Shown here: positions 1-64,000 of the stretch, in pieces | Layout of the letters: each line of letters opens with the position of its first letter | Position numbering within the stretch: the first letter of the stretch is position 1 | IMG/VR virus record: IMGVR_UViG_3300005534_000011 | Span: 11,887 to 75,886 of that record | Strand: one strand, 5' to 3' | Origin: a virus | Length of the DNA stretch: 64,000 nt | Position numbers and translations under genes: made by a program | Notes under the pieces: generated by a model | The model's input: only the letters and a program-made list of their open reading frames with translations | The model's database searches: none | What the model was told of the DNA's origin: nothing

Positions 1-26
1 TCGAAATCAAACACAGCAAGGAATGA

Positions 27-362
27 ATGATGACCTCGGTTACCCCAATCTTCGATGCATTTGTTGAATTCTGTTCCGGTCGGCCCATGGCTCAACCAAT
101 CGACCATAGCTCCTATACCACCTGTGCGGTAGGCCAGTTCTGGGTCTATAACTACCCTGATGGGTCCAACCATGACAACATCAGTGCATCTAGGTTGATG
201 TGGAGAATGGTAGACGAAATCGGATCGATTTCGTTGGAATTGATGAAAACATTCAACCAGTACATCGGCAATGCTGCGATGACTGGAAATATCCCAACCT
301 TCGGCCATCTGGCGGCATGGTTGCATCGATTTCAACATGATGTAAAAGAGGCTTCGCAATGA
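27..362 (+). CDS. hypothetical protein, member of the H-x(n)-CA(V/I)G(Q/E)F paralog family
   Basis: ORF with AAGGA RBS; PIDHSSYTTCAVGQF and C-terminal PTF match ORFs at 14636-16690. Confidence 0.75.
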   Translation: MMTSVTPIFDAFVEFCSGRPMAQPIDHSSYTTCAVGQFWVYNYPDGSNHDNISASRLMWRMVDEIGSISLELMKTFNQYIGNAAMTGNIPTFGHLAAWLHRFQHDVKEASQ

Positions 363-3300
363 TTATGTGGACAATTGGTTACCTCCTGATGTGGGTAGTT
401 GTTATCTGGGTCGGGTGTGTTGGTGTATTCGCAGCATTGGTCGGTAGTCAATTCCAGAAGGAATTGGGTTGGGTTGGGATTGTAATGATCCTTATCAGTG
501 CCGGATGTGGGTGGAAATTGATGCAATGTATCAACATCACAGTTAACCTGCCGGTTTAAGGAATTGTATGAAAACCGTAAAAATCAAAGATTTTCGTCAA
601 GGTAAAACCTTCTACTCCGTGATGGCATTCCCTCTCGATGATCGGATGAGGGGAAATGCTGAAGTTCAGGTGTATAACATCGAATCGATTGCCCATAAAC
701 ATCCAAGTCGCGGCCCATCTGATACTATTTCTAGTTTTCTGAGGGATACCCTCTGGTTTAACACTAGTGAGTGGCGTAAGGATTATTTCACGAAGGTTCC
801 AACACTTCGGAAAAGTTATCATTCCATTACCGATTCTGGTGTTGGTGTTGGCAAGACCAATTACAACTTCCACCGGGTGTTTAATACCCGGAAACAGGCC
901 CAGCGGTATGCAGATCGGATGAACTCCGGCTGCCTCACTCATGAAGAACGTATTCACGCTGAACATTTGAATGATCGTCGTATGATGGTTAGTTGGTACG
1001 ACTAATGCACGTTCCTTATTCGATGGATGATAGCGAACCAGATTTGGGGTGTGGGTTTGGCGGTATCACTCAAGATGACCACAAAATAGGTTGGCGGGAT
1101 TATGAAACCGTTCATATCCCACCGGAACCAAAGCCTGAATTTGTGTTCATGACTGAAATGGATTTGGTGAAATCGGATGTGTTTATGAAGCATATCCGAA
1201 TGGCGCTGAAGGGCAAAGATCGACAGATCCATGAACTCCGGCTTGAAATTCTTGAATTATCGCAAAGTCTTGGGCGGAAAATTATTGATAAGGGATAATT
1301 GCGACGAATTCATATTATTCGTTGAAGAATGCTCGTTTGATGGTGGTATTGACATATTCGAGCGGATCGCAGATGTAAACTGGAATAAACCAAATTCCGA
1401 CCCTGATATCAGAATCACTCGTATGTCATCTTATGGCCCTCAAACTCCGGGTGGTGAATATCATGGTGAATTTGATATAGGGAATATTACTTTCTGGTTT
1501 CATCTTGAATCCTCAAATATTCGGGGTGATGTAATGCACTCATGGGAAATGCACGAATGAAAACTTGGTTGCGAAATCTGGTGGAACGTCCCCAGAATAT
1601 GATGGAAATCGGAAATGCTGCTATGATCGACCTCAATGAAGTGTCGGCTGTCTACAAAGAAGGGTTTTCACTGGTAATTCGAATCGGTGGTATGGGTGTG
1701 ATCAAGCTCGAATCACGCCAGTTGTACCAATCGGTTGATTACACCTATAAAGCTATTGCAGAAAGGTTGCTGAAATGATCATCAATAAAAATTCGTGGCA
1801 CTACAAATTGGTCTGCCATTTCAGTTCCGGTTGGGCTGTACCTGATAGTTTGTGCCCATATGTCCGGGCACTCATTCTGTACATGCTCCTGTGTGTGGTA
1901 ATGGCCTTTGGTGCAATTGCATTGGTAGTTGTGTTTATTTGGGGTCCGATCCAAACTTGGTTGGGCTGGGCTGGTTTGATGCAACTGAACGAAAACCAAT
2001 ATACTGCCGGGATTGTAGTTCACGGCATTTATGTAATGGGGTTTCTCAGTTGGCTCACCAAGAAGTTTTGGATTGACAAACCAACCAAAACTTCACCGCC
2101 GAAGGAACCATCTATTTTTATGGAATACCTCAAGGCCAAGAAACAAAAGCTGTGCCCGATGTTGACTTTCAAGTAATTACAGGAAATTAGAGAATGAGTA
2201 CAATTTTTACAAACCCAAAAGGTGAAGTTGTTTGGGAACATCACGAAACCTTTACCCCACAAGTCGGGACCATGTATCAACAAGATGGTTGGGTATTCAA
2301 GGTTGATCATGTGGAGCTGCGGGTTATCGAAGATACTTCCGGCCCAATGGTGTTCAAACAACTCAAATCGTTTGTCAAGTTGGTATAATGAACCTTACCG
2401 GGAACACCCGCTATCGAAGTAACTGGTTGGGTAAGTTGATCCTTCAGGTTGAATATACCTATGAAGAATCCGGTTGTTATGATATGGATTGGCGTACTGT
2501 TATTCTCTGGAGAGACGCAAAGGTCGAAGACCTAACCGGTATTAAGGTATTTTTGAGTAATCAAAATGATCAATGAAACTCTGTACACCTGCCATGCATG
2601 CAACGGCCATAGTCGATTTGAATACGATTTGAACCAATCGATTGATTGTGCTGTGTGCAAAGGTGAAGGTTACGTTCCTCTCGAACTGCTGGACGTTAAA
2701 CCAGTCAAAGAATCGATTGACGAAATGTTCCAATGCAAAGGTATTTTAGCGATGGCTGGGGTAACCGAATTCTCCCAAGGTATGAGAGGGTCGATCCCAT
2801 TCAAGATTGGGGATAAGTTCAAAACCCTGCGCGGAATTGAAGTCGAATGCATCCAGCTCAGTGATACCAAAGGCTATGAAACCGCCCGGTTCTCTGATGG
2901 TGGATGGCGATATAATCGGGATAGTGATCGTGGACGGGCAACCGCCAGCCGCTGGGATGACCCATGGAACATTTTACCGAAATACCCGGAACCTACAGAA
3001 CCTGTGTGGGGTCTATGTCCACACAAAAAACAATCTGGTGGATGTAAATTCCACAACCTTCAATGTGGGTATCCAAAATGTGATACCACACCAACCGAGA
3101 AATAAAGAATGATTATCGCCCTCGCAATTTGCACCGACAAACAACTGTTCCAATTCGTTCGTGAACTCCCATCTGATTATCCGACTGATGACGAAACTGC
3201 ATCGGTGATTGCTGGATACGCCCTTGACAATCTCTCGAAGTCGTGCGACCAAACCGAAGTGTTTACCAACGCAATGGTTACCACTCTTCAGGTAGAAGAT

Positions 3301-3399
3301 CAAGGATTTGCAAATCTGATTCGGAATTGGATTTACAAACACCTCGAAGTCGAACCGACCAAGGTGTCCGCAGTTCATACAGCTCAACAAGCTGAGTGA
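359..3399 (+). other. run of small translationally coupled hypothetical phage ORFs (359, 568, ~1005, 1775, 2194, 2388, 2566, 3109 and others)
   Basis: Overlapping ATGA/TAATG junctions on the + strand; 2566-3105 has DnaJ-like CxxCxG zinc-ribbon motifs; functions not recognisable. Confidence 0.65.
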
Positions 3400-3406
3400 T
3401 TTGATA

Positions 3407-3438
3407 AAAAAGCCTCGGGAAACCGGGGCTTTTTATTT
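3407..3438 (+). terminator. intrinsic terminator
   Basis: AAAAGCCTCGGGAAACCGGGGCTTTTTATTT; an identical copy lies at ~17260-17290. Confidence 0.85.
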
Positions 3439-5808
3439 TGTAAAAGTGTTTGTATTCCGAATCAATCGTGGTAGAATTCCCACATCGAATAGGAGATTCC
3501 AATATGGCAGTTAATCAAATGCATCCTTGTATGTGGTGTCAATACCCACTGCATCAGATGCAAACAGATTGTCCAGAGTGTGATGCTCCAGAAAGCCCTG
3601 AACAAAAAGCTTTGGTTGACAAGGTGATTCGATCTGAAGCCGCTCTGCGCACCGTTCGCAATTTGAAGCTGAAACAAATGAGCATGGATAAAACCCGTGC
3701 GGAAAAGCTTCAAGGTACTTATCCATCGGATGGTGAATATCAACCCGAATTCGAGCTATGTGATGCTTGGGGTAATATCATCGTATGGGAAGTTAGTAGG
3801 CAGCGTTGGGCGATTGTTTCTCTGACTCACTGGGATCTGTACAAGGTCTGTTATCCACATTGGGCATATCTGCCCCAAACCCCGGAAATAAAATTATGAA
3901 CATCGACGGTTATGTAGTAATCAGCGGCGACGAATTGTCTACGAATGCTGCCAAAATGTTGGATCACTACCAGCATCGAAACGAACTCCGGGTGAAACTG
4001 GATCTTGACAATGAATTGGCGTTCAAAGCCTCTCAGGATTCTCTGGCGATTGATTTGGATGATTACCGGGCATATGGCCGTGCATGGACTGATTACCTGA
4101 TGGCAGTTGATCGTGCGACCATTTATGAGCCTATCAAGCTCTTTGGGTTCATCCCAGTTGGTCGCCGAGAAAAATTCAGTGCGGTTAAGTGTTACCAATC
4201 ACTGAAAAATACCAATGACAACTTCTGGCGACATATCAGCATTTTCAATCTTGAATATCTGACTGAGAATGAAGTTGCCAATTTCCGAGATTACTACCTC
4301 GGTAAACATCCTGCATATACCAACAAGTTTAATCTTGAATTCCTTCAAGGTTTGATCGGACTGCCTAAAAAGGAAGTTGTGTATCTGAGTATCACCGATT
4401 ACCAAACCTACAAGAAATGGTGGACTGGTTATCGTTCTGCCGGTGAAATTCAACCATGCGACCTGCTTGTTGAATCTAATGGTGACATTGTATGATTACA
4501 GCACAGGAAATTAAAAAAGAATTACAGGTGATCAACCAATGTCAAGGGTTGGATGTCTGGATTACCGGCACCATCAAGCCATTGTTCATCCGAAGTATGG
4601 GTACTCCTATTACGGTTGATACCAAATTGGTAAGTTGGCCGCCAAACCCATTCGAAGCTGCCATGCGTCTACGTGGGTTTAATGTGGCATGGGAATGTGC
4701 GGATCGACCTTGTTCCAGTCCATATTGGACTATTTCGTTAGATTAACAGCGTTTTCATCAAATAGAGATTAGAATGAATCAAGAACACCCAAAATATCCG
4801 GGCTTTTACTTTGTACCTCTGGAAACAGATCCAGATTTGATCGAATTAACCTTGGCAGAACGTCAAGTAATGTTGTCCGAAGAAGGCAACTATGCGGTCA
4901 TGCTGGCGGATATGTCCAATCCAAGTTATCAGACTGACGTACACTGTGCGTGTGATAACGCTCGAATCCCAACCCATCGTCACAAAGAAAATCTGGTTCA
5001 CAAAACCGATGGTTTCAAAGATTACCTGCAACATCGGGTTGCTGCGGTATTGATGCATTGAGTATATGTGACCATAAATCAGATGACTGCACATGCCCGT
5101 TTGCATTCACAATGGCATCTGAACAGGCTCAGAATTACGGATGTCTCCCAGAGCCGTGGGATATCCGTAATATGCGGTTTCATCATGGTAAGACATGGGC
5201 ATGTCATTCAGACCCAACCAAACCTTGTATCGGTGGATTGGAGTTCCTGAAAGAACGTAATGAACCTTACAAGATCATTGATACCGTTCTTCTGACATTA
5301 GACGATGATTGGTCAAAATTTGTACAACCGGTGCCTAATGAACATTAAAAATTTGCTGTCTTTGTTGGGTGAAGCCCCGGATGGTCAATTGGATCATTCG
5401 ATGGCGAGCAAGTTCGCTGAAATGGCGAAGCGTGATACCAATCCAACCGCCAAAGAAGTTTGTGACATCTTGGATCAATCTGCATATGCCTCCTTGGCGA
5501 GTGGGTTTACCATGATTGTTATGGACACTCTATGGAAACAGTTGTTGAAATTAGAGGCTGCGTAATGGGCTACGTCGAATGTACCCGATGTCCTTGGTGG
5601 GCTCATTGGAAATTCATGGGGCCGAACTACACATGCCCTAAATGTGGATCTGCTACAAGGAGTTTGGATTGATCCCATCATTCATGCTGCCTATGCCGCC
5701 TAGAAAATCCAAAGAACAATTACTTCAAATCGAAAAGGATTTGATGGCGGCTAAGATCATGGAGTCCTTGAAGAAATACCAACCAAAAAAGACCAAGAAG
5801 AAATCAAA

Positions 5809-6162
5809 ATGATCTATAAAATGTACCTAGACGATGTTAGAGATCCATATAACGACTATGTGTTGGTCCGATCTATGGATGCTGCCATCAAATACATCAA
5901 ATCAAATGGGTTCCCGCAAGTGATTTCGTTTGACCATGATTTGGGTATGGTTGGATCTAAAACCGGAAATCTCTGGGTCGGTGCGGAAGTCGAAGCTCCA
6001 ACAGGATATGACTTCGCCAAATGGTTGATCGAACAGGATATGAATGATCCGTGGATGCTGAAAAACAAATTCAGGTTCTATGTCCATTCCGCGAATCCGG
6101 TTGGTGCGGCCAATATCAAAGGGTTATTGGTGAATTACATCAATTACATCAACCGCCCATAA
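5809..6162 (+). CDS. cyclic-phosphate processing receiver-domain protein
   Basis: YLDDVR, ISFDHDLG, TGYDFAKWL and VHSANPVG motifs are typical of this phage family. Confidence 0.75.
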   Translation: MIYKMYLDDVRDPYNDYVLVRSMDAAIKYIKSNGFPQVISFDHDLGMVGSKTGNLWVGAEVEAPTGYDFAKWLIEQDMNDPWMLKNKFRFYVHSANPVGAANIKGLLVNYINYINRP

Positions 6163-7914
6163 GAGCTGTAACGAAATCGTTACAGCAAAAAGTCTTGCAC
6201 CCATCAGCGAATCGTGACAGAATTGGTCACATCAAAAGGAATCGTAATGAATATCAAATTTCGTGAAAATCTGAATCGTTATCAAGTAGACGTGATCGTC
6301 AACGGTCAGGTTGTGTATTCCAATAACGAATATCGTGGGGCCGCTGAATGGGCCAAGCTTCGATATAATCTGAGTGACCGTGATCTGGAAATGATTTATC
6401 GCGATTACAAAGAAGACCTCGAATCCGACGATGATGAGGATTGATTGTGGTGTACATGTCTTGTCATCAATTACGGGCTGAAGTCAAAAAACTTCAGATC
6501 CAGCTTCAAACGATGACTGAGTTACACCAATCAGCAGTTGAACATATTGAACACCTTGACAAGAGGATTGCATCAATGACTTCAACTGCAACGGTAATCA
6601 TCGAATTGAATGATGAACCGAACTACAATATCACAGGTGGGTTTATCGATGATTACGTTAGCAACTCTTAAAGATGCAACCGAGCAGCAAGTCTTTGATC
6701 AGGTTGCAATCCATATGATCAAACAAGGTAAGAAATCTCTCACCGGTGTTGGGAATTGCGCGTACCGTGGGGTTGATGGGTTGAAGTGTGCGGCTGGATG
6801 TTTAATTGCGGATGATGAGTACAACCCCGCATTTGATATCGAAAATAATTCATGGTATAAACTGGTCGATAATGGTTATGTACCAGATTACCATAGTAAA
6901 TTGATTATTCAGCTACAAAGACTTCATGATAATTCCCCTGAGCGTCATTGGGAAAGTGAGTTGAGGGGTATGGCATTTGGTAGGGGTCTATCTGATGAGG
7001 TGTTGAATGATCCGGTATAACATTTCAGCGTATGTCAATCACACTTATAGTTGGGGTGAACCATCCCAACAAGCCGTTATAGCAATTGACGAATCCGTTA
7101 AAGGTGATTGGGTAAAGTTTGGAGATGTTGAAAAATATATCCGGGCGGAACATTATCATCTAACTGAAATCTCGGAATTACGGGCTCAATTAGATCGTGC
7201 TAATGCAATGATTGCCCTATTCATGGAAAATGTTAAATGACATACATTCTTGTTGGCATTATCGTGATATTGGTATCGGTAATCTTTGTTGCTGGTTTTA
7301 TGGTATGCAGATTCATTAGCAAGTTCAAGGCATTCAAATGAAAATTACGATTACTGATTTGGATCATCCAACTAATGCCGAAAAGGAAAGCAGGATTTCT
7401 GTCGGCGCTGGTAGTATTCAAAATGGCATGGTCGAACATGCTCTATTTTTCAAGAGCAACGGCCAAAGTCTAACCACGATTACCGACCGAGAATCGCTGG
7501 TAAAGCTTCGGGATGGATTGGATCAATATTTGAGGGACCATCCAGAACCTAAACAACTCGGTGCAAGAACTGATGGTCTTTACACATGGTTCTAATGGTC
7601 GGTGCATGCATCAATTGTTATAAATTTCGAAGGTGAGTTTAAATGAAATATATTTTGATTATAGCAGCACTTTTGATGCTAGGTGGTTGCGAAGGCAAAT
7701 CCAATGCGGAAATCGCGATTCACTACTCGGAACATGGTCAGAAAATCATGGATCGGGCAGGTGAAGTTTGTAAGAATTGGGTTGTATATTACTTCGTTGC
7801 CTATGACCGTGGTGGAATGTTGGCACCCGCGTTTAATCAGGATTCCACTGTTAAAACCTGTAAATGATTGAATCAATCCATACCCTTGTTGAATAAAATT
7901 TTAGAGAATATAGA

Positions 7915-8421
7915 ATGAAAACCACTGTACAAGCTTTGCTGAACGTTCTGGTTGGCCGTGACCCAAATGAAGTTGTCATGATTGAAAATAACGAACTTCG
8001 AATTGTTGCTACCATCAATTTGCTTGGTGCTCAAGAACCGACCCCACAAATCATCTGTAATGCGGATACCAAAACCGACCCGGTATTGCGAGCCGCAGTG
8101 AACCCAGAGCCGCCAGTAGGCGATGTTAAAGTTGAAACCCGTGGTCGTCCGCGTAAAGCCGAAGATGATCCAAAATCGCCGTATGTAAAACGAACCACCC
8201 AGAACGTTGCCAATGGCAATCGTGCATGGCAGGTTGAAGATATCACCCTTATGGCTGGATTGCGTGCTAAAGGTGTGAGCTTCCATGACATCGGTAAAGT
8301 CTTTGGTCGCACTGCCAGAGCGATTGAATGCCAACTACATTACCTGCGTCACCCAGAAGCTCGCCCTACCCCAAAGCCACGGGTAGTTCCGGCTGATAGT
8401 AATTCTGTTCAATTGATGTAA
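7915..8421 (+). CDS. putative DNA-binding protein (AT-hook plus Myb/GcrA-like HTH)
   Basis: RGRPRK AT-hook; WQVEDITLMAGLRAKGVSFHDIGKVFGRTARAIECQL HTH pattern. Confidence 0.6.
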   Translation: MKTTVQALLNVLVGRDPNEVVMIENNELRIVATINLLGAQEPTPQIICNADTKTDPVLRAAVNPEPPVGDVKVETRGRPRKAEDDPKSPYVKRTTQNVANGNRAWQVEDITLMAGLRAKGVSFHDIGKVFGRTARAIECQLHYLRHPEARPTPKPRVVPADSNSVQLM

Positions 8422-9598
8422 TAGGTAATAAAAATGTACTATTACCAAAAAGCTATGGACCTTCTTCAAGAAATTTATGATAATTTCTCGGAAGAGGATA
8501 AAGTCTGGTTTCAATCCGAGAAGCCAATTGCAATGCATTCGACCCTTGGGATGCATTTAAGAAACCACTGTAATATGTGGGACTATGTATGGGTTCCTGA
8601 ATTGATTGATGGTGTAGATCATTCTCCTAATCATCCAGATGCCATCAGTCAAAAGGCTATCAAAGACTTTCAAGCAAAGGTGTTGGGATGAGTGATATTG
8701 AAGCCGGTGATATTGTCACCGGCTATCACACAGGCTATTGGAAAGTAATCAAGTCGTTTCAGAATCAAATTGAATATCAGCGAATTGACGTTGTATCCAA
8801 GAAACCTGTCATTAAATCCTGTCATGTTAACTATTGTACAAAAATCGATCCAGACGCATTACGCATTGAAATGATTGCCGAAGCTGATCGGATCTATGAC
8901 CTAATCAAGAGGGCAACAAATTGATGGAAAGGACAAAAGAAGCCCTTGCGGCTAAAATCCGTGCATGGGAATTTAATGCCGGGGAAAGTTTCATTGACTA
9001 TTACATGCACGATAATGTCAAGAATGTTTCTTGGGCATTCTGGTTGCTTGGTAAAGGGTTTACCGAACGAGCCAATTTCTTGATCGATCTGATCCAAGCC
9101 GGTAACAAGTGCATCGATCAAGAACTGTTGTACGAGCTTTATAACAACCCTGAAGATCCTGCTAACTGGTCCACAGCTTTGTATCTGAAAGATGTTCTGC
9201 TATGGGCGGAATTCCTTGTAGCATCTGATCGGTACTGGAAAGCCATTTGTGAATGGTTTGCAGAAAATGATGCATAAAGAACCAGTGGCGTATATATCCG
9301 AAGTGTCTTTATCGTTTTTGAATCAACGTAAAGACATCGGTAATATATCATGGCGTCTAAACTTGGCTACTAGCCCATCGGGTGATGAAACTGTTGGATT
9401 ATACACCAACCCAAATTTGATATTACCAGACCTACTCGATAAAATAGATGAGGTTTTGCGTCATGCCTCTGGGGTTGAACAATGCATCGGCCATATCAAA
9501 TCTGGTGCCAATGTAACCCCAAGTGAATTGTGGTCTGCATGTGATTCATTGGATCAAGTTTTTGCCGCCATCAGAAAGGCGAAGGAACTCTTAAAATC

Positions 9599-9802
9599 AT
9601 GAGCCTAGAAGAAATCGAGAAGCTGTACCCGGTTCTCCCTAAATGTCCATTCTGCAATTCCCCAGCGTCTCCTAATTCCCATTGGGGTAGATGTTGGGTG
9701 GAATGTCATGAATGCGGTGCAAGGGGTCCAAAGTTCTCAATGAAGTTCGATTCAAAACTTGCATATGAGCATGTTATTAAAGCATGGATGGTAAGATTAT
9801 GA
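9599..9802 (+). CDS. Lar-family (restriction alleviation-like) zinc-finger protein
   Basis: LPKCPFCNS...WVECHECGARGP...AW pattern. Confidence 0.55.
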   Translation: MSLEEIEKLYPVLPKCPFCNSPASPNSHWGRCWVECHECGARGPKFSMKFDSKLAYEHVIKAWMVRL

Positions 9803-9989
9803 TCAAAATCGATTATCAACTCTTGAAAGAAACCGCATTAGCCACATCAGGTGATATGCCAATCGATCCTCAAATTCTCTTGCAGATATTGTGTGAACTC
9901 CAAGAGAATTTGAGGATTCGTGATATAATGCGGGATCAGCTAATAGAAAAGACTTCCAAGATAACCAAAATTCAAAGGATATTGGGGAA

Positions 9990-10457
9990 ATGATAGAAAT
10001 CGAACGCAAGTTTTTGGTAGATGCATCAAAGCTGCCGGGATGTTTGATTCCTATCAGAATCGCCCAAGGTTATTTGAATCAAGATCCTGATAGAACGGTT
10101 CGAATTCGCATGGCCGGGGATAAAGGATTTCTTACCATCAAAGGTAGATCCAGCGACAATGGCTTATCCCGGTATGAATGGGAAAAGGAAATTGATTCAA
10201 ATGATGCCAGAGATTTGTTGGGGATGTGTTCCAATGTCCTTGACAAGTCCCGCTACCATATGATTCATCAAGGCAAGCTCTGGGAAATTGATGTATTCCA
10301 CGGAATGAATGAAGGATTGGTTGTCGCTGAAATAGAATTGACATCCGAAACAGAATCCTTTAATCTACCTGAATGGATTACCCAAGAGGTAACCGGGGAT
10401 TCGGATTACTACAATTCGAACCTTTCAATCAATCCCTATAAGCTTTGGATCAAATAA
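9990..10457 (+). CDS. CYTH-domain (triphosphate tunnel) protein
   Basis: N-terminal EIERKFLV, QGYL, VRIR, LTIKG, WEIDVF, AEIEL, YYNSNL. Confidence 0.9.
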   Translation: MIEIERKFLVDASKLPGCLIPIRIAQGYLNQDPDRTVRIRMAGDKGFLTIKGRSSDNGLSRYEWEKEIDSNDARDLLGMCSNVLDKSRYHMIHQGKLWEIDVFHGMNEGLVVAEIELTSETESFNLPEWITQEVTGDSDYYNSNLSINPYKLWIK

Positions 10458-11464
10458 TGAAACTTTATGTACTTGACACCGGTTGTGAAACAATCCAAGT
10501 GATTGCCAATTCCAAGGATCATGCGGTAGAGCTGACTAAAGAACAAACTGGAAATGATTACGGTCATATGCATTGGGATGAATATGAACCCGGTGTAGTG
10601 GTTGGTGGTTGGTAATGGCAATCAGAAAATATCCAAGTGGTGCAACCCATTGTGTCTATCCGGGGCATCATTATGATGAAATCTATTTCCGAGTAGCCAA
10701 CTCCGGGGAGTATCTTGAATACTTTAACATGAATCGGCATGAATGGGTTAGAAATGTCCTACATCCGATGTCATGGTTGAATACCATCCATAAACTCGAA
10801 GACCCTGATGCGGTGAACGAATGAAAACCACTGTACAAGATTTGATGAACGTTCTGCGGGCGATGTTTGATGAAATGGTTTCCGAGGGTATGTCTAAGGA
10901 AGATTTCCAAGAAGCTATCAGCCAACTTGAATTGAATTGATCAATAATGGTAGCTCTAAGTTCATGATCAAATTGATTCGAGCACATTTGGAGAAATTAT
11001 GATCCATATACTAACAGCAGCCGAGCGGATAGAATTCCTAAATGATATGATTAAGGATGACATGCGAAAAGAAGCGTCCAAGGATTGGATGATACAGGAA
11101 TTCACCAACTATCGGTTCTATAATCCTGAATGCTATGGGCATGATACCGACGAAAAGATCCATGATTATATGAATCGATTTCATAAGAAAGTTCCTAAAC
11201 AAGTAGCCACCGAGTTATGGGAACAATACAAGGTGTCTGAGTAATGGTCACAAAAGATTTGTTTGATAAGATCCTAGCAAGGATGGGCACCCCGGAAGAA
11301 CGATTAGCCAATGCCAGAGCACGAACCAAAAAGATCAATGATGAAATCATCCGAAGAAATCGTTGCCCGGAATGTGGTGTGGATACCATCAATTATTCCC
11401 ATACCTTCAGATGCTCATGGAGAGGAATGTAATGAAATTGGAGAGTAGAATAGACTAATGAATA

Positions 11465-12109
11465 TTGTATAAGAATCTAGTTGCTGGAATAGGCATCTAT
11501 GAGAAAGGTTTGTATCCAAGAGAGTTGGCCGGTAAGCGGGTATATTCAACTTGGAGTGGGTTGTTAAATCGATGTTATGGGATTAAGACTGGGATTAAGA
11601 ATCAATCCTATAAAGGTTGTTCAGTCCACCCAGATTTCATCAAATTCCAAGACTTCGCAGCGTGGGCGTGTAAGCAGGTAGGATTCGATAAAGAAGGTTG
11701 GCATCTGGATAAAGACATTCTAGTACCGGGTAACAAGGTCTACGGGCCGGATACGTGTTGCTATGTACCAACCCAAATCAATTCCCTAATCATCAAACCC
11801 ACACTACCCGACGATTTACCAGTTGGGATTACATACTACAAACCAACTAATAGATATGTGGCGTCCATTGGTATATCTGGGACTCGAAAGTATCTTGGGT
11901 GTAGCAATTCCATAGATGAGCTTATGCCATTGTATCAAGCTGCAAAGTCTGAATACATTATTCAGGTGGCGAATCAATGGAAAGATCAGATTGGTTGGCG
12001 GGTATATGTGGCGTTGATTGAACTGGCTGATAACATTCTCGGGAAATATGTAGGAAGAAAGATCGTGGATTCTGAATTTTTACAGCAGCGATTTTTGATA
12101 AGACGGTAG
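11465..12109 (+). CDS. HNH homing endonuclease with AP2-like C-terminus
   Basis: W..LLNRCY, YKGCSVHPDF, WHLDKDIL, YGPDTCCYVP; paralog at 45919. Confidence 0.8.
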   Translation: MYKNLVAGIGIYEKGLYPRELAGKRVYSTWSGLLNRCYGIKTGIKNQSYKGCSVHPDFIKFQDFAAWACKQVGFDKEGWHLDKDILVPGNKVYGPDTCCYVPTQINSLIIKPTLPDDLPVGITYYKPTNRYVASIGISGTRKYLGCSNSIDELMPLYQAAKSEYIIQVANQWKDQIGWRVYVALIELADNILGKYVGRKIVDSEFLQQRFLIRR

Positions 12110-12211
12110 GGAAACTTTTTAGAGCAAAATTTGCTGTGAAAAATTTTTTGGAATCGACCATATGGAAAACTTTTTAGAAAAATCTGTATGGTGAAAATTT
12201 TTTTGGAATCG
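12109..12211 (+). repeat. imperfect tandem direct repeat (~50 bp x2)
   Basis: GGAAA(A)CTTTTTAGA...GTGAAAA(A)TTTTTT(T)GGAATCG occurs twice. Confidence 0.7.
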
Positions 12212-12632
12212 GGGGAGTGGTCTTATAATTCTCTCGATCCCACTAAACTGCCAAGGAAACCCCCAAAAAGGGACCCTGATTCACCCTCCCCCCGGCCCTC
12301 CCGGACACTACCCCCACCATCCATAATAGAACAGAATCACTAGTCACCCCAGTGTATCACAATCAATTCCGAAACACCATATAGTTTCGAACCATCCGCA
12401 ATCGATTCCCAATCCTTTGCATCATATCCAACCCACTCTATAAGCTCCTACAAGGGCCATAGCAGCCGCGATAGCATCAAACCCTACCCAATGCATCAAA
12501 TAGTATTCAATCAATCTCCTATCAATCCTATATCGATTCCTATGTATTGAAACAAATTGATTGCATCAAATGCTTGACAACCTATCACAGTGGTATAGAA
12601 TGATGATCATCCAAACCAATAGGAGATACCAA

Positions 12633-13013
12633 ATGAGTTACAAGGATCTAGAAGCCGAGATAAAGGCGTGGGCGAATCTGGAGGCTTATGCTCATCAGCA
12701 GAAGCTAGAAGCCGAGGAAGCTAAGCGACAAGCGAAACGGGACAAGCGGGATAAGAAGTTGGGGAAACCGGGGAAAGGTCTGTTGGTAGCCAAGCTTCCC
12801 GCTCCGAAGTTAGACCGACCGACCAAGATGTATAAACGCATTACGATTGAATGCAGGCCGATACAGCACAGGAAGTGGGGCGAACCGGTCGAGGTTACAT
12901 ATGAGGTTCAAGCCTTGACAGATGCGGTTGCCGAGGTGGCAGCGATCAAGCAAGCAAGGGTTGACGGTTATAGCTTTGATCGGGTTGTACATATAACCAC
13001 GTTTGAAAAGTGA
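12633..13013 (+). CDS. hypothetical early protein
   Basis: AGGAG RBS before ATG 12633, downstream of a TTGACA/TAGAAT promoter. Confidence 0.75.
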   Translation: MSYKDLEAEIKAWANLEAYAHQQKLEAEEAKRQAKRDKRDKKLGKPGKGLLVAKLPAPKLDRPTKMYKRITIECRPIQHRKWGEPVEVTYEVQALTDAVAEVAAIKQARVDGYSFDRVVHITTFEK

Positions 13014-13201
13014 AAGGATGTAGGTGTTTGAAAAGCCTTGAGAAATCAGGGCTTTTTGGTATAGGGTAGAATCGCTGGAAAAATAAATTGATTCTACCCC
13101 TTGACATCACAATAGAATCAGATAATCTTACCACAACAAAGCAACATTCATTCAACCACCCAAACGGGTTAAGGCTTTACTAATCGATCAAGGGGAATAC
13201 C

Positions 13202-13666
13202 ATGCGCCAAGTATCTAAAGCAGCTCAGGCAGAAACCATTTCTACTAACGTACTCGAAACCGCATCGACCGCCCTGTCACTGGCCGAAGATGCGTTGATC
13301 AAAGCAAAGGAAGCTTTGGCCGCTGCCGGTGGTTCTGGTGGGTCCAAGTCGGGAAGGGGATCGAAAGGTAAAGGTGGGGATCAAACCCCTGATAACGCTT
13401 CCAAGGGCTCGGCGGGTCGTAACCCTTCACCGGAACAGCTTGAGATTCGTTCCGCAATTATCGAAGCTTTGCAATCCGGTGAAATCAAGTTCTTTACCAT
13501 CGCCGAAGTGACCGAAGCCATGAAAGCTGACCGTATCCAAACCCGGAACGCGGTCAACTATCTGGAAGCTCAGAACATGGTTGTTCGGTACGGTGAAAAA
13601 CTCCCAGAAGGTCGCGGCCAGCGGGAATTGATCTACAAGGCCGGAGTAGTTCCAGTCCCGGCCTAA
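13202..13666 (+). CDS. winged helix-turn-helix DNA-binding protein
   Basis: C-terminal IRSAIIEAL...TIAEVTEAM...TRNAVNYLEAQNMV...GRGQRELIY wHTH pattern; own promoter (13101) and terminator (13683). Confidence 0.65.
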   Translation: MRQVSKAAQAETISTNVLETASTALSLAEDALIKAKEALAAAGGSGGSKSGRGSKGKGGDQTPDNASKGSAGRNPSPEQLEIRSAIIEALQSGEIKFFTIAEVTEAMKADRIQTRNAVNYLEAQNMVVRYGEKLPEGRGQRELIYKAGVVPVPA

Positions 13667-13682
13667 TGGGTTGGTAATGTAT

Positions 13683-13712
13683 AAAGCCCCTTAACCGGGG
13701 CTTTTTGTTGTC
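13683..13712 (+). terminator. intrinsic terminator
   Basis: AAAGCCCCTTAACCGGGGCTTTTTGTTGTCT; near-identical copy at ~31148. Confidence 0.85.
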
Positions 13713-13921
13713 TAGGGTTCTAGGGATTTGATATAAACCCATATAGCAACATTCCCCAGTAATCCACACCAATCATCAGATAGACTCCTAAACCCTCTCA
13801 AATCCCCTTAGAATCAACCAAAACCATATAGCAACATTCTAACCCTAAACCCATTCCCACACTTGACATTCGGAATTGATGGTTTAAGGTATAGGAACAT
13901 TCCAGAACATATAGGCATCAC

Positions 13922-14149
13922 ATGAAACTCTTCTATGTAGCAATCTTTCTGGTGGTAGCAAGTCTCCCTGTAGGCTTTATCGGTATCTATGCAGCTTGGG
14001 ACAGAACACCACCTCAATACCGCTTATTGCAGTTGGATCAAATCATGCATACCGGTGGAATGGTCTATCTCGCCATGGTCGCCGGATCGGTTCTGCTGTT
14101 TCTGGTCTGGTTGTCCCTTCCACTGAATCGCAGGGATTATCGGGTTTGA
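13922..14149 (+). CDS. small membrane protein (2 TM)
   Basis: Two hydrophobic segments; TTGACA promoter at 13863. Confidence 0.6.
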   Translation: MKLFYVAIFLVVASLPVGFIGIYAAWDRTPPQYRLLQLDQIMHTGGMVYLAMVAGSVLLFLVWLSLPLNRRDYRV

Positions 14150-14635
14150 TTTGATTGGGTATTCAATAGGTGAAATATCCCTCAATTTGATGGAATACCA
14201 GTGAATTCTGCTGAATGCTTTCGAGAGTGTTAGGGAATTTGTGTGGTATTTGATGGAATTACGGGATTTGATGGAATTTTTGTTGCATCAAATTTAGCGG
14301 ACGAACTTGGACTAACGAGAAAGTCTATCATTTAAGTGTAACGTTTTCATTCCACTGGAACGGTTTCGTTACACTTCCCAGAATTCCCAAACCATTCAAT
14401 ATCTCTCAATCATCCCAATGATTCTATAAGGGTTTGGTTCTATTATCAATCCCCTTAATAGTATCTGCTAAAATATCAATTTGATTGATTTGATTATATT
14501 TTGATCAATCCCAAAACCCCCGCTAATTTATTTCAAAATCCCCCTTGATTAAAGCTTGATTCTGTTTCGATTCCTGCTATTCTATACCTATTACCACCTA
14601 TCAACTATTACCTACCAGCTTCTAAGGGGTTTCAC

Positions 14636-14956
14636 ATGGCTAGCATTATGGAACAATTCAAGGCTTGGGTTAACATTCAAGCCACCGATGATCCTGATCG
14701 AATCATTGACCATCATTCATGGGTTTCCTGTGCTATTGGGGAGTTTGCTACTCACTTAGGTTATAATGGGTTTCCTGCCCATCAAGTGAGTGATGCTTTC
14801 AAGCGTCATTATGGAATTGATGCATGGAAATTATTGGGGAATGCTGGTTCTGTTTATAGTGGCTTCGGTTCCGGTTGGAAAATGGTTGTTGATATGACCA
14901 CCTATAAGGATTTGGCGGATTGGTTGAATTCTTTGAATCCCTTGGAGCCATTCTAA
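14636..14956 (+). CDS. CA(V/I)G(Q/E)F-family hypothetical protein
   Basis: IIDHHSWVSCAIGEFA...TTYKDLA. Confidence 0.75.
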   Translation: MASIMEQFKAWVNIQATDDPDRIIDHHSWVSCAIGEFATHLGYNGFPAHQVSDAFKRHYGIDAWKLLGNAGSVYSGFGSGWKMVVDMTTYKDLADWLNSLNPLEPF

Positions 14957-15636
14957 TGCATTGGGTTGGTTCGCTGATTATTATAGGTCTTTTGATGGCC
15001 TGTACCGGAATGATGGTAATTGGCTATGGTGATATGCCTAAGCATTCATTTTGGTATGTGATTGTTTTGGATTCATCTGTTGTCTTGATAGGGGTTTGTG
15101 TTCTATCATTGATTGGGCTGTTGGGTTTCTTGAAGGTATAGGGGAATTTTATGAAAGCATTATATCATGTAACCGCAAAATCTAAGGGGTTTGTAGTTCA
15201 TACCTCTTTTCAAGTGGCTGATAGTGTGGAATCCGCTATTGAAATTATAAAGGAGTTTTATGCGGTTGTTCCGAAGGATTCCCAATGGTCTGCATATAAA
15301 AGGCGGGAATTATGATATTGGTTGAATCCATTGTAATTGATGGTAAATTGATTGGGGCGATAATGATGGATTATAACGGTTATTTCTATCGTCCTAATCA
15401 ATTAGGGGTTTTGGGTTGGTTGAAATATATGTTTTCCGATATCTATTACTTCGGATCTATCTCTGAGCTTAAAGAGTCCTTATTGAATTGATGTAAATGC
15501 TAATATTTTGATGCTTTGGGGCGATTTATACCAGAATATTAGCATTTACTATTTTGTTTTGATTCTTGCTTGAAATGGCTTGACTTTTGTTTTGATTCTG
15601 GTAAGCTTCTCCCATTCCTTAATTGAGTGATACAAA

Positions 15637-15975
15637 ATGACTATCCAATCCGCCGATTTGAAATTGATCACCGAATTCCGCGACTTCTGTGCATCTAAAG
15701 GTAATGAGCCTATCCAGCATCGGGATGGCTGGGGCCATGCGAACTGGAATACCTGTGCTGTTGGACAATTCGCTAAGTTCAAAGATATTCCCAATATCGA
15801 TGGTGACCGTATGGCCGGGATGTTGAAATCTGCGTTTAACATCATTCAAAATACCCCATATGGTTTCATGATTGATTTGGGTAGTGGTGACTCGGCAGAA
15901 GAACAATATCCGACCTATGATAAGGTTGCGGATGCTGTAACTACCATCATCAATAAATTTCAGGGGGTTGTATGA
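15637..15975 (+). CDS. CA(V/I)G(Q/E)F-family hypothetical protein
   Basis: LITEFRDFC...PIQH...WNTCAVGQFA...YPTYDKVA. Confidence 0.8.
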   Translation: MTIQSADLKLITEFRDFCASKGNEPIQHRDGWGHANWNTCAVGQFAKFKDIPNIDGDRMAGMLKSAFNIIQNTPYGFMIDLGSGDSAEEQYPTYDKVADAVTTIINKFQGVV

Positions 15976-16304
15976 TCCTTTCAGAAACCACTCGTGATGA
16001 GGCGTTGACCCTGATCACTGAGTTCCGGGACTTCTGTTTGACCCGTGGTGATGCTCCTATTCAACATCTGAATAGACTGGGTTCCGGTTGGGATACCTGC
16101 GCAGTGGCCGAGTTTGCGGCAACCAAACAAATCCCCGCCCATTCTCCGGGTAATGTAATGGCTTGTATGTTGCGACATGCTTTTCGCACTATCGATAATA
16201 CTTCGGTGTTTATGATTGAATTGGGCTTGGTTTATAGTGCTCAATCCAAGTATCCAACCTTCGACAAGTTGGCCGCAGATTTGACCACTATTCTTAATCA
16301 ATAA
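15972..16304 (+). CDS. CA(V/I)G(Q/E)F-family hypothetical protein
   Basis: LITEFRDFCLTRG...PIQH...WDTCAVAEFA...YPTFDKLA. Confidence 0.8.
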   Translation: MILSETTRDEALTLITEFRDFCLTRGDAPIQHLNRLGSGWDTCAVAEFAATKQIPAHSPGNVMACMLRHAFRTIDNTSVFMIELGLVYSAQSKYPTFDKLAADLTTILNQ

Positions 16305-16318
16305 GGTATATCATTAAC

Positions 16319-16690
16319 ATGAAACCACATAACGCTCTGAAATTGATTGAATCTTTCAGGGACTATTGCTTGACCCGTGGTAAAGATCAAATTGTCCACA
16401 AAGTACCGGGTGGTTGGGCAAGTTGGAATACCTGCGCTGTTGGTCAATTCGCCGATTACAAGAAGATCAAAAAGGGCGATGCCGGGCGTGGTAATAACAT
16501 GTACGAAAAATTGCTTACAGCTTATAAAGCAGTGGGTATTTCGTATGGTATCGGGGTGCTGTTGTATAAATTGGGTGATACACGAACCGCCGAAAAACAT
16601 TATCCAACCTTCGACAAGCTCGCCAAAGCTTTGACCAAGGATATCAAAACCGGTATGGGTAACATCAAAGCCAATAAGGTGAAGGCATGA
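16319..16690 (+). CDS. CA(V/I)G(Q/E)F-family hypothetical protein
   Basis: LIESFRDYCLTRG...WNTCAVGQFA...YPTFDKLA. Confidence 0.8.
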   Translation: MKPHNALKLIESFRDYCLTRGKDQIVHKVPGGWASWNTCAVGQFADYKKIKKGDAGRGNNMYEKLLTAYKAVGISYGIGVLLYKLGDTRTAEKHYPTFDKLAKALTKDIKTGMGNIKANKVKA

Positions 16691-16812
16691 AAAGCAATCA
16701 AAAAGGTTTTACCGCTGTTGAATTGTGGATTTGCATCTGGGGTGTTATCTGTGTTGGTCTGATGGTTGGTGCTATCGGTATCGGCCTGCATTTCATCATG
16801 AAATTCTGGTAA
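16687..16812 (+). CDS. 41-aa mini-prepilin (class III signal peptide plus TM helix)
   Basis: Not in ORF track; translates MKSNQKGFTAVELWICIWGVICVGLMVGAIGIGLHFIMKFW; ATGA-coupled to the upstream gene. Confidence 0.7.
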   Translation: MKSNQKGFTAVELWICIWGVICVGLMVGAIGIGLHFIMKFW

Positions 16813-16879
16813 TTTCAAAAGTAATTTGACATTTGATGCAAAGGTGCTATCCTCTAACCATCACTAAGGGGATTGCATC

Positions 16880-17257
16880 ATGTTAGATATTCATGTTGGT
16901 TCTGATCTGTTCAAAGCTGGTGTTACCGAAGATGGTCAAGACTTCATAGGCGAACGCTGGTTTGTTCAAGCCGAAGCGGTCAACGGTCAACGTTGGGTGC
17001 ATATAGCTCGCTTCGATTCAACCAAGGCGGTTGATGGTGAGGATTGTGACGGGATGGTGTTCTTCCCGGACAACCGTGTAGAGGCTCTGGGGCGTGCTGA
17101 ATCCTTGGCGGCAAATGTTCGATTGTTCCTGAATGCTGGTGGTAAGTTGACCCCAGAGTTTTGGATTGAGGTCGATCCTAGATATGGTTCGATTGCATAT
17201 CAAACCCTTGACAATCAAGGGTATTTCAAGGATCTAGAACGCAAAGCTGAATTTTGA
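16880..17257 (+). CDS. hypothetical cassette protein
   Basis: Preceded by cassette promoter and RBS, followed by terminator. Confidence 0.75.
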   Translation: MLDIHVGSDLFKAGVTEDGQDFIGERWFVQAEAVNGQRWVHIARFDSTKAVDGEDCDGMVFFPDNRVEALGRAESLAANVRLFLNAGGKLTPEFWIEVDPRYGSIAYQTLDNQGYFKDLERKAEF

Positions 17258-17971
17258 TGAAAAGCCTCGGGAAACCGGGGCTTTTTATTTGGGGTTGGGT
17301 ATTGCATCAAATCCATAGGGTGTTATACTGACCCTACACCAACCGAGGGGCAGACCATGAACCGTAAAGAAGCATTCCTAAAGATCAAATCCGTAGCGGC
17401 GGATGATGGGTTTACCAAACTGGATGTTCTGCCGATGTTCAAAGGTGTAGCACCTTCGGTTGTTAATGGCTATTTGAAAGCCGCGTATGAACTTGGGTTC
17501 ATTACCCTGAATGCAGGCAACCCGCTGTGCATGTACCCGACCATCAATCTGCGCAACCTGAAATAATTAGGAGGTAACCATGGAAATTTTGGTTCATAAC
17601 AGTATCAATTTCGTTAATGGTTTGGCGATGAATATCACCAACCCAGATACATTCTCGGTCCCAAGCCTTGACGAAAAGCTGGCGGTAAAACCGGGTGGTC
17701 ATATCAAGATTGGGGTTAAGGTGAACTCCCATAACATCAATTGCGAACGGTTTTGGGGTCGGGTGGTTCAAAACGATACCGATAACCATATCATCACAGT
17801 GATGATTGACAATGATTTGATTTGTACCGACATTCATGGGCTGCGTTATGATGATTGTATTCAAGTGCCCTATGATGTCGTGTTAGATGTAATTTGATCA
17901 AATAGGGGTTTGCATTTGATGTAAACCCTTGCTATACTGCTATCACACCAACCAAATCAAGGAATACCAAA

Positions 17972-18235
17972 ATGGCTATCGTCAAAGCTGTTGCAAACAC
18001 CCAAGACCTGAACAAAAACTGTGTTCTAATCTCAAAGGTTGTTAATCAGGTGGACGGCAACACGGTGCTGGTTTATATCCTGTTCATCAATAACAAGCCG
18101 GTCAACCACACTGCAAGCTTTGACCGCGCACTGGGTTGGTATGACAAGAATGTGACCGACGTTGTTAACCCGGTTGAAGTGGTTGAAATCGGCCATTATG
18201 CGTGTGGTACTATCCACATCAAAGAAACCCGATAA
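17972..18235 (+). CDS. hypothetical cassette protein
   Basis: Follows hairpin promoter and CACCAACCAAATCAAGGAATACCAAAATG leader. Confidence 0.75.
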   Translation: MAIVKAVANTQDLNKNCVLISKVVNQVDGNTVLVYILFINNKPVNHTASFDRALGWYDKNVTDVVNPVEVVEIGHYACGTIHIKETR

Positions 18236-18313
18236 ATTTGATCAAATAGGGGTTGCATTTGATGTAACCCCTGCTATACTAACCCCATACCAACCAAATC
18301 AAGGAATACCAAA

Positions 18314-18631
18314 ATGTCTATCATCAAAGCAATCGAAATCAAAATCGTCAAAGCTGGCACTGAACATTTGGTCCACCATCAAGCGGCGATAACCCTTGAA
18401 TTCGCCCCTCAGTTTGTAGGCGATATCATCAAGTCCATTTGTGGTTGCGAGCTGGACGATGACGACCACAACGATTTGAACGACTTGCATGTTTATGGCG
18501 TAATGGCGAGCCGGTTCGGTAAAGATTGGGAATTCTATGTAACTGCCAAGGTTACCTACCCCGATGATATCAATTTGGATTCCAACGTGGATTCGGATAT
18601 GTTCGCCCGCAAATATAAGAACACTTTGTAA
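18314..18631 (+). CDS. hypothetical acidic cassette protein
   Basis: Same leader as 17972, and similar first codons (MSIIKA vs MAIVKA). Confidence 0.75.
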   Translation: MSIIKAIEIKIVKAGTEHLVHHQAAITLEFAPQFVGDIIKSICGCELDDDDHNDLNDLHVYGVMASRFGKDWEFYVTAKVTYPDDINLDSNVDSDMFARKYKNTL

Positions 18632-18900
18632 TGACCAAGCGAAAGAGGCTCTATAAGCTGTTGCGGAAGCTCTGGAAGTTTCTTTGATGGTATCCAACCC
18701 GGTCTAATCAGCCGGGTTTTATTTTGCCTAGACATCTTGACAACCATACAAAAAATATGAGAAAATGAATTGACGACCTATATTTGTGGTTGGCATGAAA
18801 ATTTCCGTGAACTATTTGATGCAAATAGCTTTAAACCGCTTGTATTGCATCAAATTAGGAGTATACTGACCCTACACCAACCGAAACAGGGAATTCAAAC

Positions 18901-19341
18901 ATGAACGCTTTCACCCAAGCCCACACGATGACTAAAGAAATCATTCAAGCTGGTGATAACTACGCGGCCACGTTTGCCCTGTGCCTGAAACACATCAAGG
19001 GGTCTATCATGACAGAAGCTCAGAAGCTGGCAGCACAATTCATAGCCGATGCTAAAGCCCGCATAGTCGAGTTGGAAGCGTTCAAATCGACTAACCCAAG
19101 CGGTTATGTCGTAATCACCGGGGAAGATGTTAAAATGTCCCTGCAATTTGATGCAGGTTCGGTAAAGGTTTGCAGGATCGAATCCGCTACCCGATACAGC
19201 GAACGCCGCATAGCAGACGCTATCGCTTCTCAAGTACGGAATGGTGCCAATTACAAGGCCAAATCCATTTGGTTGATTGATCAGATTGTAAATGATATCG
19301 AATGTCAACAAGACCTGATCCGTCAATGTGAATCGATTTAA
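18901..19341 (+). CDS. hypothetical cassette protein
   Basis: Cassette promoter and RBS upstream. Confidence 0.7.
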   Translation: MNAFTQAHTMTKEIIQAGDNYAATFALCLKHIKGSIMTEAQKLAAQFIADAKARIVELEAFKSTNPSGYVVITGEDVKMSLQFDAGSVKVCRIESATRYSERRIADAIASQVRNGANYKAKSIWLIDQIVNDIECQQDLIRQCESI

Positions 19342-20662
19342 ATCGATTTAAAATAATCGAAATAGGGGTTGCAATTTGATGTAACCCCTAGTAAACTGCA
19401 ATTACACCAATCGAAATGGAAGTTGGCAAAATGATCATCATCAAAGACGAGTTCACTAGCGGCGCTCAGGTAAGCATGGAAATGGATAAGGACGCGGGCG
19501 AGCTGTTCGTTTTCCATTGCCCTGCCGGTCAAGGCTGCAAGGTCAATAAATGGCCTTTGGATAGCTATCATATGCCCATTGCGATGGCGTATTACACGGA
19601 ATGCTGCACAATTGAACAGCCAGAACCAGACGACATCGATTCAACTTTTGCATGCATGTGTGACGAATAACCAGCGTCAATATAGGGTTTGCATTTGATG
19701 TAAACCCTTGCTAGAATCTAATCACACCAACCAAATCAAGGATTATCGAAATGGCTACCGAAACCCACCTGACCCGCGAAGTGTTCACCCTCAATAAGCA
19801 GTCTGTTGGCGTCAAAGTTGCTTATAATGGTTGGTGTGCCACCTATAACGGTGACGACTGTTCGTTGTCTGATATCCCGGCTCAGTACCACGAAACCATC
19901 CGTAAGGTGGTGACCGTAATTTGCCTCGAAAATAACTGGGTTGATATGGGGGCGGTGTAATGAGAGAACAATTAATCAAATTGATACAAGCGTGGCAAAC
20001 TTTGGGGTTTATTAATAGTACCCTAATGCGACCTGTCGATTATGATAGGCTGGTGTCGTCCAGACGTGCTATAGAAGTGGCTGTTAAAGCGCTCGCCGGG
20101 GTTAGCAGTTCGGCCAGCATCATTGAAGCTATGCAGGTCGTGGGTATTACCCATGATGACCTTGACCATCAATAAGGGATTTGATCATGGCAATCGGCGA
20201 ACGCAAAAGCATCAAAGGGGCACCATCACTCAAGGTTTTTGAATCGGTGATGATTAACCCACACGGTCGGGCAATCCGGTTGGACATCTGGAAGACCGAC
20301 CAGACCGATGTTAATGATAGTATTTTCGTTTTCTGTGCCAATGATTTTATCCAGACCTACGACACCGACAAGACCCTTTTGCTTGTCGAGCTGGCCGCGT
20401 ACATGGTGGATAACCTGTAATTTGATGCAAAAGGGGTTTGCATTTGATGCAACCCCTGTTATACTGGTATCACACAAGGGAGATACCACCATGTTAGACA
20501 ACAAGTTTTCAAAGGGCGACAAAGTTCAAGCCGATGGCCCTTTCTGGCTTACCGTCACCGAAGTGCGTGCTAATGGCTGGTATAGCTGCATTTTCGGTGC
20601 CATCGGCGGTTATGCTGGTTCTTTCCGTGAAACCCAACTTTCAAAATATACTGGAGCATAAC

Positions 20663-20992
20663 ATGGGCCTTCTCATTAGCGTTTACCGTTCGGCTGGCTG
20701 TGACTGCACTAACAACGGTGTGTCGTCTCGTTATGATCAACTGACCCTAGTTAATGTGGGTGGTCCTTTCGAGCCATCCAATACCGCCCCGGCTGCGTGG
20801 TTGGTCAAACATCGTACAATGCCGGGTGTTGTGTATATCGTGTGTGAAGACCCGGCAACTAGCAAACGTGCCCATATGGCTGGTGGGAACTTCGGCGGTA
20901 CGAGTGATTCCCGGTTTTCATCTGAAATGGCAAAACTTACCGGCTGTGCAAACTGGCACGGTGCTGCGAAGATTCACGACCGATACGAATAA
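20663..20992 (+). CDS. hypothetical protein flanked by 27-bp direct repeats
   Basis: GGAG RBS inside the repeat, ATG at 20663; DCTNNGVSS...MAGGNF..TSDSRF...IHDRYE. Confidence 0.75.
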   Translation: MGLLISVYRSAGCDCTNNGVSSRYDQLTLVNVGGPFEPSNTAPAAWLVKHRTMPGVVYIVCEDPATSKRAHMAGGNFGGTSDSRFSSEMAKLTGCANWHGAAKIHDRYE

Positions 20993-21910
20993 CCTACCAC
21001 AACTTTCAAAATATACTGGAGCATAAACCATGTGGTACGAAATCAATGTTTCACTAAAAGGTAAGCACTTTTTCGCAACCGCCAAACGTAGCATTACCGA
21101 CCGGGAGCAACTGAAAAAAGCGTATACCGTGTTTGCGGAAAAGTTCCCGGCAAGTGAAGGCTATGAACTGACTGTTACCAACTATGCGGTATCGGGTTAT
21201 ACGGTTGACCCAATGACAGGCGAGCCGCCACGGCAGACCATCGGCGATATGGAACTCGACAAGGATTGATATGAAATGCCCAAACTGTAAACAAGAATTG
21301 ATGTTAAATTCACCGGTAGAATACAACGTGGAAACCTACCGAAAACCCGCTGTAGGTGTTGCGTTATGTTGTGGGGTTGGTATCAGGCTTGAGGTTGTTA
21401 CTACCTTTAAAGCTACGGTATACACCGGTAAGGCCATCTTTGACGACTGGGGTTATGAAATCAAACCAGCGTAATACAAATAAACCCGGCGAAAGTCGGG
21501 TTTATTTTTGCCTATTACTTGCATTTGATGCAATACCTGCTATAATTTGATCATAACCCAGATAAGGAATATGATCATGAAAGCACTACTCAACCGGGAC
21601 CGTTCAAACGTTGATGATATCGGTTTGATTATGGTATCTGTTCTGGCGGTTGTCAGTATCCTATGGACCATCAGCTAATTTTGTTTCAGGGTTGCAATCT
21701 GGTTTGGATGTGCTATTCTATAGTTACTGGGGCGGCTCAGAGGCAATCACCGAAGTACCCTTGAATTTGAGTTGGCACGATTCTTGTCATAGCAATTACA
21801 ATGCCAGAATTGAAACAAATTATTTTCAATTAATTGCATCAAATAGCTTGACCACGCTTCTAGATGCTGTAGACTGACCATATCGAAACAAAACATCAGG
21901 AGTAACAAAC

Positions 21911-22324
21911 ATGAAAGTAGTAGCCGATTATCCAGCTTATCAAATCATCGATATGGAACAGGATGTACTAGACTGGCCGGAAGATACCAAAATCAATATG
22001 GCGATTGCCTATGAATCCCGGCAGTATGGCACCATGTACCGGATGTATTATATTTCTGGTGTGGCTGCATATGTTCGTAAGTCCAATAACGAAAGCCCGG
22101 AAGAGTATCACAGTGACCCGGAAGCCGCTGTAACTCGTGCAAAATCGATGGGTCAGGCCCTGTATTGGGTAAGTGAGTGCTCTACCAGTATCACCGCGTG
22201 GAACCGTCCTAAAGAAACCCATATTTTGGGTAAGGTCTGGCAGAAAATCCGGTTTGATGGTAAGTTGTTCGAACTGGTACACAATCGCGCCGAATTCTAT
22301 AGCCTGAAAGAAATTTCGGAATAG
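21911..22324 (+). CDS. hypothetical cassette protein
   Basis: AGGAG RBS; promoter at 21848. Confidence 0.75.
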   Translation: MKVVADYPAYQIIDMEQDVLDWPEDTKINMAIAYESRQYGTMYRMYYISGVAAYVRKSNNESPEEYHSDPEAAVTRAKSMGQALYWVSECSTSITAWNRPKETHILGKVWQKIRFDGKLFELVHNRAEFYSLKEISE

Positions 22325-22398
22325 CATCAAATAGGGGTTGCATCAATTGCAGCCCCTGCTATACTAACCCCACACCAACCAAATCAGGATTACATAAC

Positions 22399-22833
22399 AT
22401 GCAAATTTCTAAAGACATAACCGCAAACGTTCTGGCCGGTGTAATAACCTCCGATGTTAAACGTGTAGAGGCTGCCCGTGTATTGGGTATGTTCCGGGTT
22501 GTTCTGGTCGAGGATGAAACTTACAGTTTTGAAGACCTGTGCGGCGATATGTATAACCCGGAAGCTAACCCGGATGTTGATGTAACGGTGTTGGCTCGCC
22601 AGAAGCGTGCATATCGTGCCAGAGTGAACCGCGACGGTGTGTATGGTTCATTGGCTCAGGTACGGAATACACCAACTGGGTTATGGGTCACGGTTGAATC
22701 AATCTGGGGTTTTGTGGGTGAAGATTTTATCGGTTCCGGTTATGAATCGGACTTTATCGAAAATGCAAGTGAGTGGTTGTTTACAAACCTCGATTTGCCG
22801 AAGCTTCAAGCGGCGTTCAAAGATTTGATGTAA
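22399..22833 (+). CDS. hypothetical cassette protein
   Basis: Hairpin promoter 22333-22365 and leader. Confidence 0.75.
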   Translation: MQISKDITANVLAGVITSDVKRVEAARVLGMFRVVLVEDETYSFEDLCGDMYNPEANPDVDVTVLARQKRAYRARVNRDGVYGSLAQVRNTPTGLWVTVESIWGFVGEDFIGSGYESDFIENASEWLFTNLDLPKLQAAFKDLM

Positions 22834-25433
22834 TTTGATCAAATAGGGGTTGTATATGATGCAACCCCTTGCTATAATTACCTCACACAAACCGGAGTAC
22901 ATAACATGCACAACATCCAAGCGGTCAACGACAAACTAACCGAAGGTAAAGCCACTGACCTACTGTTTACCGGGTTTCGTCAGGCCATGCGTGATGGCAT
23001 GAACTATGCCCATTTCAATAGTGGGTGTGATGCGTTCGGGTTGGATGTTGTCGAAGTCCCAAGGGTCAACCAACTTAACGGCCAAAAATATTGGTCCCTT
23101 CGGTTGTATTGCGATTGTAAATTGGTTGCAACCGCCTACGCGGATGAACATGATTTGTAAGGGCTTGACAATCCAGTTACACCTGATAGGCTGAATCACT
23201 TTTTACCTTGAGGCGTCACCATGCAAACCACGACCGTATCTCAAACCGCCTATAACCCCTCTCAGGGCGTTGTAAGCAGCCAACCCATGCAACCGGCCTA
23301 CCGTGCCGAGTACAACCCACTGTCGGCCCGCTGGATGGTTCTGAGCGAGTTTGATGTATGTGTGCAGGCTGGTTTGAGCAAAGTTGCGGCTATTGCATTA
23401 GCCGAAAGCCTCTAAAGATTTGAAAAGAGCCCCGAAAGGGGCTTTTTGTTGTCTAAAAATAATTTGATGTAATCATTGACATAACAATTCTGTTCTGTAT
23501 AATTCAATCCATACCAACCAATCGGATTAATCAAAATGCTTACTCAAACCAGCCTGAAACATCCAGTAATGCAAGACCGCATCCTGTCCGGGTTGATCGA
23601 AGCCCAGACCAAGGCCGAAAACGCCGGTCATGGTCGCGCCTACGTGGCTAATTCGAAAGGTAACAACATCATGCGGGTGGACGTGTTCAAACCGGGCCAA
23701 GTCGATTGGCTGCCGAAGGGTGGTGTTATTGTGTACGGTGAAAGCTCCCGGACCATTACCAACATGGTGGAATCCGCGTTGGGTTCTAAGCTTTCCGACT
23801 TGATTTGATCATAAGCCCCTGATTCTAGGGGCTTTTTATTGTCAAAAAATATTTGCATCAAATGCTTGCAATGGTCTGAAATGGGTGTAGACTACCTATA
23901 TCGAAACCAAACAGAGGATTCAATCATGGCCCGTCGCGAAATACAACTGACTTGGAAAGGCGAAGATGGTGTAGAATTCACCTCTAACACCGCTATCAAT
24001 GGAACAGAAGACGAAATCATTGATTATTACATGAATAATCAATTTAACGTTGGTAAGGGTCCGAACGATTATATGGCGGTTTGTGTTGCACTGGATTTTA
24101 CCGATGTTAAACCGGTTGATGTATTCGGAATTAATAACTCGTTTGGGGGTCTGTGATGCTCTATACATTGCTTGGTTTGTACCTGATGACCGGTGCTACT
24201 AGCCCAACTGATACTGTCGAGAAAATCGAGGGCATGCATTTGGAACAATCGGTTTGTGTTCAACGTGCCAAAATTCTGGCGGATGAATTGGGTGGGGCTC
24301 GCTGCCGACCAGAAGAGGAACTAGACGAAAACACACCGTATCGGAATACCCTCACAAAGATTCAATTGCCATCGGGTCGGGTTATTGAGTTGTGGTACAC
24401 CCGTGGGGTTTGGTCTTATCCTGCTGATTTGGTTGATGAGGATCGGGAGCTTATCGAGCAATACACCCAATTCGAATACAGCCGCTGAAAATAAAATCGG
24501 AATAGGGGTTGTATTGCATCAAATTGAGATTATACTAACCCCACACCAACCAAATCGAGTAAAGATCATGAAAACCGCGACCAAGACCTACGCCATAGTT
24601 GACGTTAAAAAATGGTGGTTCTCGCACTTCACCATCAATGGCAATGGGGTTTATAGTTTCACCATCCAAACCGAAACCGGTGAAATCATCAGCGGCAAGA
24701 CAGCTCCCGGCCTGAATCAACATCTGTCGATGAGTCCTGCTAAGCTGGCAGACGTGACCATCAGCACAACCCCGACCGGTCGTATCAAGATGACCAACGC
24801 CAACCGGGCCTAAAGAATTTGATGTAAGGGGGTTGCTAATTGATGCAACCCTGTTATAATTCCAGCACACCAACCGAAATAGGGATTCAAAAATGGCTAT
24901 CGCACACGACATAACCTGCAAGAACTCGACCAATCCTAAAGGCTTTCACGTTAGCTTTAATGGTCGCCGGGCTGGGGCGTTGGGTGTTACCTATGCCGTG
25001 CAAATCAACGTTTACGCGGATACCGAAGAAATGGCACACACCGCCATCTATCAGGAATATGAACACCTGATGTTCGTCAAAATCACTCCTATCAATGGTG
25101 ATTGATATGACCACTAATCGGGTGTTCAAGAAGGGTGACACCGTAGGTTTAAAGGCATCGGTTCGTAAAGGTTGGAAGTGTCCAGAAGGCCGAGAGGACA
25201 ACCAAACCGCCGATATCAGAGCGACCTACAGCGATAAAGGCGAATGCTGGTTAGACCATGATTTACACGGCTGCAAGTATTGGAATCAAGAGGATTTGAT
25301 TTTGATTCAAGCGGTTGAAGACAAGACGCCCCAATAGGGGCTTTTTGTTGTTCAAAAATATTTGCATCAAATGCTTGCAATAGGTTGGAAACCGGTTATA
25401 ATGAACCACACCAACCAAATCAAGGATTCAAAA

Positions 25434-25841
25434 ATGAAAACCCAAGCCGAACTGATTCAAGAAGCTGTTACCAACGCCGCCGAAGGTTGTGCAATATTCA
25501 ATGCAAAAATGGTCGAACTGTTTCCGGTGTATATTGCACTGGCACGCCCTCGTAAGTTGCTGGGTGATAACGTAGAAATCGAATTCGCCAACGTTTCCAA
25601 CCGTTCCGAATGCTCTAGCGGGATTCTGATGAATGCTAGTGGTCATATGCGGTTTATGATGCAACTTAACGAAGGTGTTAATACCGTCGCAAATTCGTTT
25701 GATATTGACTTATTGACGTGGCATCATCAAGCACGTAGTGTTTTGAAGTTCCGTCGAATCAAAGGCAAGACCCCAGCCGAAGCCCTGCAAAAGTTGGCGG
25801 TCTGGTTTGAAAAGAATCAGGACATTATCAAGGCAATCTAA
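25434..25841 (+). CDS. hypothetical cassette protein
   Basis: Start reassigned to the ATG after the AAGGA RBS of the cassette leader. Confidence 0.7.
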   Translation: MKTQAELIQEAVTNAAEGCAIFNAKMVELFPVYIALARPRKLLGDNVEIEFANVSNRSECSSGILMNASGHMRFMMQLNEGVNTVANSFDIDLLTWHHQARSVLKFRRIKGKTPAEALQKLAVWFEKNQDIIKAI

Positions 25842-25846
25842 TTGGG

Positions 25847-26200
25847 GTGGCTATGGAAAAGGATTTGTTAGCACCGTGTGACAAGTGCCCCAGCATCACC
25901 GATAAGGAAGTGGGTTATATCGCTGGGGCTTCTGTAATGCTGTTTAAGACGTTCAACGGATCAAGCCGATATGTTTATCAGGTGCAAGGCCGTAACGTCG
26001 CTGTGATGCATATAGCGGCTGATATGAGCAAAGCTGCTAGGGTTGTGTCGGTGTATGCATTACCAGATTATAAAAATGCCGGGTTGTTCCGAAAGTTGTA
26101 TTACAGTGCCATGAAAGATCATGGCCGGGTCAAGTTAGGTGATGAATTGTCTAACTGTACTCAAGTGCTCGACTTAATCCACGAAATCAAAAACATCTAA
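25847..26200 (+). CDS. putative GNAT-like acetyltransferase
   Basis: VVSVYALPDYKNAGLFRKLY resembles GNAT motif A (V.P.YR..G). Confidence 0.45.
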   Translation: MAMEKDLLAPCDKCPSITDKEVGYIAGASVMLFKTFNGSSRYVYQVQGRNVAVMHIAADMSKAARVVSVYALPDYKNAGLFRKLYYSAMKDHGRVKLGDELSNCTQVLDLIHEIKNI

Positions 26201-26204
26201 GGGC

Positions 26205-26429
26205 TTGATCATGTGTCGCAAATTCATCAAAAATTCTGATATGCGGGAATTGGTCAACTTTGCCGAGGGGATCGGCTATAGTGTGGAACTAACCAAGGGT
26301 AAGCACCTAAAGTTTACCCTTCCCGGTGTGTCGCCGGTCTTCACAAGTTCAACCCCCAGTGATTACAGAAGCTGGGCTAACTGTCGAGCACGCTTGAAGC
26401 GGTTGGTGTCTGGGCTGATGGCGGCCTAA
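26205..26429 (+). CDS. HicA-like dsRBD-fold protein
   Basis: GYSVELTKGKHLKF...VFTSSTPSDYRSWAN..ARLKR. Confidence 0.6.
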   Translation: MIMCRKFIKNSDMRELVNFAEGIGYSVELTKGKHLKFTLPGVSPVFTSSTPSDYRSWANCRARLKRLVSGLMAA

Positions 26430-28480
26430 AAATAATTTGATGCAATCCCTTGACGGGGTGGTTAGGTTGCATCATACTGACTACACAATCAAAGGAGCTA
26501 CACAAATGAAACTTACACCATTGCAAGCAAGTAAGAAAATCCGCGAACATCTGAATCAAGGTAACGGCATATACATTGATGGTCGTTACTATGATGTCAG
26601 GGTACATGCTGGAATGTTGCAGGTTTCCGACTTTCGAAGCTGGTTTGTTGTGCAACCCGGTGCCGAGTTCCGTAACAGCCACGGTCGTACACTCTTCACC
26701 TATGAACCGATAGAAGGGGCTTGACATGGCGAACCAAATCACCGCTATGCAAACTCAAGTTGATGAGCTTACAACCCGCATCAACTTAGCTGATGACAGC
26801 TTGCAATCATTCCGGGCGTATCTGTCAAGTCCGAAATTCACCGGGGACAGTGAGTTACAAGGTTACATATCAATTCAAGATGTTGAACACCATCTAGCCG
26901 CTATCTGGCGGGAGTTACACGGTTTGAATTGATCCAAGCCCCTGATTCTAGGGGCTTTTTATTGTCCAAAAATATTTGTATCAAATGCTTGCATTACATC
27001 AAATAGCTGTTAGAATGAACTCACACCAACCGAAACAGGAATTCGAAAATGGTCATGAAACTGGAACAAATAACCGAAGCTCTGAAAAACAAACATTTGG
27101 AAACTGTCAAGAAGGAACTATGTCGGTATGGTGATATCTTGGATGTGCAGGACTGGGAAGACCACCACGGGGCACATCGTTGTTATACCATTCAATACCA
27201 AAATGCAAGTTTCGATATATCTATGTTGAACGGTGCAACCATCAATATCAAACAGGGTTGAACATATGAAATTTCAAGACACCTTTACAGACCGGCTGAC
27301 CGGACAAAAGTTTACGGTTGAAATTGAAATCAACCAAGGCGAAGTGTCGAAATTGTTAGCCGCTAGGGCATGGGGCAGCAAGTCCGGGAAAAGTCAAGCC
27401 CTGAATGGTGATATCAAATGCAAAATTATTAAACGTGAATAGCATCAAATAGGGGTTGCATTTGATGCAACCCCTGCTATACTAACCCCATACCAACCAA
27501 ATCGAGTAAACATCATGGCACGTCAAACCCGCTACACCGTACAGGCACTACGCGCAGATATCAAAGAATTGAACGAGACTTTGAAGGCAACCGGGTACTA
27601 TCTGGGGGTTGAATGCCGCAACGGTTACACCGGGTTGGACGAATACCGGGTTAGTACAGACCCGGCTAAGCGTGATACTTGCGTTCGCAATATCGAATGT
27701 GGGTCGCCCCGCGATTGTTGGGAAGCGGCTCGCCTGTATACCCCACGCGATAACAGCTAAAATAGTTTGATAAAGGGTTTACATTTGATGTAAACCCTTG
27801 CTAGAATCTAATCACACCAACCGCTTTAGGAGCTTTCAAAATGAAAAATCTGATTCTTGGTATCGCACTGGTAACCGCATCCTTCGCCGCTGTTGCGGAT
27901 GGTCAACAAAAATGCGCAGAATTGGTTCACACCAGAACTCTGGCCCCAATCTCCGAATTCTCCGACGCAACCGCCGCCACTCCTTATTACACCGTGGCTC
28001 GCCAAAAAGGCGGTTCGACCACTACCTATCAATGTGATGGGATGGGTAACTATCGGCAGTTGATGGATTACGGGTGGTCCATCTGGCGCACCGGTAACGA
28101 ATGGAACGCTGTTCACTGGATGCAGGGTTGATAAAAAGGGGTTGCAATTTGATGTAACCCCTAGTAAACTGCAATCACACCAACCGATAGAGGGTCCGAA
28201 CATGTCTTACATCGTCGCCAAAGCAGCAAAGGCCCTCCTAGACAAAGCTCTGGATGAGGCGTCGGCGGAACTTCGACAATTCGATCAGTTCAAGGGTGCA
28301 ATGGGCATGACCCCGGACCATATCAAAGCTACCCCGGAGTTTCGGAAAGCAAAACATGCATTTGATGTAGCTTTTCAGACTTCCCGGAATTTTAACGGGG
28401 ACTTTAACAAACGGTACAAAAAAGAAATTGCCGCCGACCGTCGCGCACGCTACAATCAATCCATTTAAGGAGTTACAACC

Positions 28481-28798
28481 ATGTCCGAATTGATCAAAGA
28501 ACTATCCGCCGCTCTGGACTTCGCCACCGAAGTTTTGAATACGGCACCCCCGCAAATCTGTCAGGTCAAACTGACCGCCGAACCGGGTAAGGTTTGGATT
28601 CGTCTGGTGTATACCGAATTGAACCGGGACGGAACTGTAAGCGACCGTAGCCGCTGCTGGGGGTTCATGGATGCAGACGGCAACCTCTGGAAGTCGGCAG
28701 GCTGGAAGGCCCCAGCCAAAAACAAACCACGCGGAACACTGGCGGATTTGCACGACCCCAAGAAGGTCGAAAGCTGGCGGTATGGTGGTGTGCAATAA
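28481..28798 (+). CDS. phage hypothetical protein (KxAxWKAPAK motif)
   Basis: GFMDADGNLWKSAGWKAPAKNKPRG motif; AAGGAG RBS. Confidence 0.7.
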   Translation: MSELIKELSAALDFATEVLNTAPPQICQVKLTAEPGKVWIRLVYTELNRDGTVSDRSRCWGFMDADGNLWKSAGWKAPAKNKPRGTLADLHDPKKVESWRYGGVQ

Positions 28799-28938
28799 CC
28801 GAAATTGATGAAAAGCCCCTAGAATCAGGGGCTTTTTGTTGTCCAAAAATATTTGCATCAAATGCTTGACCGGCCCTCAAATTGATGTAAACTAACCATA
28901 TCGAAAGGCAAAACGCCTTTTCCAAGGGAGTCAAGACC

Positions 28939-29760
28939 ATGGCAGTAGTAGATAGCAAAGACCTGTACACCTTCATATCGACCGGCGACAAAGTGGCTAT
29001 GTACACCCTGCGGGTTATGTGTCTGTGCCGGGTTCAGGTGGGTGATTCCGCATTCAATGAAATGCGTGACTATTACATTCAAAACCTGTCGAACGACAAG
29101 GCAACCGCCGAAGCGAAAGCGGCTGAAATGTCCGGCCTGATGAATCTGGAATTTAAAGGGAACGCGGATTTTGAATTGAATGAAATCCGTCGAATCCGTG
29201 ACGAAATGGCATCCGAAAAACGTGAAGCGGCAGAACGGGCGCATCAAGAGCGTATCGCCGAATGGGCGGCAGAACGCGCAGAACAGATTCAAGCTGGTGT
29301 GTTCATCATGGGTAAACATACCGGTAAAACCGCCGCCGAAGTCGCTGTAGAGGATTTGGGGTATCTGTTCTGGCTGGCCGGTGAAGTGGAAGCAAACGGC
29401 AAACTAGGGATTTGTGCGAAAATCGCCGCTAATTACATCCAGTTGACCGGGGTTGAACTCCCCGGCTACATCGGTGAAGTTGATCAACCAATTGAAGTAA
29501 CCGCAACCCTGAAGCGTGTGTTTTGGACCCAATCCCAATACCCTACATTGATGCACATTGCAACTACCGTACAGGGTAACGAGATTGTGTTTTTCAGCGT
29601 TGCTCAGGGCTTCAAGGAAATTGAAATCGGCCAGACCTTCACCATCACCGGCACCGTTAAAGAACAGAGAGAAGGCTGGGGCGGTACTAAACAGACTGTT
29701 ATCGGCAAACCTAAGCTCCCTAAGCCAGCCAAAGCGGCAAAGGTTAAGAAGGTGGTTTGA
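28939..29760 (+). CDS. putative nucleic-acid-binding protein (GKHxG...YLxW motif plus C-terminal OB-fold-like domain)
   Basis: FIMGKHTGKT...LGYLFW; YIGEVDQ...FTITGTVKE...KQTVI. Confidence 0.55.
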   Translation: MAVVDSKDLYTFISTGDKVAMYTLRVMCLCRVQVGDSAFNEMRDYYIQNLSNDKATAEAKAAEMSGLMNLEFKGNADFELNEIRRIRDEMASEKREAAERAHQERIAEWAAERAEQIQAGVFIMGKHTGKTAAEVAVEDLGYLFWLAGEVEANGKLGICAKIAANYIQLTGVELPGYIGEVDQPIEVTATLKRVFWTQSQYPTLMHIATTVQGNEIVFFSVAQGFKEIEIGQTFTITGTVKEQREGWGGTKQTVIGKPKLPKPAKAAKVKKVV

Positions 29761-29789
29761 CAGGACATCAAAGCGGGTCTAAGGTGGTG

Positions 29790-29880
29790 TTAAGCGTACA
29801 CGGATGTATGCGGTTGTTGGGCGTCCACTCCCAACCGCCAGCCCCTTGCCCGCAAGTCTAAAAGCTTCGCGGGCATTTTT
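29790..29880 (+). ncRNA. candidate ~90-nt small RNA with Csr/Rsm-type hairpin
   Basis: Promoter TTGACA-17-TAAGGT at 29757-29785; three stem-loops, the last a terminator ending in TTTTT; no RBS-supported ORF. Confidence 0.5.
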
Positions 29881-30515
29881 ATGTCAATTTTTAGAGTATC
29901 GAAATGAAATATCATCAAAATTTGATGTTGCATTGCATCAAAACCTATGGCAAAATGATAGTAATCGGAGCATATACCCCATTTCTGGCGGTCATGATCT
30001 GGTCTGAAATCAAAAACATTTTGGGTTGATTTTAAAAAGGAGTTTGATAGAATAGGAAGGGTAAGACATGAAAGCCAAGAATTTGATACATGAATTGATT
30101 CCAGCGGAAAAACGGCTGGCTAAGATTGATGAAATCGACCGGGAGTTAGAGCGGCGGTTAGCAGCTCAGGAAATCACCCTTGTCGAGTATTTCGAAACCA
30201 AACAACCCTTGACAGTCAAGCGGTTTAAAGAGTTTCGGTTAGTTGCACGGGCTCGCGGTTGGAACCTGAGCGAAAACCTTGATGTACCCGAGGTGTCAGA
30301 AGCTCTAGAAGAACCCGAGGTGTTAGAGGTTCTGGAACCAGCCAAGCCGGTGCCCATTCGTCAAAGGCTGTTAGGCTTCTTGATTGTATTACTGATGATG
30401 TGTGCTGTTTCGTGGGTTTGGCGGTGATACATCAAACCCAAAAATGATGCAAAAGTGCTTTACAACCCAACTGGGTTTGATATAATCAACCTACTTACTT
30501 AAAAGGATGTACATC

Positions 30516-31031
30516 ATGACCAAATCGACCGCTACCCAAGCCGCCAAACCAGCTAAAGCCAAAACCACTGCTGTGTCGGCACCCAATCTAACAACCGTGG
30601 GTCCGGTTGTGGACAAGACCCCGCCGAAGCGTGTACGCAAGCCAGCCGCACCCAAGGCGGTCCCAACCACACCGGTTCAAGTTGCCCCAGTTGTTCCTGT
30701 AACGCCTGTAGCACCTGTGATCGTTATCCCGGTCAAAACCGGTGCAGGCCGTCCAATCTCGGCAGAAGCCGCGAAAGTTCGTCGTCGGGTGGTGGGTGTG
30801 TGGTTCAAACTGGTCGCGGCTGGTGAAACCGAGGTGACGGTTAAGGCAACCGCCAAAATTGTCAAGCTCAAAAAGGTCACTGTATCCAACACTATCCGTT
30901 GGGCTGAATCGGTTGGACTCATTACCCGAATCGGTTACAAGTTGAAAGCCGGTCCCGGTCGTAAAGAAGTGTTCTATACCGTCAACCCGGCCAAGCTGAC
31001 CGAAATGGTAGCGATTCCAGAGGCGGCGTGA
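30516..31031 (+). CDS. winged helix-turn-helix DNA-binding protein with Pro/Ala/Lys-rich N-terminus
   Basis: TVKATAKIVKLKKVTVSNTIRWAESVGLITR...GPGRKEVFY; resembles 13202. Confidence 0.65.
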   Translation: MTKSTATQAAKPAKAKTTAVSAPNLTTVGPVVDKTPPKRVRKPAAPKAVPTTPVQVAPVVPVTPVAPVIVIPVKTGAGRPISAEAAKVRRRVVGVWFKLVAAGETEVTVKATAKIVKLKKVTVSNTIRWAESVGLITRIGYKLKAGPGRKEVFYTVNPAKLTEMVAIPEAA

Positions 31032-31248
31032 TGTTCTGTCGCATTTGTGGGGCTCGCCTGTACGTGAAGGGGGTTTGCACCATCTTTTGCCCTAACCGTA
31101 AGTGTGGGGTTGGACCACCCTTTACATAAGACACCTGAAACCAAATCAAAGCCCCTTAACCGGGGTTTTTTGTTGTCTGTAGAAAAGTGGTTGACCTAGT
31201 GACAGATTCGTGTATAGTGCCGCCCATTCTGTTTTGAATAGGTGACCC

Positions 31249-31902
31249 ATGAATCAAAATACAATCCTAGACCTGTTCCGACATCATCAGGACCGCAACC
31301 TAACCGATTACAGGGCGCTCAAGTTGGCTTTCTGGTATGACATGCAACAAGCCGGGGCCGAGCTGTTAGGGGCCGGATGGTATAGCACGGTGTGGGCAAT
31401 TGGTGGGCGAGTGTACAAGATCAATTCGGGATCGAACGGCGGGCGTGATGGGTTTGTGCATTGGGTTGATGGTATCCGTGGGTTTGATTCCAACCCCCAC
31501 TTGCCTAGGGTTGGTTCAATCGCTGTGGATTATGAGAGGTATTGCATCGAATTAGAGCCCCTGACCCCTTTGCAGCCTAGCGACTTCGAATTGATGGGGT
31601 TTGCTGGATTTGATACAACTGTTAAAGGGCTGGCTGATTATGTCCGGGGATTGCCTGATTTGGTCGAGGCTATCGAGCTGGCGTATGGGATCGTACAACG
31701 GGTGAACCCCGAACATGACTATGGCCCTAACCCTGATTTGTTCTGTAAGCTGTCGTCTATTGACTTTTCGAACGGTTCACGGTTCCCTAATTTGATGAAA
31801 CGCGGGGATACACTGGTACTTAACGATCCGGTTGCCTATAGTGCTGAATCAATCGAGCCCTATAACATCAAATTGCGTCAAAGTCTAGGTCTAGCGGCCT
31901 GA
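31249..31902 (+). CDS. putative Ser/Thr protein kinase (T7 gp0.7-like fold)
   Basis: LGAGWYSTVW Gly-loop, VYKI, HLPRV, ELEPL, D...NLM, LVLNDPV. Confidence 0.6.
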   Translation: MNQNTILDLFRHHQDRNLTDYRALKLAFWYDMQQAGAELLGAGWYSTVWAIGGRVYKINSGSNGGRDGFVHWVDGIRGFDSNPHLPRVGSIAVDYERYCIELEPLTPLQPSDFELMGFAGFDTTVKGLADYVRGLPDLVEAIELAYGIVQRVNPEHDYGPNPDLFCKLSSIDFSNGSRFPNLMKRGDTLVLNDPVAYSAESIEPYNIKLRQSLGLAA

Positions 31903-32633
31903 TCTTTATTTGATGAAACCTATTGACCCCGGTGAAAGCTGGGGTTATAATTTGATCATGAAGTAGCGGGGTTGTGAACCCGGAGATAATCAAGGAGGGT
32001 GGACGTCATTTGAGTTGGCATGATTTTTGACTTGCGAGATTCATGCCAGTTTTCTCGAAAATATTTTCAAAAATCGTGAAAATAGTGGTTGACACGGATC
32101 TTGGGGTATGCTATTCTGAGGGGTTGACCCGACGCCCCCTTCTGAAAATTTTTCCGCCCTCCCCTCTCGATTTTTGCGTTTTTCGAGAATTTTTCTCATT
32201 TGGATGTTTTCAGGCCCCCTTCTGATGGAATTCTGTTCAATCCTATGAATTTTCTTCTATATAGTAGCTGCCCTTCGGGTCACATCCGCAAAGCGTCTGT
32301 GATTTGTGATAGAATTGATTTGTACTATATAGAAAGGATTAGAAATACAGGCGAGCCGTAGGCGAGTCTGTATCCCCGAAGGGGTGGTAGGAGGCTTGGA
32401 AGGGTTTGTATTATATATTCGGTTTGGCAGAATTAGTTCTAGGGTATCACACTTTTCAGGAATTCTAAACACCTTGGCAAAAAACTCGACCGGAAACTAC
32501 CTCGACGGATACTTGCTCGACCGAAAAAGACCACCACCGGCAAAAAGCTCGACCGATTCTGTTTAGATTCTGAGTCGGTGCCTATATAGTAGCTACTCAA
32601 CCACACCGGAACGGGTTCAAAATAAAATCATCG

Positions 32634-32670
32634 ATTCTGTTTAGAATGACCTGAAACCGTGCAATAATAG
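32634..32670 (+). promoter_or_regulatory. ATTCTGTTTAGA-class promoter
   Basis: Motif followed by a -10-like hexamer; recurs at ~32556, 44423, 47049, 59846, 63281. Confidence 0.65.
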
Positions 32671-32709
32671 CTCCACTGAAACAAACAAACCCAAACAAAC
32701 ATTGTGAGA

Positions 32710-33396
32710 ATGAAATTGAGCGCGATTAAACAACTGAAAGCCCAAGCAACCACCCAAAACGCAGCCACTCCAGTAGTGGACCTGAGCATCCGCCACCTGC
32801 TCGCCAAGGCGCTGACCGATTCCGGTAAGTTCGAGGCAGTGAACTCGAAGATGGATAGCCGTCGCGCTTCCCTGTCGATGAAAATCCGTGGTGCCCGTTC
32901 CGTTCGTAACTCCGAAACTCTGGTAGCAATCGCCGCCAAGGCTGGTTTGACCATCCAAGCCCGTCTGACCTCTTCGGATTATTCCGAAACCACTTTCAAA
33001 ATCGAACAACTGGTGATTACCAGCGATCTGAAAGCCGCTGCACCGGTCAAGACCCCAACCACCAACGCACTGGTAGCCGGTCTGGCGCTGGGCTCGGTTT
33101 ATAACGGTTCGGTTTCGGTTACTCTGGCCGGTGTGTCCCTCGGTTATGTTTCGCAAGAAGTTGCCAACCGAATCAAAGCTCTGGTTGCCGAAGATCAGAA
33201 ACCAAAAGATCAATCGGTTACTCTGGTGAATCTGAACACCAACAAACCGGAAAACGTCATGCTGCCAAATGCCGTGGCCGGTGCCATCAAAGGCAAGGTG
33301 CCGAGTTACAATGCCGGTGAATGGTCGGTGAAAGCCACCGCTGGTATCGTTATTGTTCGACACTCGAAGACCAACGGTCACTGGGTTTCGATCTAA
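32710..33396 (+). CDS. hypothetical, probably highly expressed protein
   Basis: Dedicated promoter, A/C-rich leader, biased codons, downstream terminator. Confidence 0.75.
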   Translation: MKLSAIKQLKAQATTQNAATPVVDLSIRHLLAKALTDSGKFEAVNSKMDSRRASLSMKIRGARSVRNSETLVAIAAKAGLTIQARLTSSDYSETTFKIEQLVITSDLKAAAPVKTPTTNALVAGLALGSVYNGSVSVTLAGVSLGYVSQEVANRIKALVAEDQKPKDQSVTLVNLNTNKPENVMLPNAVAGAIKGKVPSYNAGEWSVKATAGIVIVRHSKTNGHWVSI

Positions 33397-33447
33397 TCGA
33401 AATTGATTCAATAAGGGGGCGAAAGCCTCCTTTTCTTTTAGAGGTAT

Positions 33448-33921
33448 ATGATGCAATACAAAACTGTTTACGGCAACCTGTTTGATTTTATGAAATCAGG
33501 TGATGCCATGATGCACGGTTGCAATGACCAAGGTGTGATGGGTTCGGGTATTGCGTTGGAAGTGAAGACCCGATATCCCGGTGCCTATGCCACGTATCGA
33601 CACGCCTATGAAAATGGTGGGTTGGTATTGGGTGATATCATCCCACATTTTGATAAATCTGGTGTGATCATATTGAATGCCATAACTCAAAATTTCTATG
33701 GCAAAGATGGAAAACGATACGTCAAATATGATGCAGTAGCCGAATGCTGCCGTCAAATCCGTGGCGCGTTCAAAATCATGCTAGAACCACCAAAAACCCT
33801 CTATTTTCCATTGATTGGTGCTGGATTGGGTGGTGGTAGTTGGGCTGTCATTTCTGAAATCATCAAATCCGAATTTGATGGAATGGATGGGACCGATTTT
33901 GTTCTGGTGGTGTATAAATGA
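33448..33921 (+). CDS. macrodomain (Appr-1-p processing / ADP-ribosylhydrolase, T4 tk.4-like)
   Basis: GNLFD, HGCNDQGVMGSGIA, NAITQ, FPLIGAGLGGGSW. Confidence 0.85.
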   Translation: MMQYKTVYGNLFDFMKSGDAMMHGCNDQGVMGSGIALEVKTRYPGAYATYRHAYENGGLVLGDIIPHFDKSGVIILNAITQNFYGKDGKRYVKYDAVAECCRQIRGAFKIMLEPPKTLYFPLIGAGLGGGSWAVISEIIKSEFDGMDGTDFVLVVYK

Positions 33922-34213
33922 TTACCGATTTGATGTATAGGGTAAAAGAGCTGACCGAAACCGTTACCAAATTGCAAGCTGAAATCAAGGAATTGCAGGA
34001 TGTCACCGGTGTGACCTTCACCAGATGGAAAGCTGCAAGAAAAGAACAGAATTTGCTTTACATCCAAAACAGAATTGAATATCATCGTTCCCAAGGTGAA
34101 GGGCTGATGGGTGCCAATAAGCTGGCATTTCAAGACCTGAAAGACCTTCATCAAAAGGAACTATTTGATCAGTTTGTAACCGATCAATCTAAAAAATCTG
34201 AGGATTGTGGGAA

Positions 34214-35143
34214 ATGAAAAAGACGTTAATCGCGTGCCTGATTGTATCCATTTTCACTGCCGGGTTGACCGGTTGCGGGAAAAGTGATAAGGAATTGAAA
34301 CAGGAAGCCGCCGCCCAACATTGGCAAGATGAACAGGTTGCAAAGGCTCAACAAGCTCAAGCCGATCTGCAATCCCAACAAGCGGCTGCCGCTCAACAGG
34401 CCAACGATGACCAAGAACTGCGGGATATCGTCACGGAACTGAAAAAGGGCGACCCACTGGTCAAAGATGCCTATTACGGTTACAACGAAAAAGGTGATCG
34501 GGTGTTGCATGTTGTGCGTGATAATCCACCACAAACCCAACCACAAGCTGGTTATGGTCAACCCCAGTATCAAAACGCCTCTGGTCAACCGGTGATCATC
34601 AATAACCAACCGGCTCAACAAGCCTCTAGCGGCGTGTCTGAGGCTATCTGGCCTCTGGCCGCTGGTGTTGGTGCGGGTATGTTGCTGGCGCACGCTATGA
34701 ACAGCGGTGGGGGCTACAACAGCTATTCCAGCTATCATCAACCGTATAGCACCCACAACTATTCGGATTCGGACTATCGTCGGGAACGAACCTCGGTTGT
34801 GAATAACTATCATACAACCGTCGTGAACAACACTCGGACGACCTACAAGGCTCAAGCTACGCCTGTCCAACCAACATCGAAGGTTGCACCGGGTTCGTCG
34901 AGCTACGCCCAGACTAAAGCCTTGTCGAGTCCGGTTGTATCGAAACCTGACGTTCAACCAACTGCTAAGCCTCTGGTAAATGCCCCGGTAAACTCCTATT
35001 GGAGCCAACCGAAGTCCGAACCAGCTAAGACTGCATCGGCAAGTTCGTATAGCCGACCATCCAGCTCTAGTTCCAGTTTTGGTTCTAGCAGTTCTCGGTC
35101 TAGCTCCAGTTTCAGTTCGTCGCGTTCCAGCTCTCGGCGGTAA
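34214..35143 (+). CDS. lipoprotein with Gln-rich coil and Ser/Arg-rich tail
   Basis: MKK + hydrophobic stretch + LTGC lipobox; ends SSSRSSSRR. Confidence 0.75.
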   Translation: MKKTLIACLIVSIFTAGLTGCGKSDKELKQEAAAQHWQDEQVAKAQQAQADLQSQQAAAAQQANDDQELRDIVTELKKGDPLVKDAYYGYNEKGDRVLHVVRDNPPQTQPQAGYGQPQYQNASGQPVIINNQPAQQASSGVSEAIWPLAAGVGAGMLLAHAMNSGGGYNSYSSYHQPYSTHNYSDSDYRRERTSVVNNYHTTVVNNTRTTYKAQATPVQPTSKVAPGSSSYAQTKALSSPVVSKPDVQPTAKPLVNAPVNSYWSQPKSEPAKTASASSYSRPSSSSSSFGSSSSRSSSSFSSSRSSSRR

Positions 35144-35145
35144 TC

Positions 35146-35616
35146 ATGAACATCGAACGCTTGCAATTGATGTCTGATATGTTAAGTGAAGTTATTGCCG
35201 GTACTTGGCAACCAACTTCGGATAATTTACCGAAGTTGCGCGATCATATTCCAGTGCGAAATATTGCGTTCGAGTTGCGAAGTTGGTTCGGGGTAACCCC
35301 AGATTATTGTGGATATTCAGCTTGTGCAATCGGTCATGCCTGTATGGATGACCGATTCAACCAACAAGGGTTGGTATTTGGGTTGATCGGACCTGAATAT
35401 ATTACCGATGAAGGTTATAAAACTTCTTGGCAAAGTGTTGAAGCTTTCTTTGATATCAGCAATGATATGGCAAGGGGACTGTTTAATAGTTCGTCCTACT
35501 TTGATCTAGCAACCTCACACCTCATACAATGGCAGAGGGACGGCTCTCAACCACCAGTATCACCGGCTCAAGTGAAAGCGCGTGTTGACCAATTAATTTT
35601 GAAGGGTGTTGCATGA
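35146..35616 (+). CDS. hypothetical protein (CGYSACAxGHA family)
   Basis: Tandem paralog of 35613. Confidence 0.75.
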   Translation: MNIERLQLMSDMLSEVIAGTWQPTSDNLPKLRDHIPVRNIAFELRSWFGVTPDYCGYSACAIGHACMDDRFNQQGLVFGLIGPEYITDEGYKTSWQSVEAFFDISNDMARGLFNSSSYFDLATSHLIQWQRDGSQPPVSPAQVKARVDQLILKGVA

Positions 35617-36041
35617 ATATCAAACGTTTGGAATTGATGGTAACTATGCTGACCGAAGTTGTCCTTGATAAATGGACACCTGACCAAAAAGCTATGGTGG
35701 TATTCACTGGTAATAGCTCTAATAAGCCTAGTTTCAATCTCAGTTATTGGGGTCAGGATGATTGTGGTTATTCCGCATGTGCATGTGGTCATGCTGGGTT
35801 AGATCCTCGGTTCATTGAACAGGGGTTGACCATGCGGAATAACACCATTTACTACAAAGATTTCCGGGATTGGAGAGCTGTAGAAGAATTCTTTGGGGTC
35901 AACAGTGCAGTTGCAGAACTGTTATTCATGAAGAATTCAGGTAAAGATATTGGTTACTTCACCCAAAGTCATGTGATTCGCCGAATTTTGTTGTTACTTG
36001 AAGTCGGTGAGAAAAAATTTATTAAACAACTTGGATATTAA
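35613..36041 (+). CDS. hypothetical protein (CGYSACAxGHA family)
   Basis: MNIxRLxLM...CGYSACAxGHA...RFxxQGL...WxxVExFF shared with 35146. Confidence 0.75.
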   Translation: MNIKRLELMVTMLTEVVLDKWTPDQKAMVVFTGNSSNKPSFNLSYWGQDDCGYSACACGHAGLDPRFIEQGLTMRNNTIYYKDFRDWRAVEEFFGVNSAVAELLFMKNSGKDIGYFTQSHVIRRILLLLEVGEKKFIKQLGY

Positions 36042-36043
36042 GA

Positions 36044-36508
36044 ATGAACGTTACCCCAAAGCAAGTTAAAGCACAACGTGAACTTCTGATTAAGAAGTTG
36101 AAGGATTATGTCCCCGAAAGTTTAAGTGACCGAGTGGTTCATTGTATTGTAGGGTTTGGGTTATTTGCACTGTTTCCGGTGCTGGCCGCATCCTATCCAA
36201 GTTGCATGTTCATGGCATACATGGTGTTGTCAATCCTGTTGTGCCTTCAAGTGACTATCGTAGGTGTCATGTCATTCAGTATTCAGATTATGAAACAAAT
36301 GCCGATTGATATTCGGAAGATGCAATACACCCTTCTGGGAAATGCTGATCATCGGATTGTCAATATGATCATCGGTCCTATCTTCTGTTGGGCGGTCTTT
36401 AATGCAGGGTTTCAGGCACTCGCAGTGGCAATCTGCCTGTTATCGATTCTGTTGTTTATCATCAACACCCAATATCGAGCTGTATGCAATTCAACTGAAA
36501 AGTTTTAA
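36044..36508 (+). CDS. multi-pass membrane protein
   Basis: About four hydrophobic segments. Confidence 0.65.
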   Translation: MNVTPKQVKAQRELLIKKLKDYVPESLSDRVVHCIVGFGLFALFPVLAASYPSCMFMAYMVLSILLCLQVTIVGVMSFSIQIMKQMPIDIRKMQYTLLGNADHRIVNMIIGPIFCWAVFNAGFQALAVAICLLSILLFIINTQYRAVCNSTEKF

Positions 36509-36943
36509 TGCATATCGTTAAAATCAATCGGAAACAAACTCTTCGGTCAAGGCTTAAAAAGCTTTGGTCGAAGTTGTTCCCGCAAAAACCGCGACCGAAA
36601 TCGGTCATTAAATTAAAAGAGCTTGACCGAAAGGACTTGTATTATGACCCAAGACAATTCAGGAAGTAAGCCAATAGAATTTACACCCCGCGAAATACTC
36701 AGGATGGCTGAAAACCCGGATGTTCTCCGGGCGTTAGCAAATGGACATGATTGTTGGGCAATGGAAGCAGAGTCTATGGGGTTTGATGATACATTTCATA
36801 TAAATCGTGCAGCTCAATTGAACAAAGAAGCCGACCGACTGGATGAATTGTATGGGTGTTAAGCTGACCCGGTTAAATAGAGTTAACAATGATTCCATAT
36901 GAACACGCCTCGGTATGACCGGGGCTTTTTATTTGAGCTAATT

Positions 36944-37720
36944 ATGACAGAACATGAAACTAAACCTACCAAAGTAATATTAGGCGGTCAGCGTATGCTA
37001 GAGCCTGAGATTCCTGTTAAAAAGCCTAGAGGACGACCAAAGGGTGGGTCCAATAAAAAACGGGTAAGGCGATCCGAAATCCAATTGGCATTGGATGAAA
37101 TTGGCAAGAAATCTCCTAATATCGCTCAAGCGTTGATTGATTCAATATCACAGTTTCAAGTTGATAATGAAAGAATGCGTTTTCTTACCAATGAATATGC
37201 ACGATCATTTGCCGAGCGGAAACAATCCACCAGACTATTAACTAATGCGATCCAGCAAATGGCCGAGCAAAAACCTCCATCGAAATCTGATAAGATTGGT
37301 ATTCACATCTTCATTCCAGTCGATTTGCATCATGAATTTCAGAATATCTTGGATAATACCCCACTCAACCGTAACGAAATCCTAACCAATTTGATTCTAA
37401 ATTACATCAAAGCGCACAAGGGATTCTCCAATACTATCTTGAGGGATATCAACAGCGATTTGAGCCGGTTGGAGAAGCAAGAGTACCGGAACACTAAGAT
37501 TGCCGCTGAAATGCTTGAGAACGCACCATACGACGCTGTAAGGACCGCTGGGAAGAGTTCCGGGGCACCCAAGAAGACCGGTATCCTTGTAGAAGATACA
37601 GCGGATCAACAATACATGCGAAAGGTGGATCAACCCTATACAGAAGAAGGCGTGACCAAAGCCATGAGAAAATCCAAAGGTCCGACCGTTGATATGTCAG
37701 AGTTGTTCAAAAAAGATTAA
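36944..37720 (+). CDS. putative DNA-binding protein (AT-hook, ribbon-helix-helix-like segment)
   Basis: KPRGRPKG; KIGIHIFIPVDLHHEF...NRNEILTNLILNYI. Confidence 0.5.
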   Translation: MTEHETKPTKVILGGQRMLEPEIPVKKPRGRPKGGSNKKRVRRSEIQLALDEIGKKSPNIAQALIDSISQFQVDNERMRFLTNEYARSFAERKQSTRLLTNAIQQMAEQKPPSKSDKIGIHIFIPVDLHHEFQNILDNTPLNRNEILTNLILNYIKAHKGFSNTILRDINSDLSRLEKQEYRNTKIAAEMLENAPYDAVRTAGKSSGAPKKTGILVEDTADQQYMRKVDQPYTEEGVTKAMRKSKGPTVDMSELFKKD

Positions 37721-37750
37721 TAAAAAAGGGAGCCAATGGCTCCCTTTTTG
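37721..37750. terminator. bidirectional intrinsic terminator
   Basis: AAAAAAGGGAGCCAATGGCTCCCTTTTTG between convergent genes. Confidence 0.9.
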
Positions 37751-37757
37751 TTTTCTA

Positions 37758-37931
37758 TCAATGACGGCTTTGTGAGCGCAGACATTGAAGTTCGTTTGCT
37801 ACGATTGTGTACTTAGAGCAATCTGGTGTAACACCAGCGGCTGGTTGGTATGTTTCTGGAACTACTGGACCACCACACGCACTAAGCAAGGCAGCGGTCA
37901 TCAAGACCATGCCAATAACTACTGTTTTCAT
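37758..37931 (-). CDS. 57-aa lipoprotein
   Basis: Not in ORF track; MKTVVIGMVLMTAALLSAC-GGPVVPETYQ... with LSAC lipobox. Confidence 0.7.
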   Translation of the reverse strand: MKTVVIGMVLMTAALLSACGGPVVPETYQPAAGVTPDCSKYTIVANELQCLRSQSRH

Positions 37932-37953
37932 TCGATATAACCCTTAATTATAA

Positions 37954-38703
37954 TCACCAGATATCATACGAGAAATATTTATCGCTGATATTCTTCCATA
38001 CACCATTGGCACGAATTGTATCAATGGCGCTATTCATTGCGGTCAGTTGTTGAGGATCAGTTTTACGAACTGCCATCCCAATTCCATGCCCGTAGTATTT
38101 AGAATCGTGAATCTGTCCACCTACGCAGCTAAACCCTTTACCTTGTGGAGTTTGAAGGAATCCAAAATCAACTTCGATCAATGGTCCCATCACACCATCT
38201 AGGCGAGTGTTAGCAGCTTCTAGGAAGGCTTCTTGTTGGCTTGTATATGATACAACCTTGACACCTTGCGGTTTCAGTACACCATTGGCATATGATTCGT
38301 CGGTTGACCCGCGCAACACACCAATGGTTTTACCAATCGGACTAACACCATCCCGCATTACTGTGCAAGATGCTTCGTGGTAATAGCTTTTGGTAAAGTC
38401 AATTACTTTCATCCGGGCGTCTGTAATAGACATCGCGGTGATGATTGTATCAATTTTCTTGGACTGTAGAGCCGGGATCAACCCATCCCAATCCATTGGC
38501 ACGAACTCACAGGTTTTATGCATTTCCGCACAAACTGCAAGTGCAATGTCCACATCAAATCCCTTTACAACACCATCATTACCCATTGATACAAATGGGG
38601 GGAGGGTTGTATCAACGCCCACTTTCAGGGTGTCACCAGCGCTCGCTGTAAAAGATACCATCAATGCGGCAGCAGCCATCAAACCAACAAAAATCTTATT
38701 CAT
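37954..38703 (-). CDS. periplasmic polar amino-acid ABC substrate-binding protein (ArgT/HisJ family)
   Basis: Sec signal (ASA); PPF, GFDVDIA, WDGLIPALQSKKID, MSITDAR..IDFT..YY, G.GMAVRK, KYFSYDI. Confidence 0.9.
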   Translation of the reverse strand: MNKIFVGLMAAAALMVSFTASAGDTLKVGVDTTLPPFVSMGNDGVVKGFDVDIALAVCAEMHKTCEFVPMDWDGLIPALQSKKIDTIITAMSITDARMKVIDFTKSYYHEASCTVMRDGVSPIGKTIGVLRGSTDESYANGVLKPQGVKVVSYTSQQEAFLEAANTRLDGVMGPLIEVDFGFLQTPQGKGFSCVGGQIHDSKYYGHGIGMAVRKTDPQQLTAMNSAIDTIRANGVWKNISDKYFSYDIW

Positions 38704-38718
38704 TCTCAATTCTCAAAA

Positions 38719-39009
38719 TTAGTTAATATTACAAACAACACCGATCAGACTTGTTAGAGCCTGTGGTTTTGGGGTAGGAGGCGGATATAATGCATCCAAT
38801 TCACGTTTAACCAATGTACCAATCGAAATTTGTAACATGGTTGCAGAAGCGTTGCTATCCGGTGCGATAGATTCCATATGATATGTACGTTGAATGGTGT
38901 ATGGGGATACATCCATCAAGGTAATATCAATTGCATGGGGATCGACGTTGATATCAACGTTAACAATCCCGAGCGTAAAATCAACCGAAGTTATTTTAAA
39001 TGTATTCAT
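38719..39009 (-). CDS. small tail-fibre-operon protein (possible assembly chaperone)
   Basis: ATGA-coupled within the tail fibre operon; function inferred from position only. Confidence 0.5.
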   Translation of the reverse strand: MNTFKITSVDFTLGIVNVDINVDPHAIDITLMDVSPYTIQRTYHMESIAPDSNASATMLQISIGTLVKRELDALYPPPTPKPQALTSLIGVVCNIN

Positions 39010-39968
39010 TTCCAAACAATTTCCCAATTTGCGGATATAGAACTTACCCTATGGAAATCATAGGTGGTTGTACATACCTGATCGTTCATTGCCGTGAACC
39101 GGGTTTTACCGGGCCAGATAGGCTCAAACTTGAGGATGTCAGCGATCAGTTCCTTGTACTGATATTTATACTGGTCAATTCCAACCCCAGCTTTTTCGCT
39201 AGCGTCTTTCTGTGACCATCCCTCAAATTCTGGGGTATTGAAGAATGCAATATAGCCTTTACCGGGTGGTTGCATGCCCAATTGGACCATAAATTCCAAT
39301 TCGTCACGGTCCCATAGACAGCTAAAATCAATCCACCATGCAAGATTTGCAGCGGTCATAGCTACCGGTATACTATCGGTTAACGGTTTCAGCTTTTTTA
39401 ACTGAACATCGGCCCAGTGCTCAGTATTTCCGGTATACCTAGCAATCAATTCTTGTGGGGTCATATCCCAAATATCGGTATAAATTTGTGGATCTTTCAT
39501 ATCATCCAAAAATTCCCCAACCAATATTGAATCCGCATGAGTTCCGGTGATAACCATCCCACCTCTTTCAGTGACCGAATGAAGAGATTCTAAAGTAATG
39601 TCTTCAAATTCGGCATACTGTTGAATCCACTCAATAACTTTTGGATCAGCATCAATATCTGATTGTTCCGATCTGGTAAGAGTAATCTTCTGAGTGGTTT
39701 TCATACTGCATAGGTATACCGCAACCAATGTTGAATCCACCCCACCGGAAAACATGATATGAATATCATCGTAATTGGCTAAAATCCATTTTGCTCTGTT
39801 CAAACAAGCTTGATGGAACGATATATCAGATTTAGGTGCAATTGGTGTATGAATGTATGGATATATTCCGGCGATTCTTGGAATTACGATTGCATTGTTG
39901 GTGACATCGGAAATTGCCAATCCGAATGAAGATGATTTTACCCATCTGTTATGATATCTGTATGTCAT
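39006..39968 (-). CDS. N-type ATP pyrophosphatase (PP-loop / asparagine synthase-like) protein
   Basis: IHIMFSGGVDSTLV PP-loop, VITGTHADSI; start reassigned to MTYRY. Confidence 0.65.
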   Translation of the reverse strand: MTYRYHNRWVKSSSFGLAISDVTNNAIVIPRIAGIYPYIHTPIAPKSDISFHQACLNRAKWILANYDDIHIMFSGGVDSTLVAVYLCSMKTTQKITLTRSEQSDIDADPKVIEWIQQYAEFEDITLESLHSVTERGGMVITGTHADSILVGEFLDDMKDPQIYTDIWDMTPQELIARYTGNTEHWADVQLKKLKPLTDSIPVAMTAANLAWWIDFSCLWDRDELEFMVQLGMQPPGKGYIAFFNTPEFEGWSQKDASEKAGVGIDQYKYQYKELIADILKFEPIWPGKTRFTAMNDQVCTTTYDFHRVSSISANWEIVWK

Positions 39969-39969
39969 A

Positions 39970-40842
39970 TTACGCCACCGACCCTGAATAATTACTTGTA
40001 TTACCAATATAGCTACTTACATTACCCCAACCGAGATACGCATATCCAGCGGCACCCCCACCACCAGCCGGACCCGCCACGCTCCAACTACATGTAGAGC
40101 CATCATAAGAACCTGCACCACCGGGAGCACCAGCAGCACCCCAACCACCGCCCCAACCACCCCAACCACCGGCACCAGAAACACCGGGTGCAGTTCCACC
40201 GGATTGGGCAATAGCAAATCCTTGGCCGTTACCGCCGTTACCGCCCCCTGATATTAAGCAAATCGGACCACGGTCACCACCGCCGCTACTGGCATAACCA
40301 CCAGCACCGCCACCACCGCCACCACCGCCGCCGCCATATACCCAACCACCGTTGATATACATGGTAATAGAGCCACCGGCAATAGCAAAAAACTGTAAAG
40401 CGTAGCCACCGGCACCACCGGCACTACCACCCCACCCAGCATTAGCAGATGCACCAGCAGCACCTAAGCCGCCATATGCTTGAATAGTCCCACGTAGTTC
40501 AATTGTGAGTGCAGTTCCAGTCGGCCATGATCCTATAACACATGCTGGATTCCCTGTAGCGTAAGAATACATGGTCCCAGATAGGATTAGATAAACTTTT
40601 GGTTGGTTGTTGTATCCATATGCGTTAGCAATTGATCGGAGATTACCATTTTGGGCATCCCCGATAGTTAGTGTAAATGTATTTGACTTGCTTTGTAGAT
40701 TTGACATTGAAATCTGACCGGACGGTACTAATGCCAGAGTACGCACCGCAGTATCATTTAAACTTGAATTAGCCCGATTGTAGGCTAACCCAAGTTCGGC
40801 GTTAACATCCGAAATGGCGATTTGGCCTGATGGTGTTGTCAT
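39970..40842 (-). CDS. 38: glycine-rich tail fibre adhesin (T2/S16 gp38-like)
   Basis: Poly-Gly motifs (GGGGGGGGG, GGWGGWGGGWG) directly after a fibre with a chaperone domain. Confidence 0.7.
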   Translation of the reverse strand: MTTPSGQIAISDVNAELGLAYNRANSSLNDTAVRTLALVPSGQISMSNLQSKSNTFTLTIGDAQNGNLRSIANAYGYNNQPKVYLILSGTMYSYATGNPACVIGSWPTGTALTIELRGTIQAYGGLGAAGASANAGWGGSAGGAGGYALQFFAIAGGSITMYINGGWVYGGGGGGGGGGAGGYASSGGGDRGPICLISGGGNGGNGQGFAIAQSGGTAPGVSGAGGWGGWGGGWGAAGAPGGAGSYDGSTCSWSVAGPAGGGGAAGYAYLGWGNVSSYIGNTSNYSGSVA

Positions 40843-40887
40843 GTTTGTTACTCAATAGGTTGAATTTTCTAATGGTATTTATCAAAT

Positions 40888-40910
40888 AAAAAAGGGGCCA
40901 ATTGGCCCCT
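40888..40910 (-). terminator. intrinsic terminator after tail fibre gene
   Basis: AGGGGCCAATTGGCCCCTTTTTT on the minus strand. Confidence 0.8.
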
Positions 40911-40916
40911 TATGAA

Positions 40917-43900
40917 TTACTTGCTAATTGCCTCGATCAATGCCGCGACTTGTTGTTTTAGAGCCTGAATTTCCTTATCCTGCTCTTTAATTGCTTCGAC
41001 CAATACCGGCACCAATCTCTCATATTTCAGAGTTAGATAATGTTCACCTGATTTGGATTCACCTTTAACATCGGTAACATCAAAGGGTGCCTGTTCAACC
41101 GCTTGTGGGGTTGTTGCTTGGATATCCTGTGCCAACAGACCAATTTCTTCTTTGGTTGGATCATATCCGAATGTAGCAGCCAATGCGTTAGCGTTGTAGC
41201 TATACCCAGTCCAAGATTTAACAGTTTCCAATGCGTTAGCAATTGGTTTCAGATTTTCTTTCAGACGTTTGTCAGAGTAATATGCGGTTACGTTACCGGT
41301 TGCCGCAATATCGGATGCTACATAAAACGCTTTACCACCGTAAACACGAACCCATGTAGTATCCTGCATGAAGATACCACCGCCGTAATCGTTGTTGTAC
41401 CATCCTGTAGCCCCTGTAGACCTCCACCAGCTACTATTGATGGTTGTACCACTAAAGGTATGAGTACCGGTATAAGACCCTGTACCACTAGCTGTGAACG
41501 CCCCTGCAACAGATACGCTGGAGTTGAATGTCCAAGCTGAACCTGATGCAATCGCACCAGTCGCCAATGTCATGATCAATGGGCGGTTGGTGTTATATGA
41601 ACCATACTGATCAGCAGATGCTGTTTGCATCAGATATAGGTTTGTACCATCATTTCGCCAGAATGTTCCGTAGTTGCCTTGAACCATTCTATAGCTGTTG
41701 ATTGCACTTGATTGCACTTCACCCGCAAACAGGTTGTTTCTATCCAATTTCGCGGTGTTACTATCAATACCAGCCGTCGATGTAACAGTTAACCCAGTTT
41801 CACTGGTGATGATCGATGCATCCCATGTGCCGGTATCCCACCCGGTGGCTGTGGCCCCAGTCCATGCAAGATTTACATCTTTAACGAATACCGTAGGGTA
41901 CGACCATACCGAAGTAGCAGTACCAATCAGAATACAGTTGTTAGTACCATCATGAGCAAATCTAACAGATTGACCAATCGCATTTGCATTACCGTTGTTG
42001 GTTGATGCGGATGTGTATAACCATGTTGCAGGTGCTACCGAATAGTTATACCCGGCTACAATCAACTCACTATTACTTCTACCAACCGCACCCTCATTAA
42101 TACCAACCGCCATTTTCAGCATGGTGTTGTTATAACCAACCGGTAACACAATTTTCAGAGTACCTGTAATTGTTGCACTACCACCACCAACAAACTTGGA
42201 TAATACCATGTCGTAAGTTTTGGTATTGGCTACCTGATGTGAAATCGGACCTGTAAGAAGTCCGCCAGTTGTTGGAAGCTTAGTCGAATCTGTTACCGTG
42301 ATGTTAGCAGTCCCATCAAATGGAACACCATTGATGGTCCGTGGGATGTTAAGTTTACTTGCAGCAGTTGATAGTCCGTTGATATTGATACTGTAAGTCG
42401 ATCCCGGAATAATAGCAGAAATGCTAATCCAGCTCGACCAAACACCTACACCCGGATCATATTGTCTAAATTGAACCGATGGGTTACCACTGTACAAATA
42501 CGCAAATTGGAATCTAGCCGATGTATTCGAAATAGACTGCGACCAGACGGTACTGATATACCAATATGATGCACCACCATCCGGGGTATTCACATGGTTG
42601 GTTACGATCAGGTTTAATGCAGTTACGTTCGGGTCATCACCAACTAATGCAACAGCGGTATTCTGTGACATCTGAGCGGCGATTACACCACCTACTTTGT
42701 ATGTATCTAATGCTTTATCAACGGTAGTGCCATAAATCTGCAAGAACTTTGCATCAGCTTCGGCTTTACTGTAAACACTCAACGAACCACGAGCGGCAAC
42801 AGGGTCTGCAATATCTGCCAAGTTCTGAGTCTTTTTCAGATACGCGGAACCATGGTTAAGCGTTTCCCAAACATATTTCGCACCGATGTATCCACGATAA
42901 ATGAAAGTTACCACCATACCGTTATCTGTGGTCGCATATGTAGCAGATGTTAGACCATCCAACAACATATTTGAGGTGTTTGGAACTGTGATTGTTACCG
43001 GGAATGATGCTGTACTAATAGCCGCTGTTACAATATCACCAATCTTAACTTGATCTACTGGCGGTAGCAGAATATTAGATGAAACCACACCGGATAGGGT
43101 TACCAAGGTGTTTGGAACCATTGAGCCCGAAGTCATTACAGGTACGGATTTGGTATCATTGAGATTGATAACCGCCCATTCCCCACCTTTGTACATGAAT
43201 AGGGTTCTACCACGCTGCTTTATTCGGAAGGTGGTGGTGTTTTGTAACGCACCGTTAACCCGGAAATAAGCACTACCTGTTGCAGTTACTACCAACGACC
43301 CTGATGTAACAGTATCTTGATATCTGGTATTAACCTCAACCCAATCACCATCATACATAGTGGCGTTGTTAGGCAGGTTCAAGACTTTGTTGGTTGTATC
43401 CAATGTAACAAATACAGATTGGTTTGTTAATGGAGCCAACGTCTCTGTCATACGACCTGATTGGGCATTTGAATATGCCATCCATGAACCGGATACCGAA
43501 TCATAGATCAGGGTAACCATTGCAGCAGTTCTGGTCATAACAATGGATGGGCTACCATTGATGTTTTTACCGTTACCGTTGATGGTGATGTTAAAGTTAG
43601 AACATTGACCCAATCCATCAGCAACTACTACCCATTGACCCTGAACCGGGTTAATAGGAAGAATAACAGTTACAGGGGATGTTGAAAGTTGAACGTTGTT
43701 CCAAGTGTTCGGGGCCACAACTGTGTTGACCGAAACCAATTGATATTGAGGTTTGGTTACACGAATAACTCTCCAAGTACCACCCAAGAATACCAATTGA
43801 GTTGTATCAGATGAGTTGATCTGATAGTTAGAAACCCCTGTGTTGTTGAATGTGTTAGTACCGGCACTCAAGATGATAGGGTTGGTTGAAGCTGTCCCTT

Positions 43901-44306
43901 CATCAATGATGTAAACCATATCCCCTTCTTTGGCATAAATTGGAAGGGTAACTGTCACGGATGTTGCTGCGGTGTTTAGCAATAGGCAATCGCCGGGCTC
44001 TGCTGTATACGCACCGGTAATTCTCTGCCATAGATTGAATGCGTGAATTTCCTGCCACGCTGTTAGATCAAATGGGCCTAATACTGTAGCAATCTTGGAC
44101 TTGTATAAACGGTTTGATCGTTCAACGACAAATCCAATCGGATATGTTCTGGTTGGATCATAGGTTTGTACTGTGTTCTTTGCGATCAAATATTCAATAT
44201 TGACTGCATCCATCGGATTGATTGGGTCACCTACGTTGATGACCTGTGCGCCGTTTGCATCAACGCCCAATCTTGCTTTAAATGGTTTTGCTTGTGGTCC
44301 GCTCAT
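40917..44306 (-). CDS. long tail fibre: gp34-like N-terminus with C-terminal S74 intramolecular chaperone
   Basis: N-terminal FKARLGVDANG..VINV...NTVQTYDPTRTY resembles T4 gp34; C-terminal SDKRLKEN...IGLLAQD...YERLVPVLVEAIKEQ; GAGGT RBS before ATG 44306. Confidence 0.85.
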   Translation of the reverse strand: MSGPQAKPFKARLGVDANGAQVINVGDPINPMDAVNIEYLIAKNTVQTYDPTRTYPIGFVVERSNRLYKSKIATVLGPFDLTAWQEIHAFNLWQRITGAYTAEPGDCLLLNTAATSVTVTLPIYAKEGDMVYIIDEGTASTNPIILSAGTNTFNNTGVSNYQINSSDTTQLVFLGGTWRVIRVTKPQYQLVSVNTVVAPNTWNNVQLSTSPVTVILPINPVQGQWVVVADGLGQCSNFNITINGNGKNINGSPSIVMTRTAAMVTLIYDSVSGSWMAYSNAQSGRMTETLAPLTNQSVFVTLDTTNKVLNLPNNATMYDGDWVEVNTRYQDTVTSGSLVVTATGSAYFRVNGALQNTTTFRIKQRGRTLFMYKGGEWAVINLNDTKSVPVMTSGSMVPNTLVTLSGVVSSNILLPPVDQVKIGDIVTAAISTASFPVTITVPNTSNMLLDGLTSATYATTDNGMVVTFIYRGYIGAKYVWETLNHGSAYLKKTQNLADIADPVAARGSLSVYSKAEADAKFLQIYGTTVDKALDTYKVGGVIAAQMSQNTAVALVGDDPNVTALNLIVTNHVNTPDGGASYWYISTVWSQSISNTSARFQFAYLYSGNPSVQFRQYDPGVGVWSSWISISAIIPGSTYSININGLSTAASKLNIPRTINGVPFDGTANITVTDSTKLPTTGGLLTGPISHQVANTKTYDMVLSKFVGGGSATITGTLKIVLPVGYNNTMLKMAVGINEGAVGRSNSELIVAGYNYSVAPATWLYTSASTNNGNANAIGQSVRFAHDGTNNCILIGTATSVWSYPTVFVKDVNLAWTGATATGWDTGTWDASIITSETGLTVTSTAGIDSNTAKLDRNNLFAGEVQSSAINSYRMVQGNYGTFWRNDGTNLYLMQTASADQYGSYNTNRPLIMTLATGAIASGSAWTFNSSVSVAGAFTASGTGSYTGTHTFSGTTINSSWWRSTGATGWYNNDYGGGIFMQDTTWVRVYGGKAFYVASDIAATGNVTAYYSDKRLKENLKPIANALETVKSWTGYSYNANALAATFGYDPTKEEIGLLAQDIQATTPQAVEQAPFDVTDVKGESKSGEHYLTLKYERLVPVLVEAIKEQDKEIQALKQQVAALIEAISK

Positions 44307-44371
44307 TATTACCTCGGTGTCACTTTCGACCGGTTTGTTTAGAAGCAGACGATAATCTGCTATGATATGTA

Positions 44372-44379
44372 TATTTATA
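44372..44379 (-). promoter_or_regulatory. T4-type late promoter TATAAATA
   Basis: Exact consensus upstream of the tail fibre gene. Confidence 0.8.
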
Positions 44380-45016
44380 GGGGAGAATTTGATGGAAAAG
44401 GATTCGAAACAAAATTTCATCGATTCTGTTTAGAATCCACTGATCATGTGGTAAAGTGGCACCAAATGAACGAACCCAAACCAGTATTTAGTAAGGTGTC
44501 TATGACCTATAAATTTTCAGAGAGCCAGCACGTCACCTTCAACTACTCCGGGATGACAGGGGTTGGCTACATCCGTGGGGTTTCGACCACTGAGTTGCCT
44601 ATCGTCGGGTGTACCTACATCATCGAGGTGTCTCGCTCGAATATGGACCTACCGACCGATGAGTATCCATTCAGCACATTGTGCATACCAGAGATTGGCA
44701 TCAAGGAATTAGAATGAAAAAATCAAAATCATCCAAGCCTGTCACACCAGCGGTAGACACGGTTTGGTATCAAATCGGCGATGAGGAAGGGGTCGGGGTC
44801 TTCAAAGGCATTCAGGATCAAACCGTAGGGTTTTGCATGGTTGACATCACTGCGCACATTCATCGGAAAACTGATGCATTCGCAAAATTTGATGTAACCA
44901 ATTTGATTCAACCAATTCCAATTGCGAATGTTCGACACGTATCCAATGCATATGTGTATGGGTGGATTCAGATGCAGAAAAATTTGATACAATATCGAAA
45001 AAGGTAAAAATACAGA

Positions 45017-45922
45017 GTGAGTTTAGCGGAATTTCTTGGTGAAGAAGAACGAAAATCGGGTTTGATGATCGTTGACTTCTCCCAAATCATCATCAGTACA
45101 ATCAACGCGACATTCCGACCAACCGAAGAATTATCGGTAGACCTGATTCGTCATGTTGCATTGAACTCGATTCGTTTCAATGTCCTTTCCAACAAAGCTA
45201 TCTACCCGGATATCGTTCTGGCGTGTGACCGTGGGCCATATTGGCGGAAAGAGATTGCACCATATTACAAAGCCCACCGAAAAGACCAACGGGATGAATC
45301 CGGTTGGGATTGGAAAGTCATATTTGAAGCAATGAATCAGGTGCGTGAAGAACTGCATTTGATCTTTCCTTATAGGACTATCCAGATTCAAGGAATTGAA
45401 GCGGATGACATTGCCGGGGTTCTGACCCATCAGCTATGGCACAAATATGATAGAATCCTTCTGGTTTCGTCTGATAGTGACTGGGCTCAGTTGTCCAAAT
45501 TCAAGAACGTCAAGCAATGGTCACCGATTCAGAAAAAGTGGGTCGAACCTAAGCATGGGTCTGCGCATTTGCATTTGATGGAAAAGGTTATCAAGGGTGA
45601 TTCTAAGGATTGTATTGCCAGCATCAAATCTGTTTCAGACCATTTGATGAATTTCCGGGATACCAGACAGAAATCCATCATGCAAAAAGAGCTTGATATC
45701 TGGTTACATAATCCGGTCGAGGACTGGGCCACCGATGAGTTCACAATCAATCGATACTATGAGAATTTGAAATTGTTGGATTTGGGTCTAATCCCCCAAG
45801 AGATTCAGGACAAAATAATGGCTGCATTTAACGAACCACGTCCAAACGGGGCTAAAATTTTTGATTATTTTGTTAAGCATCGACTAAAGGAAATGATCGG
45901 TCGAATAGGTGAATTCGTGTGA
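45017..45922 (+). CDS. rnh: RNase H / 5'-3' flap exonuclease
   Basis: IVDFSQII, YWRK..PYYKAHR, EADDIAG, SSDSDWAQL, KGDSKD. Confidence 0.92.
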   Translation: MSLAEFLGEEERKSGLMIVDFSQIIISTINATFRPTEELSVDLIRHVALNSIRFNVLSNKAIYPDIVLACDRGPYWRKEIAPYYKAHRKDQRDESGWDWKVIFEAMNQVREELHLIFPYRTIQIQGIEADDIAGVLTHQLWHKYDRILLVSSDSDWAQLSKFKNVKQWSPIQKKWVEPKHGSAHLHLMEKVIKGDSKDCIASIKSVSDHLMNFRDTRQKSIMQKELDIWLHNPVEDWATDEFTINRYYENLKLLDLGLIPQEIQDKIMAAFNEPRPNGAKIFDYFVKHRLKEMIGRIGEFV

Positions 45923-46497
45923 CCAAATTGGTTTATGGAATTGGTATATCAGATCCGGGTCAATATTTTAGTAGGGTTGATGGTAAACACACGGATGAAT
46001 ACCAATTATGGGTCCGGGTGCTTCAGCGTTGCCAATCTGGTGGGTTGTTTCAGACCAAACAGCCAGCTTATATAGGCTGTTCGGTTCACCCTGATTTTAT
46101 CAGATTCCAATGGTTCGCGGAATGGTGTAACAACCAGATTGGATTTGGATTGAAAGGGTGGGCCTTGGATAAAGACATTTTGATCCAAAGCAACAGGGTG
46201 TATGGTCCTGATACGTGTTGTTTTGTACCGAAGCAATTAAATCAGTTGTTGGCCCACAAACGATCGAATCAAGGATTGCACCCAACCGGTGTTAGCTATT
46301 TCAGAAATCGTGGAAATTATATAGCTCAGATAGGTATTGACGGTAAAAATAAAACTCTTGGATATTTCGAAACCCCAGAGTTGGCCGAAGCTGCTTATAA
46401 AATAGCTAAAACAAATGACATTCGTAGACAAGCTGAACTCTGGAAAACGCAGATTGATCCTAGAGTTTATGTTGCCCTTCTAAAATATGAGGTGTGA
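45919..46497 (+). CDS. HNH homing endonuclease with AP2-like domain
   Basis: YIGCSVHPDF, WALDKDIL, YGPDTCCFVP, LGYFETPELA. Confidence 0.8.
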   Translation: MTKLVYGIGISDPGQYFSRVDGKHTDEYQLWVRVLQRCQSGGLFQTKQPAYIGCSVHPDFIRFQWFAEWCNNQIGFGLKGWALDKDILIQSNRVYGPDTCCFVPKQLNQLLAHKRSNQGLHPTGVSYFRNRGNYIAQIGIDGKNKTLGYFETPELAEAAYKIAKTNDIRRQAELWKTQIDPRVYVALLKYEV

Positions 46498-46500
46498 GGT

Positions 46501-47028
46501 ATGAGAACAACGCAAGAATGGTGGGATGCGGTATCTAACGATCCTGATAAAATGATTGAATGGCTCAAAGCTCAATATCATGGGGAAGTCACCGCATCTA
46601 ACAGGATTCGCGAGCTGTTGACCCAATACCCGGAAATGACAAAGTTCGAACGTGATTTGATCGAAATGATTGCGCAAGATGAAACCAATCATGCTGAATG
46701 GGTCAAAACTTTGTTGACCACTCGGGGTATTCCGGCAGAAGTCCTGACCAAAGAAGAACGGTATTGGGATCAGACCCTTCCAAAAGGTAATGCTACATTT
46801 TCTCAAATGTGTGCAATCGGTTATCATGCCGAAACCATGCGGCTTGAAAGGATCAAATTGCTGGCAAAATCTCGAAAATTTGATGATATTGCAGAAGTTT
46901 TTCTGCGCATTCTACCAGAGGAACGCTTTCATACCAAAGCTTTCATGGTGATGTCAACCCCAGAAGACATCGCGGCTGCGTTACCCGCACACAATGAAGG
47001 CTTAAATGCTTTGGGCTTGGTAGCCTAA
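46501..47028 (+). CDS. ferritin-like di-iron domain protein
   Basis: E-x2-H motifs (DETNH, EERFH), GEVTA. Confidence 0.7.
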   Translation: MRTTQEWWDAVSNDPDKMIEWLKAQYHGEVTASNRIRELLTQYPEMTKFERDLIEMIAQDETNHAEWVKTLLTTRGIPAEVLTKEERYWDQTLPKGNATFSQMCAIGYHAETMRLERIKLLAKSRKFDDIAEVFLRILPEERFHTKAFMVMSTPEDIAAALPAHNEGLNALGLVA

Positions 47029-47116
47029 AATTTTTGAATTCTGGTTTGATTCTGTTTAGATCAAACCAGAATCATGATAGAATTTACACATCAACACATA
47101 GTGAGTAATTAATTTA

Positions 47117-49261
47117 ATGATTGTAACTCAAGGCACGAATGCAATAAGCAACATTGACGACCGTCACGCATTCACCATCAAAGCTAACGCAAAAGCATTC
47201 AAACTGTTGTCCAGCAACCTGTATTCTAACAAACCACTTGCAATCCTACGTGAAATCGGCTGTAACGCACTCGATTCGCATAAGGCTGCGGGTAAAGAAG
47301 ATGCACCGTTCAAACTGGTACTACCATCCGATATGCATCCATGGTTGGAGATTATCGACTTTGGTACTGGTCTGGATGACGATCAGGTCAAGAACATTTT
47401 CACAACCTATTTCGAATCTACCAAAACCACCAGTAACGATTACATTGGTGCTATGGGTCTTGGATCGAAATCACCGTTCTCGTATACCGATGCATTCGAA
47501 GTGTATGCCCGCCAGAACGGCGTACAGAACACTTACACCTGTTTCCTGAACAAGTCTGGGGCACCTGAGCTATTCCTGCTAGAAACGAATTATGATGACT
47601 CTCAGAAGGGTATCAAGTTCGAAGACGGCGTGACCATCAAGGTTCCTATCAAAGCGAATGATTATCAACTGTTCCGTACCGCTGCACTACAAGCATATAA
47701 GTTCTTCCCTGTTAAACCGGTAGTTGGTGTGACCGGTAAAAACTTCGAATGGGATGAGCCGGTTTATGGGTTTGAAGGTAGCAATTTCAAGGTACTAACC
47801 GGGTCGAAACAATGTTTTGCTCTGATGGGTCCGGTTGCATATCCTCTGGATTTGAACCAATTCACTACAGACGGTTTCATGAAACGCCATATCGATGCCG
47901 GTCTTGGTGGGTTTGTGATCGACTTTGGCATTGGTAAATTGGATGTAAACGCCGGTCGTGAAGGTCTGTCGTATGACGAAGACACTATCGCCAATTTGAT
48001 TGAAGGCGTGAAAAACATTCGACCAGAAATGGCCGCAAAGTTGGAAGCTGATATCGAGAAGTGTGAAACCGTTTATACTGCAATGCGATTCCGTTCGAAA
48101 AACGATTCGAAAAACCTGTTCCACCTGCAATACAAAGGTAAATCGGTTGGTGAAACCCTTCACTATCGTTTTGTAGATGATAAAACGTCGCTACCTGAAT
48201 GGCAGTGTAAGGAAATCAATTCTCGATACAAAGAGAAATTGAAAGATCGCCGGGCTCATGACATCGCAATTTCACCTGCGGTTGGTGGTAATTTCGTTTT
48301 AATTGACGTGAAACGTAAGTATCAGAAGAAAATTCGATTCACCAGTGAAGATATGTCGAAAACTATCTTCCTGCAAGCATTGGATGCGGCTGAAGGTCAG
48401 GATCAATTTGATGCAGTGATTGCACGGTTGAACGTGGATGGTACTCCATACAAGTTCATTTCCGATATCGTTGATGAATCTCCGGTTATTAGTCGTGTAC
48501 CGGGTGATCCTGCAACTACAGCGGCTCGGGCAAAGATTACTTACTCTGGTTTCTATAAATACCAGAAGGCGCGAGGGATTATTGCGGTTGGTCAACATAC
48601 CAACACAAATGGTCTGGAAATGGATGATCCCGATACCTTTTACATCAAATGGGATACCACTGCAAAACGCTACATCTTCGGTAACCATCAGGTAGCCGGT
48701 GATGAGATTTCGGGTGTGATTTGGGGCATTATTGACGACATTCTTACCACCACCAATCGACCATTGGTAATTGCAACTCAAAAGGTCTATGACAAGATCC
48801 CAGAAGATTGGGAAGACATTACCACATTGATTGCTCCAAAACTGGCCGGTGTGATGTCGCAACAGTCCTTCGTAGAAACTCAACCAAAATGGGCTTCTAC
48901 CGCGTTGGGCCTTGTACAAGCTAAATATGATGCATTGGTAGCCGACCCACTGGTTGACCCATTGTTCAAAGAATATTTCGATGCAATTAGAAGTATCAAA
49001 TTCGGTACATCGTATGACTATACCACCCTACAATTTATCAGAAATGTGTATGGTGAGAAGGAAGTCGCGAACCCGTTTGGTTTTGTCTCGAAATTTGCAA
49101 CAGAAATTTTCAGTATGAGTATGCTGAAAACTCTGGCGAGCCGCCACTATAGCAGTTGGCCTGACACAGAATTCAAAGAGTCTTTGATTGTGTTTAGTTC
49201 GATGTTGAAATGTGGTATTATTAACGAACAAAAGCTGAAAAGCATTCTGATGAAGAAATAA
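47117..49261 (+). CDS. rIIA: rIIA protein (GHKL/HATPase N-domain)
   Basis: LYSNKPLAILREIGCNALDSH, DFGTGL, STK..SNDYIGAMGLGSKSPFSYT. Confidence 0.9.
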   Translation: MIVTQGTNAISNIDDRHAFTIKANAKAFKLLSSNLYSNKPLAILREIGCNALDSHKAAGKEDAPFKLVLPSDMHPWLEIIDFGTGLDDDQVKNIFTTYFESTKTTSNDYIGAMGLGSKSPFSYTDAFEVYARQNGVQNTYTCFLNKSGAPELFLLETNYDDSQKGIKFEDGVTIKVPIKANDYQLFRTAALQAYKFFPVKPVVGVTGKNFEWDEPVYGFEGSNFKVLTGSKQCFALMGPVAYPLDLNQFTTDGFMKRHIDAGLGGFVIDFGIGKLDVNAGREGLSYDEDTIANLIEGVKNIRPEMAAKLEADIEKCETVYTAMRFRSKNDSKNLFHLQYKGKSVGETLHYRFVDDKTSLPEWQCKEINSRYKEKLKDRRAHDIAISPAVGGNFVLIDVKRKYQKKIRFTSEDMSKTIFLQALDAAEGQDQFDAVIARLNVDGTPYKFISDIVDESPVISRVPGDPATTAARAKITYSGFYKYQKARGIIAVGQHTNTNGLEMDDPDTFYIKWDTTAKRYIFGNHQVAGDEISGVIWGIIDDILTTTNRPLVIATQKVYDKIPEDWEDITTLIAPKLAGVMSQQSFVETQPKWASTALGLVQAKYDALVADPLVDPLFKEYFDAIRSIKFGTSYDYTTLQFIRNVYGEKEVANPFGFVSKFATEIFSMSMLKTLASRHYSSWPDTEFKESLIVFSSMLKCGIINEQKLKSILMKK

Positions 49262-50133
49262 TGACGAAACTAGAACTACGGTTTATTATCAACGAACAAA
49301 CGATTTATGTTTGGTTGAATACCGAGAAGGGCCAGAAAATGTCTGGCACCTTCCTCCGCGCAGAAGATCCACAAGCGTTTGAAACACTTGCAAAAGCACT
49401 AAAAGAAGACAACAAAAAGAAAATCAAAGAACTTGTTTCGATGAAATTCGATCTGATCCAAGCTATCAATAGCTTTGGTGATGGTAAAGTTGGTTTCACT
49501 GATGGCGATCTGTTCTACGTTACCGAAGATGGTGAAAAGAACCCAATCGATACCAAGCTGACCGCGAAAATCAAGGAATTGATTCGTACCGGGGCTGATG
49601 CTGGTGTATTGGTTAAGTTCCTAGACAATCTGTTGGATAACCCAAATCCACGGTCTATCAAGGATTTCTATGATTTCCTGATCGTGAACAACTTGGCAAT
49701 GACCGAAGACGGCCATTTCTTAGCGTATAAGATCGTTGGGCCGAACTTCCTTGATCTGTATACCCGTACCATGGATAACTCCCCCGGTACGGTCGTTAGA
49801 ATGGATCGTAGCAAGGTAAACGACAACCCATCACAGACCTGCTCGCATGGCCTGCATATCTGTTCTAAAGACTACCTACCTAGTTATGGTGGTGGTTGGA
49901 AGTATGGTGGTAATAACAATGGCAACAAGATTGTCGTTGTGAAGGTCAACCCGCGTGATGTTGTTGCGTTCCCGAAAGATTATGCGAACGCCAAAGCCAG
50001 AGTATGTGAATATTCGGTAGTCGGTGAATTTGTGGTGAAAGAAACTCTCAAAGAGCAAATCGCCAAGATTGAAGCCGGTGTGACGGTTAATATTGATGTA
50101 GTCAAGAAATTGATTGCGGAAACAATGGCCTAA
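49261..50133 (+). CDS. rIIB: rIIB protein
   Basis: FLDNLLDNP, TEDGHFLAYK, DNSPG, TCSHGLH, VKVNPRDVV, KARVCEY. Confidence 0.9.
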   Translation: MTKLELRFIINEQTIYVWLNTEKGQKMSGTFLRAEDPQAFETLAKALKEDNKKKIKELVSMKFDLIQAINSFGDGKVGFTDGDLFYVTEDGEKNPIDTKLTAKIKELIRTGADAGVLVKFLDNLLDNPNPRSIKDFYDFLIVNNLAMTEDGHFLAYKIVGPNFLDLYTRTMDNSPGTVVRMDRSKVNDNPSQTCSHGLHICSKDYLPSYGGGWKYGGNNNGNKIVVVKVNPRDVVAFPKDYANAKARVCEYSVVGEFVVKETLKEQIAKIEAGVTVNIDVVKKLIAETMA

Positions 50134-50197
50134 TTGATTAATAATGGGTTGGGTGTAATAGCCCAACTTCATTGAAGTTTAATTGTGAGAGAAATTT

Positions 50198-50509
50198 ATG
50201 AGCGTTATCGAGACAGGCAACCACGACCACCTTTCCCCTACCGAACTGAAAGCAGTTCAAGATGCTGCCAAAGAAGCGGCTAAATCCCTGATGCGTTCCG
50301 ATGCCGAAAAAGATGTTCGAAACGGTATTAGTGCGATGGTCAAGGAAGAATTCAATATCAAGAAATCCGACTTCAACGATCTGGTAAACCGTTACCATCG
50401 TCAGGACAAAGAAGCCGTGACAGCCAAGCGTGAAAACCAGAACGCATTGTTCGACAAGGTTTTCCCGGACGGCCCTACCCCGCTGAATGATGACGAAGCC
50501 GATGAGTAA
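50198..50509 (+). CDS. dsbA: dsDNA-binding protein DsbA (T4-like)
   Basis: Size, helical KEEFNIKKSDFNDLVNRYHRQ segment, position upstream of gene 33. Confidence 0.7.
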   Translation: MSVIETGNHDHLSPTELKAVQDAAKEAAKSLMRSDAEKDVRNGISAMVKEEFNIKKSDFNDLVNRYHRQDKEAVTAKRENQNALFDKVFPDGPTPLNDDEADE

Positions 50510-50732
50510 AATCATTCAGTTCAGTACAGCAGTTGAAATTCACGCCCGTGATACAGCATGCAGCTATATTCAGGCGTGTTTAGAAATTGCAGACCAACAG
50601 GAAATTGATGAAGATCGAATCTCAAAATACATTTCCGAATCCCTTAAACAAAAGATCGAAATTGAAGCAGTTCGAGAAAACACTTTGCGTGGAAAATCGG
50701 CTGGGTCTAATCCGCTAACCGACTTTATTTGA
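50502..50732 (+). CDS. 33: late transcription co-activator gp33
   Basis: FSTAVE...SYIQAC...ISESLKQKIEIEA...NPLTDFI (clamp-binding-like tail). Confidence 0.8.
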   Translation: MSKIIQFSTAVEIHARDTACSYIQACLEIADQQEIDEDRISKYISESLKQKIEIEAVRENTLRGKSAGSNPLTDFI

Positions 50733-50742
50733 TGGAATACTG

Positions 50743-51366
50743 ATGTCCAGTTTGATTCATTTAGATCCCACTTCGATCCCGACTGGATATCGCAACGGGT
50801 TTGAAGCATATCGTCTGTACAAGGCGATCACTACGCATCTGACCACACAGAAATACGATGCATCAAAATATAGATGGCGCGGGTATATCAGCAAAGATCA
50901 TACCCCCGATTCATACCCAGACAAATTCCTATTCGAGAAGATCGCAAGGCGCTATACCCGTGAGGATTGGCCGTTGTTGTTTGGTCGAATTGGTCTTAAT
51001 ACCGGGTGGATTCGAGACATTTTAAACGATGAGTCGGAATCAAGATTCTTGGAAGCCCGTGGGTTTATCGAGGATGCCGAAAATAAATTCGGCAATCTGT
51101 TTAGATCATACCTCATTTCGTTGCATAATAAGGATATGAAGTTTGCCGATTCACTAACAGGCCAGACCCCTTGGATATTCAATCAATTGCAACAGAAAGT
51201 GTATCCGATTGAGTTTGCGGTGCTGTTAGATGCCATATCACCGTTCCTTCATAGACAAAATTCAATCGTTTATGGTGGGATATCTTGGAAAATTCACAAA
51301 TACAGTATGTTGTTCTGTATTGATAAAAAGATATTGTCGAATGTTGTTAAATCCGCATGTAGTTAA
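50743..51366 (+). CDS. 59: helicase loader gp59
   Basis: AYRLYKAITTHLT..YD..KY, FLFEKIARRY; synteny 33-59-32. Confidence 0.8.
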   Translation: MSSLIHLDPTSIPTGYRNGFEAYRLYKAITTHLTTQKYDASKYRWRGYISKDHTPDSYPDKFLFEKIARRYTREDWPLLFGRIGLNTGWIRDILNDESESRFLEARGFIEDAENKFGNLFRSYLISLHNKDMKFADSLTGQTPWIFNQLQQKVYPIEFAVLLDAISPFLHRQNSIVYGGISWKIHKYSMLFCIDKKILSNVVKSACS

Positions 51367-51558
51367 CATTTGCTTAGGAACTTGTCAGACCCCATTCAGA
51401 TTTAATCCCACCAAAGTTCATGACATCTACGCCAAAGAAAGCTTCTTGTATATTGAACTACTGGTCGATTCCAGTTTTTTGGTGGCATATGAGTTTGAAT
51501 ATCTTGAACTAGATGATCTTTGGAAAGACTTTCGGACATTATCTGATTTTTTGACTGA

Positions 51559-51644
51559 TATAAATACTATGCCACATGAGTGGCCGAAGCAAAACTAAAC
51601 AAATAATCAAATCTAAACAAATTAAACAAACGAGAATTTAACGA
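51559..51644 (+). promoter_or_regulatory. late promoter plus gene 32 translational autoregulatory leader
   Basis: TATAAATA 51559-51566, GCCAC-ATGA-GTGGC hairpin, then A-rich TAAACAAA repeats. Confidence 0.7.
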
Positions 51645-52595
51645 ATGTTCAAGCGTAATCAAAAATCTGCCGCCCAACTTCAAGAACAACTGAAAGAACT
51701 GTCCGGTTCCCAGAAGTTTGAGAAAGACCCTACAGAATGGACCATGACTGTTGATAAAGCAGGTAATGGCTCGGCGGTCATTCGATTCCTGCCAGCAACT
51801 GGCGAAGGCGAGGAAGTAATTCCATTCGTCAAAATGTATTCCCACAGTTTCAAAGATCCGAAGACCAACAAGTGGTACATCGAAAACTGCCCGACTACCA
51901 TCGGTAAGCCATACGATGACTGCCCAGTGTGTTCTACCAACGGTCCTCTTTTTGAAGCTGGTAAAACCAACAAAGAAATGAAAGACCTTGCATCTTCGCG
52001 CAGCCGTAAACTGTCCTACTGGGCAAACATCGTTGTTGTCAAAGATGAAGCGAATCCCGAAGCTGTTGGTGGTACTTTCAAATTCCGTTTCGGTAAAAAA
52101 ATCTTCGAGAAAATCGAAGCTGCTTTGAACCCTGAACTGGACGAAGAAAGCCCAATTCTGGTAACTGATGTTTACGAAGGTGCGAACTTCCTTCTGAAAG
52201 CCAAGAAAGTATCCGGCTTCCAGAACTACGACGATTCGAAATTCGTTAGCCAGACTTCTGAGCTGTTCGGCGGCGATGAAGAAAAACTGAACAAAGCTTG
52301 GGCTGCAATGCATCCGCTGAAACCGATTGTTGCTGAAAAGCAATTCAAGTCGAAAGCAGACCTTGACAAGTCCTATGCCCGTGCAACAGGCGGTACTGCC
52401 GCTCGTAAAGAAACTACCGGTGAACGCGAAGTTCGTGAAGCTCGCGAAGAATCGCCGACCAAGGTTTACGAGAACCCAAAAGGTAAAGTTGTAGAAGACG
52501 AAACACTGCCGTTTGACACCGATACCAAATCGAGTGGGTCGGCTAGTGATGACATCGACGACATCCAAGGTTTCTTGGATTCTCTGGGCGAATAA
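51645..52595 (+). CDS. 32: single-stranded DNA-binding protein gp32
   Basis: MFKR, GNGSAVIRFLP, WYIENCPTTIG...CPVC, SYWANIVVVKD, acidic tail. Confidence 0.95.
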   Translation: MFKRNQKSAAQLQEQLKELSGSQKFEKDPTEWTMTVDKAGNGSAVIRFLPATGEGEEVIPFVKMYSHSFKDPKTNKWYIENCPTTIGKPYDDCPVCSTNGPLFEAGKTNKEMKDLASSRSRKLSYWANIVVVKDEANPEAVGGTFKFRFGKKIFEKIEAALNPELDEESPILVTDVYEGANFLLKAKKVSGFQNYDDSKFVSQTSELFGGDEEKLNKAWAAMHPLKPIVAEKQFKSKADLDKSYARATGGTAARKETTGEREVREAREESPTKVYENPKGKVVEDETLPFDTDTKSSGSASDDIDDIQGFLDSLGE

Positions 52596-52637
52596 TTGTG
52601 ATCAGGGGCGAAAGCCCCTATCCTTTACGGGAATATT

Positions 52638-53138
52638 ATGATTCAAATGATTTATGCAACATGCCTTAATCACTTCATAGGCATGAATGGTGGGTTACCG
52701 TGGGGTCATGTTAAATCTGATATGGCTTGGTTTCAAAAACACACCAGTGAGAAAGTTATCTTGATGGGCCGTAAGACTTGGGAATCTATTGGCCGTAAAC
52801 TCCCCAACCGAATTAATGTGGTTATCAGCAGTAAAGAAATTGAAGGCGCAGACCTTACAGTTGCTGGTGATCCTGAAGATGTACTCGCTACACTCCAATC
52901 AAAATACCCCGGCAAAGATATTGTCATCGTCGGCGGCATGCAGGTTTATGTGCAATACATGTTTTTATGCGACCGAATTTACTCAACCCTTATTCAACAA
53001 GAATATGATGGGGATGTAATGTTCAGTTGCCGACTACTTTGTCAACAAGCCTACAAACTGATTGAATCTAGCCACCTTCCTGAATCCGAGGATACTCCCG
53101 GAATTCTCTATGAAATCTATCAAAAGATTATCCAATGA
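52638..53138 (+). CDS. frd: dihydrofolate reductase
   Basis: IGMNGGLPW, MGRKTWESI, LPNRINVVIS, IVGG. Confidence 0.95.
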   Translation: MIQMIYATCLNHFIGMNGGLPWGHVKSDMAWFQKHTSEKVILMGRKTWESIGRKLPNRINVVISSKEIEGADLTVAGDPEDVLATLQSKYPGKDIVIVGGMQVYVQYMFLCDRIYSTLIQQEYDGDVMFSCRLLCQQAYKLIESSHLPESEDTPGILYEIYQKIIQ

Positions 53139-54088
53139 CCCCATATATCCAACTGTTAATTAAAATTCTCAATACCGGTGAAACGGTGGTGGATCGTACC
53201 GGTGTGGGCACTCTTGCCATTTTCGGTGAACAACTCAAATTTGATCAGACCGAAGGCTTTTCTGGTGTAACAACCAAAAAACTAGCATGGAAATCGGTTG
53301 TATCAGAACTGTTGATGTTCCTCAAAGGTTCAACCAACGTCAACGAACTGCGGGCTTTGCTATACGGTGAAGAAAACAGGTTCAATATGGCGAAGAAAAC
53401 CATTTGGGATGCCAATTACGAAGCACAGGGTAAAGCTCTTGGATATACCAATGGTGAGCTTGGGCCGGTGTATGGTGGTCAGTGGCGTAACCGTTTTGAT
53501 ATCGTGTATACAGATTCCTATGATGACTCTGGGGAAGCTTTAGAAGCTCTGGGCTACCGTAAGCTAGGCGATGACACTTATCATGGTGATACCTACTATG
53601 AGCGTCATATCGACCAAGTTAAAAGCTTGCTTGAGCGAGCTAAGACTAACCCGGAATGCCGTCGCCTGATCGTCAGTGCTTGGAACCCAGAGAAACAACA
53701 TTTGATGACCCTACCACCATGTCACTACGGTTTCCAAATCCGTATTACCGGTGATTATATTGATCTGCTCTGGACACAACGAAGTGTTGATACCTTCTTG
53801 GGTCTGCCTTTCAATATTGCGTCATATGCACTGTTACAAGCGATCTTTGCACGAATTCTAGGCAAGAAACCGCGTTACCTGACCGGTCAACTAGGTGACA
53901 CGCATATCTATAAAAACCATATTGACCAAGTTCGTGAACAGATTAGCCGGGAACCAAAAGAGCCGCCGAAGCTTTGGATTAATCCAGACCTTCAAACTCT
54001 GGAAGACTTCGAGAACGCAAAAGTTGATGACTTCTTGTTGATTGGGTATGAGCATCACCCAGCATTAACCGCACCAATGGCAGTATAA
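53135..54088 (+). CDS. td: thymidylate synthase
   Basis: DRTGVGT, LGPVYG, RRLIVSAWN, LPPCH, QRSVD.FLGLPFNIASY, PMAV. Confidence 0.96.
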   Translation: MTPYIQLLIKILNTGETVVDRTGVGTLAIFGEQLKFDQTEGFSGVTTKKLAWKSVVSELLMFLKGSTNVNELRALLYGEENRFNMAKKTIWDANYEAQGKALGYTNGELGPVYGGQWRNRFDIVYTDSYDDSGEALEALGYRKLGDDTYHGDTYYERHIDQVKSLLERAKTNPECRRLIVSAWNPEKQHLMTLPPCHYGFQIRITGDYIDLLWTQRSVDTFLGLPFNIASYALLQAIFARILGKKPRYLTGQLGDTHIYKNHIDQVREQISREPKEPPKLWINPDLQTLEDFENAKVDDFLLIGYEHHPALTAPMAV

Positions 54089-54101
54089 GGACAATCACTG
54101 C

Positions 54102-54109
54102 TATAAATA
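54102..54109 (+). promoter_or_regulatory. T4-type late promoter TATAAATA
   Basis: Exact consensus upstream of nrdA. Confidence 0.65.
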
Positions 54110-54167
54110 GAAAACCAGTTTTTGGAACCCCGATTGGCGGGGTTCCTGTTTTAAGATAAGAATATCA

Positions 54168-56357
54168 ATGTCCAAAGTAATTCACGTTGTAAAGAGAAGC
54201 GGTAAAAGAGAACCGTATGACGTGGTAAAGATCAAAGAAGCAATCGAACTAGCATGTGACGAATTGGAAGTAAATCCACTAGTCCTTGAGTCCAAGTTCG
54301 ATGAATTCATTTTTGATGGTATTACCACCAAGCAGATTAACCAAAACCTTATTCACCATGCAATCATCCTCGCTACCCCAGAAGAACCCGAATGGGCTTT
54401 AGTTGCCGGTAGACTGAAAACGATGGGGCGTTGGGCAGATACAAAGAACTACGACTTAGATTTTGACGAATACATGGATGAAATGCTGCAATTAGGGGAA
54501 TATTCACATCCCGGCTTGTATGCATTCTCTCAGCCTGAGTTGGAAATTTTGGATTCCCACTTAGTACCCGAACGTGATATGAACCATAGTTATGCATCGG
54601 TATCGACTGCCGAAGGTAAGTATCTCCAGAAGAATGAATTGATTCAGCATATGTTTATGGCTAACTCTATGATCATTGGGTCAATCGAATCTCCTGAAAC
54701 TAAGTTAGAATTTACCAAGACTGTTTACGAATCATTATCAAACAGGAAGATTTCTCAAGCAACACCGTGGCTTAGTAACTTGCGTCAAAATGGTAATATC
54801 AGTTCCTGTTTCATTCTGGAAATGAATGACAACTTAGATTCGATCATGGACAACGTTAAACGCTGTGCAACGATATCTAAGCTTGGTGGTGGTATGGGCG
54901 TATTCATGGGTAGAGTTCGTGCCCTAGGAAGCGACCTGATGGGTTCTGATGGCAAAGCCGGTGGTGTATTCGGCTGGATCAAGTTCCTTAATACCGTAGC
55001 AGTAACTGTTAACCAAGCCGGAAAACGTGCTGGTGCAATTACTGTAGCTCTACCGATGTGGCACGCGGATATTTCCGGGTTCCTTGACCTTCAAACAGAA
55101 GCCGGTGACCCTCGCCAGAAATGTTACGACATCAAACCACAAGTTTGTGTCAATGATATTTTCATGCGATTGAAAAACAACCCTGACCAAGATTGGCATA
55201 CGTTCTGCCCACACGAAGTTGAAGATAAACTAGGGATCAAACTCTATAACATCTGGGGTGATGAATTCGAATCTGCCTACGCTAAATGTGTGGAAGCTTA
55301 TCAGAACGGTTTACTGAAAGTTGTTCGGGTGTATAACGCCAAAGAACTATGGATTAAGTTTTTACAAGTTGTAGTTGAGACTGGAATGCCGTATGTATTC
55401 TGGACCGATACCGTAAACCGTATGAACCCAAACAAACACTGCGGCATGATTAAGTGTGCAAACCTTTGTGTTGAATCCTATTCAAATATTGAAGCGGATG
55501 TAGAAGGCCATACCTGTAACCTTGCAAGTATTGTTGTTGGGCGGATGGATTCTCTGGATGAATTGGTGGTGCAAGCCAGAATCGCTACCCGAATCCTTGA
55601 TAATGGTATCGAGCTAACCAGACCTCCGGTTGAGATTAGTAAGGTCCACAATCAGAAATACAGAACCATTGGTGTTGGTATCCAAGGTCTGCATGATATT
55701 TTCGCCAAGTTCAACAAACCATATACAGATGAAAAGTTTGCAATGCAAGTTGCAGAGTTGATCGAATATGGCTGTGTATTGGAAAGTATTGAGCTAGCTA
55801 AAGAACGTGGTGCATATCCAGCCTTCAAAGGTTCGATGTGGGATACCGGCGAAATGACACGCCATTTTACGAAATACAGTCAACTACCACCGGGTACTTG
55901 GGATGCGGTACAAGTTCAAATTGACCTACACGGTATCCGCAACAGTCAATTGACATCCCCGGCTCCTAATACAAGTTCTTCGATGTTCATGGATGCGGCT
56001 GCTGGTCCAATGCCTGTTTACGCTGGGTTCTTCTATGAAGACAACAAAGACGGTAAAGCGCCTGTATATGCAATGCATATCAAAGAAAACCCGCTGAACT
56101 ATTCGCGTGGTATCGGAACGTATTACCCTGCCGAATTGACCAAGACGATTCGTGGTCTGCAACGCTTTGTTGATACTGGTATCTCGGCTGAATTTGTAAT
56201 CAACATGAACCTACCGGGTGTTGATGCTAAATGGGTATGGGATGTGTACGAAGAATCATGGGTAAACGAGAATAAATGCGTTTACTACGTGCGTACCATC
56301 AAAGAAGGTGAGTCCGTTTCGGGCAAAGAAGAAGTCTGCGCAGCCTGTTCGGGTTGA
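54168..56357 (+). CDS. nrdA: class I ribonucleotide reductase alpha subunit with ATP cone
   Basis: VVKRSG ATP cone, SSCF, ANLCVE, CNLAS, PAPNTSSS, YYVR, C-terminal CAACSG. Confidence 0.93.
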   Translation: MSKVIHVVKRSGKREPYDVVKIKEAIELACDELEVNPLVLESKFDEFIFDGITTKQINQNLIHHAIILATPEEPEWALVAGRLKTMGRWADTKNYDLDFDEYMDEMLQLGEYSHPGLYAFSQPELEILDSHLVPERDMNHSYASVSTAEGKYLQKNELIQHMFMANSMIIGSIESPETKLEFTKTVYESLSNRKISQATPWLSNLRQNGNISSCFILEMNDNLDSIMDNVKRCATISKLGGGMGVFMGRVRALGSDLMGSDGKAGGVFGWIKFLNTVAVTVNQAGKRAGAITVALPMWHADISGFLDLQTEAGDPRQKCYDIKPQVCVNDIFMRLKNNPDQDWHTFCPHEVEDKLGIKLYNIWGDEFESAYAKCVEAYQNGLLKVVRVYNAKELWIKFLQVVVETGMPYVFWTDTVNRMNPNKHCGMIKCANLCVESYSNIEADVEGHTCNLASIVVGRMDSLDELVVQARIATRILDNGIELTRPPVEISKVHNQKYRTIGVGIQGLHDIFAKFNKPYTDEKFAMQVAELIEYGCVLESIELAKERGAYPAFKGSMWDTGEMTRHFTKYSQLPPGTWDAVQVQIDLHGIRNSQLTSPAPNTSSSMFMDAAAGPMPVYAGFFYEDNKDGKAPVYAMHIKENPLNYSRGIGTYYPAELTKTIRGLQRFVDTGISAEFVINMNLPGVDAKWVWDVYEESWVNENKCVYYVRTIKEGESVSGKEEVCAACSG

Positions 56358-56401
56358 TTAATTTACAAAGGGGATCGAAAGATCCCCTACATGAGTGTGT
56401 T

Positions 56402-57442
56402 ATGACTGAAAGAATGATTAAACCCCTTTTGTTCAACATTAACGGTAATGATACTGTATCTGAACAAAAGCTACTTGGCGGTAACCCAACTGGTATTGCC
56501 AACCTAAATCAAATCAAATACAAGTGGTCGATGCCGTTGTATCGTACCATGATGGGCAACTTCTGGATTCCTCAGAAGGTTAGTTTAGCCGAAGACAAAA
56601 TTTCGATCCTAACCTTGACCAAAGATGAAGATAATGCAGTAAAAGATACACTCAGTTTCTTGATCTTTTTGGATTCATATCAGACAAACAACCTTCCTAA
56701 CATTGCAGAATACATTACTGCACAGTCCGTGAAGAATTTGTTTGGGATTCAGCAGTTCCAAGAAATTGTTCATACCGAAAGTTACCAATATATTTTGGAA
56801 TCTCTGTATGAAAACATGACCCGCGACAAGATTTATAATCGCTGGCGTGAAAACCCAATGATGCTGAAACGTAACAAGTTCATTGCAGATATGGGACAAG
56901 AGTTTATCGATAACGGAACCAAACAAGGTTTCAACAAGGTCATGATTTCGAACTTCATTCTGGAAGGGGTGTATTTCTATCAAGGCTTCCAGTTCTTCGA
57001 CCAATTGGCGCACCGTCAAAAGCTGGTGAAGACTGACAAAATCATTGATTACATTCGTCGTGATGAATTAACCCACGTTGGTTTGAACGTGAATATGATC
57101 AAAGAAACGATGACCGGTACAAAAGCTGGCATCAAGAAACATACCGGGATGATTCACGATATGTTCGGGCGTGCCGGTGAAGAAGAAATTGAATGGTGTC
57201 ATGAAACTTATGGTGATCGCATTCTTGGTATCTCTAAAAAGAGTTCAACTGAGTTCATTCAAGACCTCATTAACGACCGACTGATCCGTATTGGTATCGA
57301 ACCACTGTATCAAGGCGTATCGAACCCATACAAGCATTTGGAACAGTCTGCGGTTGAGGGTTCTACCCGTGAGAACTTCTTTGAAACAACCACCACATCT
57401 TATAACCAAGCAGCTTCACTGCCCGGTTGGGATAAACTTTAA
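56402..57442 (+). CDS. nrdB: ribonucleotide reductase beta subunit
   Basis: FWIP, EIVHTESY, EGVYFY, IRRDELTH, NFFE; start reassigned to MTERM. Confidence 0.92.
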   Translation: MTERMIKPLLFNINGNDTVSEQKLLGGNPTGIANLNQIKYKWSMPLYRTMMGNFWIPQKVSLAEDKISILTLTKDEDNAVKDTLSFLIFLDSYQTNNLPNIAEYITAQSVKNLFGIQQFQEIVHTESYQYILESLYENMTRDKIYNRWRENPMMLKRNKFIADMGQEFIDNGTKQGFNKVMISNFILEGVYFYQGFQFFDQLAHRQKLVKTDKIIDYIRRDELTHVGLNVNMIKETMTGTKAGIKKHTGMIHDMFGRAGEEEIEWCHETYGDRILGISKKSSTEFIQDLINDRLIRIGIEPLYQGVSNPYKHLEQSAVEGSTRENFFETTTTSYNQAASLPGWDKL

Positions 57443-57478
57443 TCGAAATAGGGGCGAAAGCCCCTTTGTGAGAATTTA

Positions 57479-57883
57479 ATGAAAGTATTTCTTGGCGGGA
57501 CTTGTAACGGTTCCCAATGGCGTGAAACCCTTATCCCAATGCTCAAATGTGAGTATTACAACCCGGTAGTTCCTAACTGGACACCTGAATGTATGGATGA
57601 GGAATTGAAACAACGGGCAATGTCGGATTACAATCTATATGTGATCACACCAAAGATGACTGGAGTGTTCTCGATTGCCGAAGTAATTGATGATTCAAAC
57701 AAACGGCCACACAAAACTATCTTGACCATTTTGGAAGCTGATGGTGGGGAAGTGTTTACACCTCATCAATTCAAATCGATGAGCCAAGTTGCTAGAATGG
57801 CATCTGAAAATGGTGTGCCGGTATTCAATACCCTTGGACGCACAGCAGAATATATAAATTATCAAAGTGAGCATCATGTATGA
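57479..57883 (+). CDS. nucleoside 2-deoxyribosyltransferase-like protein
   Basis: KVFLGGTC...WR...YYNPVV..W...FSIAE. Confidence 0.7.
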   Translation: MKVFLGGTCNGSQWRETLIPMLKCEYYNPVVPNWTPECMDEELKQRAMSDYNLYVITPKMTGVFSIAEVIDDSNKRPHKTILTILEADGGEVFTPHQFKSMSQVARMASENGVPVFNTLGRTAEYINYQSEHHV

Positions 57884-58278
57884 TTGGAATAGGAATTGGA
57901 TCAGAAGTAAAAATTGCAGCAGTCCTTCTCATGTTAGGGGCTTTGGCATTTTGTGGAAACAAGCTGTATCACGCTGGTTATGATGATGCGGTTGCGGTTA
58001 CCACCAAAGCAAATCTCAAGGCAACGAATGATGCGATTGATGCTGCTAAAAAGGAATGGCAATCCAGCCAAGACATCACAAAACAAGGTATACAGAATAA
58101 TGAATCTAAACAGACCAAAATTGTATACATCACACAAAAAGCTAAAAGCATTGTTGCACCTAAGTGCCCTGATGTTGGCAGTGACTTTGGTGGGGTGTAC
58201 AACCAGTACATCGATACAATACAAGGCGACACCAATCCAAGTGGACGAGTCCCTGCTACAAAAGTGCCCGGTCAATGA
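57880..58278 (+). CDS. i-spanin (Rz-like)
   Basis: N-terminal TM then coiled coil; overlaps a lipoprotein gene; T4 pseT.3-like position. Confidence 0.65.
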   Translation: MIGIGIGSEVKIAAVLLMLGALAFCGNKLYHAGYDDAVAVTTKANLKATNDAIDAAKKEWQSSQDITKQGIQNNESKQTKIVYITQKAKSIVAPKCPDVGSDFGGVYNQYIDTIQGDTNPSGRVPATKVPGQ

Positions 58279-58459
58279 ATTGGAACGGATGCCCGTTTCA
58301 ACCCCAACCCAACCTTTGAGCCCAGCGACCGTGGCCGAAATCGATGGATACAATTTCAGTATCCTTTCACATTGTGTGGGTAATCAGTCAACCCTAATTG
58401 ATGTAATTGATTCTGCGAATCGTGACAGAAATTTGGGATTGAGTTTAGAAACCAAGTAA
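58100..58459 (+). CDS. o-spanin (Rz1-like lipoprotein)
   Basis: LVGC lipobox, ESLLQKCP; overlaps the i-spanin in another frame. Confidence 0.65.
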   Translation: MNLNRPKLYTSHKKLKALLHLSALMLAVTLVGCTTSTSIQYKATPIQVDESLLQKCPVNELERMPVSTPTQPLSPATVAEIDGYNFSILSHCVGNQSTLIDVIDSANRDRNLGLSLETK

Positions 58460-58584
58460 ATTGTGGTATGATTGCTTCATGAAAAACATAATCCTGAGAT
58501 TCGCCGCGAAACACAGCTCCAAAATTCAGTTTTTGAACTACCTAGCGATGCCTATCTTTGTGGGCGGCGTGCTTCTGGTATCGT

Positions 58585-59019
58585 ATGTTCATTGAGAAAT
58601 GGGATGACCGATACCTAAAGCTTGCTTTACACATCGCGTCATGGAGCAAAGACCCTTCTACACAAGTTGGGTGCGTCATAATTGATGAAAAGGGTAGACC
58701 GGTGTCCTTCGGGTTCAACGGGTTTGCCCGTGGTTGTGATGACTCCCCAGAGCGTTACGCCAATCGTGATCTAAAGCTTTCCCTCACTGTCCATGCCGAG
58801 ATTAACGCGGTTCTGGCGGCGGGTAGGCACCTTGATAACTGTACGGTGTACATCACCCATACCCCCTGTGTACCGTGCCTTGTGAAATTGAAGCAATCCT
58901 TTGTATCAAAAATCGTCTGTTATGACGGTGGTGAGGAATTCGCCAAGCGTTGGGATCAATCTGAATCCATCAAAATGGCCGAAGAACTCGGTATAAAGCT
59001 TATTATCATCAAATCGTGA
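58585..59019 (+). CDS. cd: dCMP deaminase
   Basis: SKDPSTQVG, GFNG, HAEINA, PCVPC. Confidence 0.92.
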   Translation: MFIEKWDDRYLKLALHIASWSKDPSTQVGCVIIDEKGRPVSFGFNGFARGCDDSPERYANRDLKLSLTVHAEINAVLAAGRHLDNCTVYITHTPCVPCLVKLKQSFVSKIVCYDGGEEFAKRWDQSESIKMAEELGIKLIIIKS

Positions 59020-59029
59020 GTAAAATAGA

Positions 59030-59332
59030 ATGACCAAAACCTACAACACCAATCCAGACCAGAAATTCAGCCGTGAATTCCTTGTGGAACGCCTGTCTAC
59101 CGGTGCGGCCTACGTGCGGTTCACCAAAGTAACCAACGGTGAAGACCGCGTTATGCACTGTACCCGTGACCCAGCCGTGGTTGAACTGATTCTCGGTAAG
59201 CAGGATGAAACCCTGAAGACCGAATCTACTCGCAAAATGACGGAAGCGTCCCTGCGTGTGTTCGATCTGGAAAAACGCGAATGGCGGACCTTCAACATTT
59301 CCACTGTCTACCACGTAGGCGATAAGGCATGA
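59030..59332 (+). CDS. SH3/Sm-like beta-barrel protein (WYL_2-like)
   Basis: VRFTK..GEDRVMHCTRD...VFDLEKREWRTF. Confidence 0.7.
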   Translation: MTKTYNTNPDQKFSREFLVERLSTGAAYVRFTKVTNGEDRVMHCTRDPAVVELILGKQDETLKTESTRKMTEASLRVFDLEKREWRTFNISTVYHVGDKA

Positions 59333-59513
59333 GTGAAAGGCTTCCGATAGTCTTCACCCAAGAACAAATTGATCAAATGGCAAACAAGCCATTTGATGTT
59401 TATGACCATCAGCTTCGGGCTCGTATGGATGAATTTCAGTCTGTAATTGATGGAATTGCTGAACGTGACGCCGCCCGACAGGCTGCAATTGACAAATATA
59501 ATCTGAGAACTGT

Positions 59514-59828
59514 ATGACCAAGCTAGCCAACCTGACAAGCGTAACCCTGACCAACAAAACAGTCCTTTTGGATGTATCCCATGTGAAAGCCCAAGGTGAC
59601 GAAATCACCCAAGGTGGCATCATGATCGGTCGGGTTCTGCAATCTGAAGTCCCAACCTATGGCTATGTAGTAGGCTTCGACCCGGCGATTGAGTCCCTGC
59701 AAATCGGCGATCTGGTCCCGATTGCTCAAGCTGGCAGCCTCCGAACCTTCGATTGGCCGGATAAATCAAAGGATCAAAAGGTTGTGGCAATGCGTTTCGA
59801 GTATGTGGATGGCGTCATCAAGCTGTAA
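59514..59828 (+). CDS. 31: GroES-like co-chaperonin gp31
   Basis: EITQGGIMI, G.VVG, LQIGDLV. Confidence 0.75.
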   Translation: MTKLANLTSVTLTNKTVLLDVSHVKAQGDEITQGGIMIGRVLQSEVPTYGYVVGFDPAIESLQIGDLVPIAQAGSLRTFDWPDKSKDQKVVAMRFEYVDGVIKL

Positions 59829-60018
59829 TCGAAATAAATTTAGAAATTCTGTTTAGAATGACCCAAAACTGGGGTATAGTGACCTCACTTCCCCAGTGAA
59901 GACAACGAAAAACGAATTGAAACAAAAAGATTTGAAAAAGTGTTTGAAACTGATTCGAATCGTGATAGAATGATCCCATCAGCACAAAGCTGACCTCAAA
60001 CAAATAGGAATTGAAAGA

Positions 60019-60558
60019 ATGGCAAAGCTCAAGGGTACTCACGCAAGCAAGAAATCCCAAGCAACCGCTTACAAGATGCTGTGTAAGGCTGGCAAGAACA
60101 AAGCTGCAAAGCTGGCTCGCCACCTGAAGAAGCATCCCGGCGATGCACAGGGTCAAGCTGCGGTCAAAGGTGCCCGTGACTACAAAGGTCGTACCCAACC
60201 GAAACGCAATGGTGCCCGGCTGAACCCGTTCATCAGCGAAATCGATAAAATCGCTCTGGCGGAAATCATGATCCGCGAGAAGCAAGCGGGTCGGGATGAA
60301 CTGAACTTCCAGTCCCGTTCGTTGAACCTGTTGAACGGTCGTATCTCGGCGTTCGGCCATCGTGTTGCACAGCATCTGAAATTCAGCCGTGCTGTTCGCA
60401 ACGAAGCGATGTACGACAAGAAAGCGAAGGCTTTCCCAAAACCGATGATGACCAAAGCTGATCGCGAAGCGGCGAAAGCCCGAGCACTCGGCAAGCAGTC
60501 CACCGAATCGGCGGCGAAACAGAAAAAAGCGAAGATTGCCCAGCGCAAAACTGCGTAA
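60019..60558 (+). CDS. highly basic protein
   Basis: Lys/Arg/Ala-rich; upstream promoters and downstream terminator. Confidence 0.75.
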   Translation: MAKLKGTHASKKSQATAYKMLCKAGKNKAAKLARHLKKHPGDAQGQAAVKGARDYKGRTQPKRNGARLNPFISEIDKIALAEIMIREKQAGRDELNFQSRSLNLLNGRISAFGHRVAQHLKFSRAVRNEAMYDKKAKAFPKPMMTKADREAAKARALGKQSTESAAKQKKAKIAQRKTA

Positions 60559-60610
60559 TTGATCTTAAAGGGGGCCGAAAGGCTCCTTTTTTGTAACTAA
60601 GGATTGTGTA

Positions 60611-61039
60611 ATGAGTAAGAATGGTTTTACAGACCCTAAAATGGTCATTGTCGCCCGGTTGGATATTCAAATGCCGCCCGGTAAACTGGCAGCACAAGTA
60701 GCCCATGCGGCGGTCAAGGTAATTGTGGATTATGGTCGATGGATTCAAACCAATGAAAGCCAATTGCCGAAATTTGAGTTGTTCCCAACCGAATCCATGC
60801 ACCATTGGATGACAGTTTCGTTTCCAAAAGCTGTATTGGAAGTCAAAGACGAAATGGAAATGGAAATTCTGTACGCGGAAGCTCAACGAGCTGGTTTGCC
60901 ATGCAGCAAGATTATCGATTCTGGTCGAACTGTATACAACGGTGAACATAATCTGACGTGCATCGCAATTGGTCCCGCCGAACGATCTGAAATTGATAAA
61001 ATCACCGGCCATTTGCCGCTGTACAAAGGTATTTTTTGA
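60611..61039 (+). CDS. pth2: peptidyl-tRNA hydrolase Pth2
   Basis: KMVIVARLDIQMPPGKLAAQVAHAA, KAVL, DSGRT, TCIAIGP, IDKITGHLPL. Confidence 0.9.
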   Translation: MSKNGFTDPKMVIVARLDIQMPPGKLAAQVAHAAVKVIVDYGRWIQTNESQLPKFELFPTESMHHWMTVSFPKAVLEVKDEMEMEILYAEAQRAGLPCSKIIDSGRTVYNGEHNLTCIAIGPAERSEIDKITGHLPLYKGIF

Positions 61040-61510
61040 TGGAATCCACAGAAGTAAACGAAATCCGTATCACAGTGTCCGGTAATCCACAGGTTGGTAA
61101 AACTGCGGTAATTGAATCCATCGCACATATTCTGGCTAGCCTTGGCTTGATTGTTGTGTTTGACCCAGAGTCATACAACATGCGCGAACAGAACAACCAA
61201 ATGCTTGACCCATCTGATGCACAAGATCGTCTTGCGGCGATTGTATCAAAGGGTAATCTGTTGGTTGTCATGAAAGAAACCGGCGTATGTTCCAAATAAG
61301 GCTTGGGCTCCCAACACCTATTCGAGAGAAATTGAATGAGATACAAGGCAAAACCTTGTATTTCTCAAATCGTACCCTTTCTTACCAAGATTTTGAGGGT
61401 AATGATTATGGGAGGCATGAGATTGATTACCTGAAATCGAAGGGTATCGTCATGCAAACCATCAATTTCGGTCGAATGGTCTATGAATATACCGTGTCTC
61501 CATATTATTC

Positions 61511-61972
61511 ATGAAGAAAGGATACTGGAAACCGCATGAGGATGGCATAACCCATATCAATGTCTACAGTAAAGGTGCAACAGAATTAGGTCGATGGTTA
61601 ACCAATTTTGCGTTTAGCCCCTTCACACACCCGGTACATGGATCGTTTGATTCACTGGAAGGATATTGGTATTGGTTATCATCTGGAATGCAATACGATA
61701 AACTGCGAAAATTACATGGGTATCAAGCAAAATCCCAAGGGAAAATCTACCCTAAGATTGAAAACCATAACTTCATCCCTCAGTTTAAATCTGGTATCCG
61801 TGCAAAGCTGATAGCAAACCCAGATAGATTACGTCAAATAATCGACAACCAACTCCCTCTGGCACACTATTATGTGTATGGCGATTCGGCCAAACATGCT
61901 GGGTATGAGTGGATAACCGATTATTACACCGAAATTCGCCAAGCCTGTATCAACAGGAAGTTCAGACCATAA
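61511..61972 (+). CDS. NADAR-like protein (T4 30.3-like)
   Basis: INVYSKG..LGRWLTNFAFSPF...FDSLEGYW...LRKLHG..AK..G. Confidence 0.5.
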   Translation: MKKGYWKPHEDGITHINVYSKGATELGRWLTNFAFSPFTHPVHGSFDSLEGYWYWLSSGMQYDKLRKLHGYQAKSQGKIYPKIENHNFIPQFKSGIRAKLIANPDRLRQIIDNQLPLAHYYVYGDSAKHAGYEWITDYYTEIRQACINRKFRP

Positions 61973-62001
61973 ATACCTCCATATTCTGAAGGTATTTTAT
62001 G
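61968..62001 (+). promoter_or_regulatory. late promoter plus RBS-sequestering hairpin of gene 49
   Basis: CATAAATA 61968-61975; AAATACCT (61971-61978) pairs with AGGTATTT (61990-61997). Confidence 0.7.
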
Positions 62002-62454
62002 AAACAATTGACCCCAACCACCGCCAAGAAACACAAAGCCCAGTTGATCATCGATCAGAAGGGGCTCTGTAAGCTATGTGGGCGACCTTTGCCGTCTGAC
62101 ACATCCAAGATACACCTTGATCACGATCACGCCACTGGACACGTCCGAGGTGCCTTACATTCGAGCTGCAACCGAAGTGAAGGGCGGATCAAGAACATCT
62201 ACACCAGATTTGGAGGTGATCCAGAGTTTTGGATTGAGTGGCTGCAACATTTATCCACTTACCTAAAACAAGATTCAACCACTAATCCGCTACACCCGCA
62301 ACATGTGTTAGATCAAGTCCGTAGATTCAAGTCACTAAATAAATCTGAACAAGAACAAAAGCTGATTTCACTCGGTGTCGCTTTTGATGAGAAGGCGACG
62401 AAGACAGACTTAACAAAGCTCTTTTCAAAGTATCTGAAAAGCTTTACAAAATAA
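61999..62454 (+). CDS. 49: recombination endonuclease VII
   Basis: QKGLCKLC, HLDHDHATGHVRGALHSSCN.SEG. Confidence 0.9.
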   Translation: MKQLTPTTAKKHKAQLIIDQKGLCKLCGRPLPSDTSKIHLDHDHATGHVRGALHSSCNRSEGRIKNIYTRFGGDPEFWIEWLQHLSTYLKQDSTTNPLHPQHVLDQVRRFKSLNKSEQEQKLISLGVAFDEKATKTDLTKLFSKYLKSFTK

Positions 62455-62464
62455 GGCATGTAGA

Positions 62465-63247
62465 ATGGGCGCTAAACTAAAACAACCTCGTAAACCAACC
62501 CGCAGAGAAAAGGCGCAAGCCGGACAAGCGGTAAAAGCAGTTGATCAAGGTCTTGGTGGTGCAATTGCACCTCGTAAACGATCTGCTGTTATGGTTGGAC
62601 AGAAACTCAATTTGACAAATTCCCAAAAGATTGTGGGTAATTTAATTAAATCGAAAGGTATCATTTTTGTCGAAGGTACAGCCGGTACTGGTAAAACCAC
62701 TGGTATTCTATCGGAGTTCGTTGAACAATATCTGGCGGATAACACAAAACAGATCATTGTAATTCGCACACCAGTAGAGGCGGGGTCGGATAAAATCGGA
62801 TTCCTACCAAATGGTCTTGACGATAAAATCGAACCTCACTTTGCATCAGCCAAGGACATCTTGAATGTACTACTTGGTCGGGGTAAAGTTGAGTGTGATA
62901 TGAATGAACGAATTCATTTCAAGATCCCTAACTATATGCTTGGTAGCACCCTCGATAATTCGTTGGTGTTGATTGACGAAGCACAGCAAATCCAACCGAT
63001 GATCATGAAATTGCTGTTGGAGCGAGCTGGCAAAAACACTACCATTGTGGTTGCCGGTGACCCAACCCAGTTGTATGTAAATGATACAACCCGGAATGGG
63101 TTAGCACATGCTAAGAGTCAGTTCATCAGTCCAGACGGCGAACCGTATTACCCAACAGTGGATTGCTTCACATTTCCACTCGAAGACTCGAAGACCCGAT
63201 CTGAACTGGCGTATACTGTTGTACACGCTTATAACACAAAACGTTAA
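62465..63247 (+). CDS. phoH: PhoH-family ATPase
   Basis: GTAGTGKT, IGFLP, LIDEAQ, GDPTQ. Confidence 0.9.
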   Translation: MGAKLKQPRKPTRREKAQAGQAVKAVDQGLGGAIAPRKRSAVMVGQKLNLTNSQKIVGNLIKSKGIIFVEGTAGTGKTTGILSEFVEQYLADNTKQIIVIRTPVEAGSDKIGFLPNGLDDKIEPHFASAKDILNVLLGRGKVECDMNERIHFKIPNYMLGSTLDNSLVLIDEAQQIQPMIMKLLLERAGKNTTIVVAGDPTQLYVNDTTRNGLAHAKSQFISPDGEPYYPTVDCFTFPLEDSKTRSELAYTVVHAYNTKR

Positions 63248-63340
63248 TCAAAAACGCCCTTCGGGGCGTTTTTTGTTTCTATTCTGTTTAGATTGACCCG
63301 AAATGATGATAAGATAGCTCCATATCACAAAGAGGTCTGA

Positions 63341-64000
63341 ATGACAAACCAATATCCTGATGTACTGAGTATCATTGAAGCTGTTGCGAATGTTCCCGGC
63401 AAGAATGATAAAGTCGCGATTCTCGAAGCAAACAAAACCAACGAAGACCTAAAGACCGCTGTTTATCTGGCGCTCAATGGGTTGATTTCGTTTTACATCA
63501 AAAAGCTACCAATCGCCACAGAATACCGTGGGTATTACACCCTGCAAACTGCTCTAAAACTAATCCATATTGTATTAGCGGGTCGGCAGAAGACAGGTCA
63601 TGCCGCGATTGAATGGGTCAAACACCTATTGGAATCATGTTCCGAACGCGATGCAGAAGTGGTTCGCCGGGTGATCGGTCGTGACCTACGCATGGGTGCG
63701 TCCGAAGGTTCGGCGGATAAAGTTTGGCCGGGACTGGTTCCATCATTCAATGTGATGTTGGCGACAGCTTACAGTGACAAAGCTCTGGCAAAAATCAAAT
63801 ACCCGGCGATTGCACAACTCAAAGCCGATGGTAGCCGTACCCAAGCTATTGTGGACCTTGACAACCGCACTGCAAGCTTCTGGACTCGTAACGGTAAGCC
63901 TCTTGAGCTTTCTCAGATTTCGATTGATGCAATCCTTGCTGTATTTGATGGAACTGATTGGACCGGTAAGGTTGTCCTTGATGGTGAAATTGTCTACCGC
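63341..64000 (+). CDS. 30: ATP-dependent DNA ligase gp30 (partial, runs off window)
   Basis: Not in ORF track; GAGG RBS; VMLA, AQLKADGSR (KxDG), TRNGK, VLDGEIV. Confidence 0.9.
   Translation, partial: MTNQYPDVLSIIEAVANVPGKNDKVAILEANKTNEDLKTAVYLALNGLISFYIKKLPIATEYRGYYTLQTALKLIHIVLAGRQKTGHAAIEWVKHLLESCSERDAEVVRRVIGRDLRMGASEGSADKVWPGLVPSFNVMLATAYSDKALAKIKYPAIAQLKADGSRTQAIVDLDNRTASFWTRNGKPLELSQISIDAILAVFDGTDWTGKVVLDGEIVYR

Follow-up and report, generated by a model that had tools for sequence, protein, structure and literature searches.

An uncultured T4-like soil phage: PeSL-type promoter cassettes and a conserved 10-base box in its probable main hyperplastic early-gene region

Background

PeSLs are sigma-70-like promoters combined with polyG/polyC stem-loops, which possibly overlap the -35 element and contain G-T pairs (Arbiol et al. 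2010, PMC2839356; Comeau et al. 2014, PMC4122927). They have an AT-rich upstream part and an SD sequence with ATG at the 3' end, precede ORFan cargo, and show crossovers between the -10 element and the ATG (PMC2839356, PMC4122927). Phages that carry them include RB49/phi1 (Arbiol et al. 2010, PMC2839356) as well as PST/T4 and nt-1/KVP40 (Comeau et al. 2014, PMC4122927). In lambdoid morons, no conserved linker sequence flanks the gene, and insertion is regarded as illegitimate (Hendrix et al. 2000, as discussed in PMC2839356).

We analyzed a 64,000-nt stretch of an IMG/VR fragment (the window, by which the whole stretch is meant) from an uncultured, T4-like soil phage. An island within it is, with a probability of roughly 0.8, the main hyperplastic early-gene region of this phage, made of PeSL-type cassettes. 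A preliminary description had suggested that the island looks like an undescribed system, but its kind was described in 2010 and again in 2014. The design is already known from T4-type phages; the lineage is new, and a conserved 10-base box comes in addition.

Results

The phage and its relatives

The T4-like set found in the phage comprises rIIA/rIIB, gp32, td, nrdA/B, a dexA-like exonuclease and a long tail fibre. Its closest cultured relatives are the Pseudomonas phages Milchi and Astolliot, whose gp32 is 64-67% identical and whose gene order is the same. The window's own contig is ~44% complete. It was compared with two metagenomic relatives, G002 (a complete genome of 183 kb, with the island at 47-71 kb) and G003, and with Milchi and Astolliot; "three phages" below denotes the phage of the window, G002 and G003.

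The same modules are carried by both metagenomic relatives and by Milchi. In G002, the palindrome occurs 61 times versus 4 in the control, and the leader 43 times forward versus 8 in reverse. The G003 island has the module grammar of the window, and Milchi contains at least 16 copies of GGGGTTGTA-loop-TACAACCCC-TG-TATACT.

Anatomy of the island

Between 12.5 and 32.1 kb, the window holds ~57 small plus-strand ORFs and ~30 stereotyped intergenic modules of ~75 nt. Each module consists of a terminator or 9-bp GGGG...CCCC hairpin, a sigma-70-type promoter, a ACACCAACCRAA leader, an RBS and an ATG placed 31-34 nt past the -10 element, and heads one to three tiny genes. Cassettes occupy 29 of the 56 gene junctions (~1.9 genes per cassette). 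The principal features are as follows.

12110..12560, + strand: left boundary, about 520 nt, non-coding and conserved, with the same architecture in G002 and G003; two 48-nt direct repeats (GGAAAACTTTTTAGA...TTTTTTGGAATCG), a possible promoter, a C-rich tract, then 3-4 boxes
12561..12632, + strand: island cassette no. 1; box abutting TTGACA-16-TAGAAT upstream, then leader and RBS
13202..13666, + strand: winged-helix (wHTH) paralogue 1, P0001, 154 aa; long N-terminal helix, disordered linker, C-terminal winged helix
14150..14635, + strand: non-coding gap with box cluster, long hairpin and second-class promoter (ATTCTGTTTCGA...)
14186-14292: box cluster within this gap, TTTGATGGAA three times and TTGCATCAAA
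17258..17356, + strand: cassette with intrinsic terminator (a 31-nt copy identical to 3408-3438), TTGCAT-16-TATACT promoter and ACACCAACCG leader
17898..18313, + strand: type-A cassettes 17898-17971 and 18236-18313 with an 87-aa ORF between; hairpin GGGGTTGCA-loop-TGTAACCCC surrounds the -35 element
18790..18900, + strand: type-C cassette without hairpin; one box upstream, one in the spacer (TTGTAT-TGCATCAAA...TATACT)
19342..19750, + strand: type-A cassettes 19342-19430 and 19671-19750, near-identical to 28132-28201 and 27761-27840, respectively
20421..20490, + strand: type-A cassette; two co-oriented boxes 22 nt apart
22325..22905, + strand: type-A cassette with flipped loop (22325-22398) and type-A cassette (22834-22905), 144-aa ORF between
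23416..23925, + strand: type-B cassettes 23416-23535 and 23809-23925; GCCCC...GGGGC-T5 terminator, A/T stretch, box, promoter
24489..24892, + strand: type-C cassette 24489-24567 and type-A cassette 24814-24892
25338..25433, + strand: type-B cassette
26933..27048, + strand: type-B cassette with second box in the spacer; 5' part 93% identical to 23800-23870
27443..28201, + strand: three type-A cassettes (27443-27514, 27761-27840, 28132-28201)
28799..28938, + strand: type-B cassette preceding a 273-aa ORF
29757..29900, + strand: non-coding cargo with its own TTGACA-17-TAAGGT promoter, two hairpins (GGA in the loop of the first) and an intrinsic terminator; kept in G002 and G003
30516..31031, + strand: wHTH paralogue 2, P0002, 171 aa; Lys/Ala/Pro-rich disordered N-terminal half, C-terminal winged helix
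31903..32640, + strand: right boundary, about 750 nt, mostly non-coding; strong promoters at 31923 and 32089 without clear ORFs, CTCGACCG iterons at 32476-32555, CTATATAGTAGCT twice; ends at the first GATTCTGTTTAGA-class promoter
32631..32675, + strand: first second-class promoter (GATTCTGTTTAGA-17-AATAAT), the island end; repeat families D10 and D18

A direct scan found ~30 intergenic TTGNNN-16/17-TANNNT promoters from 12574 to 32089, all on the + strand. A generic TTGACA/TATAAT scan gave only a modest excess (50 matches versus 35.8 +/- 6.1 in shuffles) because most of the island's -35 boxes are TTGCAT or TTGTAT. With at most one mismatch, the leader motif CACCAACCRAA has 27 matches where 3.5 are expected (16 on the + strand at 17.3-28.2 kb), and the box TTTGATGYAA has 110 where 17.6 are expected, a level reached in none of 100 shuffles; 28 of 32 exact box copies lie inside 12.5-30 kb. 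The ~30 recurring promoter cassettes ahead of one to three small genes, as first described, are thus borne out by module counts, junctions and motif enrichment. So are the five near-identical distant pairs, aligned over 53-98 nt (19364 vs 28137, 95%; 19684 vs 27774, 96%; 22321 vs 27439, 91%; 23813 vs 26936, 93%; 17891 vs 18235, 89%), and the recombination of parts between sub-types, which appears as chimeric cassettes in the overlapping repeat families D2-D17. The dedicated box, non-coding cargo (at least one unit) and special boundaries that had been noted are likewise present, and both boundaries are conserved.

Hairpin and terminator

Over 25 hairpin copies from two phages, 98.2% of the stem positions pair, a level matched by none of 500 shuffles, versus 39-55% in slid controls. 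The copies include double changes between G-C and U-A, together with G.U wobbles on the + strand. Folded as RNA, the hairpin has a predicted free energy of -15.7 to -19.3 kcal/mol on the + strand (z -3.9 to -4.8) and of -8.7 to -11.5 kcal/mol on the - strand. Since UGCUAUACU rather than a U-run comes immediately 3' of the type-A hairpin, this structure would be at best an attenuator or 3'-end stabiliser.

We propose that the ~75-nt module would act as a self-contained expression plug of three parts. The 9-bp GGGG...CCCC RNA hairpin over the -35 element, or a GC-stem and T-run terminator, would end or attenuate the upstream transcript. A host sigma-70-type promoter (-35 TTGCAT/TTGTAT/TTGACA, a spacer of 16-17 nt, -10 TATACT or TAnAAT) would follow, and the fixed C/A-rich leader with its RBS would set the ATG at its constant distance. 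All modules would be read by host RNA polymerase right after infection, and these -35-dependent promoters may later be silenced by the clade's AsiA homologue. AsiA homologues scoring above the Pfam cut-off are found in G002, G003 and Milchi; a search for the MotA C-terminal domain gave no match, and the control of the same search was also silent.

Comparison with described systems

As in PeSLs, a sigma-70-like early promoter is joined with a terminator or with a polyG/polyC stem-loop, which can overlap the -35 element or fall within the spacer and whose stem contains G-T pairs. An upstream stop codon falls in the AT-rich part, the 3' end is formed by SD and ATG, ~75-100 nt are conserved, and the cassettes crowd a hyperplastic region ahead of small ORFans. 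The PeSL cassettes had been offered as an analogue; the likeness goes further, as every sequence-level defining PeSL feature is present. The island differs from known PeSLs in its lineage, an uncultured soil phage related to Milchi and Astolliot, in -35 elements that are mostly TTGCAT or TTGTAT set in a palindrome, and in a strongly fixed leader whose variants persist in distant relatives. The less ordinary elements are a specific 10-mer box, which fills two fixed slots in both orientations and is more widespread than the stem-loop, and the two wHTH paralogues at the island flanks.

T4 early promoters have a GTTTAC -35 consensus and A-rich upstream tracts, and are not known to have a GC palindrome or a fixed leader. 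The island resembles T4 early regions in its sigma-70-dependent early promoters clustered before small non-essential genes and in the AsiA homologue of its clade, but has both a GC palindrome and a fixed leader. Like lambdoid morons, it presents single genes with their own promoter and terminator; unlike those of morons, its linkers are near-identical repeats.

Cassette turnover

The islands of the three phages contain 57, 67 and 70 ORFs, of which ~27 ordered families are common to all. Gene content is otherwise mosaic, with AB-only, AC-only, BC-only and unique genes and relocated families. With an identity of 89-96% over 50-100 nt, the modules could serve for crossovers by the homologous recombination of the phage itself, so that units of cassette and small gene would be deleted, inserted or swapped without an integrase, as in the published PeSL model and as first suggested for this island.

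Of the 11 indels between Milchi and Astolliot (86% identical), 7 touch a cassette. In four, the junctions lie within cassettes, between -10 and ATG or in the AT-rich part as in PeSLs, where the AT-rich box or leader-SD-ATG (27 nt in one case) recurs as a direct repeat. These repeats mark homologous exchange between cassettes, and such junctions are the recombination signature of PeSLs. They belong to this sister lineage rather than to the phage of the window, and an "intergenic-only" selection filter accounts for part of the evidence. The breaks at repeats expected among relatives are found in the Milchi/Astolliot pair; the three 70-75%-identical relatives, in contrast, show no enrichment of synteny breaks at cassette versus tight junctions (Fisher p 0.18-1).

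This last result would suit cassettes that are not mobile at all, their likeness being due to selection for a strong early promoter, insulator and leader, and gene turnover to illegitimate recombination that survives between genes. Many variable blocks have a cassette at one edge only, one Milchi/Astolliot indel lies within a gene and several are distant from any cassette, and no recombination joints were seen in the source-run contigs. We consider such immobility unlikely, however, given the repeats at the four indels. Orthologous genes are preceded by differing cassette types, so that the cassette is uncoupled from the gene downstream; non-orthologous copies share hairpin variants particular to their lineage (p 0.012 and 0.003); and far-apart copies remain 89-96% identical along the full module, including positions with no known promoter role. 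In RB49 and phi1, mini-circles have been demonstrated experimentally (PMC2839356).

With imperfect palindromes between its small promoter-adjacent cassettes, the array also recalls integron cassettes with their attC hairpins. Strand-biased wobble pairs and flipped loops inside constant arms would fit palindromes that serve a dedicated recombinase. A site-specific system of this sort is nevertheless extremely improbable and was disfavoured: integrase and recombinase families are absent from the 30 island proteins scanned (~27 of the smallest ORFs lying outside the scan), the hairpin is missing from more than half of the cassettes, every cassette brings its own promoter, and junctions fall at plain direct repeats in the AT-rich part or leader-SD segment instead of at one set point of the hairpin.

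Genome ends and cargo

In SPO1, whose genome is non-permuted, the host-takeover module is part of the terminal redundancy and contains genes with demonstrated host shut-off roles. The island shares its dense strong early promoters and terminators before many small genes, and a long terminal repeat injected first, which would be a module of the SPO1/T5 kind, had been raised as a possibility. Beyond this analogy, the homologous Milchi island stands at the end of a linear GenBank record, but the starting points of assembled phage genome records are arbitrary. An exact terminal repeat that enters the cell first is very improbable, because source-run contigs (records 1 and 8) span both island boundaries at a depth of 9.5-13.7 throughout, with no doubling. 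In G002, the island is internal, and the repeated contig ends are the pattern of a circular or permuted genome assembly. T4-type phages package by the headful mechanism and have circularly permuted genomes (PMC4122927).

The island's cargo proteins are ORFans of unknown function, in further contrast to SPO1. None of 30 proteins matched a Pfam family above its curated cut-off, the sole match at E <= 0.01 falling below it; in PHROGs, 10 matched families of unknown function only, besides one weak kinase-like match. The label "anti-host genes" thus found no backing.

The box and the winged-helix paralogues

Across the three phages, the box occupies one of two fixed promoter slots in 88 of 105 cassettes, its start lying either 34-40 nt or 15-24 nt ahead of the -10 element, i.e., about two helical turns apart, and is seen in both orientations. 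In 30 of the 33 cassettes with a box in each slot, the two boxes point the same way, the -35 direction being unchanged. The stem-loop is less universal than the box in this clade, as the hairpin occurs in only 44 and the terminator in 23 of the 105 cassettes. The wHTH genes reported near both island ends are paralogous in their C-terminal domains (hhalign 96.5%, E 8.6e-10), which are predicted to fold as winged helices, and the pair flanks the island in all three phages.

It is possible, if doubtful, that TTTGATGYAA is where a putative phage-encoded regulator binds, which would extend the PeSL reading without displacing it. The candidate would most plausibly be one or both winged-helix paralogues, tuning or repressing ~30-40 early promoters and itself. 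The fixed slots, the conserved flanking pair and the prevalence of the box over the hairpin are consistent with this, as is the fold, which matches the MarR/MepR, ROK, ArsR and AspA DNA binders, though with Foldseek E-values of only ~1e-3. Milchi and Astolliot have no P0001 homologue and the box is mostly missing from these slots of their cassettes, a correlation that amounts to one evolutionary contrast.

The box may have more ordinary origins. In type-A cassettes, it is simply the hairpin loop plus 3' arm. UP elements are positioned immediately upstream of -35, where the type-B box sits in an A/T-rich stretch, and PeSLs have their AT-rich part in the same place. Co-orientation may reflect two amplified founder types, because cassette copies are non-independent, and early shut-off would already be supplied by AsiA. 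Boxes also cluster away from promoters, at 12417-12570 and 14186-14292, and these clusters, which favour a regulator, are kept in G002 and G003. Likewise in favour, the promoter of P0002 itself has a box upstream and a box-like TTTGATATAA covering its -10 element, and such a site lies over this -10 in all three phages.

The phage and its relatives

Outside the island, the window encodes rIIA, rIIB, a gp32-type SSB, thymidylate synthase, NrdA and NrdB, a DexA-like exonuclease and a 1167-aa long-tail-fibre protein. Because these T4-type genes flank the island, the source phage, represented by a 75.9-kb IMG/VR contig of which the window is bases 11887-75886 and which is estimated to be ~44% complete, is classed by gene content as a T4-like myovirus. 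Two cultured Pseudomonas phages, Milchi (PQ464597; host P. poae) and Astolliot (OM982621; host P. syringae), have gp32 proteins with 64-67% identity to that of the window phage, and Milchi has the same gene order: small-gene run, tail fibre, exonuclease, rIIA/B, gp32, frd, td and nrdAB.

When the island was compared by megablast with 50,697 phage records, no match was found, and a distant-mode search gave patchy matches to Milchi and Astolliot only. A protein-guided scan recovered two metagenomic relatives that align colinearly with the window, with about 70-85% identity at the nucleotide level, namely G002 (IMGVR_UViG_3300047444_000299, a complete 183-kb contig) and G003 (IMGVR_UViG_3300046810_000101, a 167.8-kb contig). 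When metagenomes were scanned for the island protein that is best conserved, a single distant relative was recovered. The sole public DNA run with the window sequence is a soil metagenome, which may be its source; its contigs (Logan) are called source-run contigs here. No public RNA run with the sequence was listed.

Anatomy of the cassettes

Approximately 57 small ORFs were called on the + strand between 12.5 and 32.6 kb, and a direct scan identified ~30 intergenic TTGNNN-16/17-TANNNT predicted promoters, all on the + strand, from 12574 to 32089. Repeated modules (cassettes) occupy 29 of the 56 gene junctions of the island. Two short sequences characterize them when up to one mismatch is allowed: the box, TTTGATGYAA, with 110 occurrences against 17.6 expected (28 of its 32 exact copies lie in the island), and the leader word CACCAACCRAA, with 27 occurrences against 3.5 expected, 16 of them on the + strand within 17.3-28.2 kb. 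The five pairs of similar cassettes named in the preliminary description are 95, 96, 91, 93 and 89% identical over 53-98 nt. Its claim that parts are recombined between sub-types was borne out by overlapping repeat families, in which the 5' and 3' parts of modules are found in differing combinations. Three sub-types were distinguished.

Cassette sub-types in the window
Type A; 11 copies; A-rich flank, GGGGTTGCA, 5-nt loop, TG(C/T)AACCCC, 2-3 nt, TATACT
Type B; 5-6 copies; GCCCC...GGGGC stem with T-run, A/T stretch, box in opposite orientation, -35, 16-nt spacer, TAnAAT
Type C; hairpin absent; box within the spacer, often with a second box upstream

In type A, the hairpin's 5' arm holds the -35 element (TTGCAT) on its inner side and the box is made up of the loop and the 3' arm, while in type B the oppositely oriented box abuts the -35 element (TTGACA or TTGCAA). 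All types run on into a C/A-rich leader (ACACCAACC(A/G)AA), followed by an RBS and ATG. Among the 105 modules of the three phages (the window phage, G002 and G003), the distance from -10 to ATG is 31-34 nt in 69, a GGGG...CCCC hairpin lies over the -35 element in 44, and a predicted GC-stem and T-run terminator is present in 23. The cassettes were also inspected by eye for promoter sequence able to mask the RBS on read-through RNA, and no complement to the SD was seen. Separately, a 31-nt terminator is 100% identical at 3408-3438 and 17260-17290, 13.9 kb apart, and source-run contigs break or branch exactly there.

Conservation of the type-A hairpin

In an alignment of 25 type-A hairpin copies from two phages, 98.2% of cells were paired, compared with 39-55% in slid controls, and none of 500 shuffles reached this value. 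One position showed covariation in the form of G-C to U-A double changes, and three positions carried G.U or U.G wobbles, which allow pairing on the + strand only. The predicted folding energy of the + strand RNA was -15.7 to -19.3 kcal/mol (z -3.9 to -4.8), whereas the - strand gave -8.7 to -11.5. On these alignments and foldings, the hairpin is under selection. Since no U-run follows it, we read the hairpin as a probable attenuator or 3'-end stabilizer for read-through transcripts rather than as a full terminator.

An exact-pattern scan of IMG/VR for the 21-nt hairpin found it in one unrelated 36-kb phage contig (IMGVR_UViG_3300044640_000918, positions 582-602). That copy sits in a promoter-like context, with an A/T flank and a -10 element downstream, and is followed by a structured leader and an ORF that, by eye, looks HNH-endonuclease-like. 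The flanking genes of that contig showed no homology to the island.

The cassettes as promoter-early stem-loop elements

Promoter-early stem-loop elements (PeSLs) are sigma-70-like early promoters combined with a polyG/polyC stem-loop, in five positional sub-classes that include overlap with the -35 element and placement in the spacer (PMC2839356). They admit G-T pairs, have an AT-rich 5' part containing the upstream stop codon and an SD and ATG at the 3' end, are conserved over ~100 nt, and are sited in hyperplastic regions ahead of ORFans (PMC2839356). PeSLs were subsequently extended to T4/PST and KVP40/nt-1, with an own consensus in each lineage (PMC4122927).

The preliminary description had named PeSLs as an analogue, and the likeness holds point for point. 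The predicted promoters of the window are sigma-70-like intergenic repeats with -35 and -10 elements 16-17 nt apart. A GGGG...CCCC hairpin, backed by covariation and folding energy, or a predicted terminator lies next to or over the promoter. The 5' part is AT-rich with a stop codon, an SD and start codon stand at the 3' end, and conservation extends over 53-98 nt. T4 core genes flank the island, whose cargo consists of small ORFans of mosaic content. Judged from these features, it is nearly certain that the island is built as a PeSL array, and we interpret its cassettes as a new lineage of a known kind of element (PMC2839356, PMC4122927) rather than as the undescribed system proposed earlier. 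Of the earlier interpretation, PeSL-like recombining cassettes stand, whereas the terminal repeat, the anti-host cargo and the new kind of system are either wrong or without support.

The same grammar is found in relatives. In the homologous island of G002, the palindrome occurs 61 times (control, 4), and the leader is found in 43 forward and 8 reverse copies; the homologous island of G003 has the same cassette grammar. Milchi carries at least 16 homologous modules, composed of GGGGTTGTA, a variable loop, TACAACCCC, TG and TATACT, with the leader GATCACATCAAAAC; the Milchi paper mentions neither promoters nor such cassettes (PMC11780129). A more distant relative (Ga0247812_10000111; GC 38%) has its own early grammar, TTTACT-17-TATAAT behind terminators, and its early modules contain neither the box nor a GC hairpin, yet its leader, CCATCAAAACGAA, resembles that of the window. 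On these comparisons, the promoter, insulator and leader are the deep features, and the box is specific to the sub-lineage. Leaders just after -10 are alike across early-promoter grammars that otherwise differ, those of the distant relative and Milchi included (CCATCAAAACGAA, CACATCAAAACGAA, ACACCAA(A/C)CGAA), and this comparison suggests that the first transcribed bases may have a function beyond the provision of homology.

With these observations, the PeSL design reaches a fourth branch of T4-like phages, one that is common in the environment: the Pseudomonas-type phages of soil and phyllosphere. PeSLs serve as self-contained promoter, insulator and leader linkers that allow small accessory genes to be swapped by plain homologous recombination, and the stereotyped ~75-nt module offers a ready annotation key for early genes of the clade.

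Probable recombination at the cassettes

The islands of the three phages contain 57, 67 and 70 ORFs, of which ~27 families are common and in order. Each combination of two genomes has families of its own; beyond these there are many genes found in one island alone and a few families that have moved or changed places. From phage to phage, the module ahead of an orthologous gene may be of another type or absent, and a module frequently resembles a non-orthologous copy more closely than the copy at the equivalent position. The ATGTAA arm is present in 6 of 11 type-A copies in the window and in 0 of 14 in G002 (p = 0.003), while TTGTAT is present in 1 of 11 and 8 of 14 copies, respectively (p = 0.012 for C versus non-C at that hairpin column). 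Such lineage-specific variants across non-orthologous copies indicate that hairpin variants probably spread, or were converted, within a genome.

Milchi and Astolliot, with a similarity of 86% (PMC11780129), are a cultured pair that provides junction evidence for the PeSL model at the sequence level. Their island alignment contains 11 indel or replacement gaps, of which 7 touch a hairpin-promoter module. Four gaps join inside modules, at direct repeats made of module parts: one at a 10-nt AAATAATTTG upstream element, two between -10 and a conserved AGGAGAT(A/T)CACCATG segment, and one at a 27-nt leader-SD-ATG repeat. These positions are the crossover zones that were reported for RB49 mini-circles (PMC2839356). 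Among the three genomes at 70-75% identity, by contrast, tight junctions and cassette junctions showed broken adjacencies equally often (Fisher, not significant). The source-run contigs showed no variant letters, indels or alternative joints and merely break at repeated cassettes. The even spread of broken adjacencies and the lack of alternative joints both speak against a strong claim. From these alignments, a role of the cassettes in recombination is well supported at the level of the clade, and we infer the same role in the window's own phage.

Two other kinds of cassette or module system were considered. The SPO1 host-takeover module, whose cargo genes shut off host functions, belongs to a non-permuted genome and sits inside its long exact terminal repeat. 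The island probably has no such position: source-run contigs cross both of its boundaries at similar depth, with no doubling there, and it is internal in the complete G002 contig, which speaks against both a SPO1-type module and the long terminal repeat suggested previously. T4-type genomes are circularly permuted (PMC4122927). An integron comprises an integrase, attI and attC-bounded promoterless cassettes, whereas every island cassette has a promoter to itself, and the junctions seen are ordinary direct repeats; no recombinase family was found in the 30 proteins scanned, the larger ones of the ~57, and an integron-like system was rejected.

Local rearrangements relative to the relatives were noted at 27049-27442, 15312-15491 and 21704-21877. 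They include two adjacent genes whose order is swapped in G002, a small gene that adjoins the right-hand winged-helix gene in G002 and G003 and sits at the left end in the window phage, and one family that is differently placed between phages and occurs twice in G003. Three tandem paralogous genes (112, 110 and 123 aa) at 15637-16690 have a single homologue in G002. A 41-aa ORF at 16687-16812 is found only in the window phage, with no homologue in G002 or G003.

Island cargo

The preliminary description had proposed anti-host genes as cargo, a proposal that found no support. None of 30 island proteins matched a Pfam family above the curated cut-off, one sub-threshold match being to ExoX-like_C in a 273-aa ORF, and the 10 proteins compared with PHROGs matched families of unknown function and, weakly, one kinase-like family. 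Rfam at gathering thresholds returned nothing, and no tRNAs were found.

The box and the bracketing winged-helix proteins

As described earlier, wHTH genes lie near both ends of the island, and they bracket it in all three phages.

13202-13666; wHTH gene near the left end (product P0001)
30516-31031; wHTH gene near the right end (product P0002)

BLASTP did not link the two proteins; profile-profile comparison did, the C-terminal domains being homologous (hhalign 96.5%, E 8.6e-10). Neither protein has a Pfam match. AF2 models of both domains (pLDDT 85-91) have the order H-S-H-H-S-wing-S, and the top Foldseek matches of both are all wHTH proteins (AspA, ROK, MepR/MarR, ArsR; E ~1e-3). The models point to winged-helix domains and make both proteins putative DNA binders. 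A 142.8-kb contig encodes P0001 and P0002 identical to those of the window.

The box is present in 88 of the 105 modules of the three phages (~85%) and is commoner than the hairpin. It occupies fixed slots, starting 34-40 nt or 15-24 nt upstream of the -10 hexamer, approximately two helical turns apart, and occurs in either orientation independently of promoter direction. Of the 33 modules with a box in each slot, 30 have the two boxes in the same orientation, with the direction of the -35 element unchanged; module copies are not independent, so a nominal p-value makes the co-orientation look stronger than it is. Two clusters of boxes outside promoters, at 12417-12570 and 14186-14292, have conserved counterparts in G002 and G003, and in all three phages a box-like site covers the -10 of the P0002 promoter. 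In Milchi and Astolliot, which possess only the second paralogue, most modules have no box in these slots.

It is conceivable, though we consider it rather unlikely, that the box is the operator of the two bracketing winged-helix paralogues. These would then form a sequence-specific master regulator, encoded by the phage itself, that acts on 30-40 early promoters in addition to AsiA. The two phased slots in ~85% of cassettes, the co-oriented pairs and the conserved clusters away from promoters speak for such a regulon. Against it, the type-A box is merely loop and arm of the hairpin, the type-B box lies in an A/T-rich stretch upstream of -35, where PeSLs have their AT-rich part, and AsiA, the standard shut-off of -35-dependent promoters, is already present in the clade. 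The box may also resemble the consensus sequences of a UP element and an IHF site. If the box proves to be an operator of the bracketing proteins, T4-type phages would have a second, sequence-specific layer of early-gene control. A search for MotA (MotCF) gave no match, and control genomes were equally silent, so that this negative carries no weight.

At 14186-14400, within a 486-nt non-coding gap, four box copies in 110 nt are followed by a long hairpin (GTGTAACG...CGTTACAC); the G002 counterpart has a direct repeat in place of the hairpin.

Non-coding unit, boundaries and second promoter family

Non-coding cargo, also anticipated, was located at 29757-29900, where a predicted promoter (TTGACA-17-TAAGGT) and a ~95-nt unit are conserved in G002 and G003. 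The unit consists of two hairpins, the first of which carries GGA in its loop, and a GC-stem/T-run intrinsic terminator, while a 67-aa ORF that overlaps it is not conserved in these relatives. It is a candidate phage sRNA, possibly one that binds Rsm/Csr. The special boundaries of the earlier account were likewise recovered: both island ends are long, conserved and mostly non-coding, each with its own repeats.

Boundaries of the island and second promoter family
12110-12400; left boundary; two 48-nt direct repeats (GGAAAACTTTTTAGA...GAAAAATTTTTTGGAATCG), possible TTTGGA-16-TATAAT promoter, CCACTAAACTGCCAAGGAA word, C-rich tract
32250-32600; right boundary; CTCGACCG-type iterons at 32476-32555, CTATATAGTAGCT at 32257 and 32582 with an inverted copy at 32323, GCCCCCTTCTGA twice
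32631, 44420, 47046, 58435, 59843, 63278; second promoter family, (G)ATTCTGTTTAGA-17-TAnnnT; ahead of genes right of the island

The layout of the left boundary, including the conserved CCACTAAACTGCCAAGGAA word, is repeated in G002 and G003, and this stretch may contain an origin, regulatory sequence or a non-coding RNA. The right boundary could be origin-like or late-promoter-like. The right end of the island coincides with the first promoter of the second class (GATTCTGTTTAGA-17-TAnnnT), which lies upstream of the exonuclease, rIIA and other genes right of the island; degenerate copies occur at 14556 and 32554. The family probably represents a different temporal class. Its spacing is not that of a T4 MotA box.

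Further to the right, at 39970-40842 (- strand), a gene adjoining the tail-fibre gene consists mostly of repeats with a 9-nt period, rich in CCACC/GCACC on the + strand, and encodes on the - strand a Gly-rich repeat protein.

Follow-up and report, generated by a model that had tools for sequence, protein, structure and literature searches.

The TTTGATGYAA box is, with a probability of roughly 0.7, the core of cassettes of the promoter-early stem-loop (PeSL) type, in which a role as part of a hairpin and a role as a DNA site overlap. The window, that is the whole 64-kb stretch of DNA that was analysed, is part of the contig of a T4-like, Pseudomonas-type soil phage whose nearest isolates are the Pseudomonas phages Astolliot and Milchi. 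Genes for gp34, RNase H, td and nrdAB were found in the phage, and its RNase H is 69% identical to that of Astolliot and Milchi. ORFan genes fill the island at 12.5-31 kb, which is this phage's early hyperplastic region. Gene content is mosaic among the three related genomes examined (G000, G001 and G002).

The exact box was found 32 times in the window, whereas 0.59 occurrences were expected from shuffled sequences. Twenty-seven of the exact boxes lie at 12561-29942 and five elsewhere, which agrees with the earlier statement that the box is sporadic outside the island. When one mismatch was allowed the count rose to 110 (17.6 expected), with about 62 boxes between 12417 and 31918; the earlier figure of about 40 boxes in the island falls between the exact and the one-mismatch counts. 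As previously described, boxes were located directly upstream of the -35, or within the -35/spacer, of predicted + strand promoters. A generic sigma-70 consensus scan was weakly enriched (49 hits vs 35.7 in shuffles, sd 5.8). Among 93 promoters chosen blind to the box from the islands of three related phages, 82 carried it with one mismatch or none. The distances from box to -10 cluster at 6-8 nt (35 boxes in F and 14 in R orientation), 12-13 nt (12 R) and 25-29 nt (20 F, 29 R), and both orientations occur at the same registers.

About 30 promoter/stem-loop cassettes, with the box as their common core, head small early genes (Table 1), and almost every small gene or gene pair of the island begins with such a composite cassette. 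Some cassettes begin with an intrinsic terminator; an A/T-rich tract and a promoter of the sigma-70 type follow, then a conserved leader rich in A, the ribosome-binding site and ATG. The -35 hexamer is TTGYAT or TTGAC and the -10 is TATACT or TAGAAT, frequently preceded by TGn. The cassettes are 80-100 bp long and near-identical to each other, leaders and terminators included. Gene conversion among them could inflate box conservation. The promoter with the rightmost exact box heads the gene at 30068-30427, directly before P0002.

Table 1. Positions of the cassettes, boxes, genes and terminators in the window
Feature	Position	Strand	Details
Leftmost cassette	12561..12635	+	R box 12561-12570, TTGACA, 16 nt, TAGAAT 12596-12601, leader, ATG 12633
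P0001	13202..13666	+	154 aa: N-terminal helix, Gly/Ser/Lys linker, SKGSAGRxPS arm, winged helix
Intrinsic terminator after P0001	13683..13713	+	AAAGCCCCTTAACCGGGGCTTTTTGTTGTCT
Box array outside any promoter	14185..14293	.	ATTTGATGGAAT at 14185, 14248, 14266; inverted TTGCATCAAAT at 14283
Hairpin cassette	17899..17974	+	TAGGGGTTTGCAT-ttg-ATGTAAACCCTTG, TGC-TATACT 17933-17938, leader, ATG 17972; box 17915-17924
Hairpin cassette	18241..18316	+	box 18258-18267; -10 18275-18280
Hairpin-free two-box cassette	18815..18903	+	F 18815-18824; R 18845-18854, 7 nt before TATACT 18862
Hairpin cassette	19358..19433	+	box 19375-19384; -10 TAAACT 19392
Hairpin cassette	19678..19753	+	box 19694-19703; -10 TAGAAT 19712
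Two-F-box cassette	20421..20493	+	20421 distal, 20443 within hairpin; TGT-TATACT 20460
Distal-R-box cassette	21834..21913	+	box 21834-21843, TTGACC, TAGACT 21870
Hairpin cassette, R-form box in hairpin	22322..22401	+	GGGGTTGCA-tcaat-TGCAGCCCC; -10 22360
Distal F box + hairpin	22824..22908	+	box 22824-22833; GGGGTTGTAT-atg-ATGCAACCCC; -10 TATAAT 22873
Classic PeSL layout	23424..23538	+	terminator GCCCCGAAAGGGGCTTTTT, aaaaataa, F box 23463-23472, TTGACA-16-TATAAT (12/12 consensus matches)
Classic PeSL layout	23813..23928	+	terminator 23813-23834, aaaaatat, R box 23853-23862, TTGCAA, TAGACT 23888
Proximal-R-box cassette	24514..24570	+	box 24514-24523, 7 nt before TATACT 24531
Distal F box + hairpin	24818..24895	+	box 24818; box-like ATTGATGCAA at 24839 in hairpin; -10 24855
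Terminator + R-box cassette	25328..25436	+	terminator 25328-25341, box 25362-25371, TTGCAA-16-TATAAT, ATG 25434
Terminator + two R boxes	26936..27051	+	terminator 26936-26957; boxes 26976 distal, 26994 proximal; TAGAAT 27011
Hairpin cassette, perfect 23-bp palindrome	27440..27517	+	GGGGTTGCAT-ttg-ATGCAACCCC; box 27461-27470; R-type box-like site 27440
Hairpin cassette with compensatory changes	27768..27843	+	GGGTTTACAT-ttg-ATGTAAACCC; box 27784-27793
Hairpin cassette	28131..28204	+	box 28148-28157; -10 TAAACT 28165
Terminator + R-box cassette	28815..28941	+	box 28853-28862, TTGACC-16-TAAACT; heads 273-aa gene 28939-29760
Rightmost exact box	29933..29942	-	+ strand reads TTGCATCAAA; conserved promoter TTGCAT-17-CAAAAT
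P0002 promoter	30443..30486	+	box-like TGATGCAA, TTTACA, 16 nt, TGA-TATAAT; conserved in G001 and G002
P0002	30516..31031	+	171 aa from ATG 30516: disordered Pro/Ala/Lys/Val-rich N-terminus, GAGRPIS arm, winged helix
Terminator after P0002	31148..31180	+	AAAGCCCCTTAACCGGGGTTTTTTGTTGTCT; stem and loop identical to P0001 terminator

Much of the box signal belongs to an element already described, the PeSL cassette of T4-like hyperplastic regions, known from the phages RB49/phi1, PST/T4 and nt-1/KVP40 (Arbiol 2010, PMC2839356; Comeau 2014, PMC4122927). PeSLs are likewise composites of about 80-100 bp made up of an A/T-rich tract, a sigma-70-like early promoter, a stable stem-loop, a Shine-Dalgarno sequence and a start codon; they too are clustered in hyperplastic regions beside ORFans, and close relatives differ by cassette-sized insertions, deletions and replacements. 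Unlike PeSLs, the present, predicted cassettes share one 10-mer, which is also found without a hairpin, oriented either way at two or three fixed registers, and in an array outside any promoter; their -35 lies inside the 5' arm of the hairpin, and their sequences show no relation to the PeSL consensus sequences that have been published.

Approximately one third of the positioned boxes constitute the loop and 3' arm of a hairpin with a stem of 10-13 bp, the 5' arm of which carries the -35. In 43 hairpin cassettes from four phages 98.1% of the cells pair, 25 cells in 4 pairs being compensatory, and G:U cells outnumber unpaired ones 46 to 9, which was matched by none of 500 shuffles. The G:U wobbles are those of the sense strand. 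When the hairpin cassette at 18241..18316 was folded, the sense RNA gave -17 kcal/mol (z -4.3) and the antisense RNA -11.5 (z -1.9). The covariation shows the hairpin role of the box. The hairpin can be transcribed solely by read-through from the preceding cassette, and would end, attenuate or protect the read-through RNA in the way of the RB49 and phi1 PeSL stem-loops, whose action at the RNA level was demonstrated experimentally (PMC2839356, PMC4122927). Because the hairpins have no canonical U tract, termination is suggested by analogy with RB49.

Box and hairpin are separable. Of the 95 positioned exact boxes, 62 are located outside hairpins of at least 7 bp; these include 11 F-distal boxes, a few of which are R-distal sites read in reverse. 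In Astolliot the stem GGGGTTGTAT/rTACAACCCC is kept, its loops vary and it lacks the box; hairpin-free promoters of the form TTGTA-TTGCATCAAA-N7-TATACT are also present. In the P0002 promoter and in the array at 14185-14293 the boxes are kept footprint-like while the flanks diverge. The array, situated about 500 bp downstream of P0001, has no recognisable promoter and is syntenic and footprint-conserved in G001 and G002. Since the box is kept outside hairpins and in this conserved non-promoter array, it looks like a separately selected DNA site. Its hairpin-free occurrence at fixed registers and in both orientations, together with the promoter-free array, was taken to mean that it is read on double-stranded DNA. 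Such a box, facing either way and placed 6-8 nt ahead of the -10 or just upstream of the -35, would be recognised by a protein that acts jointly on every promoter of the island. P0001 and P0002 are plausible readers of this kind; the role may also fall to RNA polymerase or to a host factor.

The resemblance between P0001 and P0002 noticed earlier was borne out. Although pairwise BLASTP gave no match between them, profile-profile comparison identified the two families as homologous (97.9% probability, E 3e-13). Both proteins have low-complexity N-termini and contain G-x-G-x-(R/K)-E-x-x-Y (EGRGQRELIY in P0001, AGPGRKEVFY in P0002), and AlphaFold predicted a C-terminal winged helix in each (pLDDT ~90 in P0002) with the topology H1-b1-H2-H3-b2-wing-b3. 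An AT-hook-like arm with a conserved G-R-P/GRxPS directly precedes helix 1. The best Foldseek/ESM Atlas matches were a ROK repressor on its operator, ArsR, MepR/MarR, pNOB8 AspA and TubR. The predicted topology is that of MarR/ArsR/ROK winged-helix domains; unlike these, P0001 and P0002 match no Pfam family, have no recognisable MarR- or ArsR-type dimerisation module, possess a long disordered or coiled N-terminus besides the arm, and have homologues in this phage clade only. The window contains exactly two copies of the sequence GCCCCTTAACCGGGG, at 13686 and 31151, so that the two genes are indeed followed by the same terminator, with a 32-codon ORF intervening in the case of P0002. The genes flank the box-dense island in G000, G001 and G002, as the preliminary description had noted for this phage. 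No other island protein matched a DNA-binding family of Pfam, and P0001 and P0002, as the island's only predicted DNA binders, are therefore the best candidate box readers.

The preliminary description went further and proposed a repressor-operator regulon. In this model, which is possible but doubtful, P0001 and/or P0002 would bind the box via the winged helix while the GRP-like arm would occupy the minor groove of the neighbouring A/T stretch; promoters would be repressed where the box is at -29..-20 and activated or organised where it is at about -47..-38. The whole island would then be under a phage-encoded switch. Of the proposal there remain an enriched box built into promoters and conserved also without hairpin or promoter, and an island bracketed by homologous, clade-restricted proteins whose models most resemble DNA-binding repressors and centromere-binding proteins and whose arm is conserved. 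The four-box array near P0001, the absence of a box from P0001's own promoter (TTGACA-17-TAATCT, ~13101-13129) and the lack of rival Pfam matches in the island point the same way. Box counts follow the number of paralogues (35, 94 and 74 with two; 16 and 12 with one, in Astolliot and Milchi; 2 in T4, which has none), but this co-occurrence comes from three closely related lineages and is therefore confounded by phylogeny. Box binding by P0001 or P0002 is purely hypothetical, and there may be unrecognised DNA binders among the remaining ORFans of the island. The box is just a 6-of-10 quasi-palindrome, the full 15-23 bp dyad being confined to the hairpin class, and the Pro/Ala/Lys-rich tail of P0002 resembles non-specific nucleoid or linker-histone-like proteins. 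What was not supported is the attribution of the whole signal to an operator: much of it is PeSL cassette, about a third of the positioned boxes are hairpin parts, the R form contains the -35 hexamer TTGCAT, and AsiA already offers these phages a T4-style route to shut off -35-dependent promoters. Phi29 p4 and SPO1 TF1 are early-promoter regulators of other virulent phages. They are similarly small phage DNA-binding proteins with many early-promoter sites, which could repress or switch jointly, whereas their folds are unrelated to those of P0001 and P0002. No regulator system of the p4/TF1 type is known from T4-like phages.

It is rather unlikely that the box simply acts as an intrinsic determinant of promoter strength, recognised by the transcription machinery of the host (sigma-70 region 4, the alpha C-terminal domain through TTGCAT-like or A/T elements, or an architectural factor such as IHF), which would make a phage regulator unnecessary. 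Early promoters have to fire before any phage protein exists, the register of the box is fixed relative to the -10, and T4 early promoters are conserved well past the two hexamers. The R form includes TTGCAT, the preferred -35 hexamer of the phage, and at the 12-13 nt gap is itself the -35; the F form in hairpins is the complement. Some of the enrichment is therefore accounted for without an additional reader. The distal box is preceded by an A/T-rich tract, aaaataa, at the location of UP elements, and the distal R sites (ATCAA-N4-TTG) resemble the IHF core consensus WATCAANNNNTTR. However, F-orientation and proximal sites fail the IHF-like match, RNA polymerase contacts are directional while the box is found in both orientations at the same registers, and no promoter is recognisable at the conserved array.

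It is improbable that the box is a functionless passenger, spread as palindromic PeSL cassettes were duplicated or underwent gene conversion and template switching. Recombination is documented at PeSLs, with crossovers located within the loop (PMC2839356), the islands are mosaic, and entire cassettes are near-identical. A flip confined to the central TTG/CAA of the palindrome TTGCAT-NNN-ATGCAA would give the two orientations, and hairpin loops with TTG and with CAA both exist. On the other hand, stand-alone F boxes upstream of the -35 have no left palindrome arm, and orthologous sites outside cassettes retain the 10-mer although their flanks vary. G001 and G002, in contrast to Astolliot, retain TGCAA opposite TTGTA despite the resulting wobble pair, and the present phage shares the box with Astolliot and Milchi, whose core RNase H is just 69% identical.

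The box promoters share with T4 middle promoters (MotA box, AsiA/MotA sigma appropriation) a phage-specific box of about 10 bp that replaces or overlaps the -35 region and a -10 that is often extended, and AsiA (PF09010) was found in G001, G002 and Astolliot, where neither MotA domain was detectable by a search that recovered T4 MotA. That a winged-helix paralogue replaces MotA once AsiA remodels sigma-70, making the box promoters middle-mode as well as early, is nevertheless very unlikely: TGn extended -10 elements with a weak -35 are present in many box promoters and Mot-box versions of PeSLs (PmSLs) were reported in nt-1 (PMC4122927), but a sigma-70 interaction of the paralogues is not indicated, the MotA double-wing domain has a fold unrelated to theirs, and the box differs in its freedom of orientation, in sequence (unrelated to TGCTT) and in spacing (6-8 nt from the -10 vs about 12 nt, range 11-13 nt, for the MotA box), while most cassettes retain a usable TTG -35.

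The window corresponds to positions 11887-75886 of a viral contig from IMG/VR (G000), 75.9 kb long and 44% complete by CheckV. On the 3' side of the early hyperplastic island it encodes the long tail fibre protein gp34, RNase H, thymidylate synthase and NrdA/NrdB, all typical of T4. For the RNase H, identity is 69% with those in the cultured Pseudomonas phages Astolliot and Milchi, which infect P. syringae and P. poae, respectively, and 46% with the next-best relatives, KVP40-like vibriophages. No near-identical DNA was found when the phage collection was searched with the window. Two near-complete metagenomic relatives, G001 (183 kb) and G002 (168 kb), were used for comparison over their whole length. 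A soil metagenome, probably the source of the contig, was the one sequencing run found to contain the island.

The genes of the island are without exception small ORFans of the + strand. A Pfam scan of 44 island proteins yielded one weak match, to an ExoX-like C-terminal motif, and none that was informative. Almost all intergenic gaps of the island contain a conserved cassette, for which three recurring layouts were distinguished. In layout (a) the promoter is overlain by a hairpin (aatAGGGGTTGYAT-ttg-ATGYAACCCCTGC-TATACT); the -35 element, TTGYAT, is in the 5' arm at 16-nt spacing from a -10 hexamer usually accompanied by TGn, and the 10-mer TTTGATGYAA (the box) makes up the loop and the 3' arm. 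In layout (b) the first element is an intrinsic terminator (AAGCCCC-loop-GGGGCTTTTT). An aaaataa tract separates it from the box, and 3-4 nt further on comes TTGAC(A) or TTGCA(A), at a spacing of 16-17 nt from TAnAnT. Hairpin-free promoters of the type TTGTA-TTGCATCAAA-N7-TATACT make up layout (c). Common to all three is an A-rich leader, ACACCAACCrAAAyAGG or ATATCGAAAC, which ends in a ribosome-binding site and ATG. The form ACACCAACCrAAAyMAGGA was seen in most cassettes, across the promoter layouts and in all three genomes. A-rich motifs are recognised by Hfq/Crc, and the leader could be a translation enhancer or the target of an RNA-binding protein such as Hfq/Crc.

The cassettes fit the published description of the promoter-early stem-loops (PeSLs) of T4-like phages, with promoter and terminator activity here predicted from the sequence. 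PeSLs comprise a strong sigma-70-like promoter, an A/T-rich tract 5' of it and a stem-loop; they occur in hyperplastic regions of T4-like phages in preferential association with ORFans, were shown to work as promoters and terminators, and recombine with one another (PMC2839356; PMC4122927). Recombination into mini-circles is a further trait of the class. In the island, sigma-70-like promoters with 16-18 nt spacing (TTGACA-16-TATAAT, TTGACA-16-TAGAAT, TTGYAT-16-TATACT and similar) were found 5' of the genes. Stable stem-loops were present either as terminator hairpins 5' of the promoter or as covarying hairpins over the -35/spacer, A/T-rich tracts (aaaataa/aaaatat) lay 5' of the -35, and a Shine-Dalgarno sequence and start codon formed the 3' end. 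The cassettes adjoin ORFans and form a presence/absence mosaic over G000, G001, G002 and Astolliot. The islands of the first three are overall collinear and about half of the cassettes occur in only one or two of these genomes, which is consistent with recombining PeSLs. Rfam gave no match over 12000-32500. The core of the box finding is a known class, that of the PeSL cassettes, to which gene shuffling in the hyperplastic regions of T4-like phages is attributed. The Pseudomonas-phage clade that carries the box-bearing cassettes appears to be undescribed; its PeSLs have strong covariation support for the RNA hairpin and, in addition, a 10-mer fixed in position and present in either orientation.

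The hairpin was analysed in an alignment of 43 cassettes from G000, G001, G002 and Astolliot. Standard pairs accounted for 98.1% of the hairpin cells. Four pairs were changed on both sides (25 cells); single-sided changes gave G:U in 46 cases and a mismatch in 9. None of 500 shuffles equalled the observed covariation or pairing, and pairing was 39-51% after the 3' partner had been slid. Folding energies were -17 to -19 kcal/mol. On folding, the sense RNA reaches -17 kcal/mol (z -4.3) and the antisense RNA -11.5 (z -1.9); the latter is weaker because the wobbles are G:U on the + strand only. The pattern indicates that the hairpin is a structure selected on the sense strand. Since it lies 5' of the start site of its own cassette, it would be transcribed only from the preceding one, whose RNA it may terminate, attenuate or stabilise; this step rests on analogy with RB49, for which such a role has been tested, because the hairpins have no clear U tract.

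The hairpin and the box are separate signals in Astolliot. Its hairpin cassettes pair GGGGTTGTAT with (A/G)TACAACCCC around variable loops (TTCG, TACG, TCTG, CAA) and lack the box, and in its cassettes without a hairpin TTGCATCAAA stands 7 nt ahead of TATACT. In G001 and G002 TGCAA is kept opposite TTGTA with a U:G pair; Astolliot has the perfect TACAA. In several cassettes of one Astolliot region TCACATCAAA directly follows the -10 (TATACTGA-TCACATCAAA), so that a box-like ACATCAAA falls at the extreme 5' end of the predicted transcripts.

The exact box occurs 32 times in the 64-kb window, 27 of these at 12561-29942; shuffles that preserve dinucleotides would give 0.59. If one mismatch is tolerated the count rises to 110 (17.6 expected), about 62 of them at 12417-31918. 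The figure of roughly 40 in the preliminary description lies between the exact and the one-mismatch counts, and the enrichment it proposed was upheld by the comparison with shuffles. To guard against circularity, 93 island promoters of the three genomes were chosen by gene start and -10 hexamer alone, blind to the box; 82 of them have a box (at most one mismatch) within -60..-1. The distance from the box to the -10 is 6-8 nt (35 boxes in the F and 14 in the R orientation), 12-13 nt (0 F, 12 R) or 25-29 nt (20 F, 29 R). The position at or upstream of the -35/spacer that had been claimed for the box was also found here, as an operator-like overlap with the core promoter at about -29..-20 or -47..-38. 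The R form includes a -35-like TTGCAT, which at the 12-13 nt distance is the -35 itself, and the F form of the hairpin is the complement of that hexamer. The 10-mer is only a quasi-palindrome, with 6 of its 10 positions self-complementary; a complete TTGCAT-N3-ATGCAA dyad was found only in hairpin cassettes.

We argue from these sequence comparisons that the 10-mer is probably read as double-stranded DNA. A hairpin of at least 7 bp holds only 33 of the 95 positioned exact boxes (a few of the 11 distal F boxes in this set are distal R sites read in reverse), and the separation of the signals in Astolliot and the retention of TGCAA point in the same direction. So do orthologous sites outside cassettes (e.g. 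the promoter of P0002, see below), where the boxes are kept and the flanks have diverged, and a four-box array about 500 bp 3' of the P0001 gene. The array consists of three copies of ATTTGATGGAAT and an inverted TTGCATCAAAT, the last three boxes being spaced 17-18 bp, and is syntenic in G000, G001 and G002; no recognisable promoter was found at it. This reading is qualified by the incomplete symmetry of the 10-mer and by the -35-like hexamer of its R form, to which the F form of the hairpins is complementary, and gene conversion among cassettes could inflate the apparent conservation of the box. What appears to be new is a cassette-embedded 10-mer in fixed register and either orientation, conserved in the clade and arrayed outside any promoter.

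When the literature was searched for the 10-mer as a binding site already known, only unrelated primer sequences came up. The phage-specific motifs of the pf16 paper differ from the box, and no account of box promoters or winged-helix proteins for Astolliot or Milchi was found in the papers searched. The Milchi paper deals with taxonomy, anti-defence hits and DNA modification, promoters not being analysed; because it reports no modification motif for Milchi, a role of the box as a modification or nick motif is weakly disfavoured. IHF was set aside as the reader, the resemblance to its core being confined to distal R sites, and FNR/Anr, Fis and sigma-54 did not fit.

The two genes near the ends of the island, encoding P0001 (154 aa) and P0002 (171 aa), are real open frames, and both products contain the G-x-G-x-(R/K)-E-x-x-Y motif described for them. 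The terminator they were said to share was recovered as well: there are exactly two copies of its core, GCCCCTTAACCGGGG, in the window, one after each of these genes, and the terminator is also found 3' of both homologues in two related genomes. Among 5.8 billion proteins the two families have 25 and 15 homologue clusters, all unnamed and without a Pfam domain. In 50,697 phage records a P0002-like gene was present only in Astolliot and Milchi and a P0001-like gene in none; beyond these, a 1-kb fragment was all that profile scans of viral and metagenome contigs contributed. Pfam assigned neither protein to a family, PHROGs gave a weak family of unknown function and nothing more, and a sequence search of solved structures gave only a marginal winged-helix match (2d1h, E 0.04). 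Pairwise BLASTP of P0001 against P0002 detected nothing. By profile the two families align over the arm and the winged helix (97.9% probability, E 3e-13).

In agreement with the fold originally proposed, AlphaFold predicted a canonical winged helix for both proteins (pLDDT ~90 for P0002, ~87 for P0001), with an N-terminus that is disordered in P0002 and one long helix in P0001. The best Foldseek matches were winged-helix proteins that bind DNA, namely an operator-bound ROK repressor, ArsR, MepR/MarR, pNOB8 AspA and TubR (E ~1e-3), and the ESM Atlas returned the same kinds of protein. Just before helix 1 there is a conserved, AT-hook-like arm, G-R-P-I-S in the family of P0002, G-R-x-P-S in that of P0001. 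The recognition helices differ (TVSNTIRW in P0002, QTRNAVNY in P0001). As had been noted for the window, the two genes flank the box-dense island on either side in all three genomes, G000, G001 and G002 (Table). Judged by the models, the pair of AT-hook-plus-winged-helix paralogues that borders the island and is confined to this clade also appears to be new.

Coordinates of the features (positions in the window unless a genome is named)
Genome	Position	Feature	Remark
Window	13202-13666	P0001 gene	
Window	13686	terminator core	after P0001 gene
Window	13922-14149	75-aa ORF	
Window	14150-14635	non-coding region, ~500 bp	contains four-box array
Window	14337-14376	two copies of 19-nt unit	
Window	18281-18313	A-rich leader	example
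Window	27484-27514	A-rich leader	example
Window	28939-29760	273-aa gene	largest gene of island
Window	30516-31031	P0002 gene	
Window	31031-31129	Cys-rich ORF, 32 codons	ATG overlaps P0002 stop (GTGATG)
Window	31151	terminator core	after P0002 gene
Window	31249-31902	217-aa protein gene	directly right of island
G001	48.0 and 68.5 kb	paralogue genes	boxes mainly at 50-70 kb; positioned boxes almost only at 47-71 kb
G002	102.5 and 82.0 kb	paralogue genes	boxes mainly at 80-104 kb
G001	C1:9122-9334	AsiA (PF09010)	
G002	C1:138777-138971	AsiA (PF09010)	
Astolliot	38299-38517	AsiA (PF09010)	
Astolliot	L009:1417-9025	region with TCACATCAAA after -10	

Exact boxes number 35 in the 76-kb fragment G000, 94 in G001 and 74 in G002, each with two paralogues, 16 in Astolliot and 12 in Milchi, with one paralogue each, and 2 in T4, which has none (3 with the reversed-pattern control). 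Box counts follow paralogue number, a suggestive relation among five related phages and T4 that comprise very few independent lineages. The reading in which P0001 and P0002 are repressors and the box is their operator is a reasonable hypothesis, to which we give a probability of about 0.3.

AsiA is encoded by G001, G002 and Astolliot and was absent from the 76-kb fragment containing the window. Neither of the MotA domains (PF09158 and PF09114) was detectable in G001, G002 and Astolliot (E 7e-71 for the T4 positive control). At the sensitivity of these Pfam searches the clade is AsiA-positive and MotA-negative. Many of the box promoters combine a TGn-extended -10 with a weak -35 hexamer. Judging by T4, promoters of this kind would tolerate AsiA better than -35-dependent ones. 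A MotA-like role of the winged-helix proteins is a variant reading of low probability, because the box differs from the MotA box both in sequence and in spacing: the TGCTT-type box of T4 middle promoters, which was not found here, has its centre at -30 and is separated from the -10 by 11-13 nt, whereas the island box is TTTGATGYAA at 6-8 nt.

The repressor-operator reading can be extended to the clade. The two paralogues would then control the whole early island of these virulent, AsiA-positive, MotA-negative phages by reading the box in 30-90 cassettes per genome, as an operator-based early switch or shut-off, and the array of several boxes next to one of the regulator genes would be where nucleation or titration takes place; this fuller version is slightly more doubtful. 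T4-like phages are not known to have an operator-based early switch or shut-off of this kind. If a phage protein does read the 10-mer, T4-like phages would have a second route of early-gene timing besides AsiA/MotA. If nothing reads it, the island is still a clean example of promoter, terminator and recombination signals packed in an 80-bp module. The existence of two cultured relatives, Astolliot and Milchi, makes the box system directly testable.

Some features of the neighbouring genes were also recorded. The 75-aa ORF seems by eye to encode a hydrophobic protein of membrane type, and has its own TTGACA promoter right after the P0001 terminator; it is found at the same position in G001 and G002 with 64% identity. 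The non-coding region that follows it is A/T-rich and falls in the lowest-GC part of the window. The 19-nt unit in it (GTAACGTTTTCnwTaCAC) forms direct repeats in G001 and G002; the copies in G000 also fold as a hairpin (-16.3 kcal/mol, z -4.5), and are followed by a run of TTGATTGATTTGATTATATTTTGATCAAT. The layout of the region, kept in three phages, resembles iterons or a regulatory hub of the origin type. At the other end of the island, the Cys-rich ORF (MFCRICGARLYVKGVCTIFCPNRKCGVGPPFT) may encode a zinc-ribbon mini-protein; it is missing from G001 and G002, where a different ORF of ~75 aa is found. The 217-aa protein has counterparts in G001 and G002 (78-81% identity) and a weak PHROG match (E 0.0025) to the T7 gp0.7-type protein kinase/host-transcription inhibitor family. 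In Milchi a gp0.7-type annotation is carried by the gene two ORFs 3' of the P0002-like gene. The 273-aa protein (phrog_3628; weak ExoX-like C-terminal motif match) is the best conserved of the island across G001, G002 and Astolliot (68-77% identity), and the leader of its gene contains GGCAAAACGCC, which recurs in Astolliot leaders.
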